From Minisyncoccota bacterium (lineage in GTDB: Bacteria; Patescibacteriota; Minisyncoccia; Phycocordibacterales; UBA9973), in contig JBAZOQ010000002.1 of assembly GCA_041648595.1 (NCBI GenBank), forward strand, positions 10,446 through 74,445: 64,000 nucleotides of DNA, written 5' to 3'. Shown here piece by piece: positions 1-64,000 of this stretch (positions within the stretch are counted from its first letter, which is position 1; each line of letters begins with the position of its first letter). A program made the translations under genes and the position numbers. The notes under the pieces were generated by a model. It worked only from the letters and a program-made list of their open reading frames with translations. It was not told the DNA's origin and made no database searches.

Positions 1-622
1 TTTTCGGTACAAAAGAAAACCATTCTGGAAAACTTCCTAAAAATATAAAAATTGAAAAAATACTACCAAAAATAAGTTTAATCTTAAGTGTTTTTAATTG
101 TTTTTCTCTTTCTGTTTTTTCTTTATCTAAAAGATCTTCAGCTTCACCTTCTTCTTTTATTGGTTTATAGCCCGCATCAAAAATAACTTTAAAAATATCA
201 TCAATAGAGGTTAAAGAAGAATCAAAAACCACTTTTGCTCGACTATTTGAAAAATCAACATCAATATTAGTTATTCCTGGTAATTTTTTTATGGCTCCCT
301 CTACAACCATAGCACAATGTGGAGAATCCATACCTAATACTTTTATTGAAATTATTTGATTATTACTACCAACAACTATTTTTGAGATTTTAATAGAATT
401 AACATCATTATTTCTAACGACAAGATGATACCCCGCTTCGTCTACTATCTTTACAAGATTTACCTCAGTTATAATATTTTCATCAAATTCAATCAATGCC
501 GACTCTGACGCAAAATTAACTGAAGCAAAATGAACTCCACTTGTTTTTGAAAGTACTTTTTCAATTGTTGCGACACAACTTGCACAATGCATTCCATTTA
601 TTTTATATGTTTCTTTTTTCAT
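1..622 (-). CDS. copA: Copper-translocating P-type ATPase, N-terminal part only (gene runs off the window start)
   Basis: Minus-strand frame is open from the ATG at 620-622 to position 1. The N-terminus MKKETYKINGMHCASCVATIEK is a canonical GMxCxxC heavy-metal-associated domain, followed by a second HMA-like repeat. It is not in the ORF track because it is truncated by the window edge. Confidence 0.75.
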   Translation of the reverse strand, partial: MKKETYKINGMHCASCVATIEKVLSKTSGVHFASVNFASESALIEFDENIITEVNLVKIVDEAGYHLVVRNNDVNSIKISKIVVGSNNQIISIKVLGMDSPHCAMVVEGAIKKLPGITNIDVDFSNSRAKVVFDSSLTSIDDIFKVIFDAGYKPIKEEGEAEDLLDKEKTEREKQLKTLKIKLIFGSIFSIFIFLGSFPEWFSFVPK

Positions 623-624
623 AT

Positions 625-891
625 TTATTTTCTTTTAAGTTTATAAACTTTTAATATTTCAACTGTTGCCTTATCAATTTCCCCCATTTTAATTTGATGA
701 ATTACATGAGTAGAAATATGGTTTTCTAAAATTAAATCTTCAACACTAGATAATGCCTTTTTTACTGCACTAGTTTGAGTGATAACATCAATACAATATT
801 TTTCTTTCTCAATCATTTCACTTAAACCCCTGATTTGACCTTCAATAATTTTTAAACGTTTTAGTGTCTTTTCCTTTATTTTCTGATTCAT
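625..891 (-). CDS. csoR: CsoR/RcnR/FrmR-family metal-sensing transcriptional repressor
   Basis: The 88-aa product carries the KRLKIIEGQIRGL signature of DUF156 metalloregulators and lies directly upstream of copA. Confidence 0.85.
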   Translation of the reverse strand: MNQKIKEKTLKRLKIIEGQIRGLSEMIEKEKYCIDVITQTSAVKKALSSVEDLILENHISTHVIHQIKMGEIDKATVEILKVYKLKRK

Positions 892-901
892 GATTCTATC
901 C

Positions 902-920
902 TATACCCCCTAGGGGTATA
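902..920. promoter_or_regulatory. Candidate CsoR operator: near-perfect GC-core palindrome TATACCCCCTAGGGGTATA
   Basis: The palindrome sits 11-29 bp upstream of the csoR ATG in an otherwise AT-rich spacer. It has the TACCC-N-GGGTA architecture of known CsoR operators. Confidence 0.6.
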
Positions 921-942
921 AGTCAAGCAATACTGTGGAAAA

Positions 943-1070
943 CTAAAAAACATCACAAATAGTGCTTTTTTCTACTCAAAAAATATAAATTAGTGCTTTC
1001 TGCAACATACGCTTCTTAAAGTTAGTTTATTGTTTCCAGGTTGATATGCGAGTTGCAAGAAAGCAGTTAA
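943..1070. repeat. About 120-bp repeated element, copy 1; its left end AAAACATCACAAATAGTGCTTTTTTC is identical to the copy at 3125-3245
   Basis: The first 25 bp are identical, and the internal CAGGTTGATATGCGAGTTGCAAGAAAGCAG matches CAGGTTCGAGTGCGAGCCGTTAAAAAGCAG in copy 2. Confidence 0.6.
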
Positions 1071-1071
1071 T

Positions 1072-1782
1072 TTATATTTTTTTAGTTGTATTTTCAGAGG
1101 GTACAACTTCCCCAGATTTTGTTTCTTGAAGTTTAAAAGATTCTTTTATCATAGATTCAAGTTCATCTATACCATGAAAACCAGTTAATACTTCTTCATC
1201 AATAACTAAAGCAGGAAGTTTTGTATCTTCTATTTTATATATCTGAAGCATTGATTTCACAGCAGAAAGATCAATACTATAATCGAAAGAATAAACACGC
1301 AATTCTCCATACCTATCTCTAAGTGCAGAAAGAACTAATCCTTGTTTTTCACACTCACTACAATTTTCTGCTGTTGTATAAAAATAAAGAATAAAAGCAG
1401 ATTTCGTTTTACAACGTGTAGAAATATTTTTTGTCAAAAGATAATCCTTAATTTCAAGTAAGGAATAATATTTCTTCAAATACAGGACTGTATCTGTCAT
1501 ACCGAGATTCTCTTGTCCCCATTCCAACTTACTTCCAAGATCTCCAAGTTCACCAGAAATAACAGAATCAGAAATATTTTTACAAGAAAGTTCAGAAAGT
1601 AATGAAAACTGAGTTTCTGAAGATAAAATATCTATAGATATTTTATCTTGAATTAATTTCAATTGATCAACTTTTTTATTACTAAAATAATTACCAATAT
1701 AACTAGCACTTAAAAAAAGTGTAACTGTAATCAAAAACACAATTAAATATTTTTTCCAATCAATATAATTATTTTGTTCCAT
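1072..1782 (-). CDS. Membrane-anchored thioredoxin/glutaredoxin-like protein (hypothetical)
   Basis: There is an N-terminal TM helix. The C-terminal CSEC (CxxC) motif is followed by LPALVIDEEVLTGFHGIDEL, a glutaredoxin/NrdH-like pattern. Confidence 0.4.
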   Translation of the reverse strand: MEQNNYIDWKKYLIVFLITVTLFLSASYIGNYFSNKKVDQLKLIQDKISIDILSSETQFSLLSELSCKNISDSVISGELGDLGSKLEWGQENLGMTDTVLYLKKYYSLLEIKDYLLTKNISTRCKTKSAFILYFYTTAENCSECEKQGLVLSALRDRYGELRVYSFDYSIDLSAVKSMLQIYKIEDTKLPALVIDEEVLTGFHGIDELESMIKESFKLQETKSGEVVPSENTTKKI

Positions 1783-1839
1783 ATCTTTTATTAAAATTAA
1801 ACTTTCTACTTTATAAACTTTATGACTTTTTACTACTAA

Positions 1840-3180
1840 TTACCTCCACGCTGGTTTTCTGGAAAAAATGGTATTGTATGTTGCTTTAAAAAGCCAAAAT
1901 GGACCAATAATAGTAAAAATAATAAAATAATAAAATATACCTAATATATAATTATTTTTATCATTAGCCATTTTTCTACCTAAGATAATTGAAAATAATA
2001 CCAAAGCATAAAGTATTAAAGATATAAAAAAAAGAGATTGCGTATTAATAAAAAATGGATCAAAAAAATTCATTTTATTTGATAGATGAAAACCAATAAC
2101 TTCAAATTGTGTAATCTTTGAAAATAAAAAATCAATAAAATTATATGCTATTTTCCCAAGAATATAACAAACAGCTACAAAAGATATTATTATCATTGGT
2201 AATGTAAAAAAAGAAAAATTACCATATTTTTTTTTAAAAATTAATCCACGATAGTCAATCGTATTATTTATTGATCCATAAATCCAACGTACTCTTTGTT
2301 TATAAAGTTTTACTACAGAAATAGGTGTATTGGTATATACATAAGCATCATTACACTGTTCTATTTTATAATTATTTTTCTGCATTCTATAAGCAATCTC
2401 CATGTCTTCTGTATTATGAGCATGTTTATAAGGACCTAAATCATCAAAAACTTTTTTACGAAAAATAGTAAAAGGTCCTGGAGTTACATGAATAGCTCCC
2501 AAAAAACCTAACATTTTTTTCATATAAACAGCTAAAAAATACTCTGCCTCCTGAGCTTTTTGAATAAAATTTTTAGAATTAACAGCTATTATAGACGGAG
2601 CCACTGCCATTACAGTAGGATCTTTTTCAAAATAACTCATAATACGAACTAATGAGTCTCTATCAACAACAGAATCAGCATCAAGACATCCTAAAAAATC
2701 TGTTTCAACGTGTTCCAATCCTAGGTTGAGAGCAGTATATTTTCCACCATTTTCTTTATTAAAAACACTCACATTAGGAAACTTAGTAAATTTTGAAATT
2801 ACATTCCAGGTTTTATCAGTAGAACCATCATTAATTAAAAAAATTTTAATTTTATCTTTTGGATAATTTAAATCTAAAATTGAACGTATAGTTTTATAAA
2901 TAGTCTTTTCTTCATTCCAAGCAGGCACAAGAATCGTTACTTTTGGATATTTAGAAAGTTTATTACATCCATTTCTAGTAATTATTTTTTTTCTATTATC
3001 TAAAAACGTAACTAAAAAAAATACCTGCACATAAACAGACAAAAAAGTCAAAAAATAAAGAATAATATCTGGAATTGAAGCCATATTATATATAAATAAT
3101 ATAACATTTATAGACAAAAAAGCAAATAAAAAAAACATCACAAATAGTGCTTTTTTCGGCATACGCAATATTAGATTCAT
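1840..3180 (-). CDS. Family 2 glycosyltransferase, processive membrane-embedded type (PgaC/IcaA/NodC/cellulose-synthase-like)
   Basis: The product has DGSTD, DADS and QRVRW motifs with flanking TM helices. The true start may be an internal Met, because the annotated N-terminus is encoded by the repeat at 3125-3245. Confidence 0.8.
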   Translation of the reverse strand: MNLILRMPKKALFVMFFLFAFLSINVILFIYNMASIPDIILYFLTFLSVYVQVFFLVTFLDNRKKIITRNGCNKLSKYPKVTILVPAWNEEKTIYKTIRSILDLNYPKDKIKIFLINDGSTDKTWNVISKFTKFPNVSVFNKENGGKYTALNLGLEHVETDFLGCLDADSVVDRDSLVRIMSYFEKDPTVMAVAPSIIAVNSKNFIQKAQEAEYFLAVYMKKMLGFLGAIHVTPGPFTIFRKKVFDDLGPYKHAHNTEDMEIAYRMQKNNYKIEQCNDAYVYTNTPISVVKLYKQRVRWIYGSINNTIDYRGLIFKKKYGNFSFFTLPMIIISFVAVCYILGKIAYNFIDFLFSKITQFEVIGFHLSNKMNFFDPFFINTQSLFFISLILYALVLFSIILGRKMANDKNNYILGIFYYFIIFTIIGPFWLFKATYNTIFSRKPAWR

Positions 3181-3245
3181 AAACCATTGTCAGGTTCGAG
3201 TGCGAGCCGTTAAAAAGCAGCTATTTGTGATGTTTTCAATAATTT
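3125..3245. repeat. About 120-bp element, copy 2, bounded by 25-bp terminal inverted repeats AAAACATCACAAATAG(T/C)GCTTTTT
   Basis: The left arm at 3128-3153 and right arm at 3218-3242 are reverse complements. The interior is homologous to 943-1070. Confidence 0.6.
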
Positions 3246-3270
3246 GTATTTTTTTAAAAAACCACCTTAA

Positions 3271-3570
3271 TTACATACTTCCTTCCATCTTTGGAGCTTC
3301 AGCCTCACAAGAAGCACAAACACCATCTACGCATTTTCCACACTTACAACCAAAAGCTAACATAACAGCAGATATACCAACCAAGATATAAATTACTGCT
3401 TCTAATGTTGGTATAGAACCTACAATCATATTTACAACATTCCAACCACCAACAACACCTAGAAGCATTCCTAGTCCTACCAAACCCCAGTTTATTCCTC
3501 CTATAACTACGAGAACTTTAGCAATCATAGCCATAGTACAACCACCTTTTTTACAACAATCTTTACACAT
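3271..3570 (-). CDS. DUF378-family small membrane protein with Cys-rich N- and C-terminal tails
   Basis: The INWGLVG DUF378 motif and two TM helices are present. The termini are MCKDCCKKGGC and GCKCGKCVDGVCASCEAE. Confidence 0.6.
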   Translation of the reverse strand: MCKDCCKKGGCTMAMIAKVLVVIGGINWGLVGLGMLLGVVGGWNVVNMIVGSIPTLEAVIYILVGISAVMLAFGCKCGKCVDGVCASCEAEAPKMEGSM

Positions 3571-3584
3571 AATTTTTTAGGCTT

Positions 3585-3660
3585 TAGGAAATCTAGGCTC
3601 TAGGCTTTAGCTTTTTAATTTAGCTAGTGCCTAACGCCTAACGCCTAGTGCCTATCTTAA
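3585..3660. repeat. Imperfect inverted/tandem short repeats (TAGGCTYTAGGC ... GCCTAACGCCTAACGCCTAG) between rpoD and the DUF378 gene
   Basis: Seen directly in the sequence; GC-rich relative to the surroundings and includes the GCCTAACGC motif that recurs at 15468 and 30020. Confidence 0.5.
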
Positions 3661-3749
3661 CTTATAATATTCCTACTTAAACGACGATTTAAATAGTTTT
3701 TAATAATATAAATTAATTATAGCATATCTAAAAAATAAAATAATACTTT

Positions 3750-4964
3750 TTAATCAAAGTAATTTTTAAGGCGAGCTATTTTTTCATGCTGACGAAGTTT
3801 TTCGTGAACTTTTGCCTCAATCTGACGAATACGTTCACGCGTCACTCCAAACTCTTCCCCTACTCTCTCTAAGGTGTGCTGTATACCATCAACAAGACCA
3901 TAACGCATTTCAAGAATTTTACATTCTTTTGGATTAAGTTCATTCAAAACTTCACGAATCTGGTCAGATAAAATTCTTCTAGAAGATTCTTGGTCCGGAC
4001 GTAAAATTTTATCATCAGGAATAAAATTTTCAAGAGTTGATTTATCATCATCATCTCCTACTGGTTGTTCAAGAGAAATAGTTTCTTGACTAATATTTTC
4101 AATCACATGAATTTTTTCAATAGGAATACCCATTTCTGTAGCGATCTCTTCTGCTAATGGTTCACGTCCTAGGTCTTGACTGAGTCTTCTATAAACTTGT
4201 TTATATTTTGAAATAGTTTCTACCATATGCACTGGAATACGAATAGTTCTACTTTGATCAGCAAGCGCTCGAGTAATAGATTGACGAATCCACCAAGTTG
4301 CATAAGTTGAAAATTTATATCCTTTAGTCCAATCAAATTTTTCAACAGCTTTAAATAACCCCAGATTTCCCTCTTGAATTAAATCTAAAAGACTTAAATT
4401 AGCGCTTCTTCCTACATATTTTTTAGCAATAGAAACCACAAGGCGTAAATTTGCTCGTGCTAATAAATTTTTTGCTTCTTCGTCACCTAATTCTATACGT
4501 TTAGCAAGATCCTTTTCATCACCAGCACGAATAAGTGAATACTGTCCTATTTCTTTTAAATACATTTGAATAGAATCATGTATTGTAGATTTATTTAAAT
4601 CTTTATCAGAAATATCATTATCAAGATTCAGTAAATTTCCACCCTCTAGTACATCTATCCCAGCAACTGAAAATTTTTCATAAAGTTCATCCAAAAAGAA
4701 AATATTGTTTTCAATATCAGGAAAAGTTTTTAATATTTCGTCATAAGTAACAAATCCTCTCTTGCGTCCTTTTTCTATAAGATCACTCGAAACCTTTGCA
4801 AACCCTTCAGCCCTTTTTTCTGCTGCAGTTGTTTTTTTTGTAACCTTTTTTCCTATTTTTTTTATTTTTTTAGTAATTTTTACTTTTTTTATCTTTTTTA
4901 CAATCTTTCTAAGAGGTTTTTTACTAAACTTTTTTATTTTTTTATTTTTTATTTTTTTCTTCAT
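3750..4964 (-). CDS. rpoD: RNA polymerase sigma-70 factor RpoD
   Basis: The product carries [39 protein letters not shown] (regions 2-4) and has a Lys-rich N-terminus. The start is set to the ATG of MKKKIKNKK; the ORF track extends to 5009 through the repeat element. Confidence 0.9.
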
Positions 4965-5072
4965 CCCGTTAGAGGCAGGTCGCGTTCGCTTTGAACTTAA
5001 ACTCTGCATTAAATTAACTAATAATAATATTTACATTCTTTTTTCCCGTATGCGACCGCGGCCTCTAACGGG
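4965..5072. mobile_element. Start-codon-associated element, copy a (108 bp) with terminal inverted repeats CCCGTTAGAGGC...GCCTCTAACGGG, between the dnaG stop and rpoD start
   Basis: Perfect terminal inverted repeats are flanked by a TTCAT direct repeat at 4960-4964 and 5074-5078. The element begins immediately after the rpoD ATG. Confidence 0.6.
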
Positions 5073-5082
5073 ATTCATATCT

Positions 5083-6852
5083 TTATTTCCGACCATTTCT
5101 AATTTCTTCTTTCTTTTTATTTATCTCATTTATTTTTTTAAAAATCTCCTCTTCTCCTTCTTTTCCTTTTAACTTTTGAAATTCCATCATTTTTTGAATT
5201 AATTCTTCATTTAAATATTCTTCTTCTATGTTTAACAACATTTCATTCACGTCTTTAATTAAATTTTCATCATTGGAATAAAATTCTTCTGCTTCATAAA
5301 TTAAATCTTCTTTAATATTATTAAAATTTTCTTTAACTTTTTCTAATTTTTCAAAAATTAATTTGGTATCTATTTTTTTTGTTTTTAAACCATCTTGCCA
5401 AAAAGCTATACCCAATAATCTACGTTCAATTGGATCTTTTCTTAATTTTTTTTCTACATTCTCGAGAGCGTTTTTCGTATCTTCTTTTTCATTTTTTAAT
5501 TCAATCTCAACTTTTTTAAGATCTTCAAAAAGAGCACTTGAGGTTATTCCAGATTTATTACTAATTAATGTAATAAAGTGTGATTTTTCTATAGAACTTT
5601 CTAAATCATTAACAAAAGGCAAAATACGTTCTTTTATTCCTCTACCAACCTTTCTACTATCACCAATTGCATCTTTTAAAATTCTTTCCAACATAAATTC
5701 AATAAAATGTTTCGAATCTCGTATTGCTTCACGCCAAGCATCAACACCTTTTTGGGAAATTAAATCAGCTGGATCCATACTCTCTGGCATATTTGCAACT
5801 TTTACGTCCATCCCTAAAGATAAAGCAATCTTTGCAAAACGATTTGTTGCATTTATACCTGCCTTATCTGCATCATAAGCTAGAACAATATTTTTTGATA
5901 ATCTTGTAATAAGTCCAAGATTATTTATAATATTTTCTTTTGATATAAGCGTATCCGTCATAGCTGTGCCAGAAGATGCTACTGTATTCCTAAATCCTGC
6001 TTGGTGTGACAAAATCAAATCCATCTGACCTTCAACTAAAATAGAAAAATTATTTTTTCTAATAGCATCTTTAGCTTTATCTATACCAAAAAGTACAGAA
6101 GATTTATTAAATATTGGGGTTTCTGGACTATTTAAATATTTTGCAGACTTTCCATCGTCTTCAAATATTCTTCCAGAAAAAGCAATAACACGGCTACTTG
6201 AATCAGAAATTGGAAACATTATCCGGCCGCGGAATCTATCATAGAAACCTTTTTCAGCCCCGCCTAGGCTCGGCGAGGCTGGCTTTTTTATAAGTCCAGC
6301 TTTCTCTATATCCGTATCAATAAAACCTTTTTTGTTGAGATAAGAATAAAGTAATCTCCAATCATTTTTTATAAATCCAATTCTAAAATCTTTTATCGTA
6401 TCATCAGTTAAACCACGAGATTTCAAATACTCTAAAACTTCTTTACCTGCCCCGTAGGAAGCTACGTGCTTTCCTTCGGGGTTCCCTACTAAATTATTTT
6501 CAAAAAATTTAGTAGCCTCTTCCATAATCCTATATAATTTTTCTTTTTCTCCTTCCTTTTCCTTATTATATTCTCCAAGTTTTACTCCTGCTCTTTCTGC
6601 TAAAATTTTTAATGCACCCTTAAAATCAAGTCCTTCAAATTCTTCAATAAAAGTAAAAATATCTCCCTTAGCGCCACAACCAAAACAATAATAACTATTG
6701 CGTTCTGGAGAAACAAAAAAGGACGGTGATTTTTCATTATGAAATGGACATCTAGCTTTGAAATTTACACCAACTTGGTCTAATTTTATGTAAGAAGAGA
6801 CTACTTCTTCAATTGATAGTCTATCCTTAATTTGTTGAACGGGAGAATTCAT
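5083..6852 (-). CDS. dnaG: DNA primase DnaG
   Basis: The product has the CHC2 zinc finger CPFHNEKSPSFFVSPERNSYYCFGCGAKGD and a TOPRIM region. The gene order dnaG-rpoD is classic. Confidence 0.9.
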   Translation of the reverse strand: MNSPVQQIKDRLSIEEVVSSYIKLDQVGVNFKARCPFHNEKSPSFFVSPERNSYYCFGCGAKGDIFTFIEEFEGLDFKGALKILAERAGVKLGEYNKEKEGEKEKLYRIMEEATKFFENNLVGNPEGKHVASYGAGKEVLEYLKSRGLTDDTIKDFRIGFIKNDWRLLYSYLNKKGFIDTDIEKAGLIKKPASPSLGGAEKGFYDRFRGRIMFPISDSSSRVIAFSGRIFEDDGKSAKYLNSPETPIFNKSSVLFGIDKAKDAIRKNNFSILVEGQMDLILSHQAGFRNTVASSGTAMTDTLISKENIINNLGLITRLSKNIVLAYDADKAGINATNRFAKIALSLGMDVKVANMPESMDPADLISQKGVDAWREAIRDSKHFIEFMLERILKDAIGDSRKVGRGIKERILPFVNDLESSIEKSHFITLISNKSGITSSALFEDLKKVEIELKNEKEDTKNALENVEKKLRKDPIERRLLGIAFWQDGLKTKKIDTKLIFEKLEKVKENFNNIKEDLIYEAEEFYSNDENLIKDVNEMLLNIEEEYLNEELIQKMMEFQKLKGKEGEEEIFKKINEINKKKEEIRNGRK

Positions 6853-6865
6853 AATAGTTTTTCGC

Positions 6866-6893
6866 TTGACATTTGTTTTTAATTTGCTATTAT
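6866..6893 (+). promoter_or_regulatory. Sigma-70-like promoter: TTGACA, 16-nt spacer, TATTAT
   Basis: Read directly from the sequence. The -10 is palindromic (GCTATTATACT), so it could also serve dnaG on the minus strand. Confidence 0.4.
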
Positions 6894-6920
6894 ACTAATA
6901 TATCACCAACAGAAGAGACT

Positions 6921-6960
6921 ACCCCTTAAGGTTTCGTCCTTATGGGGTCTTTTCTTTTTT
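6921..6960 (+). terminator. Rho-independent terminator hairpin ACCCCTTAAGG-TTTCGT-CCTTATGGGGT followed by a T-run on the plus strand
   Basis: An 11-bp stem is followed by TCTTTTCTTTTTT. It overlaps the 3' end of the NYN gene on the opposite strand. Confidence 0.5.
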
Positions 6961-7449
6961 ATACTCTAATTTAACTCTTAAATCATTTAAAAACCTTAAG
7001 TATGGACGGCAAATTTTAAATTTAAGTAAGGCAGAAAATTTTAAACGATTAGGAACAATAATTACCTGTAACTTTTTTTGTTCTATCAAATACTTTACTA
7101 AACAATAAAAATCACCATCACCTGTCACAATAACTGCTTTTTCATAATTAGAATATTCAATCATTGTTTGTAAAACTAATTCAGCATCACAATTTCCTTT
7201 TGTTGTTCCATCTTTATATTTTAGTGTAGGTTTAAAAATACAAATAAATCCAGCTTCCTGTAAAGATTTATAAAGATCATTGTTTCCTTCTACATAACCA
7301 ATAAAAAGAAACGCTTTTGAAACACTATATTTATCTTTTAAATACACACGAAAGTGCTTAAAATTTAAATTCCAGCCTAAACTACGAATACTTAAATTTA
7401 AATTCTGACTGTCTATAAAAGCATAATTATTTTTTTGCTTATTTGACAT
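6940..7449 (-). CDS. NYN-domain (LabA/PIN-like) protein
   Basis: The product has AFIDSQNL and VIVTGDGDF motifs of NYN/LabA-like nucleases. Confidence 0.7.
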   Translation of the reverse strand: MSNKQKNNYAFIDSQNLNLSIRSLGWNLNFKHFRVYLKDKYSVSKAFLFIGYVEGNNDLYKSLQEAGFICIFKPTLKYKDGTTKGNCDAELVLQTMIEYSNYEKAVIVTGDGDFYCLVKYLIEQKKLQVIIVPNRLKFSALLKFKICRPYLRFLNDLRVKLEYKKEKTP

Positions 7450-7522
7450 ATTTTTGTATCTAAAATACTTTATTTACAATATTTTAAGTCTCTAAAAATT
7501 TTATGCAAGTGAGTTTTATTTT

Positions 7523-10500
7523 TTATTCCTCCTCTTTAGGAGAAATAGTTCTGCTCTTAAATCCAGTTCCTGCTGGAATCAAACGTCCGATAATAACATT
7601 CTCCTTCAATCCTCGGAGTGAGTCAATCCCACCCTTCACTGCATTCTCTATAAGAACACGATTGGTATTTTGGAATGATGCAGCTGACAACCAACTCTTT
7701 GTACGTAAAGATACTTCAGTAATACCAAGTACTATTATTTCTGCTTTTGCTTCTTGTTGTTTTAATTTAACAATTCTCTCGTTCTCTTCAATAAATGCAG
7801 TATTCTCAACAATATCACCTATGGAAAAATTGGTTTCACCTGAATCTTTTATTTTTCTACGTGAAAACATTTGACGAATAATTATTTCAGTATGCTTTCT
7901 AGAGATCGATGCACTTTGAAGTTCATAAACTTTATTTATTTCTCTTATTATATATTCTTCCACCATCTCCTTAGTTCCAAACTTAAATATTCCAGCTATA
8001 TCAGCAGACCCATCGGTTAGGAGTTCACCCTTTTTTACTTTTTGACCTACTTTTACTATTGGTGTTCTACGAAATGGTATTAAATATTCTACTTCGTTTG
8101 CTTTACCATCAACTTTACTATCAGAAAGTACTTTAATAATTTTTTCTTTTTCATCTTTATTTTTTATTTCAAAAACTTCTCCATCTGTTTCTGAAATTAT
8201 TGCTGGGTTTTTAGGAATTCTTCTTTCAAAAATTTCTTCAATACGAGGCAACCCTGTAGTTATGTCTGTACCGGCAACTCCTCCAGCGTGGAATGTTCTA
8301 AGAGTGAGCTGAGTACCTGGTTCTCCAATTGCTTGCGCAGCAATGATTCCAACAGCTTCTCCAAGATCAACTAAATGATTTCTTCCAAGGTCTAATCCAT
8401 AACACATTTGACAAAGACCATGGGTAGTACGACATGTGAGAGGAGAACGAACAAATACTTCTTCATAACCCGCTCCTTCAATATTGTGTGCTTCTTCTTT
8501 TGTAATTAAAAATCCTTTTTTATAAACTACTTTTCCAGCTTTATCTTTCAAATCGCCAGCAAGTACTCGTCCACGGATATTTTTTGATAATGGTATTTCA
8601 ATTCCAGAAATATTTTCTCGAGTTACTATTTTACCTTCTTTTGTTCCACAATCTTCTTCAGTTATAACCACATCTTGAGCAACATCAACTAAACGACGTG
8701 TAAGATATCCAGCCTTGGCAGTATTGAGCGCCGTATCTGATGCACCCTTACGAGCACCGTGTGTTGTAACGAAATATTCAATTGAAGAAAGTCCTTCAAA
8801 ATAACTAGGTATAATAGGAAATTCTAGTGTTCTGCCTTGATTATTTTGTATAAGACCTTTCATTCCAGCCATCTGTATTAAAGAAGTCATTGTGCCTCTA
8901 GCCCCAGAAGTAAATAAATCAAAAGTAGAACCATTTTTATTAAGTGTCTTAGGAAGAACTTTTTCTAATTCCTTTTTTGCATATGTCCAAATTTCAATAA
9001 TTTTTTGATATCTTTCTTCTTCAGAAAGTAAACCTTCATTCCATTGTGCTATTATCTTTTCTTCTAATTTTCTACCTTCTTCTACAATTTTTACTTTTTC
9101 AACTGGAACTTTAACGTTATCCAATCCCCAAGTTGTACCAGAAAAAGTCGAATATTTAAAACCAAAAGTTTTTATACTATCTAATATTGGAGGAGTCTCA
9201 TCCACACCATAATGCATGATAAGTTCGTCAACAAGTGAAGATAGTCTTGTTGATGTCATTTCGTCACCAACATAAGAAAAATCATTGGGTAATATACTAT
9301 TAAATAAAAGTTTCCCAACAGAAGTATCAAAAAAACCTTCCTCAAATTTATGATATTTATGACTATCTGTCGCTAAAACTTTTATTTTTGCCCTAAGAGA
9401 AATAATTCCATATTCATAAGCTGTTATTGCAGTATTTGGACTTGAAAAATATTTACCTTCACCTATCTCACCATCAACAGATTTTGTCATCCAATAAGAT
9501 CCAAGTACAATATCCTTACTAGGATGAACTATTGGGTCACCATTTTGAGGTTTAAGTAAGTTTTTATTAGCAGCCATTAAATTTTTAGCTTCAGCTTGAG
9601 CTTCATCCAATAATGGAACATAAACAGCCATCTGGTCTCCATCGAAATCAGCATTAAAAGCCTGACAAACAAGTGGGTGTACTTGAATAGCATTCCCTTC
9701 TATAAGAATAGGATTAAATGCTTGAATACCTAAACGATGAAGTGTCGGTGCACGATTTAAAAGAACATATTTTCCTTGAATAACTTCTTCAAGCATTGCC
9801 CAAACTTCTGGAGTACGCTCTTCTATAAGTTTATTTGCTCCACGAATATTAAATGCAAGTTCTGCTAGTAAAATTTTAGAAATTACAAAAGGTCTAAACA
9901 ATTCGAGAGCCATATGTTTTGGTAATCCACATTGATTAAGTTTAAGATCAGGACCAACAACAATAACAGATCGGCCTGAATAGTCTACACGTTTACCAAG
10001 TAAGTTTTGACGAAACAAACCTTGTTTTGATTTTAAATTATCAGACAATGATTTTAGTGGACGCTTTTGAGATTGGCTCATAGCAGCACTATCATTTTGT
10101 TTTGCAATTGAATTATCTATAAGAGCATCCACTGCTTCTTGAATAATTCTTTTCTCATTTCGCAGTATTACATCTGGTGCATTTATTTCTTTTAATTTTT
10201 TAAGACGATTGTTTCTATTTATTACTCTACGATAAAGATCATTCAAGTCCGAAGTAGCATGACGCCCACCATCGAGTGCTACCATTGGACGCAATACTGG
10301 AGGAATAACAGGAATTACAGTCAAAAACATCCACTCAGGCCTGATTCCAGCATATGTCATAGCACGGATAAGAGAAAGTCTTTTTTGTAATTTTTCTTTT
10401 TCTATAGCACTTGCTTTTTCAAGCATTTTTTCCGTATGATTTTTTAATTTATTTAAATCAAGATTTTTAAAAATAGAATAAATAGCTTCAGCTCCAATAT

Positions 10501-11134
10501 TTGCTTCAAAACAAGTACCATATTTTAAAGAATAATGATGAAAAGAAATTTCATTTAAAACTTTTCCTTCATATATTTCTAAAATTTCTTTCTTTGTACT
10601 AGTAAATAAATTCTTTAATTTAAGACGTGTATCTTCGTCTGCTGCGTTTTTTAATTTAGCTTTATATTCTTTATCTAAACCTTGAACAATTATTTCTTTT
10701 TCATCTTCATGAACTTTCGTAATTATATATCCAGCAAAATAAATAACTTTTTCAAGATCAGACACAGAAATATTTAAAAGGATACTCATCCTAGAAGGTA
10801 CTCCTCTTAAAAACCAAATATGAGCAACAGGTGTCGAAAGCTCAATATGTCCCATTCTTTCTCTTCTTACTATAGAACGAGTTACTTCGACTCCACATTT
10901 TTCACAGATAATATCTTTATAACGAATTCGACGATATTTTCCACAATAACATTCATAATCTTTTTCTGGTCCGAATATTTTCTCGTCGAAAAGACCACCA
11001 CGCTCAGATCTGCCTGTACGATAATTTATGGTCTCAGGTTTAGTAACTTCCCCATAAGACCATTCTTTTATTTGCTCGGGTGATGCGAGCTTGAGTGAAA
11101 TATAATCAAAATCAGTTTTATTTAGTGTTTTCAT
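7523..11134 (-). CDS. rpoC: DNA-directed RNA polymerase beta' subunit
   Basis: NADFDGDQMAV catalytic motif, zinc-binding Cys cluster, 1203 aa. Confidence 0.97.
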   Translation of the reverse strand: MKTLNKTDFDYISLKLASPEQIKEWSYGEVTKPETINYRTGRSERGGLFDEKIFGPEKDYECYCGKYRRIRYKDIICEKCGVEVTRSIVRRERMGHIELSTPVAHIWFLRGVPSRMSILLNISVSDLEKVIYFAGYIITKVHEDEKEIIVQGLDKEYKAKLKNAADEDTRLKLKNLFTSTKKEILEIYEGKVLNEISFHHYSLKYGTCFEANIGAEAIYSIFKNLDLNKLKNHTEKMLEKASAIEKEKLQKRLSLIRAMTYAGIRPEWMFLTVIPVIPPVLRPMVALDGGRHATSDLNDLYRRVINRNNRLKKLKEINAPDVILRNEKRIIQEAVDALIDNSIAKQNDSAAMSQSQKRPLKSLSDNLKSKQGLFRQNLLGKRVDYSGRSVIVVGPDLKLNQCGLPKHMALELFRPFVISKILLAELAFNIRGANKLIEERTPEVWAMLEEVIQGKYVLLNRAPTLHRLGIQAFNPILIEGNAIQVHPLVCQAFNADFDGDQMAVYVPLLDEAQAEAKNLMAANKNLLKPQNGDPIVHPSKDIVLGSYWMTKSVDGEIGEGKYFSSPNTAITAYEYGIISLRAKIKVLATDSHKYHKFEEGFFDTSVGKLLFNSILPNDFSYVGDEMTSTRLSSLVDELIMHYGVDETPPILDSIKTFGFKYSTFSGTTWGLDNVKVPVEKVKIVEEGRKLEEKIIAQWNEGLLSEEERYQKIIEIWTYAKKELEKVLPKTLNKNGSTFDLFTSGARGTMTSLIQMAGMKGLIQNNQGRTLEFPIIPSYFEGLSSIEYFVTTHGARKGASDTALNTAKAGYLTRRLVDVAQDVVITEEDCGTKEGKIVTRENISGIEIPLSKNIRGRVLAGDLKDKAGKVVYKKGFLITKEEAHNIEGAGYEEVFVRSPLTCRTTHGLCQMCYGLDLGRNHLVDLGEAVGIIAAQAIGEPGTQLTLRTFHAGGVAGTDITTGLPRIEEIFERRIPKNPAIISETDGEVFEIKNKDEKEKIIKVLSDSKVDGKANEVEYLIPFRRTPIVKVGQKVKKGELLTDGSADIAGIFKFGTKEMVEEYIIREINKVYELQSASISRKHTEIIIRQMFSRRKIKDSGETNFSIGDIVENTAFIEENERIVKLKQQEAKAEIIVLGITEVSLRTKSWLSAASFQNTNRVLIENAVKGGIDSLRGLKENVIIGRLIPAGTGFKSRTISPKEEE

Positions 11135-14100
11135 ATTTTTTCAAGTTAACATCGAGAGCTAATCCTCGTAAATAATTAAGCAAAACATTAAACGATGCGG
11201 GAGAATTTGGTGGTTTAATAGTTTCATTTTTGATAATAGAATCAAATGTAGCAGATCGACCTAAAATGTCATCAGATTTAATTGTAAGCATTTCTCGTAA
11301 TGTATAAGCTGCACCATACCCTTCGAGTGCCCATACTTCCATTTCTCCAAATCTCTGTCCTCCACCTTGAGCTTTTCCACCTAATGGTTGTTGAGTAATG
11401 AGAGAGTAAGGTCCGATAGAACGCATATGAATCTTATCTTCTACCATGTGGTGAAGTTTCAACATATACATATAACCAACAGCAATATCTTGATCAAAAG
11501 CTTCTCCTGTACGTCCATCAAAAAGTTTTAACTTACCATTCTCTGGAAATCCAGCTTTTTTTAATTCTTCTCGTATTTCTTCATGACGTGCTCCTAAAAA
11601 TGGAGGAACAATAGCTTGATATCCCAATGTATTTGCAGCCATACCAAGATGCATTTCTAATATTTGTCCCAAGTTCATACGAGAAGGAACACCAAGCGGT
11701 GAAAGAATTATATCTACTGGTGTACCATCTGCTGCATATGGCATATCTTCTTCTGGAAGAATTCTTGAAATAACTCCCTTGTTTCCATGTCTTCCTGAAA
11801 GTTTGTCTCCAACTGAAATGTTTCTAATCTGAGCAACTTCAATAACTATTTTTTTAATAATTCCTGCTTCAAGTGTATGTCCCAAATCACGAGAAAAAAT
11901 CTTAATACCAATAATACGTCCACGTTTTCCGTGCTCCATTCTTAGTGATGTATCTTTAACATCACGTGCTTTTTCAGCAAAGATTGAACGTAGTAATCTT
12001 TCTTCTGGGGTAAGTTCAGTCTCACCTTTTGGTGTAATTTTACCAATCAAAATATCGTTTTCTCTAACTTCAGCACCAATACGAACAATACCATCTTCAT
12101 CTAAATCTTTAAGTTTTAATTCTCCAACATTTGGAATATCACGAGTAGTGATTTCAGGTCCTAATTTAGTATCACGAACAACACAAACAAATTCTTCAAC
12201 ATAGACACTAGTAAATTTACTCTTTTTCACAAGACGCTCAGAAATAATTATAGCATCTTCATAATTTGATCCAGACCAAGACAAGAATGCTACAAAAATA
12301 TTTTGTCCAATTGAAATTTGTCCATCCACTGTACTTGTCGTATCAGCTAAAACATCTCCTTTCTTTATTTTTTGACCTACGTCTACTGCGGGACGTTGAT
12401 GAAAAGAAGAAAAATTATTATTTCTCAAAAAATTAACAAGCGTATAAGTTTTTTCTTTATCTCCCTTTCCTTTTACTACTATTTTTTTCGCATCTAAATA
12501 AGAAACTACACCATCTTCTTCTGCAAGAACAATTCTACCAGAATCTCGAGATGCAAGAGCTTCAATACCAGTAGCCACTAGTGGTGCTTCTGGAAGAACA
12601 CAAGGTACTGCTTGTTTTTGCATGTTTGATCCCATGAGAGAACGATTAGCATCATTGTGCTCTAAAAAAGGAATCATTGAAGTCGCTACTGAGAAAGCTT
12701 GATTTGCAGCAACATCAATAAAATCAACTTCATCGCGACTAATCATTCCTGGATTAGTTTTTACTCTAGCTGCAACTCTTTCTTCTGTTATTTTTCCATC
12801 CTTATCATAAGAAATAGCGGCATGAGCAATGTTGTATTTTTCTTCTTCAAGTGCATTTAAGTATTGTACTTCATCAGTAATTTTTCCATTTTTTACTTTT
12901 ATATATGGAGTCTCTATAATTCCAAAATCATTTATTTTTGCATAAGTTGAAAGATGTAAAATAAGACCAATGTTTGGACCTTCAGGAGTATGAATAGGAC
13001 AAACTCTTCCATAGTGAGAAGGATGAACGTCTCGAACTTCTAACCCTGCACGTTCGCGCGTTAAGCCTCCAGGTCCTAATGCGGACAATAAACGAATATG
13101 TTCTATTTCTGCCAAAATATTTTCTTGACTCATGAATTGTGAAAGTTGGTTTGTGGTAAAAAATTCCTTAATACGTGCTTGAAGTGGACGTTGATTAATT
13201 ATATGAATTGGTAATGCTGTATCAATATCAATAATAGACATTCTGTCTTGAATATTTCTTTTAATTTGCATCATACCAGTACGTACTTTCTGTTGAAGCA
13301 TTTCTCCAACAAAGCGAACACGTCTCTGTCCTAAGTGATCAATGTCGTCAGACTTAGCACCTACTGTGTTATTTAAAACAATAATATTTGTAATTACTGT
13401 CATTAAATCTTCTTTAGAAATAGTTCTAAGGGCAAGTTCTTCATCACCCAATCCTTTTTCAAAACGTTTATTAAACCTATATCGTCCGACAGGAGAAAGA
13501 TCATATCTTTCAGGAGTAAATAAAGAATTAATAAATTCTTTGGCATTTTCAGGTGTTGCCATATCTCCATCTCTCAAGCGTTTATATATTTCAATATATG
13601 CATCGTTTAATGTCTTTGCTATATCTTTTGCAAGACAAGCTTCAATAGCATCTTTACAAGAAGGAGTTTTCTCAAATGCTTTTAACATTGCTTCATTGGT
13701 ACCATAACCCATAACACGTAAAAGTGCTGTCGCTGGGAATTTTCTTTTTTTGTCTATTCTTATGTAAATTGCTCCATCGGATTCTGATTCTATTTCAATC
13801 CAAACTCCACGAGCTGGAATAATTTTTGCACCAAAATATCTTTTACCTTTACTTTCAGACTCAGTAAAGAAAACTCCAAAAGAACGTGCAAGCTGTGGCA
13901 CGATAATACGTTCTACTCCATTTATAATAAAAGTTCCATGTGGAGTCATTAGTGGAAGCTCAGACATAAAAATCTCTTGCTCTTTAACAGTACCTAAAAT
14001 TTTATTTGTTAACTTTACACGAGTCTTCAAAAGACCTTGATATGAAAGTTTATTTATTTTAGCTTCATTCTCTCCACAATTAGCTTCACCTAAAGAGAAA

Positions 14101-14291
14101 GATGAAAACTCAAGTTCAAATTTTTTTCCAGAATAATCTACAATAGGAGAAAATTCTTTAAAAACTTCTTTAATCCCTTCTTCAATAAGCCACTTATATG
14201 ACTTAGTTTGAGCTTCTATTAAATTTGGAAACTCAATCAGCGGATTTTTATATCTCGCAAAATACTTCTTCGGACGTTTTTCTGTTTGCAT
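11118..14291 (-). CDS. rpoB: DNA-directed RNA polymerase beta subunit
   Basis: 1057 aa with conserved beta-subunit blocks (GEMEVWALEGYGAAYTLRE and others). Overlaps rpoC by 17 bp. Confidence 0.97.
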   Translation of the reverse strand: MQTEKRPKKYFARYKNPLIEFPNLIEAQTKSYKWLIEEGIKEVFKEFSPIVDYSGKKFELEFSSFSLGEANCGENEAKINKLSYQGLLKTRVKLTNKILGTVKEQEIFMSELPLMTPHGTFIINGVERIIVPQLARSFGVFFTESESKGKRYFGAKIIPARGVWIEIESESDGAIYIRIDKKRKFPATALLRVMGYGTNEAMLKAFEKTPSCKDAIEACLAKDIAKTLNDAYIEIYKRLRDGDMATPENAKEFINSLFTPERYDLSPVGRYRFNKRFEKGLGDEELALRTISKEDLMTVITNIIVLNNTVGAKSDDIDHLGQRRVRFVGEMLQQKVRTGMMQIKRNIQDRMSIIDIDTALPIHIINQRPLQARIKEFFTTNQLSQFMSQENILAEIEHIRLLSALGPGGLTRERAGLEVRDVHPSHYGRVCPIHTPEGPNIGLILHLSTYAKINDFGIIETPYIKVKNGKITDEVQYLNALEEEKYNIAHAAISYDKDGKITEERVAARVKTNPGMISRDEVDFIDVAANQAFSVATSMIPFLEHNDANRSLMGSNMQKQAVPCVLPEAPLVATGIEALASRDSGRIVLAEEDGVVSYLDAKKIVVKGKGDKEKTYTLVNFLRNNNFSSFHQRPAVDVGQKIKKGDVLADTTSTVDGQISIGQNIFVAFLSWSGSNYEDAIIISERLVKKSKFTSVYVEEFVCVVRDTKLGPEITTRDIPNVGELKLKDLDEDGIVRIGAEVRENDILIGKITPKGETELTPEERLLRSIFAEKARDVKDTSLRMEHGKRGRIIGIKIFSRDLGHTLEAGIIKKIVIEVAQIRNISVGDKLSGRHGNKGVISRILPEEDMPYAADGTPVDIILSPLGVPSRMNLGQILEMHLGMAANTLGYQAIVPPFLGARHEEIREELKKAGFPENGKLKLFDGRTGEAFDQDIAVGYMYMLKLHHMVEDKIHMRSIGPYSLITQQPLGGKAQGGGQRFGEMEVWALEGYGAAYTLREMLTIKSDDILGRSATFDSIIKNETIKPPNSPASFNVLLNYLRGLALDVNLKKYENTK

Positions 14292-14639
14292 GATTAATTT
14301 AGTCTAAATAAAACAAGAGAAACAAAAGAAAAACAGACAAAAAATACTTTTCTCTAGCTTCTTTTAAAATTATTTAGATATTTATGATTAAGCTTATTAA
14401 TATAACCTATTAATACAAACTGAGATACATCCGAAACTCAATCAAATCTCTTATTTACTAGTATACTTAATATTCCTATTTTGTCCACTTGACATTTAAA
14501 TTCAAATATGCTATGCTTCTACCAGATTAAGCTACTTGAAATAGTGAACAATTAGATTGGTCTTCTAAGTTTCTTTTACTTAAAAGATATTTGGAAGATC
14601 AATTTAATTAATTCATTCAATAAAACAAAAGGAACTATC

Positions 14640-15248
14640 ATGAAAAACTTTCTTTCAATTCTCGTACGTTGGGCATTGGTTTGCTCAATATTTGTGATCA
14701 TAACAATACTTTCTGTTAATCACCCATTATCTGCTCTTGATCACTATAAATTCAGCATACTGGGTGCTGGGTTTATATATTTGGCGATTTTTCACTTTAT
14801 TAAAAGTGAAGACCCTAGTGAATTACTATGGCATGGTACATTATTTCGATACACAATAATAGTGGGGTTATGTCTCTTAATATTTTTGGTTGTCTCTCTT
14901 TTTAAAATAAAAGAAGATAACAACCTATGGAATTTTATGACAATAGTAGTATTTTTTGCTATTTTAGCAGTCCAAATAATTGATGTGATTGTAAATATAA
15001 TAAAAATTACTAAAGGTAGTTCATTGAATGATGGACTACTCTCTATAGAAATTACTGCACTGATTGGAGGAATACTTTATTTTATCTCCGTAGAAAGTGA
15101 TTGGTTATCATGGATAACCTATTCTGAAGACTGGTTTAATTCATTAGGATGGACAACTATAATAGGATACCCATCACTTATCCTAGTCACGTTTATGCCA
15201 AAAATTTGGCCATGGTTATTTTTAATCAAACCAAAAACCATAGAATAA
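14640..15248 (+). CDS. Hypothetical polytopic membrane protein
   Basis: About six predicted TM helices with no recognisable motif. It is the only sizeable plus-strand gene in this region. Confidence 0.5.
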   Translation: MKNFLSILVRWALVCSIFVIITILSVNHPLSALDHYKFSILGAGFIYLAIFHFIKSEDPSELLWHGTLFRYTIIVGLCLLIFLVVSLFKIKEDNNLWNFMTIVVFFAILAVQIIDVIVNIIKITKGSSLNDGLLSIEITALIGGILYFISVESDWLSWITYSEDWFNSLGWTTIIGYPSLILVTFMPKIWPWLFLIKPKTIE

Positions 15249-15261
15249 AATTAAAAACAAA

Positions 15262-15303
15262 ATCCGGTTTTCAATAGGAAAAAATCCTATTGGAGGTCGG
15301 ATT
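15262..15303 (+). terminator. Rho-independent terminator (nested hairpin CCAATAGG/CCTATTGG plus ATCCGG/CGGAT, then TTTTTTCTTTTT)
   Basis: Lies directly after the stop of the 14640..15248 ORF. Confidence 0.55.
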
Positions 15304-15468
15304 TTTTCTTTTTCCACTCTTCAATTTTTTTATGATTTCCTGAGAGTAATACCTTAGGTACTTTATAATTTTTACTTTTTTTACCCTGAACAGAGTTGAA
15401 GGGATATTTTAAAACTTCTGGTCTTGTGTAAACTTCACTGGAAGAAACACGCTCTTCTTCTGCGTTAG
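15290..15468 (-). pseudogene. Degenerate duplicate of the trmD 3' end (last ~55 codons), orphan fragment
   Basis: Minus-strand translation gives EEERVSSSEVYTRPE...LLSGNHKKIEEWKKKKSD. The intact trmD at 16793-16960 ends EEERISSSEVYTRPEV...LLSGNHKNIEEWKKRK. Nucleotide identity is roughly 75%. Confidence 0.7.
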
Positions 15469-15583
15469 GCCTTGCCTAACGTAACCTATTCCTTAACCTA
15501 GCATATATACTAGACTAAAGAATTACTTTTTCTGTTTCCAATTTTCTATTCATCTAAGTCTTAAAGCGTTGTTTAGCTAAAAA

Positions 15584-16132
15584 TTATTCTCCATTAAAAA
15601 AAGCATTAATATCTAAAAAACAAATTATAAAACAAGCTAAGCTCTGATTAGTAATTACCTCTCCCCTATTCCAATCGAAGTCTTTTCTTTTTACCATCGT
15701 CTCTATTAAGAAAAATTGTAAATAAATTTCATTAGGGATTAATCCTTTTTCATACATTTCCACATCTGTTATTTTTTCAAAATCTTCACGATCTTCTAGA
15801 TGAATAAAATCAACTAAATGTCTTAGTGTAAGATCAAAGAAAAGCTCAGTTAATTTTTTATAATTCTTTTCTATATATAACTTTTTTGACTGTATTCCCA
15901 GTATTTTTAATCCTTCTTTATCTTTTTGATTATTTTCGTACTTATAAGCATCCTTCCACATCAAAAAGAAATTTTTTACACTATCTTTTTCTTCAATAAA
16001 TTCAGTAAACCATTCTTCTAAGTCAGGTTCAGCCAGTAATATTTTCATAGCCTTAAAATGCACTAGTGAATCTTTTTCAAATAAAAATTGTTTATATGCT
16101 TCATCAAATTTTTCTATATTTCTATTTTTCAT
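15584..16132 (-). CDS. Hypothetical protein (cargo of the trmD-associated islet)
   Basis: 182 aa with no recognisable motif. Lies downstream of the MazF-like gene. Confidence 0.4.
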   Translation of the reverse strand: MKNRNIEKFDEAYKQFLFEKDSLVHFKAMKILLAEPDLEEWFTEFIEEKDSVKNFFLMWKDAYKYENNQKDKEGLKILGIQSKKLYIEKNYKKLTELFFDLTLRHLVDFIHLEDREDFEKITDVEMYEKGLIPNEIYLQFFLIETMVKRKDFDWNRGEVITNQSLACFIICFLDINAFFNGE

Positions 16133-16224
16133 AAAAATTATGTTTCTCCCAAACCTTGCTTAACCAAATATATAACTTGTGGATAACTATCCTTGCATAA
16201 ATGTCTGACGATATGGTAAACTTT

Positions 16225-16315
16225 AAGTACAAATGGCCTTCGGGCTCCGAGACTTTCTCCGCGAGGAGGAAGACCGTTACAAAAACATCTCTCTGAGATG
16301 TTTTTGTTTTTATAT
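16225..16315 (+). ncRNA. Candidate small structured RNA, anomalously GC-rich, with UUCG and GCGA tetraloop hairpins and an intrinsic terminator
   Basis: GGCC-UUCG-GGCU and CUCC-GCGA-GGAG hairpins are followed by CAAAAACATCTC-TCT-GAGATGTTTTTG plus TTTTTAT at 16283-16315. It converges on the mazF stop. Confidence 0.3.
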
Positions 16316-16756
16316 AACATTTTTGATTTTTTCCCTAATAACATTAAAATCTTCTTCTGACATAACCCCTATTTTTCTAATTAATCTTTTACTACTCATT
16401 GTTTTTAATTGATTTAAAATAATCCTTCCTTCTTTATCTTCACTTATTAATTCACCTACTATATTCTCATAATATTCTTTGTATTTAATTTCAATATGAT
16501 ACTTATTATCTTTTTTTTGACTAGTCAATGGTATTGCCCAAAAAATATGTTGCCCAAATTTTCTCAAAACTAAAACTGGTCTTTGAAATTCTTCATCTTT
16601 ACCATTCTGTTCAGAACCAACATTTAACCCAACATTTGCCCACCAAATATCTCTTTGTTTATAAGATAAATTTAAATTATCAGCAATATGTATCCTTACT
16701 TTTACTTTGACCCATTTTACAAACTCAGCAAGTATTTTTTTAAATTCTTCGTCCAT
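16310..16756 (-). CDS. mazF: MazF/PemK-family endoribonuclease toxin
   Basis: RDIWWANVGLNVGSEQNGKDEEFQRPVLVL, FWAIPLTSQ and a C-terminal helix all align with E. coli MazF blocks. No antitoxin ORF lies upstream. Confidence 0.8.
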   Translation of the reverse strand: MDEEFKKILAEFVKWVKVKVRIHIADNLNLSYKQRDIWWANVGLNVGSEQNGKDEEFQRPVLVLRKFGQHIFWAIPLTSQKKDNKYHIEIKYKEYYENIVGELISEDKEGRIILNQLKTMSSKRLIRKIGVMSEEDFNVIREKIKNVI

Positions 16757-16792
16757 ATTATTATATTAATAATTCTTATATATAAACCTATA

Positions 16793-17539
16793 TTATTTCC
16801 TTTTCTTCCATTCTTCTATATTTTTATGATTTCCAGACAATAAAACTTTTGGTACCCCGAAGGAAAGAGTACTTCCTACGGGGCATGCTTTATAATTTTT
16901 ATATAAATTTTTTATAGCTTTAGAAGGTCTGTACTTTATTACTTCTGGTCTCGTATAAACTTCACTTGAAGATATTCTTTCTTCTTCTCTTGAATCATAA
17001 TTACCAAGCACACCTTCTATTTGACGAGAAACACAATCAACTAAAATCATCGCTGGAATTTCTCCACCTGTCAAAACATAATCCCCTATTGATAATAGTT
17101 TAAATTTTAAGAACTTGTCCTGAGCTTGCCGAAGGATCTTATCTACTCTCGCATCTATACCTTCATATCTACCACAAATTAAAATTATATCTGTATATTT
17201 TTTAGAAATATTTTTTGCATAATTAGTCGTAAACTTTTCTGCACTAGGAATAAAATTAATAACCAAAACAGCTTTTAGCTTAGAGCTTTTAGCTTTTAGC
17301 TTTTTAAAAACAAAATCAACAGCTTTTAAAATAGGCTCAGCTCTCATCACCATTCCCGGACCTCCACCATAAGGCTTATCATCTACTGGTTTATAATTAT
17401 TCTTTTGTGCTTTAATAAAGTCCCTTGGGTTATAAAACTTAACAGAAATAAGCTTATTTTTTATCGCTCGCCCAATGATAGACTCATTTAAATACGAATC
17501 AAAAATATCTGGAAAAATTGTAATAATATGGAATCTCAT
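16793..17539 (-). CDS. trmD: tRNA (guanine37-N1)-methyltransferase
   Basis: MRFHIITIFPDIF N-terminus and GGGPGMVM SPOUT knot motifs. Confidence 0.92.
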   Translation of the reverse strand: MRFHIITIFPDIFDSYLNESIIGRAIKNKLISVKFYNPRDFIKAQKNNYKPVDDKPYGGGPGMVMRAEPILKAVDFVFKKLKAKSSKLKAVLVINFIPSAEKFTTNYAKNISKKYTDIILICGRYEGIDARVDKILRQAQDKFLKFKLLSIGDYVLTGGEIPAMILVDCVSRQIEGVLGNYDSREEERISSSEVYTRPEVIKYRPSKAIKNLYKNYKACPVGSTLSFGVPKVLLSGNHKNIEEWKKRK

Positions 17540-17540
17540 A

Positions 17541-17563
17541 GCTTATAGCTTATAGCTTATAGA
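17541..17563. repeat. Tandem heptamer (AGCTTAT)x3 immediately upstream of the trmD ATG
   Basis: Read directly. The related AGCTAAAAGCTAAAACCTATAAGCT on the other side of the hairpin (17610-17640) makes an imperfect inverted arrangement. Confidence 0.6.
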
Positions 17564-17581
17564 AAAAAAACACAAGAACTC

Positions 17582-17606
17582 AAAAACCGCCCGAAGGCGG
17601 TTTTTT
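17582..17606. terminator. Perfect hairpin AAAAACCGCC-CGAA-GGCGGTTTTTT (bidirectional-looking) between ylqC and trmD
   Basis: A 9-bp GC-rich stem with an A-run upstream and a T-run downstream. Possible intra-operon attenuator. Confidence 0.55.
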
Positions 17607-17641
17607 AATTAGCTAAAAGCTAAAACCTATAAGCTAATTTT

Positions 17642-17977
17642 TTATATCCCCTTAAGGTCTTCCATTGCTTGATCAACAGTCTTTGTTGAACTTTCTGCAT
17701 TTTCAAATTTAGGTTCTGGTCTCATGCCACCTTCTGGTTCGTTAATTTTCAAATTAACACGAGCATTATTCTTCATACCTATAATTCGTAACAATGTACG
17801 AATAGCTTTTGCTGTATTCCCCATTCTTCCAATAATCTTACCCATATCACTTGGGTTTACTGTAAGTGAAATAAGTACACCCATCTCATCAACAGTACGA
17901 TCGATTTTTACATCGTTTGGATTATCAACTAGTGCTTTTACTACATATTCTAGAAATACTTTATCAGCGTCTTGCAT
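17642..17977 (-). CDS. ylqC: KH-domain RNA-binding protein (YlqC/UPF0109 family)
   Basis: GKIIGRMGNTAKAIRTLL KH motif. Conserved position between rpsP and trmD. Confidence 0.8.
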   Translation of the reverse strand: MQDADKVFLEYVVKALVDNPNDVKIDRTVDEMGVLISLTVNPSDMGKIIGRMGNTAKAIRTLLRIIGMKNNARVNLKINEPEGGMRPEPKFENAESSTKTVDQAMEDLKGI

Positions 17978-18091
17978 ATATTTCAGTAAAATTTATTTTT
18001 AATCTTTAATAATTAATGTGCAGCGTTACGACCTATAATGATTAACTGCACTGCTGTAATAAGTATATATGATTATTTTTTAGCTTTCAAC

Positions 18092-18111
18092 CCTGCCTGC
18101 CGGCAGGCAGG
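18092..18111. promoter_or_regulatory. Perfect 20-bp GC-rich palindrome CCTGCCTGCC|GGCAGGCAGG between rpsP and ylqC
   Basis: Read directly. Followed by TCTTTTCTTTT on the plus strand only. Function unknown (terminator-like or REP-like). Confidence 0.4.
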
Positions 18112-18120
18112 TCTTTTCTT

Positions 18121-18429
18121 TTATTTCTTTGCCTTTAATTCTTTACGTTTCTGAGTTGGTTTCTTCTTTGGTAATACATTTTTCTTCTTACCTTCTACCA
18201 CTTTTTGATGAACCATAAAATTATGCATTGTGTCAGAAAGTTGAGCACCTTTTGAAACCCAATATTTTATTCTATCAGTCTTAAAATTAGTTTCTCCTGC
18301 CTTTGGATTATATGTACCAACTATTTCTAAAAATCTTCCACTCTTTGTACTATTTTTTGAATCAGTTAAAACTGCCCGAAATGATGGATCGTTCTTCCTT
18401 CCTATTCTTTGTAATCTTATTTTTAACAT
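18121..18429 (-). CDS. rpsP: 30S ribosomal protein S16 with a Lys-rich C-terminal extension
   Basis: MLKIRLQRIGRKNDPSFR...GTYNP. Confidence 0.92.
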   Translation of the reverse strand: MLKIRLQRIGRKNDPSFRAVLTDSKNSTKSGRFLEIVGTYNPKAGETNFKTDRIKYWVSKGAQLSDTMHNFMVHQKVVEGKKKNVLPKKKPTQKRKELKAKK

Positions 18430-18493
18430 CTTTAGAGTCTAACATAACTTATAAAAAAGGCAAATTAAATTATCTGGGTTTGATTTACAAATA

Positions 18494-19039
18494 TTAGATA
18501 AATTTAAATGAAGAAAGAATTTGATCTATTAGTTCTTGTCCTAATTTATCAGATCCTTGTATTTCTATTCTATTACAGTTCTTCAAATCTAGGTCGCATT
18601 TAACCCAAGTAGAAGGAATTGTATTGTCTGTAAAGTTATAAATCACGGAGTTGTTCCATTCCTTCTTTTTCACTTGTTTTCCATTAATTTGAACATCACT
18701 GAGAATTGGTGCTCCTTCATATCCATGATCAAATTCACCCTTTGGTAAAATAATAAAAGTAAATTTTTGAGATTTATCATTAAAGAAAAAACCGTCTGCA
18801 TTTGAGAAATAAGTTGAAAATTCCCAGTCATTAGGATATTTTAATTCAAACCCATACTGCTCGTTTCTATAAACTTTCCAATCTGACATTTTAATTTGTG
18901 AGGTCGTATTATTCGTAACAATATCTTTAGATATAGATTCATTTTTTGTCCCCAAATAATATGCCCCACCACCAATGATTAAAACAGCAATTATTGCTAA
19001 TATAAGACCCATTCCTATAAAACCTTTATTTTTATTCAT
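18494..19039 (-). CDS. Hypothetical membrane-anchored (N-terminal TM) exported protein
   Basis: Single N-terminal TM helix, no recognisable motif. Confidence 0.45.
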   Translation of the reverse strand: MNKNKGFIGMGLILAIIAVLIIGGGAYYLGTKNESISKDIVTNNTTSQIKMSDWKVYRNEQYGFELKYPNDWEFSTYFSNADGFFFNDKSQKFTFIILPKGEFDHGYEGAPILSDVQINGKQVKKKEWNNSVIYNFTDNTIPSTWVKCDLDLKNCNRIEIQGSDKLGQELIDQILSSFKFI

Positions 19040-19078
19040 ATAAATTAATTATGAACTCTTTATATAAAACAGCAAATA

Positions 19079-21091
19079 ATGTGCTATATTAAAAGAGTGA
19101 AAAAAGAAATTAAAAAAATAAATAATATAGAACAAGGTGTCATCTCTATATCCTCAAAAGGTACTGGATATGTAAAAACTCCTAATTTCGAAGAAGATCC
19201 AGAAATTAATTTTAAAGATCTAAATACAGCGCTTCATGGTGATACTGTTGAAATTACATTAAATGGAAAAGGAAATGGACGCCTTACAGCAAAAGTATCA
19301 AAAATAATATCTCGTGTGAAAATAGGTTTTTCTGGGGTTCTAGAAAAAGATCTTTCGACTTCACTCAAGACAGGAAATAATAATTATTTTTTAAAACCAG
19401 ATGATACAAAAATGTACACTGATATTTTGATACCAGAAAAAATGTTAAATGGGGCCAAAGTTGGTCAAAAAGTTTATGCAGAAATGACACTATGGAAAGA
19501 TTCACAAAAAGCACCCGAAGGAAAAATAATAAAAGTTCTAGGGCAACCAGGAGAAAATAACGCAGAAATGTATGCTATTGCAATGGAAAAAGGTTTTGAT
19601 AGTGATTTTCCTCAAAAAGTAGAAGAAGAAGCAAAAAAAATATCCGCCAAAGAAGGCGAACTAGCTTCTGGCTGGAAAGAAGAAATTACGAAACGTAAAG
19701 ACTTTAGAAAAACTTTAACATTTACAATTGATCCAGAAGATGCAAAAGATTTTGATGATGCTATTTCTTTTCGAATTCTCCCCCCTCTCCTTGATAAGGA
19801 GAGGGGGCTAGGGGGTGAGGTCTACGAGATAGGTATTCACATAGCAGATGTATCACATTATGTAAAAATAGGAAGTGAACTTGATAAGGAGGCAAAAAAT
19901 AGGGGTACTTCCGTATACTTAGTAGACAGAACTATCCCCATGCTCCCGGAAGCGCTTTCAAATGACTTGTGTTCTTTGGTACCAAATAAAGACAGACTGA
20001 CTATGAGCGCGGTTTTTATCGTCGATAAAAACGCGCAAGTAAAAAAGGAGTGGTATGGACGCACAATAATACATTCTCAAAAAAGATTTTCATATGAAGA
20101 AGCAGAAGAATCAATAAAAAAAGAAGAAATGCCACTGCATAAAGAACTTTCTATTTTAAACAGTTTAGCAAAAAAACTTACAAAAGAAAGATTTGCAAAT
20201 GGTGCTATATCTCTAGAACAAGAAGAAGTAAAATTTATTTTAGATAAAAATGGAGTACCTATAAAAGTAATAAAAAAAGAAAGAGGTGATTCTAATAAAT
20301 TAATTGAGGAATTCATGTTACTAGCAAATAAAAAAATTGCTGAAACTATTTCAAGGGGTACAAAAAAAGATGGTGGTGTTTTTGTATACCGAATACATGA
20401 CAATCCAAGCAAAGAAAAAATGACAGATTTAGCATTTTTCTTACGAGGATTAGGACATAAAATATCTCTAATAGATGGTGTAATACCAACAAAAGAAATA
20501 AATGCCCTCTTAAAAAATCTAGAAGGTAAAAACGAAGAAAATACGGTAAATCGTGCAGTAATACGTTCTATGGCAAAAGCAATTTATTCTACAAAAAATG
20601 TAGGACACTATGGTCTAGCTTTTGAATATTATGCTCATTTTACATCACCTATTAGACGATATCCAGATATAGTAGTACATAGACTTTTAACAGATTATCT
20701 AAAAAAATCAAAAGTCGGCAAGGAAAAACTAAATATTTATGAAGAAATTTCAAGACATGCATCGGAACGAGAAAAATATGCTTCTGATGCTGAACGAGCA
20801 TCTATAAAATATAAACAAGTTGAGTATATGTCTTCTCGTATATCACAAATATTCAATGGCACAGTAAGTGGAGCAACAGAATGGGGCATATATGTAGAGG
20901 AAATAGAAACAAAATGTGAAGGACTCGTACGTGTAAAAGATATGAGTGATGATTTTTATATTTTTAATGAAAAAAAATTAGAATTAATTGGACAGAAAAA
21001 AAAGAAAAAATACCGTTTAGGTGACAATGTAAAAATAAAAGTAAAAAGTGTTGATTTGGAAAGAAAAACAATAGATTATGTATTAGTATGA
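19079..21091 (+). CDS. rnr: Ribonuclease R / RNase II family exoribonuclease
   Basis: RNB catalytic block DRTIPMLPEALSNDLCSLVP and a C-terminal S1 domain. Carries an in-frame repeat-encoded insertion PPLLDKERGLGGEV. Confidence 0.9.
   Translation: MCYIKRVKKEIKKINNIEQGVISISSKGTGYVKTPNFEEDPEINFKDLNTALHGDTVEITLNGKGNGRLTAKVSKIISRVKIGFSGVLEKDLSTSLKTGNNNYFLKPDDTKMYTDILIPEKMLNGAKVGQKVYAEMTLWKDSQKAPEGKIIKVLGQPGENNAEMYAIAMEKGFDSDFPQKVEEEAKKISAKEGELASGWKEEITKRKDFRKTLTFTIDPEDAKDFDDAISFRILPPLLDKERGLGGEVYEIGIHIADVSHYVKIGSELDKEAKNRGTSVYLVDRTIPMLPEALSNDLCSLVPNKDRLTMSAVFIVDKNAQVKKEWYGRTIIHSQKRFSYEEAEESIKKEEMPLHKELSILNSLAKKLTKERFANGAISLEQEEVKFILDKNGVPIKVIKKERGDSNKLIEEFMLLANKKIAETISRGTKKDGGVFVYRIHDNPSKEKMTDLAFFLRGLGHKISLIDGVIPTKEINALLKNLEGKNEENTVNRAVIRSMAKAIYSTKNVGHYGLAFEYYAHFTSPIRRYPDIVVHRLLTDYLKKSKVGKEKLNIYEEISRHASEREKYASDAERASIKYKQVEYMSSRISQIFNGTVSGATEWGIYVEEIETKCEGLVRVKDMSDDFYIFNEKKLELIGQKKKKKYRLGDNVKIKVKSVDLERKTIDYVLV
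19779..19821. repeat. GC-rich palindromic element (family P1: CCCCTCTCCTT-NNN-AAGGAGAGGGG...GGGGTGAGGT) inserted in-frame inside rnr
   Basis: CCCCCTCTCCTTGATAAGGAGAGGGGGCTAGGGGGTGAGGT. The same core is at 27921, 47488, 47706 and 53817. Confidence 0.8.
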
Positions 21092-22968
21092 AATACACCC
21101 TTAGTCAAAAAATCAAATTAGGATTCTGGACAATTTTTGTAATAACTATAGGTATTTCTTTAGGATCTTTTTTTGTTAAAGATACTAAATATGAAAATAT
21201 GATAGAAACAAAAAATAATACAGCAACAATAGTAGAATCTACTATACGAGAAGAAACAATACCCAAAAATTCTTATTTTATAAAAGATGCTGAATTAAAA
21301 CCAAAAATTTCATCTCTAGCTTATTTAGTTGGCGACCTAGACACAGGAGAAATCATACTTTCAAAAAACCAAGATTCACCATTTCCTCTTGCTTCTGTCT
21401 CAAAACTAATGACTGCTACTGTCGCTACAGATTTAATGAATAGTGAAGATATACTTACAATTTCTAAAAAAACATTAGCCACATATGGAGAAAATGGAAA
21501 TTTTAAAATAAAAGAAAAAATAAAACTTTTAGATATTTTTTATCCATTACTTTTAGAATCAAGCAATGACGCAGGAGAAGCAATAGCTGAATTTTTTGAT
21601 AGAGAAACTTTCATAAAAAAAATGAATCAAATGGCTATGAAATTAGATCTCTCAAAAACTTCTTTTGAAGATCCGACTGGACTATCTTCAGAAAATCAAT
21701 CTACTGTCTCTGATATGTTCAAATTAGCAGGATATATAAATCAAAAAAAACCAGAAATATTTCAAATAACAACAAATAGAAGTTACACTAATAAAAAACA
21801 CACCTGGTTTAGTACTAATCAATTTCTTTCAGAAAATGGTTATATTGGTGGAAAAAGTGGATTCACAAACCCAGCATTACAAACAGTAATTTCTCTTTTT
21901 TCAGTTCCACTAGGAGAATCCGGAACACGCAATATAGCTATTACATTATTACAAAGCAATGACCGATTAAAAGATGTAGAAAATATTTTAAAATACTTAA
22001 ATAAAAATATATATTATGGAGGAGAAGCAGATGCAAATACAGCTTGGGTAAAAGAAAGAACGGACTTACCACTGTTTGATCAAGATTTCGTGACACTTAT
22101 TTTTAGTGGAGATATTATGCTTGATCGTGGAGTTAAAAGTTCTACAAATAAAAATTTCAATGGCGATTATTCTATATTATTTAATAAATTAGGAATTCTA
22201 AAAAGATCTGATATTGCTTTTGCAAATTTAGAAGGTCCAATTTCAAATGTAGGAAAAGATATGAAAAATTTATATTCATTTAGAATGGATCCTTCTGTAA
22301 CCCCTGCCCTTAAAGGTGCAGGTCTATCAATAGTCTCAGTGGCAAATAATCATGTTGGAGATTGGGGCCGTGATGCATATATTGATTCATTAGCACGTCT
22401 AAAAGAAAATGAAATTCTATACACTGGAGGAGGAATAAATGAATCTGAAGCGCTACAGCCAATTATTATTGAAAAGTATGGAATGAAAATAGGATATTTA
22501 GGATTTTCAGATGTAGGACCAAACTGGATGGGGGTAACGACAGATAAAGCAGGATTGCTTCTTGCTAATAATCCACACTTTAGTGAAATAATACAAAATG
22601 CCTCTAAACAAGTTGATTATTTAGTTGTAACATTTCATTTTGGTGAAGAATACAAAACAGAACATAACGCTAGACAAGAATATTTAGCACATAGTGCAAT
22701 AGATGCAGGTGCAAAAATAATAATAGGAACTCATCCACATGTAATACAAGATACAGAAATTTATAAAAATGGTTTTATAGCTTATTCATTAGGTAATTTT
22801 ATTTTTGACCAAGGTTTCTCAGAAAATACAATGGAGGGTATGCTTCTCGAAATAAAATTAAATATGGATGGTGATTTATCTATTAAAAAAAATATTGTCC
22901 AATTAAATAAACTTTTCCAACCAGAGAAAATAATAATAGGAAAAGAAGAAAAAATAAAATTTAAATAA
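21088..22968 (+). CDS. Fusion protein: N-terminal D-alanyl-D-alanine carboxypeptidase (peptidase S11/PBP5-like), C-terminal CapA/PgsA-like metallophosphoesterase
   Basis: SxxK (ASVSKLM), SSND and KSG motifs N-terminally. GDIMLDRG...AFANLEGP CapA motifs C-terminally. A TM anchor is present. Confidence 0.7.
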   Translation: MKYTLSQKIKLGFWTIFVITIGISLGSFFVKDTKYENMIETKNNTATIVESTIREETIPKNSYFIKDAELKPKISSLAYLVGDLDTGEIILSKNQDSPFPLASVSKLMTATVATDLMNSEDILTISKKTLATYGENGNFKIKEKIKLLDIFYPLLLESSNDAGEAIAEFFDRETFIKKMNQMAMKLDLSKTSFEDPTGLSSENQSTVSDMFKLAGYINQKKPEIFQITTNRSYTNKKHTWFSTNQFLSENGYIGGKSGFTNPALQTVISLFSVPLGESGTRNIAITLLQSNDRLKDVENILKYLNKNIYYGGEADANTAWVKERTDLPLFDQDFVTLIFSGDIMLDRGVKSSTNKNFNGDYSILFNKLGILKRSDIAFANLEGPISNVGKDMKNLYSFRMDPSVTPALKGAGLSIVSVANNHVGDWGRDAYIDSLARLKENEILYTGGGINESEALQPIIIEKYGMKIGYLGFSDVGPNWMGVTTDKAGLLLANNPHFSEIIQNASKQVDYLVVTFHFGEEYKTEHNARQEYLAHSAIDAGAKIIIGTHPHVIQDTEIYKNGFIAYSLGNFIFDQGFSENTMEGMLLEIKLNMDGDLSIKKNIVQLNKLFQPEKIIIGKEEKIKFK

Positions 22969-22974
22969 AAAAAA

Positions 22975-23010
22975 TCTGTCGTTGTGAATAAATCAACAAC
23001 AACAGATTTA
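22975..23010. terminator. Bidirectional terminator hairpin between convergent genes
   Basis: AATCTGTCGTTGTGA...TCAACAACAACAGATT imperfect inverted repeat. Confidence 0.45.
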
Positions 23011-23013
23011 ATC

Positions 23014-23280
23014 CTAAGGTAATTCTTTTTTTTCTGTTTTCAAATCAGGTTCATTCATAGAACCATTCAAACCAAGTAAAATAAAAAAACCAATACACCC
23101 TAAGAAAATTCTCCCAAATAAATCCATGCCAATATATTCACCAAAAAATCCTAAAATTAGCATGACCAAAGCAATACCACCAACGGTGGCATTTTCTCTA
23201 AAAAGTTTTTTGGGGTCTATTTTTTCGACTATCATAGGTTCATTTAATATCACCTCTATGTTTTTTTGTTCCTGTTGCAT
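23014..23280 (-). CDS. Small hypothetical membrane protein
   Basis: Two TM helices, 88 aa. Confidence 0.4.
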   Translation of the reverse strand: MQQEQKNIEVILNEPMIVEKIDPKKLFRENATVGGIALVMLILGFFGEYIGMDLFGRIFLGCIGFFILLGLNGSMNEPDLKTEKKELP

Positions 23281-23366
23281 TAAAAAACCCTTTCTATAAA
23301 AATGAAAAGAAAAATTTAGTTTATTCTTTTTCAGAATACATCTTCATTATAAAAAAGTCAACAAAT

Positions 23367-23400
23367 TCCCCCATATACGCCATGGCTGATATGAGGGTAA
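23367..23400. repeat. Hairpin repeat TCCCCCATATACGCCATGG-CTGATATGAGGGTAA (degenerate copy) downstream of the Cas2-like gene
   Basis: Homologous to 23811-23844. Confidence 0.7.
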
Positions 23401-23415
23401 TTTGTTAGAATCTCT

Positions 23416-23793
23416 TTACTTTTTTAGATAAGATTTAGCCAATTTAAATGTTTTAAAATTATCTCCTATTTTTATCTCTTTCAAATAATCTAAAAAATCT
23501 TTTGGTAGTGGAGAAGGCCCAACCCAAACACTTTTTTGAATCATTATATAACCAAATTTTATTAGTTGTCTTCGAAACCAATCTCTTTCTTTTTTCTTAT
23601 CAGATGGAATGTCATACATCACGATCAAATTTTTTGAAGAATCTTTATCAAAAGGTGAAGAAAAAGTAATATAATAAAACTTTCTTTTTCTATTTTTTGT
23701 TTTTGCACGACTTTCTCTACCTCTCGAGAAAATAGGAATACCAAAAGAATTTACTTCTATTCCTTTATAATATAATTTCTTTTTAAAACCCAT
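23416..23793 (-). CDS. Standalone Cas2-like (VapD/Cas2 fold) small protein
   Basis: LIVMYDIPSDKKKERDWFRRQLIKFGYIMIQKSVWVG aligns with the Cas2 YDV...RLRKV...G.RVQ.SVFE blocks. It is a paralogue of the C-terminal half of the 33078..33656 product. No cas1 or CRISPR array nearby. Confidence 0.5.
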   Translation of the reverse strand: MGFKKKLYYKGIEVNSFGIPIFSRGRESRAKTKNRKRKFYYITFSSPFDKDSSKNLIVMYDIPSDKKKERDWFRRQLIKFGYIMIQKSVWVGPSPLPKDFLDYLKEIKIGDNFKTFKLAKSYLKK

Positions 23794-23810
23794 ATATAAA
23801 CTATATCACA

Positions 23811-23844
23811 TTACCCCCATATACGCCATGGTGTATATGGGGGT
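23811..23844. repeat. Hairpin repeat ACCCCCATATA-CGCCATGGTG-TATATGGGGGTAA (perfect 10-bp stem) upstream of the Cas2-like gene
   Basis: Read directly. The loop contains CCATGG. Confidence 0.7.
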
Positions 23845-23882
23845 AAATACAATAAAAAAATAATTACTTATTTCAATAATTT

Positions 23883-26147
23883 TTATTTTGCAATTGCGGT
23901 GGCTTCGTCGAGTTTTACGGAGAGAAGTTTTGAGGCACCATCAGAACCTACTGTGACACCATATAAAATACCAGCTCGAGACATCGTTTCCCTGTTATGG
24001 GTAACAACTATAAGTTGAGAATGATGTGAAAGTTTTTCTAACATATCTCCATATTTACGAGAATTTGCTTCATCGAGCGCTGCATCAGTCTCATCAAGAA
24101 CTAAAAATGGTGGTGGATTCACTTGCGACATAGCAAAAAGAAGAGCAATAGATGTAAGTGATCTCTCTCCACCTGAAAGTGCATTAAGTTCTTTTACTTT
24201 TTTATGAGGAAGCGAAACGTTAATTTCAATACCTTGTTCGAAAACAATTTCTTCTTTATCTCCTGCCTGCGCAGACAAGTCTTCTTCTAATTCTTCTTCT
24301 CCTTTCTTTTTTTTGTTTTCAATAACAATAGATAAATGTCCTTCTCCTCCACCAAACATTAAAGCGAAAAAATTATTAAATTCAATATTTATTTTTTTAA
24401 TACCTTCTTTAAATTCTACATCAATTTTCTGTTTCAGGTCTGCCATAAGATTGTGGAGCGCTTCTATGCTTACAGCTAAATCTTCCATTTCTTTTGCTAA
24501 AAAATTGTCCCTTTGAAAAACTTCTTCAAATTCTTTTATTACTTCTGCTCCACCACCCAAACCAGCATCTTCTAATTTTATTTTAATGCGTTCAATTTTA
24601 CGTTTTAATTCTTCTTGTATATTTCTATCTATAATTTCATCTATTTCAAAATTCTTATAAGATAATATTTCATTACCAATAAGTGCTGAGCCTTCTTTAA
24701 TCTCATTCTCAAAAGCCTCTATTTCTTTAGTTAAATTTCCTTCTTTTATCAAAACAAGCTCTAAAGCAGAAGCCAATTCTTGATGTCTAACTCTAAAATT
24801 AAACCTTTCTTTTTCTTTTAAATGTAAATTCTCATTATCTTGATTAATTTCCTTTTTTAATATTTCTATATTTTCAATAATCTTATTTTCTTCTTCTTTG
24901 ATATTCTGCATTCCAACTAAAATTTCTTGCTGATTTTTTCTTAAAAGTTCTAATTCAGGATTTGAAGTTAAATTTAGATTCTGCAGAGAATCTTCTATAG
25001 AAACTTTTGGTAAAAATTCATTTACAATATCCTTTATGTGTAAAAGAATATTTTTAATATCTGATAAATCTTCTTTATTTATAGCTTCATTGATAGAACT
25101 ATTTATATCATTAAATATTAATTTAACTTTTTCTTCTGAAATTATTACAGTAGTTTCGGGCATTTTTCTCTCTTTTCTTTTCTCTTCCATTTCTACCATC
25201 CCTTCAATCCTTCCTAATTTACGTTCTACTTCACTCTTAATTCCTCGGATCTCATATGTCTTTTTTTCCAATATTTTTAATTCTTTTTCTTTTTCACTTT
25301 CTTCTTTTATACCAATTTCTTCAACAGAAGAAATTTTTTTTTTCGTATTTTCTAATTCCAAAGAAATTTTTTCTTTTTCCTTTAAAAAAGAAGCTTGTTC
25401 TTTATCTAAATAAGCACTCTCTTTTTTAAGATATTCTTTATAGAGAGACAACAGTGTCACTTGTAATTCTTTTGCTTTTTCAAATTTATCTACTTGTTTT
25501 TTAAGAAAATTTAAATGAGGTGCATTTTCTCTACGTAAAAGTGAAACTTCTTTCATGTTGTTGGCAGTTCTTTCAAGCTTACGTTGTGATTCTTTTATTT
25601 TATATTGATAAATTTTAAGTCCAAGTGCATCTTCTATCATTTCTCTTCTGTCTTTAGATGTGGCATTTAAAATTCTATCTGCTTCACCTTGTGAAATAAT
25701 ATGATGTCCAGATGAACCAATATTTACAGAAGACAAAAGATTATTAATATCTTTTAATCTTACTTCAGAACCATTTAGAATGTATTTATTTAGTCCATCA
25801 GAATAAACTTCACGCGAAATCGAAATAACATCATAATTTAAATTAATATTTTCGCCAGTTTCATTAGAAAGTTTAAAAATCTTATCAGAATTATCAAAAT
25901 ATATTGTAGCAGTAGCACGTGAACTCTTTGGTAAACTTTTAGATCCTTTAAAAATAAGATCAGACCCAGAAGATCCTCTCATTGATTTTATTGATTGTTC
26001 CCCTAATACAAAACGAATTGCTTCTACTACATTTGATTTACCAGATCCATTTGGACCTACAATAGAAACAATAGAATTCTGAAACTCTAAAACTGTTTTT
26101 TTAGAAAAAGATTTAAACCCATTTATCTCAAGATTCTTAAGTCGCAT
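23883..26147 (-). CDS. smc: SMC-family chromosome segregation ATPase, short form (754 aa)
   Basis: N-terminal Walker A GPNGSGKSN. C-terminal LSGGERSLTSIALLFAM signature with a Walker B/D-loop. Long coiled coils. Confidence 0.85.
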   Translation of the reverse strand: MRLKNLEINGFKSFSKKTVLEFQNSIVSIVGPNGSGKSNVVEAIRFVLGEQSIKSMRGSSGSDLIFKGSKSLPKSSRATATIYFDNSDKIFKLSNETGENINLNYDVISISREVYSDGLNKYILNGSEVRLKDINNLLSSVNIGSSGHHIISQGEADRILNATSKDRREMIEDALGLKIYQYKIKESQRKLERTANNMKEVSLLRRENAPHLNFLKKQVDKFEKAKELQVTLLSLYKEYLKKESAYLDKEQASFLKEKEKISLELENTKKKISSVEEIGIKEESEKEKELKILEKKTYEIRGIKSEVERKLGRIEGMVEMEEKRKERKMPETTVIISEEKVKLIFNDINSSINEAINKEDLSDIKNILLHIKDIVNEFLPKVSIEDSLQNLNLTSNPELELLRKNQQEILVGMQNIKEEENKIIENIEILKKEINQDNENLHLKEKERFNFRVRHQELASALELVLIKEGNLTKEIEAFENEIKEGSALIGNEILSYKNFEIDEIIDRNIQEELKRKIERIKIKLEDAGLGGGAEVIKEFEEVFQRDNFLAKEMEDLAVSIEALHNLMADLKQKIDVEFKEGIKKINIEFNNFFALMFGGGEGHLSIVIENKKKKGEEELEEDLSAQAGDKEEIVFEQGIEINVSLPHKKVKELNALSGGERSLTSIALLFAMSQVNPPPFLVLDETDAALDEANSRKYGDMLEKLSHHSQLIVVTHNRETMSRAGILYGVTVGSDGASKLLSVKLDEATAIAK

Positions 26148-26223
26148 ATTTATCCGCCTAAATTTTTAGAATTATAATATTTTTAATCATTTTACTTTAT
26201 TTTTGTGAAAAATTTTGGCGGAT

Positions 26224-26919
26224 TTATTCCATCCAATTTTTTATTTTTAATGCATTAAGGGCTGCAGTCTGTTCTGCCTCTTGTTTTGATTTTCCTTTAC
26301 CTTCAGCAATTAAATCAGGACCAAATAAAATACCAACTGTAAAATGTTTATCATGATCAGGCCCTGATTCATGTAAAACTTTATAAAAAGGAGTAAATCC
26401 AACAAATTCTTGTGCTTTCTCTTGTACTAAACTTTTTGCATCACGCCAAAGTTTTTTAGAAACAATTTCCTCTGTATGAGGTAATAAAGTTGTAATTAAA
26501 AATTTATTTACAACATCATAACCTTGATCTAAATAAACTGCCCCTACGTATGCTTCAAAAGTATTGGCTAGTATATATTGTCTTGCTTTCCCATTATCTT
26601 TAGCTTCACCTTTAGATAAAAGCAAAAAATCATTCATTCCGATCTCCAAAGCAACTTCAGAAATTATAATAGCATTTACAAGAGCTGAACGGATTGCTGT
26701 CAATTCTCCTTCTGTAAAATTTGGATATTTTTTATATATAAAATCAGTAACAACAAGCTCTAACACAGCATCACCTAAAAATTCCAAACGTTCATTATGA
26801 GAAAGAGATAATCCTCCATTTTCATTTATGTAAGAACGGTGAATAAAAGCTTGCTTAAGCAAATTTTTATCTTTAAAACAAATCTTTGTATTTTTCTCAA
26901 AATTTGAAAATTCTATCAT
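26224..26919 (-). CDS. rnc: Ribonuclease III
   Basis: ERLEFLGDAVLELVV catalytic signature. dsRBD at the C-terminus. Confidence 0.92.
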   Translation of the reverse strand: MIEFSNFEKNTKICFKDKNLLKQAFIHRSYINENGGLSLSHNERLEFLGDAVLELVVTDFIYKKYPNFTEGELTAIRSALVNAIIISEVALEIGMNDFLLLSKGEAKDNGKARQYILANTFEAYVGAVYLDQGYDVVNKFLITTLLPHTEEIVSKKLWRDAKSLVQEKAQEFVGFTPFYKVLHESGPDHDKHFTVGILFGPDLIAEGKGKSKQEAEQTAALNALKIKNWME

Positions 26920-26943
26920 CTTTTACTTTTTATTTTATAAACT

Positions 26944-27905
26944 TTATAACTTTTTACTACTCAATATTTCAATCGCGCGAGTTATAAGTGGAATAATATC
27001 ATTATAAATACGAAGTTCTGGAATTTCAGAGAGTTTAAACCAACGAGCATTATCTAATCCACCAGAATCTTCAAGTTTTAATTCACAATATTTACTTTCT
27101 GCTAAAAAATACGTAACTTTTTTTAATGTCTTCCCTTTTTCTGGATGAGAAGCTACATATTCATTTTCACCAAGTTTTTCTTTTATAATAATATCAAGTC
27201 CAATTTCTTCCTTTATTTTTCTTATTGTGCCATCTTCTACGCTTTCATTCTCAATTTCTGGATTATCTCCTACTTTACCTTTTGACAAAGTCCAATAACC
27301 AAAAACATCATGCACTAATGCAAATAAAGTATCTTTATTCCCGCCAGAGGAACGGGCAGGCTTTTGAGCATAAATCAATGCTCCACCCAACTTTTCAACT
27401 GGTAATTTTGTAATATCTACTGGCTCATCGTTTTTTTTCTTTTTACTTATTTGTTCTTTTCCAGGTTCACCAATCTCTTTATAAACTGCACCAAGAACAC
27501 CATTAACAAATTTACTAGAATTTTCTCCACCAAAAGTTTTCGCTAATTCTATAGCTTCATTTATGGCAACCTTAGGAGGTACTTGATTCCTATCACCAAA
27601 AAGAAGTTCAGTCAACCCAATTCTTAAAATATTTCTATCAACAATAGATATCTTATCAAGTGGCCAATCCGGTGCAGCTTTTTTTATTATCTCATCAACT
27701 ACTGTAACTTTTCTTAAAATTTCTTCTACTAATGTAGCCACAAAAACATCATCCTCAAGGCCAGGAGCAAATTCTTTTAAATTTCTGTTTAAAGCTTCTT
27801 TTGTTTTTTCGTCAGTCCAAACATTATTCTGTCCTCCAGTAGTCATAAAATCCCACTCAAAAAGCGTTTGGAGAACTATTGATCTTGAAAGGTGCCTATT
27901 TGCCA
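26944..27905 (-). CDS. nusB: NusB-like antitermination domain fused to a C-terminal Nudix-hydrolase-like domain
   Basis: N-terminal ~150 aa are NusB-like. The C-terminus has [15 protein letters not shown]...RKIKEEIGL, resembling the Nudix box. The start is taken at the ATG of MANRHL. Confidence 0.6.
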
Positions 27906-27920
27906 TAAAAATTACCAATT

Positions 27921-27979
27921 CACCTCACCCCCGACCCCTCTCCTTAATAAGGAGAGGGGTGCCAAAGGCGGGGTGAGGT
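27921..27979. repeat. GC-rich nested palindromic element (family P1, full-length form CACCTCACCCCCGACCCCTCTCCTTAATAAGGAGAGGGGTGCCAAAGGCGGGGTGAGGT)
   Basis: Outer ACCTCACCCCGCC/GGCGGGGTGAGGT and inner CCCCTCTCCTT/AAGGAGAGGGG inverted repeats. Near-identical copy at 53817. Confidence 0.85.
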
Positions 27980-28207
27980 TTACTTTGATTCTGCTTTCTT
28001 TGCTTTTTCTTTCTTCTGCTTCTTTTCCATTTTTTTAACTAAATCCAACACCTTCATCCCGCGATAGAAACCGCAAGATGAGCAAACTGTATGCTGTTTT
28101 TTAAGAGTTTTACAATTTTCACATTTAGTAAAACCCGTACTCACCAATGCATGATGTGAACGTCTGTTTGCTGTATGTGATTTTGTATGTCTCATTCGTA
28201 CTACCAT
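27980..28207 (-). CDS. rpmF: 50S ribosomal protein L32
   Basis: Small basic protein with a CxxC...CxxC zinc ribbon and an RRSH N-terminal block. Confidence 0.8.
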   Translation of the reverse strand: MVVRMRHTKSHTANRRSHHALVSTGFTKCENCKTLKKQHTVCSSCGFYRGMKVLDLVKKMEKKQKKEKAKKAESK

Positions 28208-28288
28208 AATGTATTCTATACTAGCATATTAAAGATGAAAAGCAAAATTATACATTTAAGTAAACAAACTATTACACTGAAATACAAC

Positions 28289-28324
28289 TGTCTACTATCT
28301 TTTCATATGTAAAGATAGTAGACA
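28289..28324. repeat. Palindrome TGTCTACTATCTTT-TCATATGT-AAAGATAGTAGACA overlapping the RT stop codon
   Basis: 14-bp perfect stem. Related copy at 61944-61979. Confidence 0.7.
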
Positions 28325-29341
28325 CTAATACAATAGTGTTTAAGAACACCCATATAAGAAGCCATAATTTGTTGAAATTTATCTTTATTTATTTTCCCAA
28401 TAGCTAATTCTTTTCGTGCTTTTTTAAGTTTTTTAAAAATTCTTTTCTTGGTTCTCGTTCTTAATACAATTATGTTAGGTAAAATAACATAACCCACAAA
28501 ATCTATTCCTCGACTTAATTTTCTTATATAAACTTTATCTGGATGTAATTCAAGTTTTAAGTTTTGTTTTAAAAAAATTTCTATTTCTTTTTTGTATAAT
28601 GTAAGCAAATTTTCACTTTCAAAAATTAAGACAAAATCATCAGCATATCTAAAATAATGTTTAATTTTAAGTTTATGTTTTATAAATTGATCCAATTCAT
28701 TTAAATAAATATTTGCAAAAAGTTGGCTAGTTACATTACCCAAAGGAAGTCCAACATTTGGAAACTTCTCAAAACTTTTTAAAATTTTATTAATTAACCA
28801 TAATGTATCTTCGTCTGAAATCTTTTTTTTAATAAGCTCAAATAATATAATATGGTCTATATTTTCAAAAAATTTTCTAATATCACACTTTAAAACAAAA
28901 ACTGGCTGTTTCCAATTTTTACTTTCTTTACGTAAAGCTACAAAAAGTTTTTTTGATGCTTTGTGTGTCCCTTTTTTAAGTCGTGAAGAATATGAATGAA
29001 ATATAAAATGTTTATCAAAAATTTGATATAAAACTCTAAAAACTGCTTGATTTAACACTCTATCTCTAACCACCGCTTTATGTATATGTCTGCGTTTTGG
29101 ATCATACACAAAAAATGCTTGATACTTTGTAGGTTTATAAATTTTACTTATTAGTTCCTTATGTAAAGAAAATAAATTATTTTCTAAATTAAACTCAAAA
29201 TCTGCAACATCTATTTTTTTAGTTTTGCACTTTTTAAATTCCTTCCAAGCTTGAAGTAAATTTGATAAACTTACTACATTATGGAAAAAACTTTGAACAG
29301 CCCCCCCCCCCGACGCAATTTTTGATGTCCTTGTCGTTCAT
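28303..29341 (-). CDS. Diversity-generating retroelement reverse transcriptase (Brt-like); reading frame interrupted at a C11 homopolymer (29301-29311)
   Basis: LPLGNVTSQLFANIYL matches the DGR-RT hallmark (I/L)GxxxSQ motif 4. FRYADDFVLIF is the YADD active site. FFVYDPKRRHIHKAVVRDRVLNQAV and SYSSRLKKGTHKA align block by block with Bordetella Brt. The frame is open upstream of the annotated GTG back to 29337, but the ATG (MNDKDIKNCVGGG) is in another frame. Fusion needs C10 rather than C11. Confidence 0.85.
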
Positions 29342-29344
29342 AAG

Positions 29345-29674
29345 ATGAGAAAATTATATATCTATGTGTATATGATTGGCAACAAGTTACCAAAACGAGA
29401 TAAATTGGGAATTCATAGTTATATTGAAAAAGAATTTTTACAAACTTTTTCAACTTTAATAAACGCTTCACTTGAGCCAAAATCAGAAAAAATAACCTCA
29501 GTCAAAAAAGCGAGACTTCAAATAGAGACATTAAAACAATTATTCAGAACAGAATATGAAACAAAGATTATTACAGAAAAAGTATATTTAAATATAGAAT
29601 TAAAATTGCAAGAAATTTCTAAAATGACAAATGGTTGGTTAAAATATTTACAAACACAAAATCCGCCCAATTAA
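29345..29674 (+). CDS. Avd-like accessory variability determinant (four-helix-bundle protein, TIGR02436-like)
   Basis: 109 aa, basic. LPKRDKLGIHSYIEKEFLQTFSTLINASLE and C-terminal ISKMTNGWLKYL resemble the FPK-E-G...NIAEG and ML-GLIKSL blocks of bAvd-family proteins. Divergent from the RT. Confidence 0.55.
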   Translation: MRKLYIYVYMIGNKLPKRDKLGIHSYIEKEFLQTFSTLINASLEPKSEKITSVKKARLQIETLKQLFRTEYETKIITEKVYLNIELKLQEISKMTNGWLKYLQTQNPPN

Positions 29675-29694
29675 AATTGAAAGCGGATTTAAGT

Positions 29695-29817
29695 GAGAAA
29701 CTTCTGAACGGATACCATAACTAGAGTTCGAATTGTCCAGATTGTACCAATTCACATTGAACTTGTCGTTGTTCCAATTCGCGTTCGGAACATTACCATC
29801 CGAATTGCGAGAACCGT
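29695..29817 (-). other. DGR template repeat (TR)
   Basis: 123 bp aligned to VR at 30077-30198 with 15 core mismatches. Every one is a T in the plus strand of TR, i.e. an A in the minus coding sense. Non-A differences occur only at the IMH-like end (CTTC vs TTGC). Confidence 0.85.
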
Positions 29818-30017
29818 CCTATTACAAAAAATCATCCATTCCACCGACAAATCAATTACTTAATTTTCTGTGTTATCTCACAGTCGTGAGCAATATGTAG
29901 CATCATTACAAAATTGTATTATCTATGCTCAATTTTTTGCAAGCAGTTTCTTAATATGGCAAACTGTTATCTTAGTTTTAAGATCAGTTTATCAGCCAAA
30001 TATATTTTAACATAAAA

Positions 30018-30052
30018 AAATTGCGTTAGGTTTTTTAAAAACCTAACGCAAT
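30018..30052 (-). terminator. Perfect 15-bp hairpin TTGCGTTAGGTTTTT-TA-AAAAACCTAACGCAA downstream of the DGR target gene; terminator and/or DGR homing hairpin
   Basis: Followed by TTTTTTTATG in the minus-strand sense. Lies about 25 bp beyond the IMH end of VR. Confidence 0.6.
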
Positions 30053-30072
30053 AAAGATAAAAAGAAAAAAGA

Positions 30073-30807
30073 TTAAAGAGAAATTGCTGAACGGATACCA
30101 GAACTAGAGTTCGAACCGTCCAGATAGTACCAACTCACAAGGAACCCGACGCTGTCCCAATACGCGTTCGGAACATAACCATCCGAATAGCGAGAACCGG
30201 AACAGAAAGTAACACCTTTGATATCTAAATGATTTCCCGTTTCCGAGAAATACTTGATTTCAAGAATGATACGTTCCAAAACAGTGATTCCAATTTTCAT
30301 ATCAGCGTCAGCCTGCCTTGTTGATTTACCGAGATATTCAATGTCAGGTTCAATATCATCACGAACCCAAACAGCGTAATTGTCCGAAGACGTCCGTATA
30401 TTTGTTGGAATTGTCTTGTCTAAATCATCACTATAACGCCATGATTTAAAAATAGCTTTACAACAATCAAAGGCTTTGTTCATCGTCATACCTTTTGCGA
30501 TAAACAATAGACGCCAATTACCGTCAGGACGATTAGGAATGATAACTCTGCTGAAATCTACATCCCAATTGAAATGAGTTTTGTAAAATTTCTGCCATTC
30601 TTCACGAATATTGGCATACTCATCTACAATTGAGAAAACTTCTCGAAGCTTTTTTTTCAGCTCATTTTTGTGTCCGAGCCAATAATCAATTTGCACCTCA
30701 CTAAGTAATGTCGTTAAAAAGTCAACGATAAAACCAGCGAGAGAGCCAATTTTTTGCATTATTCCGCTAATGCTGAGCGTTTCAGATTTTGTCCCATGTT
30801 TTTTCAT
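30073..30807 (-). CDS. DGR target (variable) protein with a C-terminal C-type-lectin/FGE-like VR region; no signal peptide
   Basis: The C-terminal 40 aa (GVTFCSGSRYSDGYVPNAYWDSVGFLVSWYYLDGSNSSSGIRS) are encoded by VR. Adenine-containing TR codons map onto these positions. Confidence 0.8.
   Translation of the reverse strand: MKKHGTKSETLSISGIMQKIGSLAGFIVDFLTTLLSEVQIDYWLGHKNELKKKLREVFSIVDEYANIREEWQKFYKTHFNWDVDFSRVIIPNRPDGNWRLLFIAKGMTMNKAFDCCKAIFKSWRYSDDLDKTIPTNIRTSSDNYAVWVRDDIEPDIEYLGKSTRQADADMKIGITVLERIILEIKYFSETGNHLDIKGVTFCSGSRYSDGYVPNAYWDSVGFLVSWYYLDGSNSSSGIRSAISL
30077..30198 (-). other. DGR variable repeat (VR) at the 3' end of the target gene
   Basis: See the TR entry. It ends 2-5 nt before the target stop codon. 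Confidence 0.85.
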
Positions 30808-30954
30808 GGTATGTTCTCCTTTATTACAATGAACTAATTTTTGAGATCTTTGGATACGGCACTCATTATTCCGTTTCGTATATTATATCATATCCTAGAA
30901 AAAAAGCAAGTCTTTTTATTACCTATAAAATGCTATATAATTAAAGGACTTTTT

Positions 30955-32706
30955 ATGGAAAATAATATTGATAAATTACACAACTTAAGACATTCCTTAG
31001 CTCATCTTTTGGCTGCAGCTGTTTTGGAGATATACCCTGATACCAAAAATACAATCGGTCCTTCTATAGAAGATGGCTTTTATTATGATTTTGAATTCTC
31101 GTCTCCTATCTCTGATAAGAACTTACCAAAAATAGAAAAGAAAATGAAAGATATTTTGAAATCTTGGAAAAATTTTGAGAATGAGGAAAAAACTAAAAAG
31201 GAAGCAGAAAATCATTTCAAAAATAATGAATACAAAATAGAACTTATAAACGAAATTAATGAAAAAGGAGAAAAAATAACTTTCTATACTTGTGGAGCTT
31301 TTACAGATCTTTGCCGTGGTGGACATTTAGAAAATCCGAGTAAAGAAATAAGTCCAGATTCATTTAAATTAGATCGTGTAGCTGGGGCATATTGGCGTGG
31401 AGATGAAAAAAATAAAATGCTTACCCGCATTTACGGATTGGCTTTCGAAACAAAAGAAGAATTGGAGGCTTATGTGATACAACGAGAGGAGGCTCTAAAA
31501 AGAGACCATAAAAAAATCGGTAAGGAATTAGGATTATTTGCTTTTAGCCCTCTTGTTGGTTCAGGTCTTCCTCTATTTCTGCCAAAAGGTGAAATAATTT
31601 TTTACGAGCTGGAAAAATATATGCGTGAAGAAAAAGAAAAGCTTCATTATAAATTTGTCCATATACCCCATATTGCCAAAACAGAGCTTTACAAAAAAAG
31701 CGGTCACTTAGGAAAATATGATGCAATGATGCCAATTATGCAAGATGCTGAAGGCGATCAATATGTTATGAAAGCAATGAATTGTCCTCACCATTTTGAA
31801 ATCTATAATGCAGAACCCCATAGCTATCGTGATCTTCCTTATAGATTAGCCGAAACTACAACCGTTTATCGTAATGAGAAAAGCGGAGAATTGAGTGGGT
31901 TAGTTCGAGTCAAAGCTTTAACGCAAGATGACACACATCACTTTATTCGTCATGATCAAATCCAACAAGAAATTGAAATGATTCTAGGGTTAATGGATAA
32001 AGTTTATAAAAATTTTGGTTTCAAGGATTACACTGTGCAAATATCCATTCGCGATCCAAAAAATCCTGATAAATATTTCGGTGGGGATGAACTTTGGAAA
32101 GAATCTGAGAAAATACTTATCGACTCTGTAAAGAAATGGAACCGTCCTTACATAGTTACAGAAGGAGAAGCAGCTTTCTATGGGCCTAAGATAGATATAA
32201 TGGTGAAAGATTCGATTGGTCGTAATTGGCAATTGACTACGGTTCAACTTGATTTTAATCAACCAGAAAATTTTCATATGCGATATATAGGAGAAGATGG
32301 AAAAGAACATGCTCCTGCTGTGTTACATGTTGCAGTATTAGGTTCTATTGAACGTTTTATGGGAGTATTGATTGAACACTATGCCGGCGCCTTCCCTCTC
32401 TGGCTCTCACCAGTACAGGTGAAAGTAATCCCTGTGCGCACCAGCCACAACGAATACGCCAAAAAAGTTTTTGAATTATTGAAAGAGAACAACATCCGCG
32501 CGAAATTTGACGATGCCGAGGAAAACCTCGGAGGAAAAGTCCGCAATGCGAAAAACAATAAGATTCCTTATTGGATTGTTATAGGTGACAAGGAAATAGA
32601 AGCGAAAAAGGTTACCCTCGAATCTCGCGACAAAGGCCAGCTTGGACAGATATCAAAAGAAGAATTATTGAAAAAACTTTTGGAGGAAATAAAGAATAAG
32701 AAATAA
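30955..32706 (+). CDS. thrS: Threonyl-tRNA synthetase
   Basis: HSLAHLL editing-domain motif and class II aaRS motifs. The ORF track starts at an upstream TTG (30841); ATG at 30955 (MENNIDKL) preferred. Confidence 0.9.
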   Translation: MENNIDKLHNLRHSLAHLLAAAVLEIYPDTKNTIGPSIEDGFYYDFEFSSPISDKNLPKIEKKMKDILKSWKNFENEEKTKKEAENHFKNNEYKIELINEINEKGEKITFYTCGAFTDLCRGGHLENPSKEISPDSFKLDRVAGAYWRGDEKNKMLTRIYGLAFETKEELEAYVIQREEALKRDHKKIGKELGLFAFSPLVGSGLPLFLPKGEIIFYELEKYMREEKEKLHYKFVHIPHIAKTELYKKSGHLGKYDAMMPIMQDAEGDQYVMKAMNCPHHFEIYNAEPHSYRDLPYRLAETTTVYRNEKSGELSGLVRVKALTQDDTHHFIRHDQIQQEIEMILGLMDKVYKNFGFKDYTVQISIRDPKNPDKYFGGDELWKESEKILIDSVKKWNRPYIVTEGEAAFYGPKIDIMVKDSIGRNWQLTTVQLDFNQPENFHMRYIGEDGKEHAPAVLHVAVLGSIERFMGVLIEHYAGAFPLWLSPVQVKVIPVRTSHNEYAKKVFELLKENNIRAKFDDAEENLGGKVRNAKNNKIPYWIVIGDKEIEAKKVTLESRDKGQLGQISKEELLKKLLEEIKNKK

Positions 32707-32710
32707 AATT

Positions 32711-33016
32711 ATGCCAGAGGGTTATCACAAATTAGTTCGAGATAAAATTCCAGAACATTTAGATGCTAAAGGTATTTCCTATGAACAAACGACAGCTACA
32801 CCAGAAGAATACAGAAAAAGACTATTGGAAAAATTAGCTGAAGAAGTAAAAGAATTCCTTGATGCTCGCAATAGTGAGGAATTAGCTGATATTTTAGAAG
32901 TAATCGAAGCTCTTAAAAAATTGCCAAAATTTAAGAATGTAGAAGAAGTTAAAAAGAAAAAACTCGCAGAAAAAGGGGGATTTGAAAAAAGAGTAATTTT
33001 AAAGGGAAAAAAATAG
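32711..33016 (+). CDS. MazG-like all-alpha NTP pyrophosphohydrolase (small)
   Basis: KLVRDKIPE N-terminal motif and EELADILEVIEAL, typical of MazG/HisE-type NTP-PPases. Confidence 0.6.
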   Translation: MPEGYHKLVRDKIPEHLDAKGISYEQTTATPEEYRKRLLEKLAEEVKEFLDARNSEELADILEVIEALKKLPKFKNVEEVKKKKLAEKGGFEKRVILKGKK

Positions 33017-33054
33017 TTGTTTACCATATTGACGGTCGTTAGTTTGGTAAACAA
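33017..33054. repeat. Hairpin repeat TTGTTTACCA-TATTGACGGTCGTTAGTT-TGGTAAACAA downstream of the second Cas2-like gene (also acts as its terminator)
   Basis: 10-bp perfect stem, followed by CTATTTTTTTCCC on the minus strand. Homologous to 33666-33700. Confidence 0.7.
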
Positions 33055-33077
33055 TAAGGAAAGGAACATAAATCAGC

Positions 33078-33656
33078 CTATGCTATTTTATTTAAACTGC
33101 CCAATTTGCTAATTTCAAAAATTTCAACAAATTCTAAAATTTTAAGGTTTTCTAAGTCTTTTATAAAATCTGCCGGAATTTTTCCTTTCCCTACCCAAAC
33201 ACTTTGATGAACCATTTTAAACCCAAAATTTTTGATAACTTCCCTGAGCCAATTACGCTTTCTTCGCAACCTCTCGGGAATATCGAAACTTATTATAATA
33301 GAGCTACTTTCTTCGATTTTTTTCTCATAAAATCTAGTTGGTAAATTATTTCGAAGTTTACTAAGTTTATCTATTCCTTTACTAGAAATTGTAAATTTAT
33401 TATTTTCTGAATTTTCAATAAGACCATCATGTTTCATCTTAGATATAAATATGGTTAATCTTCTTTTTCTATCTTTTAAGATTTCCACTTGAGATTTTTT
33501 AGCTTCAGAAATTCTCCTGCGTTTTTGATACTCATATTCGATCTTACTTGAACCAGCCCCATAACCGGCAACTAAAACAGCACCAAAGAAATCAACTTGG
33601 GTCATTGTTCCATTATAAAGAAGTTCTAAAGCTTTTAGTAAAATTTTTCCTTTCAT
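33078..33656 (-). CDS. Winged-helix plus Cas2-like two-domain protein (PaaX-like architecture)
   Basis: N-terminal KILLKALELL...DGLIENSENNKFTISSKGIDKL is wHTH-like. The C-terminal IIISFDIPERLRRKRNWLREVIKNFGFKMVHQSVWVG is a paralogue of the 23416..23793 product. Start taken at the internal ATG (MKGKILL), because the upstream 19 codons are encoded by the flanking hairpin repeat. Confidence 0.5.
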   Translation of the reverse strand: MKGKILLKALELLYNGTMTQVDFFGAVLVAGYGAGSSKIEYEYQKRRRISEAKKSQVEILKDRKRRLTIFISKMKHDGLIENSENNKFTISSKGIDKLSKLRNNLPTRFYEKKIEESSSIIISFDIPERLRRKRNWLREVIKNFGFKMVHQSVWVGKGKIPADFIKDLENLKILEFVEIFEISKLGSLNKIA

Positions 33657-33665
33657 AACTTTAAG

Positions 33666-33700
33666 TTTACTACATTGACGACCGTTAGTATAGTAAACAA
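33666..33700. repeat. Hairpin repeat GTTTACTACA-TTGACGACCGTTAG-TATAGTAAAC between the gyrB stop and the Cas2-like gene start
   Basis: Same stem and loop family as 33017-33054 (loop TTGACGGTCGTTAG vs TTGACGACCGTTAG). Confidence 0.7.
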
Positions 33701-33715
33701 GATACGTAAACAACT

Positions 33716-35782
33716 TTAGATATCAATCTCTGCTAATTTGGCATTGGATTGGATAAAAGATTTTCGTGGTGGAACTTCGGAGCCCATTAGAATTTCAAAA
33801 ACTTTATTGGCTTCTTCTGCATCATCTATATTTACTTTCTTAAGCACTCGATGAGCTGGGTCCATGGTTGTTTCCCAAAGTTCTTCCGGATTCATTTCTC
33901 CGAGACCCTTGTAACGCTGTATATGAACCTTTATCGTCCCCGTGCCGATATTGCCTTCCCCTTCGGGCGAAGTCCCTAAAGACTCATCGGGAATTGCTTC
34001 AATGATATCAACTTCGGCAGCGGAATGTCCAATAAGTTTTATTTTTTCTTCATCTGAATAAGCATAATTAATTTCTTTACCTTTTTTTATTTTATAAAGT
34101 GGTGGTTGTGCAATATAAATATATCCAGCATCAACAATCGCCCTAAAATATCTATAAAAAAGAGTAAGTAATAATGTACGTATGTGTGCACCATCGACAT
34201 CAGCATCTGTGGCAATAATAATTTTATGATAACGTATCTTAGAAAGATCAAAAGTGTCCCCAATAGAAGTACCAAGAGCAATAACTAAAGACCTTATTTC
34301 TTTTGAAGCAAGCATTTTATCAATTCTTGCTCTTTCAACATTTAAAATTTTTCCTTTCAAGGGAAGAATAGCTTGCGTGCGTCTATCTCTACCTTGTTTT
34401 GCTGAACCACCTGCAGAATCTCCCTCTACTAAAAATAATTCTGATTCTTCTGCACTCTTACTTTGACAATCTGCTAATTTTCCAGGAAGTGTCATACCTT
34501 CAAGTGCACCCTTACGAAGCACAGAATCTTTCGCTGCTTTAGCAGCTTTACGAGCCTTAAGGGCAAGAATAGATTTATTAATTATAGCTTTTGCTTCGTC
34601 TGGATTCTCTTCTAAAAAGCTCGCAAACGCTTCTGAAAATACTGTACTGACAGCACTTTGTGCTTCCATAGAACCTAACTTTGCTTTTGTCTGACCCTCA
34701 AATTGAATTTCTCGAAGTTTAACAGATATTACACAAGTTAAACCTTCAAGAACATCGTCTCCAGTAAATCCTCCCTCAGATTCCTTCATCAATTCATTCT
34801 TCTTACAATAAGTATTAAGTGTCCTTGTAAGAGCAGTCTTAAAACCAGTAACATGTGTACCTCCCTCTCCCGTATAAATATTGTTTGCAAAAGGAACAAT
34901 ATGATCCACTATGTCATCTATATATTGAAGAGCTATTTCTACTCCCACACTATCTAATTCTTTTTCAACATAAAAAATATGATTATGAATTGGTTTTTGA
35001 AATCTATTATAATATTTTACCAAAGAAGTAAGCCCACCTTCAAAATAAAAAGAGATAGATGGTAACTCAAGTTCTAATTCTTTAAAATAAAAAATGTCTG
35101 AATCATCTATCTTTCCTTCATATAGACGTGCATCAATTATTAAAATTTTAAGTCCTTTCACTAAATATGCTTGCTGACGAATATGACTCACTACTGTAGC
35201 CAAATCAAATTTAATATCTTTAAAGATTTCTACATCTGGTTCAAAAGTAATTATTGTTCCACTCAATTTAGAAGAACCAACTTTTTTAACAGCAATTTTT
35301 TTCTTTCCCTGAGAATATTCCTGAGAATATTTACCACCATCTTTGTGAACCTCTGCTTTACAATAAATAGAAAGTGCATTAACGACAGACGCACCGACAC
35401 CATGTAATCCTCCAGAAACTTTATAACCTTCACCTCCAAATTTTCCTCCTGCGTGAAGTGTAGTCATCACAGTTTCCAATGCTGATACTTTTGTTTTTTT
35501 ATGTATATCAACAGGTACACCTCGTCCATTATCTGCAACACGTATACGATTGTTGGGCAATAACACTATTTCAATATCATTACAAAAACCACCCATTGCT
35601 TCATCACGTGAATTATCAAAAATCTCCCAAATAAGATGGTGCAATCCTTCAGGCCCTGTAGTACCAATATACATACCAGGACGGCGTCTTACGGGCTCCA
35701 AGCCCTCTAAAACCGATATGTCAGATGCGTCATAATGATGCCCATTCCCCTGTGCTTTTTTTATGTCTTTTTCTTTAGTCAT
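33716..35782 (-). CDS. gyrB: DNA gyrase subunit B
   Basis: GHKL ATPase motifs, TOPRIM EGDSAGG, 688 aa. Confidence 0.95.
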   Translation of the reverse strand: MTKEKDIKKAQGNGHHYDASDISVLEGLEPVRRRPGMYIGTTGPEGLHHLIWEIFDNSRDEAMGGFCNDIEIVLLPNNRIRVADNGRGVPVDIHKKTKVSALETVMTTLHAGGKFGGEGYKVSGGLHGVGASVVNALSIYCKAEVHKDGGKYSQEYSQGKKKIAVKKVGSSKLSGTIITFEPDVEIFKDIKFDLATVVSHIRQQAYLVKGLKILIIDARLYEGKIDDSDIFYFKELELELPSISFYFEGGLTSLVKYYNRFQKPIHNHIFYVEKELDSVGVEIALQYIDDIVDHIVPFANNIYTGEGGTHVTGFKTALTRTLNTYCKKNELMKESEGGFTGDDVLEGLTCVISVKLREIQFEGQTKAKLGSMEAQSAVSTVFSEAFASFLEENPDEAKAIINKSILALKARKAAKAAKDSVLRKGALEGMTLPGKLADCQSKSAEESELFLVEGDSAGGSAKQGRDRRTQAILPLKGKILNVERARIDKMLASKEIRSLVIALGTSIGDTFDLSKIRYHKIIIATDADVDGAHIRTLLLTLFYRYFRAIVDAGYIYIAQPPLYKIKKGKEINYAYSDEEKIKLIGHSAAEVDIIEAIPDESLGTSPEGEGNIGTGTIKVHIQRYKGLGEMNPEELWETTMDPAHRVLKKVNIDDAEEANKVFEILMGSEVPPRKSFIQSNAKLAEIDI

Positions 35783-35868
35783 TTTATATTAAATCAAAAA
35801 AATAAAAGCAAAATACAAATTTTTGCTTAGTATATTATAGCAGAAAAATAGCTCAGAAACCAGCAAAT

Positions 35869-37692
35869 TTAGCGTATTTGCCAACTTGAATTTTCGCTTA
35901 TTTTATGACTTATTTTAGCCATAATTTCATTAATTTCCTCATCTTTCAAAGTTCTCACAAAAGATTGAAAAACAAGTCTAAAAGCATATGAGGTTTTTCC
36001 TTCCTTTGTAAATGAATCAAACAAAAAAGGTTCTTTAACTAAAAGTTCTGTGGCATTTTCTATGAGTAATTTTTTAAGTGTTTCAGAACTTTCTTCTTCT
36101 CTAATCCATACAGCTATATCACGAGAAATAAATGGATAAATTGACCAAGGTTTAAATTTTTGTTCTTCAAAATTCTGTCCCAAGTCAATAAATGGCAAAA
36201 CTTTTTTATCAAAATAGTCAGTAGGAATTTTTTCAGAAACAAAATTCTCTAATGATGTCTCCACTATATTTTTATTATCACCATAAGCAACATGCATCAT
36301 TTCTTTATTTTTATCAAAAACAGTTCCAATTTCAAAAATTTTAATTTCTTTCATTCCAAGAAATGGCGCATTAAGTTGATTAAGTTTCAAACTTTCTTCT
36401 AATCCATCTGTTAAATTTATTCTCAAAAAATTTTTATCTGATGCAGACGCAAGAACTTCCACATTTCCCCCATTTCTAAATGAATATGTCATAACTTCAG
36501 AATAACCATCATTCAAAAGTTTATTTCTAGCTACAGAAATATTATAAAATTTTTCATTCATTTTTGGACTCCATTCTATTTTTGGTAATTTCCCTTCTAT
36601 TCTTTCATATCCTAAAATTTTAATTACATCCTCAGCTAAATCATGTGGGCCAGTTATATCTATACGTAATAATGGAACTAAGATTTTAAATTCACCATTT
36701 TCTTCTTCATATTCAAAACCTAATTTTTCCCAAACACTTTCAATCTCCTCCTTCAAGAAATAAGTACCAAGTCTTTTGTTTATATATTCCACTGATACAA
36801 AAACAGTATTTTGTTTTAATTTTTTAGGATAAATATCTACAATTTCTTCTATATTACCTCCTGCTATATCAAGAATTAAATTAGTTATTTCATTCATAAC
36901 TTGAAAACAAAGTTCTGGAGATATTTCATTTTCATATCTTTTTACAGCATCAGTTAAAATTCCAATTTTCTTTGATGTCTTCCTTATAGAAACTGCATCA
37001 AAATTAGCAACTTCTATAATTATATTCTTCGTATTATTGTCTACCTCAGCTTTCATACCACCCTTTATACCAGCAATAGCTAATACTTCGTTCGCCTGTG
37101 GTGAGCCTGTCGAACCATCAGCAATTACTAAAATAGATTCATCTAAATTAATTTCTTTTTTATCAAGAGTAGTAATTCTCTCACCAGTTTTTCCATTTCG
37201 AATAATTATTTTTTCACTCTCTAATTTATCTAGGTCAAAACAATGAATTGGTTGTCCTAAGTCAAACATAACAAAATTAGCAGTGTCTACAATATTATTT
37301 ATTGATTTTTGACCTATCGTCTCTAATCTATTTTTTAACCAATCTGGACTTTTTTCAATTTTTATATTTCTAATAATTCTTCCCATATAACGAAAACATT
37401 TTTCTGATTCAATTTTAATATTTAAATTAGTCGAAACTGATTTAAAATTTTTATATTCTTTTTCTTTTAACTTCAAATTAAAAATAGCCTTGACTTCCTT
37501 CGCAATTCCCCAATGTGAAAGACAATCATGTGCTCTATCCGGTAAAACTTTGATATCAAAAATAACATCATCACCTACTTTTTCTAAGCTTTCTACTTCA
37601 AAAGAATGAAAAATAATACCATCAGCTAATTTTTCAGGATCTGGTAATCTTTCTTCAAAATAATTTTGCAACCAATTATAACTAACTTTCAT
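35869..37692 (-). CDS. pheT: Phenylalanyl-tRNA synthetase beta subunit (short form)
   Basis: MKVSYNWLQNYF N-terminus and a B3/4 domain. Lies downstream of pheS. Confidence 0.85.
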   Translation of the reverse strand: MKVSYNWLQNYFEERLPDPEKLADGIIFHSFEVESLEKVGDDVIFDIKVLPDRAHDCLSHWGIAKEVKAIFNLKLKEKEYKNFKSVSTNLNIKIESEKCFRYMGRIIRNIKIEKSPDWLKNRLETIGQKSINNIVDTANFVMFDLGQPIHCFDLDKLESEKIIIRNGKTGERITTLDKKEINLDESILVIADGSTGSPQANEVLAIAGIKGGMKAEVDNNTKNIIIEVANFDAVSIRKTSKKIGILTDAVKRYENEISPELCFQVMNEITNLILDIAGGNIEEIVDIYPKKLKQNTVFVSVEYINKRLGTYFLKEEIESVWEKLGFEYEEENGEFKILVPLLRIDITGPHDLAEDVIKILGYERIEGKLPKIEWSPKMNEKFYNISVARNKLLNDGYSEVMTYSFRNGGNVEVLASASDKNFLRINLTDGLEESLKLNQLNAPFLGMKEIKIFEIGTVFDKNKEMMHVAYGDNKNIVETSLENFVSEKIPTDYFDKKVLPFIDLGQNFEEQKFKPWSIYPFISRDIAVWIREEESSETLKKLLIENATELLVKEPFLFDSFTKEGKTSYAFRLVFQSFVRTLKDEEINEIMAKISHKISENSSWQIR

Positions 37693-37703
37693 ATTTTTTA
37701 ATT

Positions 37704-38414
37704 TTAAAACTGATTAAATCTTAAATCTCCTTGATAAGCTGGACGAATATCTGGCATTCCATATTTAATTACCATAAGTCTTTCAAGTCCTGGACCAAAT
37801 GCAAATCCTTGATATTTTATAGGGTCAATTCCACAATTTTTTAAAACATTTGGATGAACCATTCCTGCACCACCCATTTCAAGCCATTTACCATTAAATT
37901 TCAAATCAAATTCAATAGATGGTTCTGTAAAAGGAAAAAAACTAGGACGAAATCGCAAATCAACATCACTCCCTAATATTTTTTTATAAAAATAAGAAAG
38001 AGTTCCTTTTAAGTGTGCCATGTCTATATCCTCCCCTATCATAAGTCCCTCGATTTGATAAAATTGCATTTCATGTGTCGCATCTGTCGCTTCATTTCTA
38101 AAACATTTTCCAGGAGCAATAATTGCGAAAGGTGGTTTACCACCAGATTTCACAAGATTTTCCATGTAACGAATTTGAACAGAAGAAGTATGAGTCCTTA
38201 AAACCTTATCCGTTTCCCCTTTTATAAAAAAAGTATCTTGCATATCACGAGCTGGATGATCTTTGGGAATATTTAATGCATCAAAATTGTGCCAAATATC
38301 TTCTAATTCTGGACCAGTAGCGACTTCAAAACCAAGCTCAGTAAAAATTTTTACTGCTTCGTTTATAATTATTGAAAGTGGATGTTCTTTTCCCTTTTTT
38401 GATTCTTCGCTCAT
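37704..38414 (-). CDS. pheS: Phenylalanyl-tRNA synthetase alpha subunit (catalytic core only)
   Basis: Class II motifs FRPSFFPFTEPSIEFD and GAGMVHPNVL. Confidence 0.88.
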   Translation of the reverse strand: MSEESKKGKEHPLSIIINEAVKIFTELGFEVATGPELEDIWHNFDALNIPKDHPARDMQDTFFIKGETDKVLRTHTSSVQIRYMENLVKSGGKPPFAIIAPGKCFRNEATDATHEMQFYQIEGLMIGEDIDMAHLKGTLSYFYKKILGSDVDLRFRPSFFPFTEPSIEFDLKFNGKWLEMGGAGMVHPNVLKNCGIDPIKYQGFAFGPGLERLMVIKYGMPDIRPAYQGDLRFNQF

Positions 38415-38536
38415 TAAAAAAATATATCACAAAAAAAGCTTTTCTGCTATATGGATTACCATATAGCAATGGCACTCAGACATCAAATAAATAAACAAAT
38501 TTGTTTGTGCTCCTCGTTTTTTGCTATAATAAAAAC

Positions 38537-38632
38537 ATGAAAAAAATCGAATGGATTTTAATTATCTTAATAATTCTATTTGCAATATTAGGCCTTTATT
38601 TAGGGTGGCTAGATAATGGTCCTAGTTTTTAA
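38537..38632 (+). CDS. Candidate 31-aa single-TM micropeptide (MKKIEWILIILIILFAILGLYLGWLDNGPSF)
   Basis: Not in the ORF track because it is too short. Preceded by TTGCTATAAT (-10) at about 38520. Speculative. Confidence 0.25.
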   Translation: MKKIEWILIILIILFAILGLYLGWLDNGPSF

Positions 38633-40122
38633 TCTAATTCATTTAGGTGTTTCCAAATAGCATACATAGCATATGTATCAAGTTTACAGTAAGTCTTTAA
38701 ATGCTCAATCTTCTCTAGTGCTTCTTCTTTTGTATAAAAACCACTAACAATTTTATTCCATGCATCTGAAGCTGTAGCTCCTTCTTGTATGTCAAGAACT
38801 TTATAAGACAATTCTGGAGCAATCACTGGCAATATATATTTAATAGAAGTTTTACCCTTAAATTTTGGATGAATATAATATTGTTCAGAAAAAATATCCA
38901 TAAGGTCAATCATTCTAGAATTTATATTTTCTAGAGCTATTTTATATTCAGGATTTCTTTTTGCAAGATCCTTGTTTCTTCCCATTTCAAAACTCTTATT
39001 CCAAACAATAATAGACCCACTACTAGGTAATTTTTCTATAAGAGCTAAAATAAATTCTTCATCTGGATTTTTATTCTTAGTAAAAATAAATTCAGAATGT
39101 TTTGGTTCACTATTTTTATCTGAAAGTAAGTGCAAGGAAAATTGAAAAGTTATCTGATTATAGGGACTGAAACCAGTAAATCTTGGAATTCCTGCTGCAA
39201 AAGTTTCATAATCCAAGAAAGACAGAGGCATAATCATAATATCTAAAAAACTTTTAATTTCTTCTTTTTTTATAAATATTTTATTCAATTGTGTCGCTAT
39301 GACTTGATTTTTTTGTTTATCACTTAATGGGAAATCTTCTGGTACATCTTCAATAAGAAAAATACTACTATCAATCAATTCTTCCAATTTCTTTTTTGAC
39401 ATTCCAATACGAGAAATATCATGAACACTATAATCAGGTATGTGTGGATTTGAATAAGAAAAAGTAGTGCAATGAGAACTTCTACCACGAATAACACATT
39501 TACAAGGACCAAAAGGCTCTTTTTCCTCTGCTAAAAATTTTTGTGCAACTTTCATTTCTTCTTCAACTATGGGAATAATCCCAAAAACTCTTTCTGTAAA
39601 ATCTTCTTTCAAAAAAAGTTGATTTATATCAAGCTCAACACCCCTTACATATTCGTTATTAAATCTTACAAGAAATAATTTACCCATTGGTACATTTAAT
39701 TTTTTCAACACCAAATATTGAAAAGCTATATCATAACTATAAAGTTTATCTTTTGCCCCTTTGTCTTCCCCACTATTAGAGGCTTTGACTTCATATAAAT
39801 CATAAACCTGAGAATTTGAATTCCACACTAAAATATCACATATAGTTTTATATAAATCTGTTTCAAATACTGGTTGATAAATCACAGACGTTTTAGCTTT
39901 TATAAGTTTTTCTGTTTCTTCCATAGCGTCACCATCATCAACTAAAATACCATTTGGAAATAAATCTCGAGCAAGAATATCAACTTCATTACCTGTTTCT
40001 ATTATTCCTTGATCAAAAGCAGATAATGGTTCGGCAAAATAAATATCCGGCTTGTGTATCTTCAGCCAAGCATTCTTTGCACAGTCTTTCCATATGAGAA
40101 AATCAGTTTTGGTTAATTTCAT
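38629..40122 (-). CDS. DUF2779-like dual-nuclease protein (N-terminal PD-(D/E)xK, C-terminal DnaQ/RNase-H-like)
   Basis: YDLYEVK (D..E.K) motif N-terminally. LDYETFAAGIP exonuclease motif I C-terminally. 4-bp overlap with the upstream ATPase gene. Confidence 0.55.
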   Translation of the reverse strand: MKLTKTDFLIWKDCAKNAWLKIHKPDIYFAEPLSAFDQGIIETGNEVDILARDLFPNGILVDDGDAMEETEKLIKAKTSVIYQPVFETDLYKTICDILVWNSNSQVYDLYEVKASNSGEDKGAKDKLYSYDIAFQYLVLKKLNVPMGKLFLVRFNNEYVRGVELDINQLFLKEDFTERVFGIIPIVEEEMKVAQKFLAEEKEPFGPCKCVIRGRSSHCTTFSYSNPHIPDYSVHDISRIGMSKKKLEELIDSSIFLIEDVPEDFPLSDKQKNQVIATQLNKIFIKKEEIKSFLDIMIMPLSFLDYETFAAGIPRFTGFSPYNQITFQFSLHLLSDKNSEPKHSEFIFTKNKNPDEEFILALIEKLPSSGSIIVWNKSFEMGRNKDLAKRNPEYKIALENINSRMIDLMDIFSEQYYIHPKFKGKTSIKYILPVIAPELSYKVLDIQEGATASDAWNKIVSGFYTKEEALEKIEHLKTYCKLDTYAMYAIWKHLNELD

Positions 40123-41264
40123 ACAGTATTTATTTTTAATAAATCTTTTATGGCATCATCAAGTTTTTCAATTAATTCGATTTTTGTTTTCCTGTCTTCG
40201 GTTTTTATTGGATGAGCTATATTATGCCTAAGACGACTAACATAAGAAAGCTTCCATTTTATTGTATTATCATTACTATATTCTGTTTTATTTGATATTT
40301 TTGATAAAATAAATTTTTCAAAAACCTCTCCTTCTAATTTTGAATTATCTTTAACAAATTGATACAATTCGAGAAAATATGTTTTACTTGGTAATCTAAA
40401 AACCAAATAATTTATTTCTGATGAAGATTTGTAGGGCAAAGATCTTTCTTCTAAAATTTCTTTTACTTTTGTAGCATTATCCGTACCAGACCTATCAACC
40501 CTATAAATCTTAAAATCTTTTCCTAAATCAATAAAGTATGGATCATGTGTTGTGATAATCACCTTAATCTTTTCATTACTGTTTTCTACAAGGTCAATTA
40601 AGGAATTAAATAAGGTTTCTTTTAATTTGGGATGCAAATAAATTTCTGGTTCTTCAAACACTATATAAGTTAATTTGTTAGAAAACTTTTCCCCTTTTTT
40701 ACTACCTAAATATTTTAATAAAGAAGCTATAATTAATCTTTGTGTTCCTTGACCAACCTCTGACAATTTAATTCCCTCCTTATTAGAATAACAATCCTTG
40801 GTTGTTAAGGAATCAATCAACTTTTTTGCATAAACATCTTTTATTGCCTTTATATAATCATCATTTGTAATTGTATTAATTTTTGTTTTTGCTAAAAGTT
40901 CTGTTTTTTCAACACTAAATTTAGAAAATTCTAATGGCAATAGCTTATCAATATCTTTAACCGCGCTTGTTATGTATTCATCCTTGAAATCAACCTCAAG
41001 TAGCTCTCTTATTGCTAATCTAAATGGGTCTCCTTCAGCTCCAGTTTTAATTTCTACATCAGGCAAAACTCTTTCTGCCGGAATATTTATGACATTAATA
41101 TTGTCCTTCTCTAACTCTTCAATAATAACCTTAATAAGATTTGTTTTTCCTGCATTGTTTTCTCCAGCAAATATAGTAAATAATCCAAGCTCCAATTCTC
41201 CTATATCTTCAGTAAGACTACTGTCCTTTCTTTTTTTTATTGTAATTTTTAAATTTTTTATCAT
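40119..41264 (-). CDS. ABC-type (AAA_15/AAA_21, OLD/PtuA-like) ATPase with a C-terminal Rx4-6H (HEPN-like) motif
   Basis: Walker A GENNAGKTN, signature-like LSEVGQGTQRL, Walker B/D-loop IVFEEPEIYLHP, H-loop TTHD, and C-terminal RLRHNIAHP. Confidence 0.6.
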   Translation of the reverse strand: MIKNLKITIKKRKDSSLTEDIGELELGLFTIFAGENNAGKTNLIKVIIEELEKDNINVINIPAERVLPDVEIKTGAEGDPFRLAIRELLEVDFKDEYITSAVKDIDKLLPLEFSKFSVEKTELLAKTKINTITNDDYIKAIKDVYAKKLIDSLTTKDCYSNKEGIKLSEVGQGTQRLIIASLLKYLGSKKGEKFSNKLTYIVFEEPEIYLHPKLKETLFNSLIDLVENSNEKIKVIITTHDPYFIDLGKDFKIYRVDRSGTDNATKVKEILEERSLPYKSSSEINYLVFRLPSKTYFLELYQFVKDNSKLEGEVFEKFILSKISNKTEYSNDNTIKWKLSYVSRLRHNIAHPIKTEDRKTKIELIEKLDDAIKDLLKINTV

Positions 41265-41277
41265 ATTATTTATTTAA

Positions 41278-42060
41278 TTAATTTAAAAATTTTAAAAACT
41301 CATCAAAACACAAAGCACTCATTATATACTGGTCGGGTTTTAATTCATGCAAACTTCTATATAGAGTTGAAGATGCAACCCATGGAACCCCGTCAACTAA
41401 ACCAACTTTTATAACTTTTAGAATCTTTCTTTCTTTCACTAAATTCTTAACTTCTCTAACACTTTTATCTTGTGTTCCTCCAGGGCTACTAACGAATTTT
41501 GACTCTCCTATTATATAAACATTTTTTACTTTTATAACAAAATCTAACCCCTTTTTTCTATCATAATTTAGGTATTTTTTTGCAAAATCTTTCAATTTTT
41601 TATCTCCTCCCTCAAGAGACACAATCCCATTGTTAATTTTCAAAAATTTATCTTCTGGTAAAACTTTATACTGCTTATGAATCCAATGTGAAAAATAATG
41701 ACCAAATTTTCTAGAGGCAGATTTTGGTCTATTTATACCTTCTATTATTCCATCAACGCCGAGCGTTTCCAGCCTTTTAAAAATTCTTTTTACTGTTTTG
41801 GGATTTCTAGATAAAGCTTCTTCAAAATGTCTAATAAATCCTATATAAGGATCATCAAAAGGGAATCTTTTTAACTTAATAAGATAAGATATCAACTCTT
41901 TTGGTTTATGCACATTCAGTAATTTTCTAATTTCTTTTATAGAGTTTTCATCGATTCTGTTTTCTCCACCAGTCTGATTAATAGGATAAATTTCCGAAAT
42001 TTTATCGAGATATCCTTGTTTTTTTGCTATTTCAAAACTTTTTTCTGTCCAAATATTCAT
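41278..42060 (-). CDS. Putative type II restriction endonuclease (PD-(D/E)xK)
   Basis: GLDFVIKVKNVYIIGESKF gives D...ExK spacing. Overlaps the methyltransferase gene stop. Confidence 0.5.
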   Translation of the reverse strand: MNIWTEKSFEIAKKQGYLDKISEIYPINQTGGENRIDENSIKEIRKLLNVHKPKELISYLIKLKRFPFDDPYIGFIRHFEEALSRNPKTVKRIFKRLETLGVDGIIEGINRPKSASRKFGHYFSHWIHKQYKVLPEDKFLKINNGIVSLEGGDKKLKDFAKKYLNYDRKKGLDFVIKVKNVYIIGESKFVSSPGGTQDKSVREVKNLVKERKILKVIKVGLVDGVPWVASSTLYRSLHELKPDQYIMSALCFDEFLKFLN

Positions 42061-42062
42061 AT

Positions 42063-43238
42063 TTAAAAGTTAAATGCTGGTTGATTACTGATTGATTTAT
42101 CAATCTTAGTAGAATAAATATAATTTAGCAACTTATAGGTAAAATCAAAACTTATTCTTTTTCTATTATTATCTCTAAAATTTGTTAAAAACAATGATAA
42201 ATGTTTTTCTCTTGCTTCTTGTAATTCTTCATTGAAAAGTTTGATTAATTTTAATTGTTCTTCTATTGGTAAAGGTCTTTTAAACATAAGGTAAGCCATA
42301 TTTCTAGAAGTTTCCTTACCTATCAACCCAAAAACATTATATTTTCTAATATCCTCTAACTGTATTTTTTTACCATTTTTACTATCTATGGCTCTAAGAA
42401 AAATTACATTACTTTTTATGGCATCTTTTAAGGTACTATTTAATCTGTGTTCCTCTATATCTTTTATATTATTGAATGCTAAACGTATACTTGCTGGACC
42501 GTTCTTTAAATCTTTTACAGTTAAACGATATATACCTAATATATTTTTCGCCGAATTAATTTTAGAAATAAACTCACCACCTAGTTGCCATCCATAATTT
42601 TTATTTAACTCTATTTTAACTTTATGGTCATTTGGAAAAATATGAGCATCAAAAACCATCTTATCTTCTTTTTTTTCTTTCTTTTTATAATGAAAAGAAA
42701 TAACATTGTAAGTTGTATCATCAAAAACTTGTTCAGTAAAAATATTAAGCTTTGTTATTTTAAACTTGTCAAAGAAAATTTCTCTAATTTTTTCAGAATT
42801 TTCAGCTGATAAAAAATTAAGTGGAACAACAACAATTCCTTCATTGCTTTTACTGATTGCTTTAAGAGAAACTTGATATAAATCTTCAAAGATAGAATTG
42901 CTCCCAGAGAAACATAAGCTTTTAGTTTTTGAATCAGCTTTATTTTTATGTAAATAGGGTGGGTTTGTAATTACAAAATCATATTCTCTAGGGTTATTTA
43001 AACTATCATTGAAAAAAACTTCTTTTTTATCAACTAATTGTTTATCAACATCAAAACCAATAACAGACTTTGTTTCATGCTTTTTTGCCCATTTCATTAA
43101 ATCTTGAGAACCAGCAAAAGGATCAGTAATATTTTTACCTTTTATAAATTTTTCAAAACCTTGTAAAATATAGTCAGAATTAGTTGTAAAAAATTGTCCA
43201 AGCTGTTTTTTCTGCATGTATTTAATTATACCATACAA
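42063..43238 (-). CDS. N6-adenine DNA methyltransferase (gamma-class, Eco57I/TaqI-like)
   Basis: GQFFT motif X, DPFAGSQ motif I and NPPY motif IV. Confidence 0.85.
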   Translation of the reverse strand: MYGIIKYMQKKQLGQFFTTNSDYILQGFEKFIKGKNITDPFAGSQDLMKWAKKHETKSVIGFDVDKQLVDKKEVFFNDSLNNPREYDFVITNPPYLHKNKADSKTKSLCFSGSNSIFEDLYQVSLKAISKSNEGIVVVPLNFLSAENSEKIREIFFDKFKITKLNIFTEQVFDDTTYNVISFHYKKKEKKEDKMVFDAHIFPNDHKVKIELNKNYGWQLGGEFISKINSAKNILGIYRLTVKDLKNGPASIRLAFNNIKDIEEHRLNSTLKDAIKSNVIFLRAIDSKNGKKIQLEDIRKYNVFGLIGKETSRNMAYLMFKRPLPIEEQLKLIKLFNEELQEAREKHLSLFLTNFRDNNRKRISFDFTYKLLNYIYSTKIDKSISNQPAFNF

Positions 43239-43245
43239 TAACTAA

Positions 43246-43641
43246 TTATTCTGTTGTTACTCCATCAAATTCTGGACCATTTTCTGCCTCAATTTTTGTA
43301 GCTTTGATTATTTGATCTTTATGGTGGGCTGGAGAATAAATAGTATAGAGCTTCAAATCATCTGTACTAGATGTATTAATTATATTATGTTCTGCTCCTG
43401 CTGGAACTACAATAACTGACCCATCAGCAAGTTCATATGAATTACCATCAATAATACATTGACCTTGTCCTTTTTCAAAACGAAAAAATTGATCATTATC
43501 AGAATGAATTTCCATTCCTATATCTTCATTTGGCTTCAAACTCATTAAAACTAATTGACTATGTTTTCCTGTATATAAAACTTTACGAAAATTTGTATTC
43601 TCTATTGCTTCTTTTTCTATATTTGTATTGAATCCTTTCAT
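43246..43641 (-). CDS. Cupin-domain protein
   Basis: GMEIHSDNDQFFRFEKGQGQ...VVPAGAEHN, the two-His cupin_2 motifs. Confidence 0.7.
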   Translation of the reverse strand: MKGFNTNIEKEAIENTNFRKVLYTGKHSQLVLMSLKPNEDIGMEIHSDNDQFFRFEKGQGQCIIDGNSYELADGSVIVVPAGAEHNIINTSSTDDLKLYTIYSPAHHKDQIIKATKIEAENGPEFDGVTTE

Positions 43642-43733
43642 GTTAATATACTTCTAATAATTAATAAAAAAAACCGACTTATTGTAAGTTTAACATATTT
43701 AAAAATATAATACTTTAAAAGTATAATTTATAT

Positions 43734-44654
43734 TTAAATTTTTTTAGGAAATATAATTGAAAGAATGATCGATAAACAAAGAGCACACATTATAACTCCA
43801 AACGAAATCAAGGAAGATATGTGTAAACCAAATATTCCAGAAAACATTTTTAAGCCAATAAACAATAAAATAACTGCTAAACCTTTTTGTAGATGATGAA
43901 AACGATGCAATATGTTTTCAATTAAGAAAAATAACGCTCGTAACCCCATAATCGCAAAAATATTAGAAGTAAATACAATAAATAAATTCTGCGAGATAGC
44001 AAATACTGCTGGAATAGAATCAACAGCAAAAATAATATCCGTTGTTTCTACCATTAAAACGATCATAAATAATGAAGTAAAATAAAATTTACCATTCTCC
44101 CTAAAAAAGAATTTACCGTTATGGTGATTATTAGTGAAGGGTAAAATTTTATGAGCAAATTTTATAATTTTATTATTATTAAAATCTATATGTTCTTCTT
44201 TTTTATCATATAATAATTTAATACCCGTATAAACAAGTATTACTCCAAAAACATATAATATCCAATAAAACTGATGAATCAAATACGATCCTGCTCCTAT
44301 AAAAACTCCTCGGAAAATTATAGCCCCTAAAATACCCCAAAATAAAGCTCTATGATGATATTTTTCTTCTAGTTTAAAAAAACTAAAAATCAACATTATA
44401 ACAAACAAGTTATCTACAGATAACATCTTCTCTGTAACATACGCACTAATAAACTCAGCAGCTAATTCTTTGCTCATATACAAAGAAATTAAAAAACTAA
44501 AAACCAACGCTATCACAACCCAAAATAAAGATTGATAAAATGCTGGTTTAAATTCTACTTTATGATTTCTCCTATTAAAATACCCAAGATCTAATACTAG
44601 AAATCCTACAATAATAACACAAAATAAAATAATCAGATTTGTCTGTGCATCCAT
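43734..44654 (-). CDS. TerC-family integral membrane protein
   Basis: SVDNLFVIMLIF and DSIPAVFAI motifs, about 9 TM helices. Confidence 0.8.
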   Translation of the reverse strand: MDAQTNLIILFCVIIVGFLVLDLGYFNRRNHKVEFKPAFYQSLFWVVIALVFSFLISLYMSKELAAEFISAYVTEKMLSVDNLFVIMLIFSFFKLEEKYHHRALFWGILGAIIFRGVFIGAGSYLIHQFYWILYVFGVILVYTGIKLLYDKKEEHIDFNNNKIIKFAHKILPFTNNHHNGKFFFRENGKFYFTSLFMIVLMVETTDIIFAVDSIPAVFAISQNLFIVFTSNIFAIMGLRALFFLIENILHRFHHLQKGLAVILLFIGLKMFSGIFGLHISSLISFGVIMCALCLSIILSIIFPKKI

Positions 44655-44680
44655 GAAAATATATTTTTATATTAATTATT

Positions 44681-45178
44681 CTATTTAAATAAAGTATGTT
44701 TTTGAATAAAAGATGTATTCTCCCACCATTTACCTAAACCTAAATACTGACTAGAGTTTGTTAAAATAAGAACTATTATTATCAATATATACACTATATG
44801 TTCATCTATAAATGGATTATTTGCTGGAAATATTCCAATTGCCGTATACATAAGAAACAACATTACTATTCCAGAAAGACCACCCAGTTTCATAAAAACA
44901 CCAAAAACAAGTGAAATACCAACAAAAAGTAAACCTAGCATAAACAACCAATCTACTAATTGAGATCCAGCAATACTTTGAAAAAATGTAGCGAAAGGAC
45001 CATGAACACCAAATTTCAAAAATCCAGTTGTTGGAGAACCACCAGATACCCATGCACCTTCCGGTGTAGTAGCAAAACCAAGTCCATATAATTTATCTAC
45101 AAATACCCAAAGAAAAATCCAACCCATTATTATTCTTAATAATCCTAAAAAATATTGCACTTTATTATTTTGTTCCAT
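44681..45178 (-). CDS. DoxX-family membrane protein
   Basis: LLRIIMGWIFLWVFVDKL...GPFATFFQSIAG pattern of the DoxX/DoxD family. Confidence 0.6.
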   Translation of the reverse strand: MEQNNKVQYFLGLLRIIMGWIFLWVFVDKLYGLGFATTPEGAWVSGGSPTTGFLKFGVHGPFATFFQSIAGSQLVDWLFMLGLLFVGISLVFGVFMKLGGLSGIVMLFLMYTAIGIFPANNPFIDEHIVYILIIIVLILTNSSQYLGLGKWWENTSFIQKHTLFK

Positions 45179-45256
45179 AAGATAATTTTAGCACAAATAA
45201 AAAACATATGTTATATGGTTTCCTTTTTTGTTTAAATAAGGTAGATTAAAGAATAT

Positions 45257-45343
45257 GGAGGCGTCGCATAGCGGTCTAGTGCACCATCTTGGAAAGGTGG
45301 CAGGCTCGAAAGGGTCTCGAGAGTTCAAATCTCTCCGCCTCCG
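45257..45343 (+). tRNA. tRNA-Ser (anticodon GGA), type II with a long variable arm
   Basis: Acceptor GGAGGCG/CGCCTCC. Anticodon stem CCATC/GGTGG with loop TTGGAAA. 18-nt variable arm. T-arm GAGAG-TTCAAAT-CTCTC. Discriminator G. No encoded CCA. Confidence 0.85.
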
Positions 45344-45347
45344 CAGA

Positions 45348-45869
45348 TTAAATTTTAACTAGTGCTTGTTTAGGATAATTTAGTGAAAAGAACTCTTTTG
45401 AAACAACCCACTTATTTATCAATGGACTTAAAGTAAGTGCAAAACCGATATTTCCCGCTAAATGTAATGCGGTAAAAGGAATTTGCATAACTAATGCATT
45501 TAATATAGTCTGTCCAAATATTGGAGCAAATAAAACTCCAGTGACTAAATCAAAAATTATCGTTGCAAAAAATGAAAATAAAGCAAAATGAAATATTGAT
45601 GTTTTAAATTTATTAAAATAAATTGAAGAAAATGCTCCAATTATTCCATAAGTAATTCCAACTATCCAAGTCCAAGACCCAAAATTAGTAAAAACATCAA
45701 ATAAAAAAATACTAAGAAAACCGAAAAGAAAACCGAAAAAAATTCCATATTTACGCCCCAAAGGCATAATAGAAGCCATTATTGGCTCTACATTAGGAGC
45801 TCTTAGTGGAATTAACCTAAATAAAAGACATCCGGTAAATATAATGACTATTTTAAATTTATCTTTCAT
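45348..45869 (-). CDS. Hypothetical polytopic membrane protein
   Basis: Five or six TM helices. Start taken at the ATG of MKDKFKI, because the track start at 45887 lies inside the repeat element. Confidence 0.45.
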   Translation of the reverse strand: MKDKFKIVIIFTGCLLFRLIPLRAPNVEPIMASIMPLGRKYGIFFGFLFGFLSIFLFDVFTNFGSWTWIVGITYGIIGAFSSIYFNKFKTSIFHFALFSFFATIIFDLVTGVLFAPIFGQTILNALVMQIPFTALHLAGNIGFALTLSPLINKWVVSKEFFSLNYPKQALVKI

Positions 45870-45944
45870 CCCGTTAGAAATTTCCATAAAATTCTTATTT
45901 TCTTCAAATTAAACTAATAAACTTGTATCCTATTATTTCTAACG
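45870..45944. mobile_element. Start-codon-associated element, copy b (terminal inverted repeats CCCGTTAGAAAT / ATTTCTAACGGG)
   Basis: Flanked by a TTCAT direct repeat (45865-45869 and 45945-45949). The left end abuts the gene ATG. Confidence 0.65.
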
Positions 45945-45958
45945 GGATTCATGAAGTT

Positions 45959-48554
<2,596 letters not shown>

Positions 48555-48570
<16 letters not shown>

Positions 48571-49097
48571 TTAAATAAATTCTCAGAAAAAACAATACGT
48601 TGCGTTCCAGACCTTTGTATCCATTCAACCTCTGAATAAATTTTTAATTCTCCATCTCCAACTACGTCTGTCCAAATTTTACGTGTAAAACCAGAATCCT
48701 CACCACTTGAAGTGGTATTATAATTTCCATTATCTAAATAAATTTTACAAACACTAGGATTAGAAGTACATTTAGAAATGACAATCGGATTAGTCGTACT
48801 AAAACCACATTCATTACCTAAATTACATGGATTAAATTCTATTTTAAATTTATCCCAATCCTTACCAGATCCTAAGGTACTATATAAAACATAAGTATCT
48901 CGCATATTTCTAATATATTCAATTCCCTCTTGAGCTAAATATCCAGCCAATATTTTCTTTTTAACATTATTTATATCTGAAATTCCATTACCTAAAACAG
49001 ACATCAAAAGAATAATAGATACCGTAAAAATAGAAATAGCAACAAGTGTCTCTATCAAAGTAAACCCGCTTGAAATTTTTTTACATATTTTTTTCAT
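48555..49097 (-). CDS. Minor type IV pilin (prepilin-type N-terminal cleavage/methylation domain)
   Basis: SSGFTLIETLVAISIF. Confidence 0.75.
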
Positions 49098-49098
49098 A

Positions 49099-49761
49099 TT
49101 ATGGTGTCGTTGGTATATAAATATCTATTAATCTTTGTGATACTGAAGTTTGCAAAGAGAAAGGTGTAATTAAATTATTCCGTGATCTAATTTCTCCAAC
49201 TAATTTAATTGTTACAAAAGGTTGTTGCTGGTCTCCTACTCCCTCTACTTCTGGTGCCTCTGCACCAGTTATTACAAAACTACTCTTTACTCCATCTATT
49301 ATTACTTCTTCGGAATTTAATTTCACAAAACTTCGTACACCATCTACACTATCTGTGGACTTACTAATATTAAAAATACCACCACCATCCTCGGAATCAA
49401 TTTTATATACCCATTGATCTCTATAATCATTTGGATTACCATTTGCATATTCAAATGCAATTCCCCAACAACTCTGACCACTTTTTGCTTTTACTATGTT
49501 TAAATCAGATAAATCATCAATAGAATTAATACAACGATAATTATAACCAGTTCTTATGTTTTTAGACATATCCTCCATAATAAAACTTAAATTATCCATA
49601 ATAGAGCGCATATCTTGAGACTTCGTATGAACAACATTAGCATTTAAAAGAGCATCCATACCAACTGCTATAATTATCAAAAAAATTGAAACAGCTATCA
49701 TGGTTTCTATTATTGTATATCCCCTTATATTAATATTTTTTTGTAATTTTAATTTATACAT
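49099..49761 (-). CDS. Minor type IV pilin
   Basis: MYKLKLQKNINIRGYTIIETMIAVSIF. Confidence 0.75.
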   Translation of the reverse strand: MYKLKLQKNINIRGYTIIETMIAVSIFLIIIAVGMDALLNANVVHTKSQDMRSIMDNLSFIMEDMSKNIRTGYNYRCINSIDDLSDLNIVKAKSGQSCWGIAFEYANGNPNDYRDQWVYKIDSEDGGGIFNISKSTDSVDGVRSFVKLNSEEVIIDGVKSSFVITGAEAPEVEGVGDQQQPFVTIKLVGEIRSRNNLITPFSLQTSVSQRLIDIYIPTTP

Positions 49762-49762
49762 A

Positions 49763-50413
49763 TTATTCTATTTGAACTCTACCAGAAGGATAAACTCTTA
49801 TATGTGCTGTGAAAGGATTTGAGCCAGAAGAAGATACAGTAATTCTCGCATATTCAAAACTACTACAAAAAGAATATCCACTTGAATCACTAATAAAAGC
49901 ACTGGAATCTGGTCGTTTAAAAACAATACTTAAATCATCTACCTCCCCACAACCAAAAGCTTCTAATTTAGTTATACTGTTGTTTTTAGTAATTCTAATA
50001 TGATCTAAAATTGAATCTGAAGAAAGCTTATTATAATAATTATTAATATTGTCAAAACTAGTGAAATAAATAATTTCTTTATTAAATGTCACAGCTGGAG
50101 AAATACTAGTATCTAAATCTGTAGATGATGAATTAAAATAAAGTCCATAAGAAGGTTTCCATTGATTATTAGCTGCAAGAATATTTTGTTGATCAACAGT
50201 AGGCAATTCACCAGACAATGCTGCTTTTTGTACTTCAATTATTTTAGAAGCAATATCATTTGCCAAAATTTTTATATCTACCTTTGCTTGAAAATCACCA
50301 TAATTAAAAAGAACAACAGAAGTTAATACAGAGAAAATACTTAAAACTACAATAAGTTCTACATAAGTCATTCCCCTATTTAGCTTATAACTTTTAGCCT
50401 TTAGCTTATACAT
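49763..50413 (-). CDS. Minor type IV pilin
   Basis: MYKLKAKSYKLNRGMTYVELIVVLSIF. The leader is encoded by AGCTTAT-type heptamer repeats. Confidence 0.75.
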   Translation of the reverse strand: MYKLKAKSYKLNRGMTYVELIVVLSIFSVLTSVVLFNYGDFQAKVDIKILANDIASKIIEVQKAALSGELPTVDQQNILAANNQWKPSYGLYFNSSSTDLDTSISPAVTFNKEIIYFTSFDNINNYYNKLSSDSILDHIRITKNNSITKLEAFGCGEVDDLSIVFKRPDSSAFISDSSGYSFCSSFEYARITVSSSGSNPFTAHIRVYPSGRVQIE

Positions 50414-50418
50414 AATTT

Positions 50419-51210
50419 CTAGAAACCAACTGGAAAGAGGCTTAATTCAAAAAGGAAAGCAATGATTACTCCCAAAACCAAAAATGGAGCAAACGGAATT
50501 TCACTTTTTATTCCATGTTTTTTAGAAAAAACAATGAGAACAAGCCCAACTATTGCACCTGACCAAAAAGCTACAACAGCTCCAGAGAGAATCCCAATAA
50601 AACCAAGAAGCCATCCGAGACCTAATGCGAGTTTCGCATCTCCAAGCCCCATCCAAGTACCTTTAGAGATAAGCCACAAAAGAGCAAAAGGTAATGCCAA
50701 CAACAATCCAGATAAAAGTTCTAAAACTATTGGAATATGAGGATAAAATAAATAATTAGAAAAGAAGAATATGCCAATGAAAGCCAAAATACCAAAAATT
50801 AAAGATAGCGAGTCCGGAATTGTTTTATGTTTAAAATCATATACTGCTATAACTAAAAGAAGAGAAAACATCGTAGCATAAAAGGCATAAGAAATAGAGA
50901 AACCAAAAGTATCAAGATAAAAAATATCTTGAAATTTTAAAAATATTCCTGCAAAAATTAATCCAGAAATAAATTCAACTATAGGGTATTGAATTGATAT
51001 TTTTGCTTTACAAGCCAAACATCTACCCTTAAGACCCAAGAAACTAAATAAAGGTATAAGCTCATACCAACAAAGTATTTTACGACAAGTCATACATCCA
51101 CTTCTTCCACCAAAAGAACGTCCAGTATTAAATCTAAAAATTACAACATTCAAAAAACTCCCAATAATAAGTCCTAAAATAAAAAATATAATTGTAATAA
51201 AAAATGTCAT
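50419..51210 (-). CDS. pilD: Prepilin peptidase (A24 family)
   Basis: CxxC...CxxC zinc site and polytopic membrane topology with conserved Asp residues. Confidence 0.85.
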   Translation of the reverse strand: MTFFITIIFFILGLIIGSFLNVVIFRFNTGRSFGGRSGCMTCRKILCWYELIPLFSFLGLKGRCLACKAKISIQYPIVEFISGLIFAGIFLKFQDIFYLDTFGFSISYAFYATMFSLLLVIAVYDFKHKTIPDSLSLIFGILAFIGIFFFSNYLFYPHIPIVLELLSGLLLALPFALLWLISKGTWMGLGDAKLALGLGWLLGFIGILSGAVVAFWSGAIVGLVLIVFSKKHGIKSEIPFAPFLVLGVIIAFLFELSLFPVGF

Positions 51211-51225
51211 AAAATTTTTTTATTA

Positions 51226-51744
51226 TTAAATACAAAGACCTGAAACAATAGCTCCACTAGGAGAAGAAACCACCAGCCTAGCTGCCCCTGTCACATCAAT
51301 ACACCAAGAAGTATTTGGTGCTAATTTTAAACCAACAACCACAGCCCATCCAGTACTAGAATTATAACAAGCACTACCATTACCACCCCTATTAACTGCC
51401 TCTGCTATAGAACCTGCTATATCTTTATTTTTAGAAAACATACTAGTTCCAGATTCATCATAAGAAGGACAATCACCATCAATAGATATATCACCAAGTG
51501 GTAAATATGTATTACCGTTGTTTAAAAAGAACATTTCAATTGCAGTTCTCGTGGTAGCTAAATTACTTTTTACAGCTGTTTCGTCACCCTTTTTTCTAGC
51601 GCTACTTAAATACCCAATAACAACTGTAGCTAAAAGACCAATAATAGCAACAACAACCAAAAGTTCAATCAATGTAAACCCGCCTGAAATTTTTTTTATA
51701 AAATTTTGGTGGGTAAAACCTTTTTCTTTTTTAAAATTTTTCAT
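51226..51744 (-). CDS. Type IV pilin (second major-pilin-like gene)
   Basis: GGFTLIELLVVVAIIGLLATV plus a C-terminal Cys pair (disulfide-bonded loop). Confidence 0.8.
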   Translation of the reverse strand: MKNFKKEKGFTHQNFIKKISGGFTLIELLVVVAIIGLLATVVIGYLSSARKKGDETAVKSNLATTRTAIEMFFLNNGNTYLPLGDISIDGDCPSYDESGTSMFSKNKDIAGSIAEAVNRGGNGSACYNSSTGWAVVVGLKLAPNTSWCIDVTGAARLVVSSPSGAIVSGLCI

Positions 51745-51794
51745 ATATATAAATAACAGTTAATTATAAACTTCATATATTATATCATATATAG

Positions 51795-51822
51795 AAATAT
51801 AAAAACCACCTAAAGGGTGGTT
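51795..51822. terminator. Perfect hairpin AAAAACCACC-TAAAG-GGTGGTTTTT downstream of the major pilin gene
   Basis: 9-bp stem with flanking A- and T-runs (bidirectional). Confidence 0.6.
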
Positions 51823-51850
51823 TTTATATTTCTATATTATTTATTACAGA

Positions 51851-52313
51851 TTATGAACAAATTCCTGTGGCTTGAGAAATTGAACCTTCTTTAGCCGCAC
51901 CTGCACTATCTACACAAAAGGTTGTAGCTGGAGTTTTCTTTAATGAAACAGAAGCTGACCAAGCATCACCAAGAGTAGAAGCATGAGCACTAACTGTTGC
52001 TCCTGCCGCAGTTGCAGCAGCTTTCAATCCATTTAACATCGTTGCATCAGCAAAGACATCAGTGCATCCTGTAACAACGTTTGGATTAGCACCAGTTACT
52101 GTACAAACAACTGCTGCAGCACTATACTTATTATTTGTATCATAATACATTGAAGCTTGAGCTCTCATATTTGACAAGTTTGCTTTAATAGCAGCATCTG
52201 AACCCTTTGTTCTTGCACTATTCAAAGATGCTAAAACAACTGACGCCAAAATACCAATAATAGCGACAACAACCAACAATTCAATCAACGTAAAACCTTT
52301 TTTAAAATTCTTC
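51851..52313 (-). CDS. pilA: Major type IV pilin (PilA-like)
   Basis: MKNFKKGFTLIELLVVVAIIGILASV and a C-terminal Cys pair. Start taken at MKNFKK (track start 52348 lies inside the upstream palindrome). Confidence 0.85.
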
Positions 52314-52342
52314 ATATTTTTTTTATTTACTAATAATATTTC

Positions 52343-52373
52343 AGCCATAGGCTGATCCGCCTTTGGCGGAAAC
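52343..52373. promoter_or_regulatory. Twin small palindromes TCAGCCATAGGCTGA + TCCGCCTTTGGCGGA upstream of pilA, related to the perfect palindrome upstream of pilM
   Basis: GGCTGATCCGCCTTTGGCGGAAAC vs GGCGGATCCGCCTACTGGCGGAAAA at 61103-61140. Confidence 0.45.
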
Positions 52374-52483
52374 TAATAATTTTTTCCGCCCTTGAGCGAA
52401 AGTTTCGACTTATTTTTAATACATCTATTATAACTTTTATTGTTATATTTATGCAAAAAAGTTATCCACAGGGGCAGCTTTAT

Positions 52484-52524
52484 TCCCCTCTTGAGGGGTG
52501 GCTCGCTTGCGAGACGGGGTGGAT
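52484..52524. repeat. GC-rich palindromic element, family P2 (TCCCCTCTTGAGGGGTGGCTCGCTTGCGAGACGGGGTGGA)
   Basis: Copies at 55967 and 56334. A related unit at 52541-52582 (CCACCTCCCCCCGACTAAAGTCGGGGTACTCCTCAAGAGGAG) follows it. Confidence 0.8.
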
Positions 52525-52540
52525 GCATTTCTAAACTTTT

Positions 52541-52582
52541 CCACCTCCCCCCGACTAAAGTCGGGGTACTCCTCAAGAGGAG
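52541..52582. repeat. GC-rich palindromic unit (CCCCGACTAAAGTCGGGG + CTCCTCAAGAGGAG), P2-related
   Basis: Read directly. Lies in the pilC-pilA intergenic region. Confidence 0.7.
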
Positions 52583-52587
52583 AATTT

Positions 52588-53814
52588 TTACTGTATTCCA
52601 CCAGCAAGGTTATAAATCGGCATTAATACAGAAACTAAAAGCACACCAACTCCCAAACCTAAAACCACAATCATAACTGGTTCAATAAGACCCACTAAAG
52701 TATCAACAGCATCATCAACTTCCCTTTTATAAAAATCAGCTAAAGTTTTCAAAATCTGACCCAGAGACCCAGTTTCTTCTCCGACCTTTACCATCTGCAC
52801 CATAATACCTGGAATTTGTTCCGGATGTTTTTCAAATGCACCTGAAAAAGACAAACCTGATTTTACTCCATTTGCTACATCTTTTAAAACTTCTTCATAT
52901 ACCCTACTACCAACGACACTGGATGTGATATCTATTGCACGAACGATAGGAATACCTGAAACAAGCATAGTATCCATATTATCTGATATTCTAGATAAAT
53001 ATAATTTTTTATAAAGATTACCTACTGCTGGAATAGAAAGACGTACCTTGTCAAGATATTCTTTACCTTTCTGTGTTGAAGAAAGTCTCCATGTCCATAT
53101 TCCCGCAAGTACAAGAAAAATAATGACAAGAAAACCATAATGTACAAAAAAATTAGAAAGTCCAATAACTATCTTCGTATAAATAGGTGGCTCCTGCCCA
53201 GAATCAAGAATAATGGCTGAGAGTTTTGGAATAACAATAACAAACATAAGACTCATAACTATAAAAAAGGTAGCAACGACAAACATAGGATATATGAGTG
53301 CATTTTTTGTTTTCGAAGTAAGTGCATATTGACGATTTAAATAATTTGCTAAATGATCAAAAGTCTCATTTAATTTACCTGTCTCTTCTCCAACTTTCAC
53401 CATATTTACATAAAAATCTGAAAAAACATCTGGATGTTTAGCTAGTGCACCTGATATAGAAATTCCAGATTGAAGATCACCAGTTATTTCTGTAAGTTTT
53501 TTTGCTAAAACTTTATTCTCTGCATTTGAAGCCAGCATCGTAAAAGCTCTCAATACAGAGACTTGCGCTGTAAATAAAGTTGATATTTGACGTGAGAGAA
53601 TAACAATTTCTTTCATTGGAACTTTTCCAAAAAAAGAAATTGTAAAAATAGATTTATTTTTATCTTCATCTACTATAGAAATAACAATAAATCCTCTTCT
53701 TTGAAGTCCACCTATAGCAAGATCACGACTTTGTGCATCAATTTCTCCTTCTTTGTTTATTCCTTTATCGTCTATTGCTTTATATTTGAAAAGCATAACT
53801 TTATTATAACACAA
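52588..53814 (-). CDS. pilC: Type IV pilus assembly platform protein (GspF family)
   Basis: Two T2SS-F repeats with 3 TM segments. True start possibly the internal MLFKYKAID. Confidence 0.88.
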   Translation of the reverse strand: MCYNKVMLFKYKAIDDKGINKEGEIDAQSRDLAIGGLQRRGFIVISIVDEDKNKSIFTISFFGKVPMKEIVILSRQISTLFTAQVSVLRAFTMLASNAENKVLAKKLTEITGDLQSGISISGALAKHPDVFSDFYVNMVKVGEETGKLNETFDHLANYLNRQYALTSKTKNALIYPMFVVATFFIVMSLMFVIVIPKLSAIILDSGQEPPIYTKIVIGLSNFFVHYGFLVIIFLVLAGIWTWRLSSTQKGKEYLDKVRLSIPAVGNLYKKLYLSRISDNMDTMLVSGIPIVRAIDITSSVVGSRVYEEVLKDVANGVKSGLSFSGAFEKHPEQIPGIMVQMVKVGEETGSLGQILKTLADFYKREVDDAVDTLVGLIEPVMIVVLGLGVGVLLVSVLMPIYNLAGGIQ

Positions 53815-53816
53815 TT

Positions 53817-53875
53817 CACCTCACCCCCGTCCCCTCTCCTTATTAAGGAGAGGGGTGCCAAAGGCGGGGTGAAGT
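53817..53875. repeat. GC-rich nested palindromic element (P1 full-length) between pilT and pilC
   Basis: CACCTCACCCCCGTCCCCTCTCCTTATTAAGGAGAGGGGTGCCAAAGGCGGGGTGAAGT, about 95% identical to 27921-27979. Confidence 0.85.
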
Positions 53876-54936
53876 TAAATCATACGCTCAAGACCTTTCG
53901 GGTTCAAAGAAAATTGATAAGCATTCTCAATTGTAATTTCTCCAGCACGGACAAGTTCTAAGAGTGAATGATTTAAATCTATCATGCCAGACTCTGCTCC
54001 TGTCTCAATCACAACATCTATTTCTTGTGTATGTTTTTCACGAATTAAATTCGAAACTGCATTATTATTCAATAACAACTCATAAGCAGGGATAAGACCT
54101 CCAGTTATTCTTGGAATAAGTCTTTGAGAAAAAATACCCAACAAACTAGAAGCAAGTTGAAGGCGAATTTGATCTTGCTGGTCACCAGGAAAAGAATCAA
54201 TAATTCTATCTATAGTTTGTGATGCATTATTAGTATGTAATGTAGAAAGAACAAGATGACCTGTCTCAGCAGCAGTTACTGACGTTGAAATAGTCTCTGG
54301 AGTACGCATTTCCCCTATCATTATCACATTCACATCTTCACGAAAGATTGATTTAAGTGCTGTATGAAAATCTTTAGTATCAATACCAACTTCTCGTTGA
54401 TTAATTATAGATTTATTAGGAGTGTAAACATATTCAATTGGATCTTCTATTGTTATAATATGTCGTGCTTGTTCATTATTAATCAAATTTACCATTGCTG
54501 ATAATGTAGTAGATTTACCTTGCCCAACTGGACCAACTACTAAAAAAAATCCCTGTTTTTTGCGAGCTAACTCTGAAATAATAGGAGGCAAATGTAATTC
54601 TTCAAGTGATTTTACTTTAGGTACTAAACGTAGGGCAACACTAACTAAACCTTTTTGAAAAAAAGCATTGCCACGAAGACGTGCTTCTCCTCGAAAATCA
54701 TAAGAAAAATCCATTTCTTGTTCTTCTAAGAATCTATCTAATTTTACTTTATCTGAAATAATTTCTTTTAAAATACCAAAAACATCTTCTTTCTTTAAAA
54801 CTTGATGCTTTTGTAAAAATACAAGCTCTCCTGCTACGCGAATAGCTGGAACTTTTCCAACACCTAAATGTAAATCTGAACCACTCTCATGGATAACAGT
54901 TAAAATAAGTTCTTCAATTTCTTTTTTATAATCCAT
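53875..54936 (-). CDS. pilT: Twitching-motility pilus retraction ATPase
   Basis: 353 aa with Walker A GPVGQGKST plus Asp and His boxes of PilT/PilU. Confidence 0.88.
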   Translation of the reverse strand: MDYKKEIEELILTVIHESGSDLHLGVGKVPAIRVAGELVFLQKHQVLKKEDVFGILKEIISDKVKLDRFLEEQEMDFSYDFRGEARLRGNAFFQKGLVSVALRLVPKVKSLEELHLPPIISELARKKQGFFLVVGPVGQGKSTTLSAMVNLINNEQARHIITIEDPIEYVYTPNKSIINQREVGIDTKDFHTALKSIFREDVNVIMIGEMRTPETISTSVTAAETGHLVLSTLHTNNASQTIDRIIDSFPGDQQDQIRLQLASSLLGIFSQRLIPRITGGLIPAYELLLNNNAVSNLIREKHTQEIDVVIETGAESGMIDLNHSLLELVRAGEITIENAYQFSLNPKGLERMI

Positions 54937-55013
54937 CCCGTTAGAAATCTATATTAATTAATAATCTCAATTTATTATAACCCGTTTTCAATATTTTCAT
55001 TATTTCTAACGGG
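54937..55013. mobile_element. Start-codon-associated element, copy c (CCCGTTAGAAAT...ATTTCTAACGGG) abutting the pilT ATG
   Basis: ATCCAT direct repeat at both ends. Internal TTATTATAACCCGTTTTCAATATTTTCATT is about 85% identical to copies d and e. Confidence 0.7.
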
Positions 55014-55027
55014 ATCCATAATTTTTT

Positions 55028-55095
55028 GTGGTGTTAAGCTCGTAGTTTATGTGGCATTAAACTCGTAGTTTATGTGGCGTTAAGCTTGTAATTAT
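55028..55095. repeat. Three tandem 23-bp direct repeats (GTGGYRTTAARCTYGTARTTTAT)
   Basis: GTGGTGTTAAGCTCGTAGTTTAT / GTGGCATTAAACTCGTAGTTTAT / GTGGCGTTAAGCTTGTAATTAT. Lies between the response-regulator stop and the pilT upstream element. Confidence 0.7.
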
Positions 55096-55493
55096 TTTTC
55101 ATTAACAATTTTCTTTGATAAAATTTCAGCTACTTGGTCAATCACTTCTGCAGGTGTAGAATTTGCTTTCACTATATATCCTGCTGCTCCAAGAGCACTA
55201 CCTCTATCAATATCAGCTTGCTGACTTTTATTAGACAAAACTATTTTTGTAGAACTAGGAGATAAATTTTCTTTATTTATTTTTTCTAGCATTTCAAAAC
55301 CATCCATATCTGGCATAATAACATCCAACATAATAATATCTGGTTTAAGACCATCTATAAGTTTCTCAATAGCTTGTGAACCGCTAGGTGCAGTATAAAC
55401 TTCAAAATTATTTTGACTAAATTTAAACGCATACATGTCTAAAAGAAATGTATCATCATCAACTATTAAAATTTTTCTTTTTTCTCCTTCCAT
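55092..55493 (-). CDS. Single-domain response regulator (CheY-like receiver only)
   Basis: ILIVDDD...MLDVIMPDMDGFE...K, the D-D-T/K receiver residues. No output domain. Confidence 0.85.
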   Translation of the reverse strand: MEGEKRKILIVDDDTFLLDMYAFKFSQNNFEVYTAPSGSQAIEKLIDGLKPDIIMLDVIMPDMDGFEMLEKINKENLSPSSTKIVLSNKSQQADIDRGSALGAAGYIVKANSTPAEVIDQVAEILSKKIVNEK

Positions 55494-55534
55494 AATGATT
55501 ATATTATACTACAAAACAATTTCAAGGGAAACTT

Positions 55535-55569
55535 CCACCCCGCCCTTTAGGTACCCCTCAAGAGGGGAA
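55535..55569. repeat. GC-rich palindromic unit (CCACCCCGCCCTTTAGG + CCCCTCAAGAGGGG), P2-related
   Basis: Read directly. Downstream of the DUF559 gene. Confidence 0.6.
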
Positions 55570-56025
55570 TTTTAATGCAGATTTTCTTTTTTTTATTGTT
55601 TCTAATACAAATCTATAAACATTTCCTATATTTTTCTTCACATCAATATCAGATATTCTAATTACTTGTAAATTTAGACTCTGCATAAAATTATTTCTTC
55701 CAGCATCATATTCTTCTTTTTCATCATGACTTGACCCGTCTATTTCAAAAACTAGTCCCAATTCAGGAACAAAAAAATCAACAATATAATTACCTATAAT
55801 AACTTGTCTATCAATATCAAAATCTAATTTCTTTTTATTTTTAAACGTTTGCCAAAATATAACTTCCGATAAATTTCCCGCTTTTCTTAATTCCTTTGTT
55901 TTTTCTATTAATAATTTATTTTTAGGAATTTCCCAGTATGGGTATAAAGATTTCGGATTCCAATATTCCCCTCTTGAGGGGTAGCTCGCTTTAACGAGAC
56001 GAGGTGGAGAGGATTTTTGGGGCAT
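55558..56025 (-). CDS. DUF559 endonuclease-like domain protein
   Basis: YIVDFFVPELGLVFEIDGSSHDEKEEYDAGRNNFMQSLNLQVIRI matches the DUF559 core. The annotated first ~20 codons are encoded by the P2 repeat at 55967-56012, so the true start is probably further downstream. Confidence 0.6.
   Translation of the reverse strand: MPQKSSPPRLVKASYPSRGEYWNPKSLYPYWEIPKNKLLIEKTKELRKAGNLSEVIFWQTFKNKKKLDFDIDRQVIIGNYIVDFFVPELGLVFEIDGSSHDEKEEYDAGRNNFMQSLNLQVIRISDIDVKKNIGNVYRFVLETIKKRKSALKFPS
55967..56012. repeat. P2 element TTCCCCTCTTGAGGGGTAGCTCGCTTTAACGAGACGAGGTGGAGAGG
   Basis: Homologous to 52484 and 56334. Overlaps the 5' end of the DUF559 ORF. Confidence 0.8.
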
Positions 56026-56032
56026 TTCAAAT

Positions 56033-56308
56033 TTAATTAAAAAATAAAACTGACAATATCGTTAGTAAGGTCATAAGTGCAGCTAGTCCATTACTACCCA
56101 TTATAAAACGATCTCTAGAAAAAAATCCATGTAAGGAAAATCCACTTTGAACAAAAAGAAGTATGAAGAGAAAAACCAATGAGATGCCTGATGTTTGATG
56201 AGTTTGCCAAATCTTCAAAAGTTGAGGCAAAGTCATGAACGGATTAATTACACTAACTATCCAAATTATATATGTCCAACGTATTTTTTTGGCTATATTT
56301 TCACGCAT
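56033..56308 (-). CDS. Small hypothetical membrane protein
   Basis: Three TM helices, 91 aa. Confidence 0.4.
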   Translation of the reverse strand: MRENIAKKIRWTYIIWIVSVINPFMTLPQLLKIWQTHQTSGISLVFLFILLFVQSGFSLHGFFSRDRFIMGSNGLAALMTLLTILSVLFFN

Positions 56309-56333
56309 ATCAAAATTATATCATGTTTTGTAT

Positions 56334-56380
56334 TCCCCTCTTGAGGGGTGGCTTTTGTAATCAAAAGACGGGGTGGACAA
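56334..56380. repeat. P2 element TTCCCCTCTTGAGGGGTGGCTTTTGTAATCAAAAGACGGGGTGGACA
   Basis: Read directly. Lies between the pilB stop and the small membrane ORF. Confidence 0.8.
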
Positions 56381-56387
56381 TTTTCTT

Positions 56388-58139
56388 TTATTCATTCTCA
56401 TTAATAAAATTATAAACCTCTCTATATGGAATAATACCATCTAATGCTTTAAGCATAGCATCTTCCCTCATCATCAACATTCCGTCGGCTCGAGCCACTT
56501 TATAAATTTCGGAATCAACAGGATTTTTTAATATGACTTTTTGCATTTCTTTGCCTACTTTAAACATTTCAAAAATAGCAATACGACCGCGAGTGCCAGA
56601 AGGACAATCAGGTGATGGCACAACATCATACATTTCATTTTTAATTTCAATTTCTTTTTTAAATTTTTCTGGCAAATCTTTTATTTGATCTTCTATCTGC
56701 AATTTAATACTAGGATCCATAGGAACAAGCTTACGAGATGCAGGAAAAGTCATCTTGGCTAAACGTTGTGCAATAGATAATATAAGAGTAGGCGCAATAA
56801 GATAAGGATCAACTCCCATGTCAATCAAACGAGGAATAGCACCAATGGCATTATTCGTATGAAGCGTAGATAAAACAAGGTGCCCCGTCAAAGCTGCCTG
56901 AATAGCTAATTGAGCTGTTTCTTTATCACGTATTTCTCCAACCATTATTATGTCAGGATCCTGACGAAGAATAGAACGAAGTCCTGAAGCAAATGTATAT
57001 CCAATTTCAGGCATCATCTGAGATTGATTAATATCAGGCATATGATACTCTATTGGATCTTCTAAAGATACAATATTACTTACTTCTTTTTCTAACTCAT
57101 TCATCATTGAATATAATGTCGTAGATTTTCCAGACCCTGTCGGACCAGTAATTAAAATAAGTCCATAAGGCTTTGTTATTGCTTCTCTAAGCATATCAAG
57201 ATTTCTTTTAGACAATCCTAATTGATCCAATGGTTTGACTCCTTTTTCTGCATCTAAAATACGTATAACTATTTTTTCTCCATAATAAGATGGCATAGTA
57301 GATACACGAAAATCAATTTTATGCTCATCAAAATTAGTACTAAAAGATCCATCTTGTGGTTTTCTTTTTTCGTCCAAACGCAACTTAGCTAAAATTTTTA
57401 TACGAGCTACAATACCATTGTAAACATTGGGTGGTAAAATAATACTCGTATGCAAAATTCCATCCACACGAAAACGTACTTTTATTTTTTCTCCTACATT
57501 TTCTATATGGATATCAGAAGCACCACCTTCTATAGCATTACGTAATATAACAGCAACAATTTTTATAACAGGTGCATCTTCAACTATTTTTACTTCTTCG
57601 TTTAATTTTGTATTTTTAATTTCTCTGTTTAAATTCTTTGATTCATTTAAACTTTTTATATTACTCGTTTCTTCTTGATTTAATTCATTAAGTGCTTCTT
57701 CCACTTGAACTGATATACCTTTATATGTTTCTACTATATTTTTATAATCAGTATTAGAGATAAGAAAAATTTTAAAAGGAATACCTGATTTAGCTGAAAT
57801 AAATTGTAATGCATCTATCGCTTGCGTGTTTTCTCCGTCCGTAATACCTACCTCTAAAACCCCCTCTTTAAATTCAAGTGGAACAAAACGATAATGTGTT
57901 GCTGCATCCTCTGGAATATATTTTAAAACTTCAAAGGATATATCTTTTATATTTACTTTCTTTGTCGGTATTTTTAAATACTCTCCTTTTGTAAGAAGTA
58001 TTTTATCTTCTGGTATACCTATTTCAATTAAAGTTTCATCAATATCACCACCATGCTTATCTCTAGCAAGGTTCTTAATTTCATCTATTTGGCTCTTATC
58101 AATAAAGCCCTTTTTAACTAATTCTTCTAAAAAACTCAT
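56388..58139 (-). CDS. pilB: Type IV pilus assembly ATPase (GspE family)
   Basis: N-terminal GSPII_E domain. Walker A GPTGSGKSTTL, Asp/His boxes and a tetracysteine-like CPSG motif. Confidence 0.92.
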   Translation of the reverse strand: MSFLEELVKKGFIDKSQIDEIKNLARDKHGGDIDETLIEIGIPEDKILLTKGEYLKIPTKKVNIKDISFEVLKYIPEDAATHYRFVPLEFKEGVLEVGITDGENTQAIDALQFISAKSGIPFKIFLISNTDYKNIVETYKGISVQVEEALNELNQEETSNIKSLNESKNLNREIKNTKLNEEVKIVEDAPVIKIVAVILRNAIEGGASDIHIENVGEKIKVRFRVDGILHTSIILPPNVYNGIVARIKILAKLRLDEKRKPQDGSFSTNFDEHKIDFRVSTMPSYYGEKIVIRILDAEKGVKPLDQLGLSKRNLDMLREAITKPYGLILITGPTGSGKSTTLYSMMNELEKEVSNIVSLEDPIEYHMPDINQSQMMPEIGYTFASGLRSILRQDPDIIMVGEIRDKETAQLAIQAALTGHLVLSTLHTNNAIGAIPRLIDMGVDPYLIAPTLILSIAQRLAKMTFPASRKLVPMDPSIKLQIEDQIKDLPEKFKKEIEIKNEMYDVVPSPDCPSGTRGRIAIFEMFKVGKEMQKVILKNPVDSEIYKVARADGMLMMREDAMLKALDGIIPYREVYNFINENE

Positions 58140-58216
58140 CCCGTTAGAAATTTATATTAATTAATAATCTTAATTTATTATAACCCGTTTTTAATATTTT
58201 CGTTATTCCTAACGGG
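58140..58216. mobile_element. Start-codon-associated element, copy d, abutting the pilB ATG
   Basis: CCCGTTAGAAAT...CCTAACGGG with an ACTCAT direct repeat (58134-58139 and 58217-58222). Confidence 0.7.
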
Positions 58217-58234
58217 ACTCATAATTAATTTAAT

Positions 58235-58606
58235 TTAAGGAGATGCAGGAATAGAGAGTACAGAAGGAGCTTCATAACCAATAGGAGCAAAAGGATTTGA
58301 TCTTCCTTCATCTCCTGAAGGAGAAAGCAAAATACTAGAATCATGTAAATTAATAAATACTGTATTAGAAAAAATAGAATTATTTAATTTTATTTTTTTA
58401 ACATTTAATAAAAGAGCAAGAAAATCTTTTGCAATCAAAGAGTTCTTGTTTGAATTATCTACATTCGATTCTGTTGTACCAGTCGAGATAGCAGAAGAAA
58501 TTAAATTCTGAACTTCTGGCGATTTTTTAATAAAAAAAATATAAACTAAAATTAGTATAGCCCCAATTATTACATATATTATAATATTTTTTATTTTTGA
58601 ACTCAT
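58235..58606 (-). CDS. Hypothetical membrane-anchored protein in the pilus assembly operon (PilP-like position)
   Basis: N-terminal TM helix. Lies downstream of pilO. Confidence 0.4.
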   Translation of the reverse strand: MSSKIKNIIIYVIIGAILILVYIFFIKKSPEVQNLISSAISTGTTESNVDNSNKNSLIAKDFLALLLNVKKIKLNNSIFSNTVFINLHDSSILLSPSGDEGRSNPFAPIGYEAPSVLSIPASP

Positions 58607-58607
58607 T

Positions 58608-59210
58608 TTAATTTTTTAGCCAATAAGTTTTAATTTTAAAATTGTATGTATAAGTATCAGGTAAAGTTGAAGTAAGTCCTATTTTTGTATTCAAAAAAAA
58701 CTGAATTGAAGATATATCTACTATCCTAAGATTATTTTCTAAATCTTTTATAAGATTCAAGAAACTATTGTATGTTCCTTGTGTAGAAAACTCTAAATTC
58801 CACATACCATAATCTTTACCAGAAGAACTTTTTATTCCCTTTGTTGTATTAGTAGTTTGTATTGTTTGTGTTGTACTTGTATTCTTATCTATTGTATCGT
58901 ATTTTACATTTTTAAGTACCATTCCATATGGTGATGCTATTTTTTCTATTTCAAGAATTAAACGAATATTATCAATATTATCTGGTAAAAGTTTTTGAAG
59001 TCTAATTAAATCTTCTTCATTAAAAGAATTATATTTCTGTGTCAATTTATCTCGTTCAGATTCTAAGGCCTTAGAATTAACAAGAGCTTCATTATATGAA
59101 GTCTCTTGTTCTCTTTCCAAAGAAATAGTCTCATAGAGTGGTTTAGTAAAGGTAAAAAAGAGAGCTACTGCAATACCTATTAAAATGGTTGGCAAAATAA
59201 ATTTAAACAT
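58608..59210 (-). CDS. pilO: PilO-like pilus assembly protein
   Basis: N-terminal TM helix and coiled coil. Operon position after pilN. Confidence 0.6.
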   Translation of the reverse strand: MFKFILPTILIGIAVALFFTFTKPLYETISLEREQETSYNEALVNSKALESERDKLTQKYNSFNEEDLIRLQKLLPDNIDNIRLILEIEKIASPYGMVLKNVKYDTIDKNTSTTQTIQTTNTTKGIKSSSGKDYGMWNLEFSTQGTYNSFLNLIKDLENNLRIVDISSIQFFLNTKIGLTSTLPDTYTYNFKIKTYWLKN

Positions 59211-59212
59211 AA

Positions 59213-59851
59213 TTAATTTAATACATTTGTATTGTCTTTAAGTATAGAGGTAGGATTTTGATTTGTAGTCTCAAATACTTTTTTATAATCAAGAAAAACT
59301 GGATCGACCGAAAATTCTAAATCAAAAACAACATTACCTTTATCGTCAAGTAAAAGATTAGAAAAAACAGGATCAATGAAATATTTATTTTTTGCAAAAA
59401 TATCTGACTGAAGAGCAACAGATCTATATCCCAAAGCAACTCCACTCATTTTTACTATTATTTTTGTATTAGCATCATCAACTACATAACTAAATTTAGT
59501 ATAACTTACAGTCTTCATTGTAATCGCCTGAAGTTCTTCAAAAATAGGAGAGATAGCAACGTGTTTAGATAATATTTCACTTGAAGCATCTAAACGTTTA
59601 TCTAAAATTTGAAGCTGAGTTATTTTTGCTGGTTCAAAACGATCTTTTGCTAAAGTTAAATCGCTTTCCATTTTTGAAATATTTTTTGTTAAAATACCTT
59701 TATAAAAATAAAGAGCTCCAGTAGCTATAACAATAGTAAGAAAAATAAAAATAGAAATTATCGTCAAAATACTAATTGATCGTGACTTAACAGCCCGATC
59801 CTCAATCATCGGTTTTTTAGGTATAAAAGATGTTTGAAAATTTTGCTCCAT
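59213..59851 (-). CDS. pilN: PilN-like pilus assembly protein
   Basis: Short cytoplasmic N-terminus, TM helix and periplasmic domain. Directly downstream of pilM. Confidence 0.6.
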   Translation of the reverse strand: MEQNFQTSFIPKKPMIEDRAVKSRSISILTIISIFIFLTIVIATGALYFYKGILTKNISKMESDLTLAKDRFEPAKITQLQILDKRLDASSEILSKHVAISPIFEELQAITMKTVSYTKFSYVVDDANTKIIVKMSGVALGYRSVALQSDIFAKNKYFIDPVFSNLLLDDKGNVVFDLEFSVDPVFLDYKKVFETTNQNPTSILKDNTNVLN

Positions 59852-59929
59852 CCCGTTAGAAATTTATACTTAACTAATAATACTCACCTTCGATATCCCG
59901 TTTCCAATATTTCTGTTATTTCTAACGGG
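59852..59929. mobile_element. Start-codon-associated element, copy e, abutting the pilN ATG
   Basis: CCCGTTAGAAAT...ATTTCTAACGGG with a TCCAT direct repeat. Internal GATATCCCGTTTCC. Confidence 0.7.
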
Positions 59930-59968
59930 ATCCATTTTATTTATTATATCCTTACTCTATTATCGCAC

Positions 59969-61096
59969 TTATTGTAACTTTCTCAATGCTAAACCTATTG
60001 CAACTGCAAATTCTGGACCTGTTGTTTCTAAAACTTTTCTCAAAAACTCTGGTGCAGCAACTTTAGAAAAAGGATGCCCTATTTCTATTTCTGCTCGAAA
60101 ATTATTAGAAGCCATTTCTTTTAATCCTTTTAATTGTGATCCACCTCCTGTAAATATTACTTTACTAATAGTTCTATCATATCTCTTTTCATATCCTAAT
60201 AATACATTATTAGTTTCTGAAAAAATATAATCTATATGTACTTTAATTATATCTGCCAAACTTTTTTCTGCAGAATTTTCAAAAAGACCAAATTCTTTTT
60301 TCATATCTTCAGCTTTTGAAAATGGTATGCCTAAAGATTGAGAAATTGATGAGGAAATATCTGCTCCACCACGATTTATTGTATGATAACTTTTAACCAT
60401 ACCAAATTCTACAAGAGAAAGTTTCGTACTCGATGCACCAAAATCAATTAAAAGAACAAAAGAAAGTTCATGCTCAAAATTTGACCTAACCGAAGAAAAA
60501 ATTTCAATTTCAAAAAAATCAGATTCCAAACCACAGTCTGTAGAAATAGAACGATATTTTGAAATTGCGTCATTCTGAATTGCAACAACAAGTACTTCTG
60601 TATTTTCTGATAAATTAGAAGCTGAAGCTGGATTGTTCGCTTCTTCAAAAGAAGATTCCTTTTTAGGTAATATAAAATAATCAAGAGAAACTTCTGTCAT
60701 GGGTAATGGTATATACTTACGAGCTTCTGTTGGAATTATTTGTGGTATTTCACTTTCTTTAACCTGTGATGGAAGCGAAATAGGAAAAATTAAACTTGAT
60801 TGTACTGGAATAGAAAAAGCAGAAGAAACTGTCGTCACGCCAGCTTGTTTCAAAACTTCTTTTAAAGCCTCAACTGTTTTATCGGTTGGAAGATTTGTCA
60901 CACGTCCCACATCCACACCAGCATAAGAACCCAATGCAATAGAACCATAAGTCTCAAGAACTGCTTTTCCTCCTTTTTTCTTTATTTCAACAACTTTAAT
61001 AGAAGAAGAACCAATGTCTATACCAACAGCACTATCATTTCCTTCTTTAGCAAAAAAGTTTATATTTGAAAAAAATTTTTTGATTGGATTATCCAT
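59969..61096 (-). CDS. pilM: PilM (actin-like ATPase fold) pilus assembly protein
   Basis: GIDIGSSSIKVVEI phosphate-1 motif and FtsA/PilM-like layout. Confidence 0.88.
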   Translation of the reverse strand: MDNPIKKFFSNINFFAKEGNDSAVGIDIGSSSIKVVEIKKKGGKAVLETYGSIALGSYAGVDVGRVTNLPTDKTVEALKEVLKQAGVTTVSSAFSIPVQSSLIFPISLPSQVKESEIPQIIPTEARKYIPLPMTEVSLDYFILPKKESSFEEANNPASASNLSENTEVLVVAIQNDAISKYRSISTDCGLESDFFEIEIFSSVRSNFEHELSFVLLIDFGASSTKLSLVEFGMVKSYHTINRGGADISSSISQSLGIPFSKAEDMKKEFGLFENSAEKSLADIIKVHIDYIFSETNNVLLGYEKRYDRTISKVIFTGGGSQLKGLKEMASNNFRAEIEIGHPFSKVAAPEFLRKVLETTGPEFAVAIGLALRKLQ

Positions 61097-61102
61097 ATTT
61101 TT

Positions 61103-61140
61103 TCCGCCAGTAGGCGGATCCGCCTACTGGCGGAAAATTA
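61103..61140. promoter_or_regulatory. Perfect 38-bp palindrome TTTTCCGCCAGTAGGCGGATCCGCCTACTGGCGGAAAA, 6 bp upstream of the pilM start
   Basis: Self-complementary over the full length, centred on GGATCC. Related to 52343-52373 upstream of pilA. Confidence 0.5.
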
Positions 61141-61175
61141 TGCTAAAATACATCTTCAGTATATCATATACTTGT

Positions 61176-61243
61176 CCCGTTAGAAATTCACTTAAGGGGA
61201 TAATTATATAATACAACAATTATTATTAATAATTTCTAATGGG
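61176..61243. mobile_element. Start-codon-associated element, copy f (CCCGTTAGAAATT...AATTTCTAATGGG) ending exactly at the comF ATG
   Basis: Terminal inverted repeats with one mismatch. No flanking direct repeat. Confidence 0.6.
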
Positions 61244-61939
61244 ATGAAATTTTTAGACACTATATTAAATATACTTTTCCCTGTTAATTGTATTTCTTGC
61301 AAAAAAGAAGGTTCAGACTTGTGCACAAAATGCCTTTTAAGCTCTCCCCCAGCCTACAGAGAAAGTGTTAACTGGATATTTCCACTATTTGACTATCGTC
61401 ATATACCTATCAAAAAATCTATATGGCTCTTAAAGTATAAGAACAAAAAAAGACTAGCAAGTGTTTTTGCAGAGATTATGTATGGCAAAATCACAGAAGA
61501 ACTCTCAGAATTAAGCATAATGAGTAATTTTCGTGAATCAATATTAATCCCTATCCCACTATCTAAAAAAAGATATAGAGAACGTGGATATAATCAAGCA
61601 CAATTAATATGTGAAGAACTAATAAAAATAGACAAAGAAAATAATCTACGCTATAGCGTAAATGTAAAATTAGGAAAAAATTCAAATAATTTCAAATTAG
61701 AAAATAATGTTTTAATAAAAATAAAAGAGACAGAACACCAAGCAAATATAAAAGAAAGAAGAGATAGATTAAAAAATCTGATTGGATCTTTTTCTGTAAA
61801 AAATCCTGAAATAATAAAAAATAGAAATATAATCCTTATAGATGACGTCCTAACAACAGGAGCTACACTCACTGAAGCTAAAAAAATATTAAAACAATCA
61901 GGTGCAAGAAAAATAATTGCTTTCACAATAGCACACTAA
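61244..61939 (+). CDS. comFC: ComF-family protein (zinc-finger plus phosphoribosyltransferase domain)
   Basis: CISCKKEGSDLCTKCL zinc ribbon and ILIDDVLTTGATL PRTase motif. Confidence 0.85.
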   Translation: MKFLDTILNILFPVNCISCKKEGSDLCTKCLLSSPPAYRESVNWIFPLFDYRHIPIKKSIWLLKYKNKKRLASVFAEIMYGKITEELSELSIMSNFRESILIPIPLSKKRYRERGYNQAQLICEELIKIDKENNLRYSVNVKLGKNSNNFKLENNVLIKIKETEHQANIKERRDRLKNLIGSFSVKNPEIIKNRNIILIDDVLTTGATLTEAKKILKQSGARKIIAFTIAH

Positions 61940-61943
61940 TTTT

Positions 61944-61979
61944 TGTCCACTATCTTTACATATGAAAAGTTAGTAGACA
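61944..61979. repeat. Palindrome TGTCCACTATCTTT-ACATATGAA-AAGTTAGTAGACA just after the comF stop
   Basis: Related to 28289-28324. Confidence 0.65.
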
Positions 61980-62072
61980 AAAAAAGAAAGCATTGCCTCC
62001 ACTTGTTATTACACATTAAAAACGAAAAAATCCACTTACCTGAATTTTTCCATTCAAACAAGTGGATTTCAA

Positions 62073-62663
62073 TTATTTTTTTCTCTTAGAAGTTAATTTA
62101 GAAATTAATTCACCCCTAGGATCAAAAAATCTCGTAAATAATTCGAGTATTTTTTCTCGAATTACCCACTTTTTCCAATAAAAACTTTTATGAAGCTTTT
62201 GAAAATATTCAATCCAGTAAACTTTACCGTTAGACATCTTACAAAGAATATACTCTGTAGTTAAAATATCACATCCATTTATTTTAAAACCTTTTAATAA
62301 AGCTTTTATGTGCAAAGCTTGTCTTGAATCTGTCACAAAAATGAATCTTTCTTCAACCTTCTTTTTTATCCATTCAATTTGTGACGGAGTATCGAAAGTA
62401 TACTCTTCTATAAGAATAATTTCTTTTGGGATGCCTCTTTCTATTAAATACTCTCGCATTAATTCAGCAAAAGATTTTTGCATTTTTCTAAGTTTTCCTC
62501 CTCCTACTATTATTCTCCAAATCTCATTATTTCGGAAAAGAACAACAGCCGCTTCTAAGCGATTTTCAGTGTCCCAAAACAGCCCTGAATGTTTTTTATT
62601 ATCTTCAAAACCAGGTGCTATAATTATTGTTTTAGGATATCCTAATTCTTCTTGAACTTTCAT
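62073..62663 (-). CDS. DUF218 (YdcF/SanA/ElyC-like) protein
   Basis: IIVGGGKLRK...ILIEEYTFDTPSQIE...FIFVTDSRQALHIKALL pattern of DUF218. Confidence 0.65.
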   Translation of the reverse strand: MKVQEELGYPKTIIIAPGFEDNKKHSGLFWDTENRLEAAVVLFRNNEIWRIIVGGGKLRKMQKSFAELMREYLIERGIPKEIILIEEYTFDTPSQIEWIKKKVEERFIFVTDSRQALHIKALLKGFKINGCDILTTEYILCKMSNGKVYWIEYFQKLHKSFYWKKWVIREKILELFTRFFDPRGELISKLTSKRKK

Positions 62664-62797
62664 TTTTTCCTCCTCGGAAAATTTTTTGATTAGATTATTT
62701 AATTATTTAGAACATTTTTACCTACACATATGATATCATATATTGTCTTTTTTGTCAACATTTTGTTATTACTTCTGTATTCCTATATAATAAAAGA

Positions 62798-63985
62798 ATG
62801 AAATATTGTAAAGATTGCGAACCAGCACAGGAAATACACTCCATAGCTTATTTTTCTGTAGTAATGAGTTATATAAGTGATCCATTTTTTGGTTTCATGG
62901 AAAAACTTTTTAAAAATACAGCCGAAGCCATATCAAATAAAACTTCCATTCCCTTCATGAAGCTAATGGTCTTTTTAAGACTTGGATATTTTTCTGACAA
63001 ACCAGACGAAAAAGATAGCTTCCGTACAAAATGTTTCTGGGATGAAGCTATAAGACGTGGAATAAAAATGACTGAATTTCATATGGGAATAATAAAAGAT
63101 GCATTTATTGCAGAATACAAAGACAAAATAATAACTTTCGATGGCCTACCACGTCCTGAATATTTAGAATCTGATTCAATAGACTGGATGGATAATAAAG
63201 GAATAATGAAAATAAAATTCTTAAAAGAAGGATTGCCTTTAGCAAAAGGTGGCGTAGCTTTCACAAAAAGAAAAGCACTCAAAATTTTTAATGGAATAAC
63301 AAAACCAGTTATTACGAAACCAAACTTGGGTTCACGTTCTCGTCACACTCTCATACATATAGATACAGAAGAAAAACTTCTTTATGGATTTAAAAAAGCA
63401 AAAAAACTTTCTCCATTAGTCGTAATAGAAGAAGAATTACAAGGTTATCTTTTCAGAGCAACCTTAGTAGGAGGAAAATTAGTAGGAGTCGTCAGACGTG
63501 ATCAACCAGAAGTAAAAGGAGATGGAATACATACATTACAAGAATTAATGAATAAAGAAAATGAAAGACCAGAAAGAGCTGGACCAATATTTCATAAAAT
63601 TGTTATCGATCCTGATGCAGAAACAGAATTAAAACGAGAAGGAATAGGAATGCAAAATATTCCAGAAAAAGATAAAATAATTACATTTTCACAAAAGACT
63701 AGTAGAGGTATCGGTGGATCAACAACAGAAGTCACAGACTTGATACATCCTGAAAATATAAAAATGTTAGAAAAATTAGGAGCTTATCTAAAAGACCCAT
63801 TGGTTGGTGTAGATTTCATAATTGAAGAAATAACTAAATCATGGAAAGAAGAACAACATTGTGGAATAATTGAATGTAATTCTTTACCGTTTATTGACCT
63901 ACATCACTACCCTCTTTTTGGTAAACCAAATAACGTTGCTGCAAAACTTTGGGATCTCGCAATGCCAGAATCTAAAATAGAATAA
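62798..63985 (+). CDS. ATP-grasp protein resembling the N-terminal ATP-grasp module of cyanophycin synthetase
   Basis: The C-terminal DFIIEEI...GIIECNSLPFIDLHHYPLFGKPNNVAAKLWDLAMP parallels the CphA ATP-grasp block. No Mur-ligase domain. Confidence 0.55.
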   Translation: MKYCKDCEPAQEIHSIAYFSVVMSYISDPFFGFMEKLFKNTAEAISNKTSIPFMKLMVFLRLGYFSDKPDEKDSFRTKCFWDEAIRRGIKMTEFHMGIIKDAFIAEYKDKIITFDGLPRPEYLESDSIDWMDNKGIMKIKFLKEGLPLAKGGVAFTKRKALKIFNGITKPVITKPNLGSRSRHTLIHIDTEEKLLYGFKKAKKLSPLVVIEEELQGYLFRATLVGGKLVGVVRRDQPEVKGDGIHTLQELMNKENERPERAGPIFHKIVIDPDAETELKREGIGMQNIPEKDKIITFSQKTSRGIGGSTTEVTDLIHPENIKMLEKLGAYLKDPLVGVDFIIEEITKSWKEEQHCGIIECNSLPFIDLHHYPLFGKPNNVAAKLWDLAMPESKIE

Positions 63986-64000
63986 AAACCAAAAGCAGCT

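Follow-up and report, generated by a model that had tools for sequence, protein, structure and literature searches.

What places six short sequences with shared terminal inverted repeats exactly on gene start codons in the window, a stretch of 64,000 nucleotides of Minisyncoccota DNA? Two answers had been put forward with the original prediction, MITE-like insertion at ATG-containing sites or a mobile module co-regulating pilus and competence genes. The evidence below argues that the elements are non-autonomous, MITE-like miniature transposons moved in trans by an enzyme making 4-bp staggered cuts, a reading to which we assign a probability of roughly 0.85.

Six elements and the rebuilding of start codons

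All six elements were found in the window, hairpin-ended, 68 to 110 bp long and each with the ATG of the downstream gene immediately adjoining its gene-proximal arm (Table 1). The exact arm 12-mer occurs nine times over both strands of the window, only within these elements, and a search allowing up to two mismatches gave 16 matches against 5.5 expected, a number reached in none of 100 shuffles. Similarly, CCCGTTA is present six times in 64 kb, each time as the left end of an element and nowhere else. The predicted coordinates held for five copies, but the core of copy b ends at 45946 rather than 45944. Pfam matches support the assignment of the adjacent genes to RpoD, an ECF-S-like membrane protein, the PilT and PilB ATPases and ComF; the "pilN" product has no Pfam match, but its gene directly follows pilM. 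A third CCCGTT motif is present in copies c, d and e, as had been proposed, but their interiors are not uniformly about 85% identical: we measured 92% for c/d and just 67 to 70% for c/e and d/e. Copies a and b encode the extended ORF starts (ATGs at positions 5009 and 45887), as expected; these had been dismissed as artefacts but may be used, since related elements elsewhere clearly supply an in-frame internal ATG. The subtype and polarity of copy a recur at an acetolactate-synthase-like gene (L091:346-465), and the subtype of copy f is also found in L012, L013, L015, L021 and L063.

Table 1. Positions and features of the six elements in the window. Slashes within sequences mark junctions.
Copy	Span	Strand	Core	Location	Target duplication	Arms and other features
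a	4960..5077	(-)	4965-5072 (108 bp)	Between dnaG stop (5083-5085) and rpoD ATG (4964-4962)	TTCA, 4960-4963 and 5074-5077	Long subtype; arms CCCGTTAGAGGC and GCCTCTAACGGG, extended by CGCGGTCGC and GCGACC; terminal bases 4964 (T, the A of ATG on the gene strand) and 5073; partial third arm (CCCGT) 5045-5049
b	45865..45951	(-)	45870-45946	Between ligA stop and ATG of ECF-S-like membrane protein gene (45869-45867)	TTCA, 45865-45868 and 45948-45951	In-frame ATG inside the element, at 45887, would add MEISNG
c	54932..55018	(-)	54937-55013	pilT start codon (54936-54934)	TCCA, 54932-54935 and 55015-55018	Partial third arm 54981-54986, followed by TATAAT on the gene strand; old ATG (55019-55017) heads uORF MDPVRNNENIENGL
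d	58135..58221	(-)	58140-58216	pilB start codon (58139-58137)	CTCA, 58135-58138 and 58218-58221	One G.U-type mismatch in arms; partial third arm 58184-58189
e	59847..59934	(-)	59852-59929	Start codon of pilN-like gene after pilM (ATG 59851-59849)	TCCA, 59847-59850 and 59931-59934	Partial third arm 59897-59902
f	61170..61248	(+)	61176-61243	comF start codon (61244-61246)	None; left flank A/CTTG/T (61170-61175), right flank A/TGAA	ACTTGT subtype; arm-R ATTTCTAATGGG, one G.U-type mismatch; UUGU with AUGA pairing possible in RNA only

The terminal inverted repeats are 13 bp long, Y-CCCGTTAGAAAT ... ATTTCTAACGGG-R, and enclose a variable interior of about 35 to 95 bp. The direct repeats of 5 to 6 bp reported around five copies are genuine duplications, but each consists of a 4-bp target duplication (TTCA, TTCA, TCCA, CTCA and TCCA) plus one base of the extended 13-bp inverted repeat. 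Generally the duplication is YNNR, mostly TNNA, and the preferred target R/TNNA/Y is mimicked by the element's own terminal Y and R, which makes a 6-mer look duplicated. Among the matches listed (139 elements), flank-to-flank identity was 0.84, 0.76, 0.81 and 0.83 across the central four bases of the 6-mer but only 0.36 and 0.50 at its two outermost bases, and the bases adjoining the arms were complementary in 94% of elements. Identical 4-bp flanks were absent from about a third of these copies; some of those with imperfect flanks show a 1-nt difference or 3- or 5-bp duplications, and the ACYTGT/ACGCGC class carries an unrelated 4-mer on the distal side. The target logo away from starts reads R/YNNR/Y.

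Insertion into A/TGNN duplicates TGNN, and the terminal purine of the element followed by TG restores an ATG or GTG, so that the gene stays intact even where only 4 nt originally separated it from the preceding gene or the two genes overlapped. T..A-ended elements rebuild ATG and C..G-ended elements rebuild GTG; a recurrent class, ATGAAC...GTGAAA, shows that the new start codon takes its first base from the end of the element. The upstream copy retains the old ATG, which now heads a predicted short uORF ending within the element.

Start codons are hit in excess. They account for 62 of the 139 elements among the matches listed (45%), against a start-like share of TNNA sites of 0.7% overall and 5.4% of non-coding plus start sites. 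In the window, the five duplicated copies and copy f all lie on starts, versus 770 non-coding and 35 start NTNNAN sites. The targeting may be less special than it appears if the enzyme prefers ATGRRN specifically, as 34 of 80 permissive window sites would then be starts (~4e-4 for about nine independent events). Orientation is also biased: among the matches listed, the internal third arm shares the strand of the gene in 27 elements and lies opposite in one. The excess could reflect a preference for ATG-like hexamers combined with strong selection, gene expression surviving only right-oriented start-codon insertions. The surviving orientation would put the A/T-rich leader, often with its own Shine-Dalgarno sequence and ATG, beside the gene and keep the short hairpin of arm-L and the third copy distant from the start. 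On read-through transcripts, ribosomes initiating at the old ATG would melt the long hairpin.

Insertion polymorphism and distribution across phyla

Close relatives (PilB 85 to 86% identical) show a presence/absence mosaic at pilT, pilB, pilN and comF. The syntenic relative L002/L205, at ~79% nucleotide identity, has copy e, lacks d and f and carries a decayed copy at the pilT site. That site holds an orthologous copy in L207 and a different, long subtype in L206, and is empty in L208. At pilB, the start codon is free of any element in L205, L207 and L208, and L206 has a different one, of ACTTGT type. At pilN, orthologous copies are found in L002/L205 and L206, with arms conserved at 12/12 positions and interiors 76 to 80% identical; L207 and L208 have an empty site there. 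At comF, L002/L205, L206 and L208 have no element and L207 has one of ACGTGT type. Exact empty sites read ...ctaaattaatt/ATGAGTTTTTTA at pilB (L205), ...aataaacaaa/ATGGATCAAAAT at pilN (L208) and ...aattaactaatt/ATGGATTATAAA at pilT (L208). These empty sites, together with the different subtypes found on the same pilB and pilT start codons in the window and in L206, argue that the elements are mobile. Distant PilB orthologues also lack the element; their N-termini align with the downstream ATG, and the N-terminus of the copy-d gene, MSFLEEL, matches their starts.

A scan of 185,579 species genomes yielded at least 120 loci, in Patescibacteria, Planctomycetota, Desulfobacterota, Omnitrophota, Elusimicrobia and others, with near-identical ends and unrelated interiors. 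Among the matches listed, the family spans at least 10 phylum-level groups, with element lengths of 57 to 127 bp. MITE families do not usually keep a 12- to 13-bp end unchanged from phylum to phylum. The downstream genes in other genomes are unrelated (tRNA synthetases, DnaA, MurJ, pyruvate kinase, a hibernation factor and others), and there is no pilus/competence regulon. The proposed co-regulation module is not supported: these housekeeping genes, copies inside coding regions and the pilus genes of relatives, which often lack the element, speak against it. Judging from sequence comparison, the clustering in the pilus operon is probably better explained by local transposition than by co-regulation, since the interior of copy d is 92 to 93% identical to those of pilT copies, though the pilB site is empty in three relatives.

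About 15% of elements among the matches listed are read through inside essential genes (PVRN...ISNG); 21 of these 22 have a length that is a multiple of three. The arms are stop-free in two of three frames on either strand, and therefore such copies can sit in genes, read as PVRN...ISNG or PLEI...FLTG. In-frame copies lie within Pfam domains of GatB, Tex, Mur ligase, AIR synthase and a class II aaRS, where the domain span exceeds the profile by about the length of the insertion.

Alternative readings of the elements

A native, conserved cis-regulatory leader (an RNA hairpin, thermometer or attenuator, or an operator pair) of a pilus, competence and sigma-factor regulon would account for several features. 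If both arms are transcribed, hairpins of 13 to 17 bp are predicted (-20 to -42 kcal/mol, z -2.9 to -5.6) that reach the start codon. Arms are better conserved than interiors, six of the seven oriented arm mismatches are of the G.U kind on the sense strand (one-sided p about 0.06), and the UGU of the ACYTGT subtype can pair with AUG in RNA only. The hairpin had been expected to span start codon and ribosome-binding site; the predicted fold does pair one or two bases at the beginning of the start codon, but sequesters no such site because the host is almost devoid of Shine-Dalgarno sites (7 of 57 genes). No other gene start in the window has a comparable structure. Rfam gave no match at the gathering score or at E <= 10. 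Target duplications, copies within coding regions and unrelated downstream genes also count against a leader, and the comparison of orthologous loci largely refutes it: the exact empty sites in close relatives indicate insertion rather than a native 5′-UTR. We consider this explanation extremely improbable.

Hardly more credible is an element of a site-specific recombinase, whether an excised circle with a lox/dif-like core (two 12-bp arms around a 6-bp spacer), a promoter switch that inverts between the arms, or an integron-like cassette. Joined ends would indeed form a near-perfect palindromic core-like site, ATTTCTAACGGG-RTNNAY-CCCGTTAGAAAT, the unrelated flanks of some copies recall Tn916-type coupling sequences, and GTTAGA/TCTAAC in the arms resembles attC R boxes. 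However, duplication is confined to the central four bases of the 6-mer, and the exchanged segment is therefore 4 bp, whereas tyrosine recombinases exchange 6 to 8 bp and serine recombinases 2 bp. Circles or invertible segments this small (about 60 to 80 bp) are at or under the lower size limit of such enzymes, the 27:1 polarity speaks against a flipping switch, the order of the R-box-like motifs is reversed relative to attC, and no recombinase gene lies nearby.

A variant of the transposon reading, that the same mobile DNA has been domesticated as portable promoter and translation-start cassettes kept for host benefit, for instance to uncouple packed operons in a genome without Shine-Dalgarno sites, is possible but rather doubtful. 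Besides the strict polarity, it draws on the many C..G-ended elements that provide an ATG in the frame of arm-R together with a Shine-Dalgarno-like sequence (M-x4-9-ISNG-V...; e.g., L029, L033, L034, L061, L069, L078 and L117), on L039, where the element rebuilt a type IV pilin leader peptide, on ancestral spacers of only 4 to 33 nt at copies a, b, d and e, and on orthologous copies kept with intact arms since species divergence. Copies c and d contain TATAAT, but without a properly spaced -35, and a sigma-70 promoter scan of the elements found no more sites than in shuffled sequence. Nor is a -10-like hexamer at the junction of interior and arm-R more frequent than composition predicts, by our estimate. 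Relatives manage without the element at each of the four sites, the pilT copy of L205 is decaying, and purifying selection alone can account for the polarity.

MITE-like insertion, in contrast, is supported by the 4-bp duplication that holds the TG of the start codon, by the exact empty sites and by repeated hits of different subtypes on the same start codons.

Relation to known elements

Rickettsia palindromic elements (RPEs) are short palindromic mobile elements tolerated in protein genes through in-frame read-through, and Correia elements and promoter-bearing MITEs are small, bounded by inverted repeats, often directly upstream of genes, able to donate promoters and found as hairpins in transcripts (PMC10969869). 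The family resembles RPEs, by description rather than sequence, in its palindromic, in-frame, read-through copies, here in essential enzyme domains. RPEs, however, measure about 100 to 150 bp and are confined to Rickettsia, and nearly half of the present copies sit on and rebuild start codons, which PMC10969869 does not report for RPEs. With the Correia elements of Neisseria (CREE/NEMIS), it shares small size, non-autonomy, terminal inverted repeats, frequent location just upstream of genes and predicted hairpins. Correia elements have a TA duplication and 26-bp repeats, whereas the present family duplicates 4 bp, has 13-bp repeats and joins its target within the start codon itself; they are also genus-specific and can donate promoters, in contrast to this multi-phylum family with its negative promoter scan. 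The SAS/ESAS motifs of Cluster K mycobacteriophages are reportedly short and conserved, lie at a constant distance of a few bases ahead of many unrelated start codons and in some cases have an inverted partner. They are said to be expression signals confined to a single phage cluster and to show neither target duplications nor insertion polymorphism, whereas the motif here forms the terminus of mobile DNA present in cellular genomes from many phyla.

The transposition chemistry may be piggyBac/IS1380-like. The likeness lies in the target duplication, 4 bp with T...A ends, and in terminal repeats of 13 bp starting with CCC and containing TAGAAA (TTAA/CCCTAGAAAGATA for piggyBac, TNNA/Y-CCCGTTAGAAAT here). 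piggyBac relatives have CCC ends and occasional TAAA, TCAA or TATG duplications, and IS1380, their prokaryotic outgroup, has CC ends and 4-5-bp duplications (ISfinder). piggyBac ends bear four flanking donor bases as overhangs; a similar transfer would explain the subtype whose distal 4-mer (CTTG, CGTG or CCTG), preceded by the A of the old ATG, travels with the element. Unlike piggyBac, the family has no TTAA specificity (2 of 44 identical duplications outside starts among the matches listed) and one extra Y/R base between duplication and CCC. Neither a transposase, DDD/DDE or other, nor a full-length element with these ends was found in the window, ~1.6 Mb of loci and the viral contigs examined. 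The end match covers nine bases with a 2-nt indel and could be due to chance; we regard it as a lead rather than a claim of membership. A literature search found no description of this element family, whose near-identical ends are spread across many bacterial phyla.

Six elements of the window and the four-base-pair target duplication of their family

The original prediction had placed six elements exactly on gene starts. All six (copies a to f; see the table) were confirmed by matches to a 12-mer, matches to CCCGTTA and inspection of each copy. The exact 12-mer, CCCGTTAGAAAT, occurs nine times in the window, counting both strands, and is confined to the six elements; with up to two mismatches allowed, 16 matches were obtained against 5.5 expected, and no shuffle reached 16. 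CCCGTTA is found six times in the 64 kb, each time as the left end of an element. In all six copies, ATTTCTAACGGG or a close variant directly adjoins the ATG. Pfam searches returned RpoD, an ECF-S-like membrane protein, the PilT and PilB ATPases and ComF for the adjacent genes, and DnaG, LigA, a response regulator and PilM for the upstream neighbors.

The elements are small and lack a transposase ORF, and none of the six copies lies inside an ORF. Copies c, d and e have an interior in common (92% identity between c and d, 67 to 70% with e), and in these three an in-frame stop immediately precedes the right terminal repeat (arm-R, the gene-proximal one), showing that the downstream ATG is the start. 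In copies a and b, an internal in-frame ATG at 5009 and 45887, respectively, is a candidate start besides the downstream ATG. Without copy a, the dnaG stop and the rpoD start would originally have been 4 nt apart.

An identical PilB is recorded under Candidatus Paceibacterota, to which the genome of the window would belong. The G+C content of the window is ~30%, its leaders are A/T-rich, many of its genes overlap or are separated by gaps of 2 to 30 nt, and a Shine-Dalgarno-like sequence precedes only 7 of its 57 genes. At the other gene starts of the window, no inverted repeat abuts the ATG, except for an unrelated one made of the heptamer ATAAGCT in three copies. The 24-nt arms of the latter are 50 nt apart; it is unlike the elements in sequence and like them in its position on a start codon.

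Flank statistics on 139 elements established the anatomy of the family and the register of its duplication. The terminal inverted repeat reads Y-CCCGTTAG...CTAACGGG-R. A pyrimidine stands to the left of CCC and a purine to the right of GGG, and the two are complementary in 94% of the elements. Beyond them, four bases per side are directly repeated, at identities of 0.84, 0.76, 0.81 and 0.83 position by position, and the outermost positions of the apparent 6-mer are unrepeated (identities of 0.36 and 0.50). The complementary terminal bases and the four repeated positions thus define a 13-bp inverted repeat and a 4-bp duplication. The flanking direct repeats described earlier do exist, but their length of 5 to 6 bp does not hold, because the terminal Y and R of the element copy the bases that flank the target. 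The duplication has the form YNNR, in most cases TNNA, and a few duplications are 3 or 5 bp long; targets reconstructed away from gene starts read R|YNNR|Y. Identical 4-mer flanks are present in 88 of the 139 copies, and one subclass has a foreign 4-mer on the distal side.

Perfect 12-bp arms were found in 140 of 159 detected copies, the scan pattern having demanded perfect arms for primary matches. Element sizes range from 57 to 127 bp, with clusters at 60, 63 and 66 bp and at 75 to 81 bp. A long subtype of 108 to 127 bp, to which copy a belongs, has repeats of ~25 bp. The predicted hairpin of 13 to 17 bp has a folding energy of -20 to -42 kcal/mol.

Elements and other features of the window, with the state of four element sites in related genomes (loci L205 to L208)
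Feature	Position	Strand (of the gene for copies a to f)	Setting	State of the site
Copy a	4965-5072	minus	rpoD start
Copy b	45870-45946	minus	membrane-protein gene start
Copy c	54937-55013	minus	pilT start	Window occupied; L205 decayed; L206 118-bp long subtype; L207 same subtype; L208 empty
Copy d	58140-58216	minus	pilB start	Window duplication type; L206 ACTTGT subtype, no duplication; L205, L207, L208 empty
Copy e	59852-59929	minus	pilN-like gene start	Window, L205, L206 occupied; L207, L208 empty
Copy f	61176-61243	plus	comF start	Window occupied; L205, L206, L208 empty; L207 occupied, same subtype
Heptamer-based inverted repeat	17539-17636 (arms 17539-17562 and 17613-17636)		abuts ATG of ORF 16793-17539
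G+C-rich palindromic repeat	27919-27975 and 53815-53872	minus	after gene ends; create false TTG-extended ORFs
G+C-rich palindromic repeat, related copies	~47480-47545 and ~47695-47740		in ligA (45959-48046)
33-nt inverted repeat	28274-28339		near bAvd-like ORF
bAvd-like ORF, 109 aa	29345-29674
Tandem repeat, three copies	55023-55090		between response-regulator gene and old ATG of the pilT element
DUF559 gene	55558-56025		between pilB and response-regulator gene
Perfect 38-bp palindrome	61100-61137		between divergent pilM and comF

The window holds further repeats. A second, G+C-rich palindromic family of ~57 bp has the form TTCACCCCGCC..CACCCCTCTCCTTA.TAAGGAGAGGGG.CGGGGGTGAGGTGAA, and two related copies appear to lie in frame within the NAD-dependent DNA ligase gene. 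The tandem array next to the pilT element is built of a 23-nt unit, TTTATGTGGCGTTAAGCTCGTAG. The palindrome between pilM and comF, TTTTCCGCCAGTAGGCGGATCCGCCTACTGGCGGAAAA, is missing from the related loci L002/L205, where the spacer between these genes is only 32 nt, and a similar CCGCC...GGCGG hairpin precedes ORF 51851-52348. The bAvd-like ORF was recognized by a family match (PF22296, E = 3.7e-10); in diversity-generating retroelements, bAvd serves as the accessory protein.

Insertion polymorphism in close relatives

The element is missing from the more distant PilB orthologues (at most 59% identical), whose N termini align with the downstream ATG of the window. In closer relatives PilB is 85 to 86% identical, and L002/L205 are syntenic with the window at ~79% nucleotide identity. 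We compared presence and absence at four sites between the window and four related genomes (L205 to L208; see the table). The search for empty sites at orthologous loci suggested by the original prediction yielded exact ones, such as ...ctaaattaatt|ATGAGTTTTTTA at pilB, as well as replacement by other subtypes, demonstrating insertion polymorphism. In L206, near-identical 118-bp copies of the long subtype sit on the starts of the response-regulator gene and pilT (L206:6986-7103 and 7511-7628), 0.5 kb apart, with a common 1-nt insertion in arm-R (CTAAACGGG). At the position of the DUF559 gene (Vsr-like endonuclease fold), L205 to L208 have other genes or nothing, showing that this spot of the pilus cluster is variable.

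Interiors are 76 to 80% identical within the pilN group and 78 to 89% within the pilT group. The interior of copy d is 92 to 93% identical to the pilT copies, and its site is empty in three relatives. By these identities, the orthologous copies can be told apart from a recent move of a paralogous copy. The arms are conserved at 12 of 12 positions in orthologous copies while interiors and flanking genes have diverged by ~20%, which argues that the arms are under constraint or homogenized.

Eight loci, including copy f, lack the duplication and read A|CTTG|T, A|CGTG|T or A|CCTG|T on the distal side, and three further loci read A|CGCG|C, A|CCCG|C or G|CTTG|C; in each of them all, TGNN of the gene itself is retained on the proximal side. 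Relative to empty sites, the base that precedes the foreign 4-mer is the A of the old, upstream ATG, and only the 4-bp copy differs. The foreign 4-mer travels with the interior subtype between genomes. By analogy with piggyBac ends, this would be expected if the excised element brings along four bases of the donor flank to the new site, which is a lead only. These bases would also let U-G-U or C-G-C form wobble pairs with AUG or GUG, exclusively as RNA, so that a role at the RNA level is conceivable.

Start codons, reading frames and distribution across bacteria

Sixty-two of 139 elements (45%) are located directly before an ATG, GTG or TTG, this class being defined by a start that opens at least 80 codons and a short upstream open frame. 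Start-like positions represent 0.7% of all TNNA sites in the same loci and 5.4% of the non-coding plus start sites. The upstream 6-mer is nearly always ATGNNY and the downstream one ATGNNN or GTGNNN; a recurrent pair is ATGAAC...GTGAAA, with A|TGAA|A as the original site. The old ATG is thus kept upstream, and the new start is composed of the element's terminal G and the duplicated TG. In ten cases the duplicated TGA doubles as the stop of the preceding gene, the original being an ATGA overlap, and both genes are intact.

All 14 copies seen in the clade of the window are on start codons. The window contains 770 non-coding and 35 start NTNNAN sites. If a specific preference for ATGRRN is assumed, starts make up 34 of 80 permissive window sites, and about nine independent events all on starts are then unlikely (about 4e-4), a far less dramatic figure. 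Stop codons as the main target were rejected, given that an in-frame stop opens just 14 duplications, 10 of which are ATGA overlaps. Coupling between the stop of an upstream ORF and the gene start was likewise discarded, as lengths are not biased to frames that end such an ORF in arm-R or on ATGA.

The start-codon class is polar. A third partial arm (NCGGG) near the left arm has the sense of arm-R in 27 elements and the opposite sense in one, compared with a ratio of 8 to 12 away from start codons. Many C..G-ended elements contain an ATG in the frame of arm-R together with a Shine-Dalgarno-like sequence, for a predicted N terminus M-x(4-9)-I-S-N-G-V (loci L029, L033, L034, L061, L069, L078 and L117). 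At L039:1264-1362, an element has inserted where a type IV pilin gene encodes its leader peptide; with its internal ATG and one extra nucleotide in arm-R, the element gives a new predicted leader, MITKISKRG|FTLIELLVV.

Members of the family in other genomes also reside inside genes. Twenty-two elements in long ORFs are read through, and the lengths of 21 of them are multiples of three. The reading of the arms is PVRN...ISNG in fifteen and PLEI...FLTG in eight; their third frame contains TAG and TAA. Host genes code for GatB, Tex, a Mur ligase, an AIR-synthase-family enzyme, a class II aminoacyl-tRNA synthetase and a TPP enzyme. The insertions are located inside Pfam domains, whose matched spans are longer than the profile by approximately the insertion length. 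At the level of sequence, in-frame read-through is evident, and these copies are probably translated. They resemble Rickettsia palindromic elements (RPEs), which have been described as inserting in frame inside genes (PMC10969869).

A scan of one genome per species with the pattern CCCGTTAGAAAT-N35-65-ATTTCTAACGGG matched at least 120 loci across a broad range of bacteria. Among the matches listed, going by record title, ~65 are from Patescibacteria of many classes, 24 from Planctomycetota, nine from Deltaproteobacteria, Thermodesulfobacteriota or Syntrophaceae, two each from Gammaproteobacteria, Omnitrophota, Elusimicrobia and Nitrospiraceae, and single ones from WOR-3, KSB1, Stahlbacteria, Edwardsbacteria and Clostridia; nine are unclassified. 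The interiors of most loci are mutually unrelated and follow the base composition of the host, and some subtypes recur between genomes. Viral contigs yielded just three paired copies, along with 81 partnerless single-arm matches, which is the chance level. Four family members are gathered within 1 to 3 kb at L091:346-1350 and at L035:4522-7345, including nested or overlapping copies (L091:865-1007). The neighboring ORFs tested in these clusters code for RibD, an MFS transporter, GidA, acetate kinase and a PilZ-domain protein, with no transposase among them.

Nature of the elements

The best reading of the elements is a MITE-like non-autonomous transposon. Insertion at ATG-containing sites, as first proposed, is supported and sharpened by the inverted repeats, the 4-bp duplication and the exact empty sites. 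A DDE-type enzyme would move the elements. Their end sequence and the 4-bp stagger would allow entry into start codons and ATGA overlaps, and a length in multiples of three entry into coding sequence, without destroying the gene. The excess on start codons may result from target preference plus selection, the surviving orientation presumably being one that supplies a usable leader or start, and on read-through transcripts ribosomes initiating at the old ATG may open the hairpin. No arm pair 0.2 to 6 kb apart enclosing an ORF, as expected of an autonomous partner, was found in the fetched loci, and no transposase domain among the ORFs of the window or those tested in element-dense loci.

The alternative proposal of a module that co-regulates pilus and competence genes was rejected on two grounds, the unrelated genes downstream and the absence of the element from relatives. 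A leader specific for rpoD does not fit either, as the long subtype of copy a also precedes an acetolactate-synthase-like gene in L091. A sigma-70 promoter scan, uninformative in A/T-rich DNA, gave sites no more numerous than in shuffled sequence, and a -10-like hexamer at the junction between interior and arm-R is about as frequent as composition predicts. Selection at the RNA level, deduced from a G.U bias of 6 versus 1, was set aside for too few cases. For a tRNA-like origin, ARAGORN gave one tRNA-Ser and nothing else; the sole Rfam match at gathering score in the window is a tRNA-Ser, and two over copy c at E <= 10 (E of 4.7 and 6.1) are at chance level. Readings as a tyrosine-recombinase site, an attC site or an invertible switch were rejected, since the register is 4 bp and the motif order and polarity speak against them: a tyrosine-recombinase core site has a 6- to 8-bp overlap at both junctions, and attC sites have the order R''-L''...L'-R', opposite to the GTTAGA...TCTAAC of the elements.

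The element ends TNNA|Y-CCCGTTAGAAAT resemble the piggyBac ends TTAA|CCCTAGAAAGATA, and CCC ends and 4-bp duplications are common to the elements and to piggyBac relatives, of which IS1380 is the prokaryotic outgroup. A putative derivative of piggyBac or IS1380 would have ends starting CC(C) and a DDD/DDE transposase of that family; the element ends read Y-CCC.... The 4-bp length of the duplication would fit such a derivative, but the TTAA specificity of piggyBac proper is not matched, since the element target is TNNA/YNNR. Inside genes the elements behave like RPEs, and next to genes like promoter-bearing MITEs such as Correia, but their duplication, repeat length, host range and junction with the start codon set them apart from both. 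Correia-type MITEs have a TA duplication, 26-bp repeats and functional promoters, whereas the elements have a 4-bp duplication, 13-bp repeats and no promoter excess over shuffled sequence. We consider it rather unlikely that the family is a pan-bacterial transposon superfamily, maybe the prokaryotic counterpart of piggyBac, whose enzyme actively homes to start codons, and that in streamlined genomes its non-autonomous derivatives rewire operons as portable start-codon, leader and promoter cassettes that might excise seamlessly. The invariance of the 13-bp ends across phyla would then reflect one conserved DNA-binding specificity or a hairpin role at the RNA level in start-codon control.

In the searchable literature we found no description of the family, which does not prove it undescribed; the 12-mer or both 8-mers occur there in no relevant context, and nothing relevant was found there on MITEs, start codons and CPR bacteria. 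A 2024 review of prokaryotic MITEs does not mention insertion at start codons (PMC10969869). The regenerated start codons, the coding-compatible arms and the conservation of ends across phyla are unusual among MITEs.

Should these findings be confirmed, insertion chemistry and end sequence would for the first time be seen to fit start codons in a bacterial mobile-element family, with target duplication and terminal purine regenerating ATG or GTG. The family adds to this an RPE-like in-frame tolerance inside genes, and its ends are nearly identical in groups as far apart as Patescibacteria, Planctomycetota and Desulfobacterota. Gene callers would misplace N termini at the elements, as at ORF starts 5009 and 45887, and in many metagenome-assembled genomes, copies within ORFs would lengthen essential enzymes by 19 to 29 residues. 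The family would imply a transposase yet to be discovered, with a 4-bp stagger and perhaps carry-over of donor flanks, which would be of interest for genome engineering. In CPR genomes, which are poor in other mobile elements, the elements would be markers of recent operon rearrangement, and they would offer a natural test case of the extent to which selection alone shapes transposon distributions in gene-dense genomes.

Follow-up and report, generated by a model that had tools for sequence, protein, structure and literature searches.

A MazF-family toxin gene with a convergent small RNA, its probable antitoxin, on a small cassette recombined into the 3′ end of trmD in a Paceibacteria bacterium

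Why does the end of the essential housekeeping gene trmD occur twice in a Paceibacteria (CPR) bacterium, and what keeps in check the MazF-family toxin encoded between the two copies? We addressed these questions in a 64,000-nt stretch of contig JBAZOQ010000002.1 (hereafter the window, to which all coordinates refer). The intact trmD gene (16793–17539, minus strand) encodes a 248-aa protein (Pfam tRNA_m1G_MT, E 1.9e-34) with the C-terminus ...SREEERISSSEVYTRPEVIKYRPSKAIKNLYKNYKACPVGSTLSFGVPKVLLSGNHKNIEEWKKRK*. The reverse complement of 15290–15466 is an open frame, NAEEERVSSSEVYTRPEVLKYPFNSVQGKKSKNYKVPKVLLSGNHKKIEEWKKKKSDLQ, followed by a stop codon, and within it 15301–15461 (minus strand) repeats the last ~55 trmD codons in frame and with ~80% identity, far above chance. 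At the DNA level the copy aligns with intact trmD in two collinear blocks (61 nt at 79% and 57 nt at 81%) with spacings of 1494 and 1527 nt; the difference of 33 nt corresponds to the ACPVGSTLSFG codons, which are absent from the fragment. Over 158 aligned nt the identity is 79.7%, slightly above the ~75% given in an earlier note on this DNA, and the local alignment score is 85, compared with 19.8 ± 3.6 (maximum 35) for 481 random 203-nt stretches from the window.

A comparison with related genomes revealed the chimeric nature of the intact gene. The trmD body is native and the last ~55 codons (~16793–16960) represent a foreign variant, T3, with the loop RPSKAIKNLYKNYKACPVGSTLSFG. The nearest TrmD bodies (P0070, 85%; P0073, 83%) have the T2 end, and T3 ends are found on TrmD bodies with IPGVLGKYESLEEERV. 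The displaced copy, remnant L, is donor-like at its start (EEERV) and then continues as the native T2 end. Over 160 nt it shares 90% identity with the native trmD end of L038, the closest relative, compared with 79% for the rest of trmD. Informative sites in alignment A1 turn from native-like to donor-like at 16950–16975 on the minus strand, an attL-like, gene-side crossover interval in the SSSEVYTRPE codons, and the reciprocal switch lies in remnant L at ~15425–15447; a simple single crossover does not account for one of the informative sites. When the rpoB–trmD interval was compared among relatives, L038 and L040–42 proved to have empty sites, with rpoB directly after trmD. The locus combines direct repeats from the 3′ end of the target gene with empty sites in relatives, as expected of a site-specific integrative island of the tRNA/tmRNA type. 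Same-orientation direct repeats 1.5 kb apart could also result from a local tandem duplication, in which the two trmD ends later diverged in place without any foreign DNA. Such an origin is very improbable, as the intact end is the T3 loop variant of other lineages, the start of the remnant is donor-like, and the remnant is closer to the native end of the nearest relative than to the window's own end. Instead, starting from the ancestral gene order rpsP-KH-trmD-rpoB, a unit of ~1,527 bp entered trmD by recombination within its last 55 codons. The proposal of the earlier note that an insertion at this 3′ end had supplied a replacement C-terminus is therefore upheld by the empty sites, the native-like remnant and the chimeric gene. 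Within the unit, the foreign trmD 3′ end is followed by the MazF-family toxin gene, a convergent small RNA (sRNA) gene, a cargo gene for a protein of 182 aa, an older remnant of trmD and, last, a palindrome. In this way trmD was kept intact, albeit with a foreign end, and the native end now lies 1.5 kb downstream.

The older remnant and the palindrome had been overlooked in the earlier note. Remnant S (~15523–15567, minus strand; ..IENWKQKK*) is short and degenerate, homologous to the remnant VKVLLSDNHKLIENWKQKK* of L022, and matches the TrmD ends of P0077, P0101, P0110 and P0116. A second trmD remnant of this kind is common to the window, L022 and L037. We ascribe it to an earlier insertion in a previous host, and its presence indicates serial insertions at the trmD 3′ site. 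The palindrome GCGTTAGGC-CTT-GCCTAACG (15462–15482), read from the sequence, directly abuts the start of remnant L, and in L022 and L037 remnant S is followed by related copies. The palindrome might be bound by a protein or serve as a site of recombination. Since it contains GTTAGGC/GCCTAAC, which resemble GTTRRRY/RYYYAAC heptamers, an integron cassette was considered and rejected: no integrase was found in the unit or among 10 mid-size ORFs of the window, the palindrome is a 9-bp hairpin that lacks attC architecture, and the flanks are copies of the target gene. Beyond remnant L lies a further replacement or insertion relative to L038 (14467–15300, plus strand), which starts exactly where native trmD ends; L038 homology stops at 15301 and picks up again at 14466, upstream of rpoB. 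This segment holds a membrane-protein ORF of 202 aa (14640–15248, plus strand) without a match in Pfam, NCBIfam or PADLOC. A long, terminator-like hairpin of 20 pairs followed by a T-run (15259–15305, plus strand) lies at the end of both the displaced trmD fragment and the 202-aa ORF. A tRNA/tmRNA scan found no tRNA near the islet.

The islet had been taken for an old, decayed element that had lost its integrase. This reading does not agree with the distribution of sequence identity. The toxin–sRNA part is 95% identical to that of L022 (flanks 72%) and 97–98% identical to that of L037 (86.5% for the region overall), that is, a core of 95–98% identity is shared between genomes whose housekeeping flanks are only 72–86% identical. 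Moreover, the module occurs at several other genes. Diverged copies of the end of the upstream gene or element flank it behind dnaJ (35 nt) and hsdM (58 nt, 86%), at trmD in L022 (~77 nt), and next to a terminator (38 nt), with z values of 8–18 for each and none of 200 shuffles reaching them. Because the core identity exceeds that of the flanks and the module has duplicated ends at several other genes, the element looks like a currently mobile small cassette rather than the stump of a large island.

How might such a cassette move? An integrase is absent from the unit, which holds only the toxin, the sRNA and the 182-aa ORF, and from the 10 mid-size window ORFs tested. This absence, together with the differing remnant starts and the other target genes, suggests that movement may be driven by homologous recombination of the host, acting on the piece of trmD that the element carries. 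The reciprocal pattern of informative sites is consistent with a single Campbell-type crossover in the conserved SSSEVYTRPE codons, by which a circular copy would have joined the chromosome. Since direct repeats of the target gene flank the element, it could loop out again and re-enter any genome with a similar gene. Pilus genes are present, and these bacteria encode pili for the uptake of DNA. Homologous recombination leaves the origin of the first duplication at each new target gene unexplained. A rival model is a non-autonomous, site-specific element (CIME- or satellite-like) that is mobilized at the trmD end by a tyrosine or serine recombinase in trans, perhaps at the GCGTTAGGC..GCCTAACG palindrome. 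The flanking repeats are the target 3′ end and the replacement end is foreign, which recalls att sites of the tRNA type; the tandem remnants would reflect repeated use of one site, and the palindrome abuts the start of the remnant, with its related copies in L022 and L037. However, besides the missing integrase, this model has to cope with remnants that start at different points of trmD (EEERV in L, VPKVLL in S; few independent trmD events are seen) and with unrelated targets (dnaJ, hsdM, terminator), whose repeats of 35–180 nt are diverged, variable in extent and without an evident common core. We consider it a serious but unlikely alternative to homology-guided recombination.

The toxin gene (16310–16756, minus strand) encodes 148 aa and matches Pfam PemK_toxin (PF02452) over residues 33–147 with 51.6 bits (cut-off 23.1). 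The weak match to the NCBIfam MazF equivalog (19.6 bits versus 120) marks it as a member of a distant MazF subfamily. Its best match in a PDB sequence search was B. subtilis YdcE/EndoA. The 50 best Foldseek matches of its AF2 model (pLDDT 74) in the PDB were all of the MazF/MoxT/YdcE type (46 by name, the remainder being M. tuberculosis toxin entries), with a probability of 1.00 and TM scores of ~0.5–0.7. The predicted fold is the MazF/Kid SH3-like barrel, preceded by an extra conserved N-terminal helix of ~30 aa. An alignment with YdcE places QRPVLV and PLTS of the toxin at the catalytic Arg and Thr/Ser positions, which we take to be R25 and T48 of B. subtilis MazF; R59 of the toxin is invariant and T78 at least 90% conserved among 34 homologues. 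From the model, the toxin is a predicted RNase, a soluble protein with a MazF fold and not a small hydrophobic membrane-active peptide.

As the earlier note had stated, the toxin gene lacks an upstream antitoxin ORF: the trmD stop and the toxin start are 36 nt apart, which leaves no space for one. More generally, no gene for a MazE/PemI-type protein antitoxin adjoins the toxin gene, either upstream or downstream. Its upstream neighbours are housekeeping genes that differ among loci, and the downstream proteins at 11 toxin loci are mutually unrelated. A search for a toxin promoter yielded none that was strong and a single weak one (9/12 consensus match) in the trmD–toxin gap. Across loci, the toxin usually begins 2–40 nt past a host gene, and read-through from this gene is the probable source of its transcript.

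The only other protein-coding gene of the unit is the 182-aa ORF (15584–16132, minus strand), which had been described as hypothetical and indeed has no match in Pfam, NCBIfam or PADLOC. The protein is all-helical, and its AF2 model is poor (pLDDT 61). The earlier note had suggested a search of this ORF for antitoxin activity or homology. In the window and in L037 it directly follows the toxin gene in the same orientation, which would fit a toxin-first type II arrangement. However, the whole cargo stretch (15550–16174, minus strand) is absent from L022 despite a 95% identical toxin–sRNA part, and a short trmD remnant there comes directly after the sRNA promoter; conversely, the homologue P0063 occurs in L010–12 without toxin or sRNA, and the downstream proteins are unrelated from locus to locus. 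A role as antitoxin is hardly credible in view of these data. The 182-aa gene is a separate cargo and not a partner of the toxin.

The conserved partner of the toxin gene is found on the opposite strand. The GC-rich structured segment of the earlier note does exist at 16228–16318, yet the note missed that it is a plus-strand sRNA gene of ~85 nt, convergent to the toxin gene. With 116.9 bits for CM R1, it is the sole strong copy in the window. In the RNA, the single-stranded linker CUCCGAGAC joins hairpin H1 (16235–16246), which has a C(UUCG)G loop, to hairpin H2, whose loop is GCGA; these are followed by a terminator hairpin (16279–16307, plus strand) with a U-run that overlaps or abuts the toxin stop codon. 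Covariation among 16 distinct sequences supports the three hairpins: 98% of the cells are paired and five pairs have changed on both sides, a result that none of 500 shuffles reaches. In a strand test, every H1/H2 cell is a standard pair on the plus strand, and on the toxin strand the pair 8–19 fails in 16/16 and the pair 29–42 in 11/16 sequences; on these grounds, a 3′ UTR structure on the toxin strand was rejected. A protein-coding reading was also discarded, because the ORF MAFGLRDFL.. is stopped in L007 and startless in L015, and because the changes are compensatory and not synonymous.

The sRNA has its own sigma-70-type promoter on the strand opposite to the toxin (16178–16222, plus strand; −35 TTGCAT at 16193–16198, −10 TAAACT at 16217–16222). 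In the window it is weak by consensus (TTGCAT-18-TAAACT) and below the scan threshold; in 19 loci, however, the hexamers keep a constant distance from GGCC despite differing spacers. The promoter is preceded by a DnaA-box-like motif, TGTGGATAA (16178–16186, plus strand), which occurs in the window, L003, L021, L022, L027 and L037 and in a one-mismatch form in L046. A search of 14200–18200 on both strands with Rfam 15 (E-value mode) gave nothing that overlaps the sRNA segment, the sRNA motif had no match in IMG/VR viral contigs, and the GCTCCGAGAC motif does not recur meaningfully elsewhere in the window. The best local match in an rrn operon, between the 5′ half of the sRNA and 16S rRNA helix 16–17 (E. 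coli nt ~415–453), was barely above shuffles (8/300) and was therefore dropped.

The toxin gene and the sRNA gene form the conserved core of the cassette, to which the 182-aa gene does not belong. The sRNA motif was the route to most of the sRNA-bearing loci, which are biased in this respect, so that only the eight look-ups that started from the toxin protein, blind to the RNA, are unbiased; the sRNA was present at all eight, including a member only 41% identical. Decay is asymmetric: in L022, L015 and L016 the toxin gene is deleted, frameshifted or missing and the sRNA intact, and the reverse was never seen. From this co-occurrence and asymmetry, the sRNA, a conserved convergent gene that always accompanies the toxin, is a probable antitoxin. 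Thus, the toxin without cognate antitoxin of the earlier note holds true as far as a protein antitoxin is concerned, but probably not with regard to RNA.

In mechanistic terms, the invariant linker CUCCGAGAC and the 5′ hairpin hint at direct binding of the toxin, as both are retained where H2/H3 are replaced (L018, L029 and L046). Most likely, the MazF-like protein would be bound by the RNA as a pseudo-substrate through the single-stranded CUCCGAGAC flanked by hairpins, in a type III-like manner. An antisense mechanism of type I-like geometry, in which the sRNA pairs with read-through toxin mRNA, might operate alongside this binding or in its place. If pairing were the sole function, the sRNA would be a cis-encoded antisense RNA that forms duplexes with read-through toxin transcripts and thereby causes RNase III cleavage or lower translation or stability, for which txpA/RatA is a precedent (PMC3531473). 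The convergent layout, with a terminator that abuts or overlaps the toxin stop at most loci, is in line with this idea, and so is the toxin strand, where the hairpin is followed by AACGG and not by a U-run and where no minus-strand terminator was found in 16100–16320. But complementarity in cis is automatic and requires no conserved sequence, whereas conservation is higher in the sRNA than in the toxin CDS (mean nucleotide identity 0.90 versus 0.73), and the linker outlasts the replacement of the adjoining hairpins. In L018 the sRNA is divergent from the toxin, and convergent with a Fic/DOC gene, so that it cannot be a toxin antisense there. A purely antisense role is thus possible but improbable.

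The toxin-less sRNA of L016 and the Fic/DOC neighbour in L018 also mean that the RNA could have a broader role. It might be no antitoxin at all, but a guide, activator, sensor, or independent regulatory RNA or insulator, with the MazF-like RNase being solitary or otherwise controlled, e.g. in defence. Many loci lie in restriction-modification or defence neighbourhoods, and the DnaA-box-like motif on the promoter side hints at regulated expression. This alternative, which we deem slightly less probable still than pure antisense, is at odds with the strict co-occurrence at the unbiased loci, with the loss of toxin but never of RNA, as predicted for a toxin–antitoxin pair, and with the lack of a PADLOC match. 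On balance, the best reading, and a somewhat probable one, is a MazF toxin with an RNA antitoxin, both carried by a cassette whose movement relies on homology-guided recombination.

MazF is the textbook type II toxin, and we found no description of a MazF with an RNA antitoxin in CPR in the open-access full-text literature. If this MazF subfamily swaps its protein antitoxin for a small RNA, the classification into types I, II and III is blurred, and the two would offer a compact, testable RNA–protein inhibitor pair. That the sRNA represents a new RNA family in the candidate phyla radiation is well supported; to our knowledge, almost no regulatory RNAs are known in this group. The cassette also suggests how very small genomes without classical mobile elements still shuttle single genes: a piece of a housekeeping gene would serve as homology arm, the interrupted gene is repaired, and the stack of remnants records earlier hosts. 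For annotation, this means that the sRNA should be looked for wherever a CPR genome has an 'orphan' MazF gene, and that a short duplicated gene end is to be taken as the boundary of a cassette. Tentatively, and with some doubt, we propose a new toxin–antitoxin architecture, in which a MazF-family endoribonuclease would be checked by a convergent sRNA of ~85 nt, recognised via CUCCGAGAC, with type I geometry and type III logic, on a promoterless, integrase-less mini-cassette that would spread among Patescibacteria solely through a carried host-gene 3′ end and host recombination.

Among known systems, type III toxin–antitoxin pairs (ToxIN, CptIN, TenpIN) resemble this one in having an endoribonuclease of Kid/MazF-like fold, no protein antitoxin and a dedicated structured RNA, although RNA inhibition is an inference here. 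In those systems the toxin processes its antitoxin, which is encoded upstream and in the same orientation as tandem direct repeats. In contrast, the sRNA described here is single-copy and convergent, lies downstream and has its own promoter; a tandem-repeat architecture was rejected, since no tandem or direct repeats were found near the toxin. The toxin, moreover, belongs to PF02452 (MazF/PemK) proper and is neither ToxN nor AbiQ. In its arrangement the cassette resembles type I systems such as B. subtilis txpA/RatA and bsrG/SR4, with a convergent sRNA that has its own promoter and whose 3′ end meets that of the toxin mRNA or may overlap it, any overlap past the stop codon being dependent on read-through; txpA and RatA overlap by ~120 nt at their 3′ ends and are degraded by RNase III (PMC3531473). 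Type I toxins, however, are small hydrophobic peptides, whereas this one is a predicted RNase of 148 aa, and the sRNA is conserved beyond antisense need and divergent in L018. With the type II systems mazEF and pemIK the cassette shares the toxin family, the predicted MazF fold and the conserved Arg/Thr positions. It differs in lacking a MazE/PemI gene up- or downstream, in the additional N-terminal helix, and in a promoterless toxin gene behind a host gene.

With regard to mobility, the closest likeness is to islands at tRNA/tmRNA 3′ ends, e.g. tycheposons, whose own copy restores the target 3′ end and leaves the native end as a downstream remnant. Tycheposons form tandem arrays with partial-tRNA remnants (bioRxiv 10.1101/2020.12.28.424599), and in such islands, as in the cassette, repeated insertions push older remnants outward. 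Unlike them, the cassette uses a protein-coding housekeeping gene, and several unrelated targets; its unit is only ~1.5 kb (core ~0.7 kb) and has no integrase, and its repeats are diverged and variable, from 35 to 180 nt.

The window belongs to a contig with 30% GC, classified as Candidatus Paceibacterota (Patescibacteria/CPR). On its minus strand, rpsP (18121-18429), a KH-domain gene (17642-17977) and the intact trmD (16793-17539) are followed by a PemK/MazF-family gene for 148 amino acids (16310-16756), a 177-nt spacer and a 182-aa ORF (15584-16132). Further along come a trmD-like fragment (about 15301-15461, minus strand; remnant L), an ORF for 202 amino acids in plus orientation and, last, rpoB (11118-14291). 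Translated in frame, remnant L reads AEEERVSSSEVYTRPEVLKYPFNSVQGKKSKNYKVPKVLLSGNHKKIEEWKKKKSDLQ up to a stop codon. It is 79.7% identical to the end of the intact gene over 158 nt, with one 33-nt gap corresponding to the ACPVGSTLSFG codons, and its local alignment score is 85, whereas segments drawn at random from the window score 19.8 ± 3.6. The duplicated trmD C-terminus described in an earlier note is therefore real.

The same note had proposed an insertion at the 3′ end of trmD that supplied a replacement C-terminus, and this, too, was borne out. In the closest relatives, found via TrmD, rpoB comes directly after trmD, i.e. the sites are empty. The spacer measures 270 nt in L038, the nearest genome (rpoB 87% nucleotide identity, TrmD 85% amino acid identity), and 172 nt in L042, where rpoB-rpoC follow; L040 and L041 are similar. 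Remnant L shares 90% identity with the trmD end of L038, whereas the remaining trmD reaches only 79%. TrmD proteins of this group have a variable loop between EVYTRPE.LKY and KNYKVPKVLL. The window TrmD body (..IEGVLGNYDSREEERISSSEVYTRPEV) clusters with proteins that have the loop PFNSVQGKKSKNYK, the one also seen in remnant L, whereas the loop actually present, RPSKAIKNLYKNYKACPVGSTLSFG, is that of proteins with another body (..IPGVLGKYESLEEERV). In the nucleotide alignment, the intact trmD turns from native-like to donor-like in the SSSEVYTRPE codons (about 16950-16975). Remnant L shows the reciprocal switch, being donor-like at its GAGCGTGT start and native after that; one informative site is discordant. 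Together with the direct-repeat spacing of 1,527 nt, this is the pattern expected of a single crossover with a circular element: one reciprocal exchange between the chromosome and a circle of about 1,527 bp would yield both the observed trmD chimera and the displaced end.

Serial trmD remnants show that the site was used repeatedly. A second, shorter and degenerate piece (remnant S, about 15523-15567, ending in IENWKQKK and a stop) lies between the 182-aa gene and remnant L, is followed by a palindrome (15462-15482) and matches the TrmD ends of still other lineages (P0077, P0101, P0110 and P0116). In L022, which comes from Hainich groundwater and shares the gene order rnr-rpsP-KH-trmD, its homologue is longer (VKVLLSDNHKLIENWKQKK, then a stop) and stands directly after the sRNA promoter, the 182-aa gene being absent. 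L037 carries toxin, sRNA, 182-aa gene and short remnant, then another gene, without the long remnant. Moreover, an extra 834-nt replacement with the 202-aa ORF starts exactly where the native trmD ends. The trmD-rpoB junction is thus a pile of small insertions, each of which is marked by its own trmD remnant. At 6692-6770 in the L038 spacer, a perfect GC-rich inverted repeat (CCCCCACACCTATTT..AAATAGGTGTGGGGG) is framed by a pair of TTGACA boxes; it is precisely this spacer that the 202-aa ORF segment replaces in the window.

Several repeats lie in and around trmD itself. Tandem 7-nt repeats (AGCTTTT, ATAGCTT, AGCTAAA) within and just 5′ of the gene (17270-17304, 17538-17562 and 17611-17637) make long inverted repeats around its start; between them stands a strong terminator hairpin (17582-17605). 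GC-rich hairpins of about 33-39 nt occur in frame inside trmD: CCCCGTAGGAAGTACTCTTTCCTTCGGGG, encoding ACPVGSTLSFG, in the window (16850-16885) and in all TrmDs with the same foreign type of end, and a different one, CCGCCAAAGGCGGATCCGCCTCGGGCGG, encoding SAKGGSASGGD, at the N-terminus in L022 (oriented about 4418-4455). These call to mind in-frame insertions of palindromic elements like those of Rickettsia. Elsewhere in the window, a 268-aa ORF (28303-29109, minus strand) contains a reverse-transcriptase domain (RVT_1, E 2e-21).

What the earlier note had described as a GC-rich structured segment is indeed present and is a conserved sRNA gene on the plus strand, opposite to the toxin, with covariation, promoter and terminator. 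The roughly 85 nt that follow the toxin stop are nearly invariant among loci with toxins of only 40-70% identity (mean identity 0.90 for the sRNA versus 0.73 for the toxin coding sequence), and the -35/-10 pair keeps a fixed distance in 19 loci with unrelated spacers. The RNA would start near ACAAAUGG (16229) and comprises hairpin H1 (loop C(UUCG)G), the single-stranded linker CUCCGAGAC, hairpin H2 (loop GCGA) and a terminator (16279-16312; 13-bp hairpin and U-run) that overlaps the toxin stop codon. Among 16 distinct sRNA sequences 98% of cells are paired, with five pairs changed on both sides; no shuffle out of 500 came up to these values, and slid controls were 47-63% paired. On the plus strand the H1/H2 cells are all standard pairs, whereas read from the toxin strand, G-U pairs would in many cases turn into C-A mismatches; there, the hairpin is followed by AACGG and no U-run. 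A covariance model finds a single copy in the window (116.9 bits), and Rfam 15 holds no match. A coding ORF on the sRNA strand was rejected, as it is interrupted in L007 and lacks its start in L015.

A DnaA-box-like nonamer, TGTGGATAA (TTATCCACA), is located 5′ of the sRNA -35 box (16178-16186, plus strand). It recurs in otherwise diverged loci (L003, L021, L022, L027, L037 and L046), the distance to the -35 box ranging over 3-7 nt, is inverted or has one mismatch in L016, L017 and L046, and is present in two copies just 5′ of the free-standing toxin gene in L007. It might link expression to DnaA or another factor. The 5′ half of the sRNA (16235-16272, plus strand; GGCCUUCGGG..ACUUUC..GGAGGAAG) has its best match in the E. 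coli rrn operon in 16S helix 16/17 (nt ~415-453; positions 486-524 of L045). Since the score barely exceeds shuffles (8/300), an rRNA decoy is a weak lead.

The earlier note had seen a toxin without a cognate antitoxin. No MazE is encoded, but the toxin is accompanied by the sRNA, which was present in the same position at all eight loci retrieved by the toxin protein alone, blind to RNA. These include L046, a Komeilibacteria homologue with a toxin only 41% identical, where H1 is replaced by a different hairpin and ACAAAUGG, CUCCGAGAC, promoter and terminator are kept. Toxins of 32-35% identity (L018 and L029) are accompanied by shorter two-hairpin versions; in L018 sRNA and toxin are transcribed away from each other, and the sRNA converges with a Fic/DOC gene. 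Downstream proteins are unrelated among 11 toxin loci. The 182-aa protein was rejected as the partner of the toxin, because its homologue P0063 occurs in L010-12 without toxin and without sRNA and the gene is missing in L022. The decay of the module is one-sided. In L022 and eight more groundwater contigs (nine in total) toxin codons 5-56 are deleted in frame, between two DEEF repeats, with the sRNA intact; the toxin is frameshifted in L015, and L016 has the sRNA without a toxin. An intact toxin without the sRNA was not found at any locus examined. Coupling is thus strict, and the one-sided decay matches the prediction for a toxin-antitoxin pair.

The toxin matches Pfam PemK_toxin above threshold, and among proteins of solved structure its best matches are B. 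subtilis YdcE/EndoA and further MazF proteins. The predicted structure (pLDDT 74) shows a MazF fold to which a conserved N-terminal helix is added, and the Arg and Thr aligned to the MazF catalytic residues are conserved. As the gene usually starts 2-40 nt past a host gene, its expression probably relies on read-through from upstream; a minus-strand terminator upstream of the 182-aa gene start was not found. From these patterns we lean slightly towards the sRNA being the antitoxin of the MazF-family toxin. We would favour direct recognition by the toxin protein over antisense action, because antisense pairing would not call for such strong conservation of the sRNA sequence, the linker persists where neighbouring hairpins are replaced, and one locus (L018) is divergent. 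By analogy to txpA/RatA, a precedent for antisense pairing with a toxin mRNA (PMC3531473), pairing with the read-through toxin mRNA may be an added layer.

The first impression of an old and decayed islet was not borne out; its toxin-sRNA core has spread recently. Over this stretch the window shares 95% identity with L022 (rpsP-trmD flanks 72%) and 97-98% with L037 (region overall 86.5%). The module also resides 10 nt 3′ of dnaJ (L008/L009), 2-3 nt 3′ of hsdM (L003, L021), behind other genes (L014, L027) and behind a terminator (L017). At these other sites, too, divergent copies of the upstream gene end or terminator border it: 35 nt for dnaJ (LINKLKEEGI, then a stop), 58 nt with 86% identity for hsdM (KGRELEKEIENNLKELGF, then a stop) and 38 nt for the terminator; the trmD copy in L022 spans about 77 nt. 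Each has z = 8-18, with none of 200 shuffles equally high; the hsdM-end remnants of L003 and L006 are weaker. The palindrome at 15462-15482 would be the candidate site if a site-specific recombinase acted in trans. We do not favour this explanation: no integrase was found in the unit or among ten mid-size window ORFs, the targets are several and unrelated, gene ends are duplicated, and the window encodes type IV pilus proteins of the DNA-uptake type, all of which favours a homology-guided process in which host recombination loops the module out and inserts it again. That the cassette moves by host homologous recombination, using the gene end it carries, we regard as about as likely as not.

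In L006, within an hsdM-linked defence island, a second sRNA-like gene lies 5′ of the toxin (5630-5960); its promoter and 5′ end are 92% identical and its GC-rich terminator hairpin differs. Further hsdM-end remnants (KKVEGFIKELKY, then a stop) bound successive cassettes (NYN, 156-aa ORF, toxin, Bro-N), which suggests that cassette arrays were assembled in the same way. A 51-aa lysine-rich ORF (MAKVKNPIKEIWESDKK...; 859-1014), with no family match, is peculiar to L021, where it separates the promoter of the sRNA from the hsdM-end remnant downstream.

The core of the earlier note's reading was right, the sRNA in its structured segment being the more interesting content. In the open-access literature we found no description of a MazF plus RNA-antitoxin pair in CPR bacteria, which does not prove its absence. 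With type III systems the cassette would share the logic of an RNA inhibiting a MazF-fold RNase, but it lacks tandem repeats, so the defining architecture fails. The arrangement is like that of type I 3′-overlap loci, yet the toxin is large and soluble; relative to mazEF, the toxin is a family member and MazE is missing. The insertion pattern is similar to tRNA-targeting islands with stacked remnants (tycheposons), whereas the cassette has no integrase, targets protein genes and has long, diverged and variable repeats. It would combine two known kinds, RNA-antitoxin systems and gene-end-targeting cassettes, in a directly testable form.

What the first reader, a model, noticed from the sequence alone, without database searches (positions are those of the whole stretch)
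19779..53875. GC-rich nested palindromic elements inserted in-frame inside rnr and ligA (Rickettsia-RPE-like behaviour)
A 40-60-bp element with core CCCCTCTCCTT-NNN-AAGGAGAGGGG and optional outer arms CACCTCACCCC / GGCGGGGTGAGGT occurs at 19779-19821 (inside RNase R), 47488-47546 and 47706-47747 (both inside LigA), and intergenically at 27921-27979 and 53817-53875. The coding copies keep the reading frame and add the same peptide, PPLL(D/Y)KERG(L/R)GGEV, to two unrelated essential enzymes. One insertion in ligA lies just before the KxDG motif and the other in a loop that is short in E. coli LigA. In-frame palindromic repeat insertion into proteins is known from Rickettsia RPEs but would be unusual for a Patescibacteria genome.
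Basis: seen in the sequence. Interest (0 to 1): 0.7.

Follow-up and report, generated by a model that had tools for sequence, protein, structure and literature searches.

The report
Triplex-type palindromic repeats inside essential genes
A short GC-rich nested palindrome, of the same kind as the E. coli BoxC/PIT "triplex motif" repeat and found in many phyla, sits in-frame in loops of RNase R and DNA ligase of an AT-rich Paceibacteria (CPR) genome. It shows that this old, unexplained repeat family can colonise protein-coding genes the way Rickettsia palindromic elements do.

Summary
Five copies of a nested GC-rich palindrome lie at the stated places in a 30% GC window: three in-frame in rnr and ligA, and two in operon-internal spacers.

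The RPE-like reading is supported:
- Close orthologues, E. coli LigA and B. subtilis RNase R all lack the inserts.
- The inserts fall in low-confidence loops of the AlphaFold models.
- 40-55% of the 120 nearest orthologues carry some insert at the same three loops, from several element families, with one apparent nested insert and apparent decay remnants.

New here: the element is a hairpin CCCCTCTCC/GGAGAGGGG followed by GGGGTGAGG, the mirror image of the purine arm. This is the architecture and core sequence of the E. coli BoxC/PIT/TM_ECO intrastrand-triplex repeat. The exact 25-mer occurs in at least 120 loci from many phyla and in 9 viral contigs. In 136 of 140 copies it is flanked by the same outer arm(s), and it is sometimes in-frame in genes there too.

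Element codons are far more conserved at synonymous sites than the host genes. Filled alleles are patchy in the gene trees, and rnr is mosaic around the insert.

Verdict: selfish repeat DNA, filtered by selection into permissive protein loops. How it moves remains unknown. It is a new variant of known kinds.

The parts
19079..21091 (+). rnr (RNase R) ORF, 670 aa, host gene of one copy
   Evidence: Pfam RNB/OB/S1; E=3e-114 to B. subtilis RNase R 8CDU.
19776..19822 (+). Element copy in rnr. Hairpin 19782-19806 (CCCCTCTCCTT-gat-AAGGAGAGGGG), spacer, then third-strand block GGGGTGAGG at 19812-19820 on the sense strand. Encodes (I)LPPLLDKERGLGGEV.
   Evidence: It replaces the native 7-codon loop KEVGNNE of the nearest orthologue. 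It sits at a beta-hairpin tip with pLDDT<50 at residues 240-245. RNA fold energy is -28 kcal/mol.
45959..48046 (-). ligA (NAD-dependent DNA ligase) ORF, 695 aa, host gene of two copies
   Evidence: E=1e-148 to E. coli LigA 2OWO.
47696..47747 (-). Element copy at ligA site 1, just upstream of KxDG. Outer arm CACCTCACCCC 47696-47706 and hairpin 47709-47733. On the sense (-) strand it reads hairpin + GGGGTGAGG. Encodes [13 protein letters not shown].
   Evidence: Absent from the empty allele L208 and from E. coli LigA. pLDDT<50 at residues 107-114.
47476..47548 (+). Element copy at ligA site 2, a full-length nested form. Degenerate left arm, hairpin 47490-47521 (14-nt loop), small second hairpin (GCTGCGAAGCAG), then GGGGTGAGG at 47538-47546 on the + (antisense) strand. 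Encodes [22 protein letters not shown].
   Evidence: The same element with both arms intact is at this site in L204 and L205. The empty allele is LKLIAPYPDY in L208. pLDDT<50 at residues 172-187. RNA fold energy is -34 kcal/mol, z=-5.
27916..27980 (.). Intergenic full-length copy (both outer arms, inner hairpin, small second hairpin). It lies between the stop codon of rpmF (L32) and 13 nt upstream of the ATG of the NusB-NUDIX gene, inside a co-directional gene string.
   Evidence: The syntenic spacer of L123 has no element. RNA fold energy is -44 kcal/mol, z=-5.9. It is not terminator-like and matches no Rfam family.
53812..53876 (.). Intergenic full-length copy, 95% identical to the previous one. 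It lies between the stop codon of a PilT-like T2SSE gene and the start of the PilC (T2SSF) gene.
   Evidence: RNA fold energy is -40 kcal/mol, z=-6.
52481..52590 (.). Short relative of the element (CCCCTCttGAGGGG + variable hairpin + GGGGTGGA), with a degenerate, oppositely oriented second unit about 16 nt away. Intergenic.
   Evidence: (family D12).
55964..56008 (+). Short relative (same family). It lies inside the N-terminal 21 codons of the called DUF559 ORF.
56331..56377 (+). Short relative (same family), intergenic. Its middle hairpin has a different sequence but still pairs.

Best explanation
The five sequences are copies of a dispersed, non-coding, selfish repeat of the BoxC/PIT 'intrastrand triplex motif' class.

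Anatomy: a polypyrimidine/polypurine hairpin (CCCCTCTCC...GGAGAGGGG) is followed by a G/T-rich block (GGGGTGAGG) that mirrors the purine arm. Full-length copies carry this block on both strands, so the element becomes a nested palindrome, often with a small variable hairpin in the spacer.

How it most likely works:
1. Inferred: copies reach new sites by an unidentified route. No transposase was seen.
2. Shown by pattern: in a genome that is about 90% coding, the copies that persist inside genes have a net length that is a multiple of three, are stop-free in the frame used, and lie in surface loops.
3. They are then read through, adding a Pro/Leu...Gly-rich loop. This step is inferred from the intact frames; no proteomics was available.
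4. Supported for rnr only: filled alleles then move between related lineages by homologous recombination through the conserved flanking codons.
5. Read from peptides only: copies decay by loss of the hairpin, leaving 'GGEV' remnants, and can receive further elements in their loops.

The peptide itself is a by-product.
For: - Same DNA in coding and intergenic places.
- Massive over-representation in a 30% GC window.
- Inserts are absent from close and distant orthologues and from solved structures.
- Inserts lie in low-pLDDT loops.
- Hot-spot loops are filled in 65/120 RNase R orthologues, 46/107 at LigA site 1 and 57/101 at LigA site 2, by several unrelated-looking peptide families.
- One apparent nested insert (P0167) and hairpin-less remnants such as KKLLVGGEVN, both read from peptide sequences.
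- Within the element, 80-100% of codons for identical residues are identical, against 43-65% in the rest of the gene. This holds in five comparisons, Fisher p 0.0006-0.024.
- Filled alleles are scattered among empty ones in NJ trees.
- Around the rnr insert (19613-20105) the window sides with the filled allele L122 at 57 informative sites against 34 for the empty allele L121. Elsewhere the counts are 81 against 176, p=4e-7.
- Architecture and 8-nt cores are identical to E. coli TM_ECO.
- The mirror third strand is found at 240 of 510 Y/R hairpins against 11 expected. It changes with the arm in the rarer variants: GGAGGGG with GGGGTGG, GAGGGG with GGGGTG, GGAGAAGGG with GGGATGAGG.
- The exact 25-mer is found in at least 120 loci of many phyla and in 9 viral contigs; 136/140 copies carry the outer arm(s).
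- It is in-frame in Dus, RarA, a T9SS C-terminal sorting domain, an AcrB-family protein and, on a Mu-like phage contig, the Mu F and terminase genes.
- No Rfam family matches and no terminator features were found.
Against: - No mobilising enzyme, target-site duplication or presence/absence polymorphism between near-identical strains was found. Mobility is therefore inferred from distribution, not observed.
- The element replaces 5-7 native codons rather than sitting cleanly between them, so the insertion event cannot be reconstructed.
- High synonymous conservation could equally mean selection on the DNA/RNA structure, that is, a function.
- The mosaic window in rnr was chosen after seeing the data and rests on three sequences. 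The same test in ligA was inconclusive.
- Translation of the inserts is not shown.
Confidence: 0.75

Rival explanations
1. The element is kept because its nucleic-acid structure does something useful in place. Candidates: an RNA hairpin that stabilises or processes polycistronic mRNA in the spacers, one that slows ribosomes between folding units inside genes, or a DNA structure (triplex or cruciform) used in replication or recombination.
For: - Stems are perfectly conserved while loops and spacers vary, and codons in the element are far more conserved than the gene.
- The structures are very stable, RNA -27 to -44 kcal/mol with z down to -6.
- Both intergenic copies sit exactly between a stop codon and the next gene of an operon-like string.
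- The middle hairpin varies with compensating changes.
- The architecture is conserved across phyla.
Against: - Most close orthologues do without it at the same site.
- Different, unrelated elements occupy the same loops.
- Decay remnants exist.
- In E. coli the related PIT elements showed no promoter or terminator activity and no in vivo triplex (PMC4666352). That paper also states that purine-motif triplexes do not form in RNA.
- No T-tract follows the hairpin.
Confidence: 0.15
2. The repeated appearance of the same element at the same codon in scattered lineages is due to site-directed insertion. The C-rich arm or G-rich third strand would pair with short CT-rich Leu-Pro/Pro-Leu codons (CTNCCN) by microhomology or intermolecular triplex. 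This is a mechanism for the 'how copies arrive' step rather than a competitor for what the element is.
For: The 5' C-rich arm abuts or overlaps native L-P or P-L codons at LigA site 1 (KKLLP|), at LigA site 2 of L207 (IPL|) and at the rnr site, where more distant empty alleles read xLPNGN. Boundaries are identical to the nucleotide in the window and L122. One apparent insertion into an existing hairpin loop (P0167).
Against: - The nearest empty rnr alleles (KEVGNNE) have no Leu-Pro.
- Pro and Gly are common in loops anyway.
- The rnr mosaic favours allele transfer by homologous recombination.
- Shared loop triplets within sub-clades (TAT in three LigA alleles) point to common descent of those copies.
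Confidence: 0.15
3. The inserted peptide is a selected protein module, native or recruited, that gives RNase R and LigA a shared property such as a binding site.
For: Nearly the same 14-residue peptide occurs in two enzymes and in many orthologues.
Against: - The same DNA occurs in non-coding spacers and is read in two frames and in both orientations in different proteins, giving PPLLxKERG, PLSLxRRG and TSPPTPLL.
- Conservation is at the nucleotide level, not just the residue level.
- The variable residue is the one encoded by the hairpin loop.
- The segment is predicted to be disordered.
- Most orthologues lack it.
Confidence: 0.03
4. The inserts are assembly or chimera artefacts of a metagenome-assembled genome.
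For: The window comes from a MAG. GC-rich repeats can confuse assemblers.
Against: - Independent assemblies from other samples give identical sequence.
- The inserts preserve the frame.
- The same inserts occur in dozens of orthologues from JGI, ENA, NCBI and Logan data.
Confidence: 0.01

Closest known systems
E. coli BoxC / PIT element / TM_ECO intrastrand triplex motif (Holder et al. 2015, PMC4666352; earlier work by Bergler and by Hoyne/Maher is cited there)
   Same: - Same three-block architecture: pyrimidine arm, loop, purine arm, short spacer, then a G/T-rich mirror of the purine arm, with the A-to-T change at the corresponding (more 5') of the two A positions in the third strand.
- The 8-nt cores GGAGAGGG and GGGTGAGG are identical.
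- Dispersed multicopy distribution.
- Occurs on either strand and in inverted configurations.
- No associated transposase.
- Already reported in more than 260 genomes, including cyanobacteria.
   Different: - In E. coli K-12 all 23 copies are intergenic. Here 3 of 5 are inside essential genes and are read through.
- The arms are shifted by one G (CCCCTCTCC here, CCCTCTCCC in E. coli).
- Here the two third-strand blocks flank a single hairpin (nested palindrome). In E. coli, two whole motifs lie side by side in inverted orientation.
- Spacers here often hold an extra variable hairpin.
- The host here is a 30% GC CPR genome.
Rickettsia palindromic elements (RPE; Ogata et al. 2000, 2002, as summarised in PMC10969869)
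   Same: - Palindromic repeat inserted in-frame into unrelated housekeeping genes.
- Absent from orthologues.
- Also present in non-coding DNA.
- Predicted to lie on the protein surface without destroying the fold.
- Several families coexist in one lineage.
   Different: - RPEs are about 100-150 bp and known from Rickettsia. These elements are 47-73 nt, GC-rich in an AT-rich genome, have the triplex-mirror block, and are shared across phyla.
- Sequence relatedness to RPEs was not tested.
REP / REPIN elements mobilised by RAYT transposases (PMC3116915; GTAG/CGTC-tagged REPs, PMC3733652)
   Same: Short GC-rich palindromes. Doublet forms fold into a longer hairpin. They are non-autonomous and dispersed, and a conserved short block lies next to a hairpin.
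   Different: - No GTAG or CGTC tag.
- No RAYT gene in the 64-kb window.
- REPs are extragenic by definition.
Intragenic MITE-like elements of other bacteria (Coxiella QMITE, ERIC and others; PMC5896051, PMC10969869)
   Same: Small non-autonomous repeats that sometimes create in-frame fusions with host ORFs.
   Different: Those elements are larger, have terminal inverted repeats with target-site duplications, and derive from IS elements. No duplication or IS parent is seen here.
Small dispersed repeats (SDR) of Nostocaceae (Elhai et al. 2008; not readable here, known only from citations in PMC5861425 and PMC3116915 and from my own recollection)
   Same: Very small (21-27 nt) hairpin repeats in the same cyanobacteria that carry the exact 25-mer. 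As I recall, they show nested insertion and conserved blocks around a variable hairpin.
   Different: I could not compare sequences. Whether any SDR family equals this element is untested.

Membership tests
BoxC / PIT / TM intrastrand triplex motif | G/C-rich hairpin whose arms are a polypyrimidine run and the complementary polypurine run | tested here: met
   CCCCTCTCC(TT)/(AA)GGAGAGGGG in all five copies. Folds as predicted in DNA and RNA.
BoxC / PIT / TM intrastrand triplex motif | Third block 3' of the hairpin that mirrors the purine arm (G opposite G, A or T opposite A): class II purine motif | tested here: met
   GGGGTGAGG mirrors GGAGAGGGG. It is present in all five copies (one as GGGGTGAAG) and in 136/140 copies from other phyla. 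The mirror block occurs at 240/510 hairpins against 11 expected, and it changes with the arm in the rarer variants.
BoxC / PIT / TM intrastrand triplex motif | Sequence similarity to the E. coli consensus | tested here: met
   E. coli hrpB-mrcB spacer: CCCTCTCCCtgtgGGAGAGGGccgGGGTGAGGG. It shares the 8-mers CCTCTCCC/GGAGAGGG and GGGTGAGG with the window element.
BoxC / PIT / TM intrastrand triplex motif | Many dispersed copies, far above chance | tested here: met
   10 arm 9-mers against 0.046 expected in 64 kb, and 0 of 100 shuffles reach the observed count.
BoxC / PIT / TM intrastrand triplex motif | Loops of 1-6 nt (the search rule of the ITxF database) | tested here: inconclusive
   Short copies have a 3-nt loop and a 2-5 nt spacer. 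Full-length copies have an 11-16 nt spacer holding a second hairpin, and one copy has a 14-nt loop.
BoxC / PIT / TM intrastrand triplex motif | Intergenic location (always so in E. coli K-12) | tested here: not met
   Three of five copies lie inside rnr and ligA. This describes E. coli rather than defining the family, but it is the main difference.
BoxC / PIT / TM intrastrand triplex motif | The single strand folds into a triplex in vitro (CD/NMR) | not testable with these tools
   The folding tools model Watson-Crick pairs only.
Rickettsia palindromic elements (RPE) | Palindromic repeat inserted in-frame in unrelated protein-coding genes and absent from orthologues | tested here: met
Rickettsia palindromic elements (RPE) | Insert lies at the protein surface and is compatible with the fold | tested here: met
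   pLDDT<50 loops between confident strands in LigA (107-114, 172-187) and RNase R (240-245). Gaps at these places in 2OWO and 8CDU. This is prediction only.
Rickettsia palindromic elements (RPE) | Length about 100-150 bp; one of the RPE sequence families; Rickettsia | tested here: not met
   The elements are 47-73 nt and the host is Paceibacteria. Sequence comparison with RPE consensus sequences was not done. So it works like an RPE but is not one.
REP / REPIN with RAYT | Conserved GTAG or CGTC tetranucleotide at one end of the palindrome | tested here: not met
   The ends read (A)ATTCACCTCACC... and ...GGTGAGGT(T/G); neither tag is present. The criterion is from PMC3733652.
REP / REPIN with RAYT | Cognate Y1 (RAYT) transposase gene in the genome | tested here: inconclusive
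   No Y1_Tnp or other transposase domain among the window's ORFs that were scanned or had precomputed Pfam hits. Only 64 kb of the genome was seen.
MITE | Terminal inverted repeats plus target-site duplication; derived from an IS | tested here: not met
   Outer arms could pass as terminal inverted repeats. However, comparison of filled and empty alleles shows replacement of native codons and no duplication, and there is no IS parent in the window.
Cyanobacterial small dispersed repeats (SDR) | Identity with one of the SDR1-8 consensus sequences | not tested
   The paper is not held in the library. Only the overlap in host taxa is known.

The most novel reading that the evidence does not exclude
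The BoxC/PIT triplex palindrome may be a single pan-prokaryotic mobile element family. The same roughly 45-nt architecture appears in many bacterial phyla, in MAGs labelled Bathyarchaeia, and on a Mu-like phage contig. It would spread without a dedicated transposase, using host replication or recombination machinery, with insertion directed to hairpin loops or CT-rich tracts. In gene-dense CPR genomes it would then be a major, ongoing source of new loops in essential proteins. The abundant filled/empty allele pairs in Paceibacteria would make its 30-year-old unsolved mobility mechanism directly tractable.
Probability: 0.25. Interest if true: 0.8.

Novelty: new variant of a known kind. Interest (0 to 1): 0.6.

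Why it matters
BoxC/PIT elements have been known since the 1990s, yet their origin, movement and function are unexplained. They were described as strictly intergenic in E. coli. Here the same kind of element is shown inside essential genes of a CPR lineage, apparently read through. Roughly half of the nearest orthologues of RNase R and LigA carry some such insert at the same loops.

This matters in four ways:
1. It links two literatures, triplex-motif repeats and RPE-like coding palindromes.
2. It identifies a source of protein length variation and spurious alignment gaps in Patescibacteria.
3. It gives many natural filled, empty and decayed allele series from which the insertion mechanism could be worked out.
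4. It shows the element on a phage contig, a plausible vehicle for its cross-phylum spread.

Tried and rejected
- **Terminator role.** The intergenic copies have no T-tract and no terminator call.
- **Known RNA family.** There is no Rfam hit at gathering score. Only chance hairpin hits to miRNA models appear at E>0.008.
- **Left flank TTCTCCCC as part of the element.** It is shared by the rnr and ligA site 1 copies. Rejected for ligA, because the Leu codons there vary synonymously among filled alleles (CTT CTC / TTA TTG / TTA CTT), so they are native.
- **Recent mobility from near-identical strains.** L210 is 100% identical and L211 is identical through rnr, so no presence/absence polymorphism was seen.
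- **Transposase in the window.** None found. A DGR reverse transcriptase is present, but nothing links it to the element.
- **Strict perfect-stem triplex scan of 856 kb (the window plus 792 kb from relatives).** Only 76 hairpins, 15 with a third strand. The exact GGGGTGAGG tag is rare in relatives: 5 in 792 kb against 6 in the 64-kb window. Abundance is therefore lineage-specific.
- **Resemblance to Shine-Dalgarno and 16S 3'-end sequences** (AAGGAG..GGTGA and CACCTC..CCTTA). In the two spacers the SD-like block lies 13 and 19 nt from the ATG, too far to act as a ribosome-binding site. Set aside as a likely coincidence of purine-rich sequence.
- **DNA-uptake-sequence idea.** Rejected because of the low copy density and the cross-phylum identity.
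- **Recombination signal in ligA.** Confounded by the element's own columns, so inconclusive.
- **Literature.** No paper in the library links CPR/Patescibacteria with MITE, REP or RPE terms. Elhai et al. 2008 could not be read.

Full report
**Observation**

The window is 30.3% GC and about 90% coding. Each has an inner hairpin CCCCTCTCC(TT)-loop-(AA)GGAGAGGGG.

Outer arms (A/C)ACCTCACCCC and/or GGGGTGAGGT accompany it. Both arms are present in the two intergenic copies (27916-27980 and 53812-53876, 95% identical over 65 nt) and in the ligA copy at 47476-47548, where one arm is degenerate. One arm is present in the rnr copy (19776-19822) and in the other ligA copy (47696-47747).

The arm 9-mer occurs 10 times against 0.046 expected from composition, and no shuffle reaches the observed count.

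rnr (19079-21091, +) and ligA (45959-48046, -) read through their copies in frame. The rnr copy gives ILPPLLDKERGLGGEV and ligA site 1 gives [13 protein letters not shown]. The third copy, with its intact GGGGTGAGG arm on the antisense strand and a longer loop, gives [22 protein letters not shown].

Independent assemblies reproduce the sequence exactly, so it is not an artefact.

**Are they insertions?**

Yes, in the sense that they are derived states.
- E. coli LigA (2OWO) and B. subtilis RNase R (8CDU) have gaps at all three places.
- Among the 120 nearest orthologues of each protein (67-86% identity, Nomurabacteria/Paceibacterota), the short state is a consistent native loop: FK-EIxNNE-YEIG in RNase R, KKLLPxNTKFN-YFCE and LxLxxPYPEY in LigA. 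The short state persists in relatives down to 46% identity.
- At the DNA level the element replaces 5-7 native codons. No target-site duplication is seen.
- AlphaFold models built with orthologue alignments give pLDDT<50 at LigA residues 107-114 and 172-187 and at RNase R residues 240-245. These segments lie between confidently predicted strands.
- The RNase R site is the tip of the beta-hairpin that follows the DxxDDA motif. LigA site 1 ends six residues before the KxDG lysine.

**A lineage-wide phenomenon**

The same three loops are expanded in 65/120 RNase R orthologues, 46/107 LigA orthologues at site 1 and 57/101 at site 2. Several different peptide families fill them:
- PPLLxKERGLGGEV
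- PSPLQGEGQGGEV
- LPSLEKEGVGGG(NLINHHPALKGTPPQQGG)E
- TPSASHPPLSISGKMERGRGEV
- GHPMSKWTSDVQ
- SSSKGPRISGAPNPGQTISHRTL
- and others

One RNase R (P0167) appears to carry a second element inside the hairpin loop of the first. LigA alleles such as KKLLVGGEVN look like copies that lost the hairpin and kept the tail. Both readings rest on peptide sequences only.

Within the window, a further 7-residue GC-rich insert sits in the NusB-NUDIX gene and is absent from the syntenic orthologue. A shorter relative of the element (CCCCTCttGAGGGG + variable hairpin + GGGGTGGA) occurs three to four times around the pilus genes.

**What the element is**

GGGGTGAGG is the mirror image of the purine arm GGAGAGGGG, with one A replaced by T. 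That is the signature of a purine-motif intrastrand triplex.

A literature search on the sequence itself led to Holder et al. 2015 (PMC4666352). The E. coli BoxC/PIT/TM_ECO repeat is CCCTCTCCC-loop-GGGAGAGGG-spacer-GGGTGAGGG. I verified this in the K-12 hrpB-mrcB spacer. The architecture is the same, 8-nt cores of all three blocks are identical, and the A-to-T change falls at the corresponding position in the third strand.

That paper reports the following:
- the motif occurs in more than 260 genomes, including cyanobacteria;
- the single strand forms a triplex in vitro;
- no triplex was detected in vivo;
- there is no promoter or terminator activity;
- there is no link to transposons;
- in K-12 the motif is always intergenic;
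- its spread and function are unexplained.

The loci came from Nostocales, Bacteroidota, Ignavibacteria/Melioribacter, Dehalococcoidia, Chthonomonadaceae, Leptospirales, Desulfobacterales, Gammaproteobacteria, Nomurabacteria, Falkowbacteria and two MAGs labelled Bathyarchaeia. MAG contamination cannot be excluded for single hits.

Of the 140 copies in those loci, 136 carry the outer arm on at least one side, usually 2-3 nt away, or 10-23 nt away when a second hairpin intervenes.

Over all DNA fetched, 240 of 510 asymmetric pyrimidine/purine hairpins have the mirror block downstream. This compares with 11 expected from permuted arms, 18 with a direct copy and 5 with the mirror upstream. The 240 are dominated by the family used to collect the loci. 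The rarer variants change their third block to match the arm: GGAGGGG with GGGGTGG, GAGGGG with GGGGTG, GGAGAAGGG with GGGATGAGG.

The element matches no Rfam family.

**Coding copies are not confined to CPR**

Of the 140 cross-phylum copies, 23 lie in stop-free frames of at least 120 codons. Pfam confirms real genes spanning the insert:
- Dus in a Nomurabacteria MAG
- RarA/MgsA in a Falkowbacteria MAG
- the T9SS C-terminal sorting domain of a Melioribacter protein, with a second Ignavibacteria protein apparently hit at the same position (that one read by eye)
- an AcrB-family protein in a locus whose record title I did not retrieve

Nine IMG/VR contigs carry the 25-mer. One Mu-like fragment (portal, Mu F, terminase, tail S) has five copies in 7.3 kb, two of them in-frame in Mu F and the large terminase.

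Two reading frames are normally open (PPLLxKERG and PLSLxRRG). The third frame runs into loop stop codons in the window's coding copies; it is used only by copies whose loops lack stops (3 of the 23 long-ORF copies, as PSPxEGEG).

**How it behaves**

*Synonymous conservation.* Codons inside the element are much more conserved than the host gene. Among codons for identical residues, 80-100% are identical inside the element, against 43-65% outside. This holds in five window-orthologue comparisons, p=0.0006-0.024. The differences fall in the hairpin loop and the spacer.

*Patchy distribution.* Filled alleles with identical boundaries are scattered among empty alleles in NJ trees.

*Mosaic rnr.* Over most of rnr the window is closest to the empty allele L121. 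In about 500 nt around the insert (19613-20105) it sides with the filled allele L122: 57 informative sites against 34, compared with 81 against 176 elsewhere, p=4e-7. The interval was chosen after inspection and rests on three sequences. It points to transfer of the filled segment by homologous recombination through the conserved flanks (DFDDAISF / YEIGIHIADV). The equivalent test in ligA is confounded and inconclusive.

*Possible targeting.* The 5' arm tends to abut native Leu-Pro or Pro-Leu codons. This could mean microhomology-guided insertion or could simply reflect loop composition. I rate it as a minor possibility.

*Mobiliser.* No transposase is encoded in the window. No presence/absence polymorphism was found between near-identical strains.

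**Interpretation**

The best-supported reading is selfish repeat DNA of the BoxC/PIT class. In a gene-dense genome it survives inside genes only where an in-frame, stop-free, Pro/Gly-rich loop is tolerated. That is the behaviour described for Rickettsia RPEs (PMC10969869).

It is not an RPE by length or host, not a tagged REP, and not a MITE with target-site duplications.

The high nucleotide conservation leaves room for a structural role of the hairpin (rival, about 0.15). The movement step is unknown.

**Novelty**

In-frame palindromic repeats and triplex-motif repeats are each known. The new points are these:
- a BoxC/PIT-type element acts as a coding insert;
- this happens on a large scale at hot-spot loops of essential enzymes in Paceibacteria;
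- the element occurs on a phage contig and in many further phyla.

I found no paper in the searchable library describing this. That is absence of evidence in that library only. I rate it a new variant of a known kind, of moderate to good interest.

Noticed in passing
window 28303-30807: A complete diversity-generating retroelement. It comprises a reverse transcriptase (28303-29109, -), bAvd (29345-29674, +), a template repeat at 29695-29816 and a variable repeat at 30078-30199 at the 3' end of ORF 30073-30807 (-). Sixteen of 17 repeat mismatches are at T on the + strand, that is, A on the coding strand (D4, 95, 96, 97).
   Followed up: partly
window 52481-52590, 55964-56008, 56331-56377: A shorter relative of the element: CCCCTCttGAGGGG, a middle hairpin that differs in sequence but still pairs, then GGGGTGGA. 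One copy has a degenerate, oppositely oriented second unit about 16 nt away. Another lies within the first 21 codons of the called DUF559 ORF, whose true start may be further downstream.
   Followed up: partly
window 27338-27363 and 6252-6285: Other small GC-rich in-frame segments. KPARSSG in the NusB-NUDIX gene is absent from the syntenic orthologue in L123. KPASPSLGGAEK in DnaG was not compared with orthologues. They probably belong to different element families.
   Followed up: partly
L212 (IMG/VR contig, 7.3 kb): A Mu-like phage fragment (portal, Mu F, large terminase, tail S) with five copies of the exact 25-mer. Two are in-frame inside Mu F and the terminase.
   Followed up: partly
window 28289-28329 and 61939-61979: An AT-rich palindrome of about 40 nt repeated at two places (90% complementary between sites). 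The first is scored terminator-like on the - strand (I3, 76).
   Followed up: no
window 23368-23843 and 33078-33713: Two paralogous ORFs with a Cas2-like PaaX_M domain. The first (23416-23793) is bracketed by 66-nt inverted repeats (23368-23433 / 23778-23843), which suggests a small mobile cassette or a toxin-antitoxin-like module (I1 and D18, 95, 96).
   Followed up: no
window 21091 onward versus L211: A strain from another sample is identical to the window up to about window position 21,000, i.e. through essentially all of rnr (ORF ends 21091). From there all 94 mismatches and 10 gaps occur, within about 400 nt (roughly 70% identity). This looks like a sharp recombination or gene-replacement boundary.
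   Followed up: partly
LigA residues 445-452 (window about 46690-46715) and the orthologue alignment: A third hot-spot loop in LigA lies in the zinc-finger region. It is short in the window (GNSQSPS, pLDDT<50) but holds 20-29-residue inserts of at least two families in many orthologues: SSSKGPRISGAPNPGQTISHRTL and KNSSALLHPSGGTFRxxNSS.
   Followed up: no
window 29291-29321: A run of 11 C in an otherwise AT-rich spacer next to the DGR avd gene.
   Followed up: no
window 45257-45343: A single tRNA gene (87 nt, so with a long variable arm) lies just downstream of ligA on the + strand. It is the only Rfam hit in the window.
   Followed up: no
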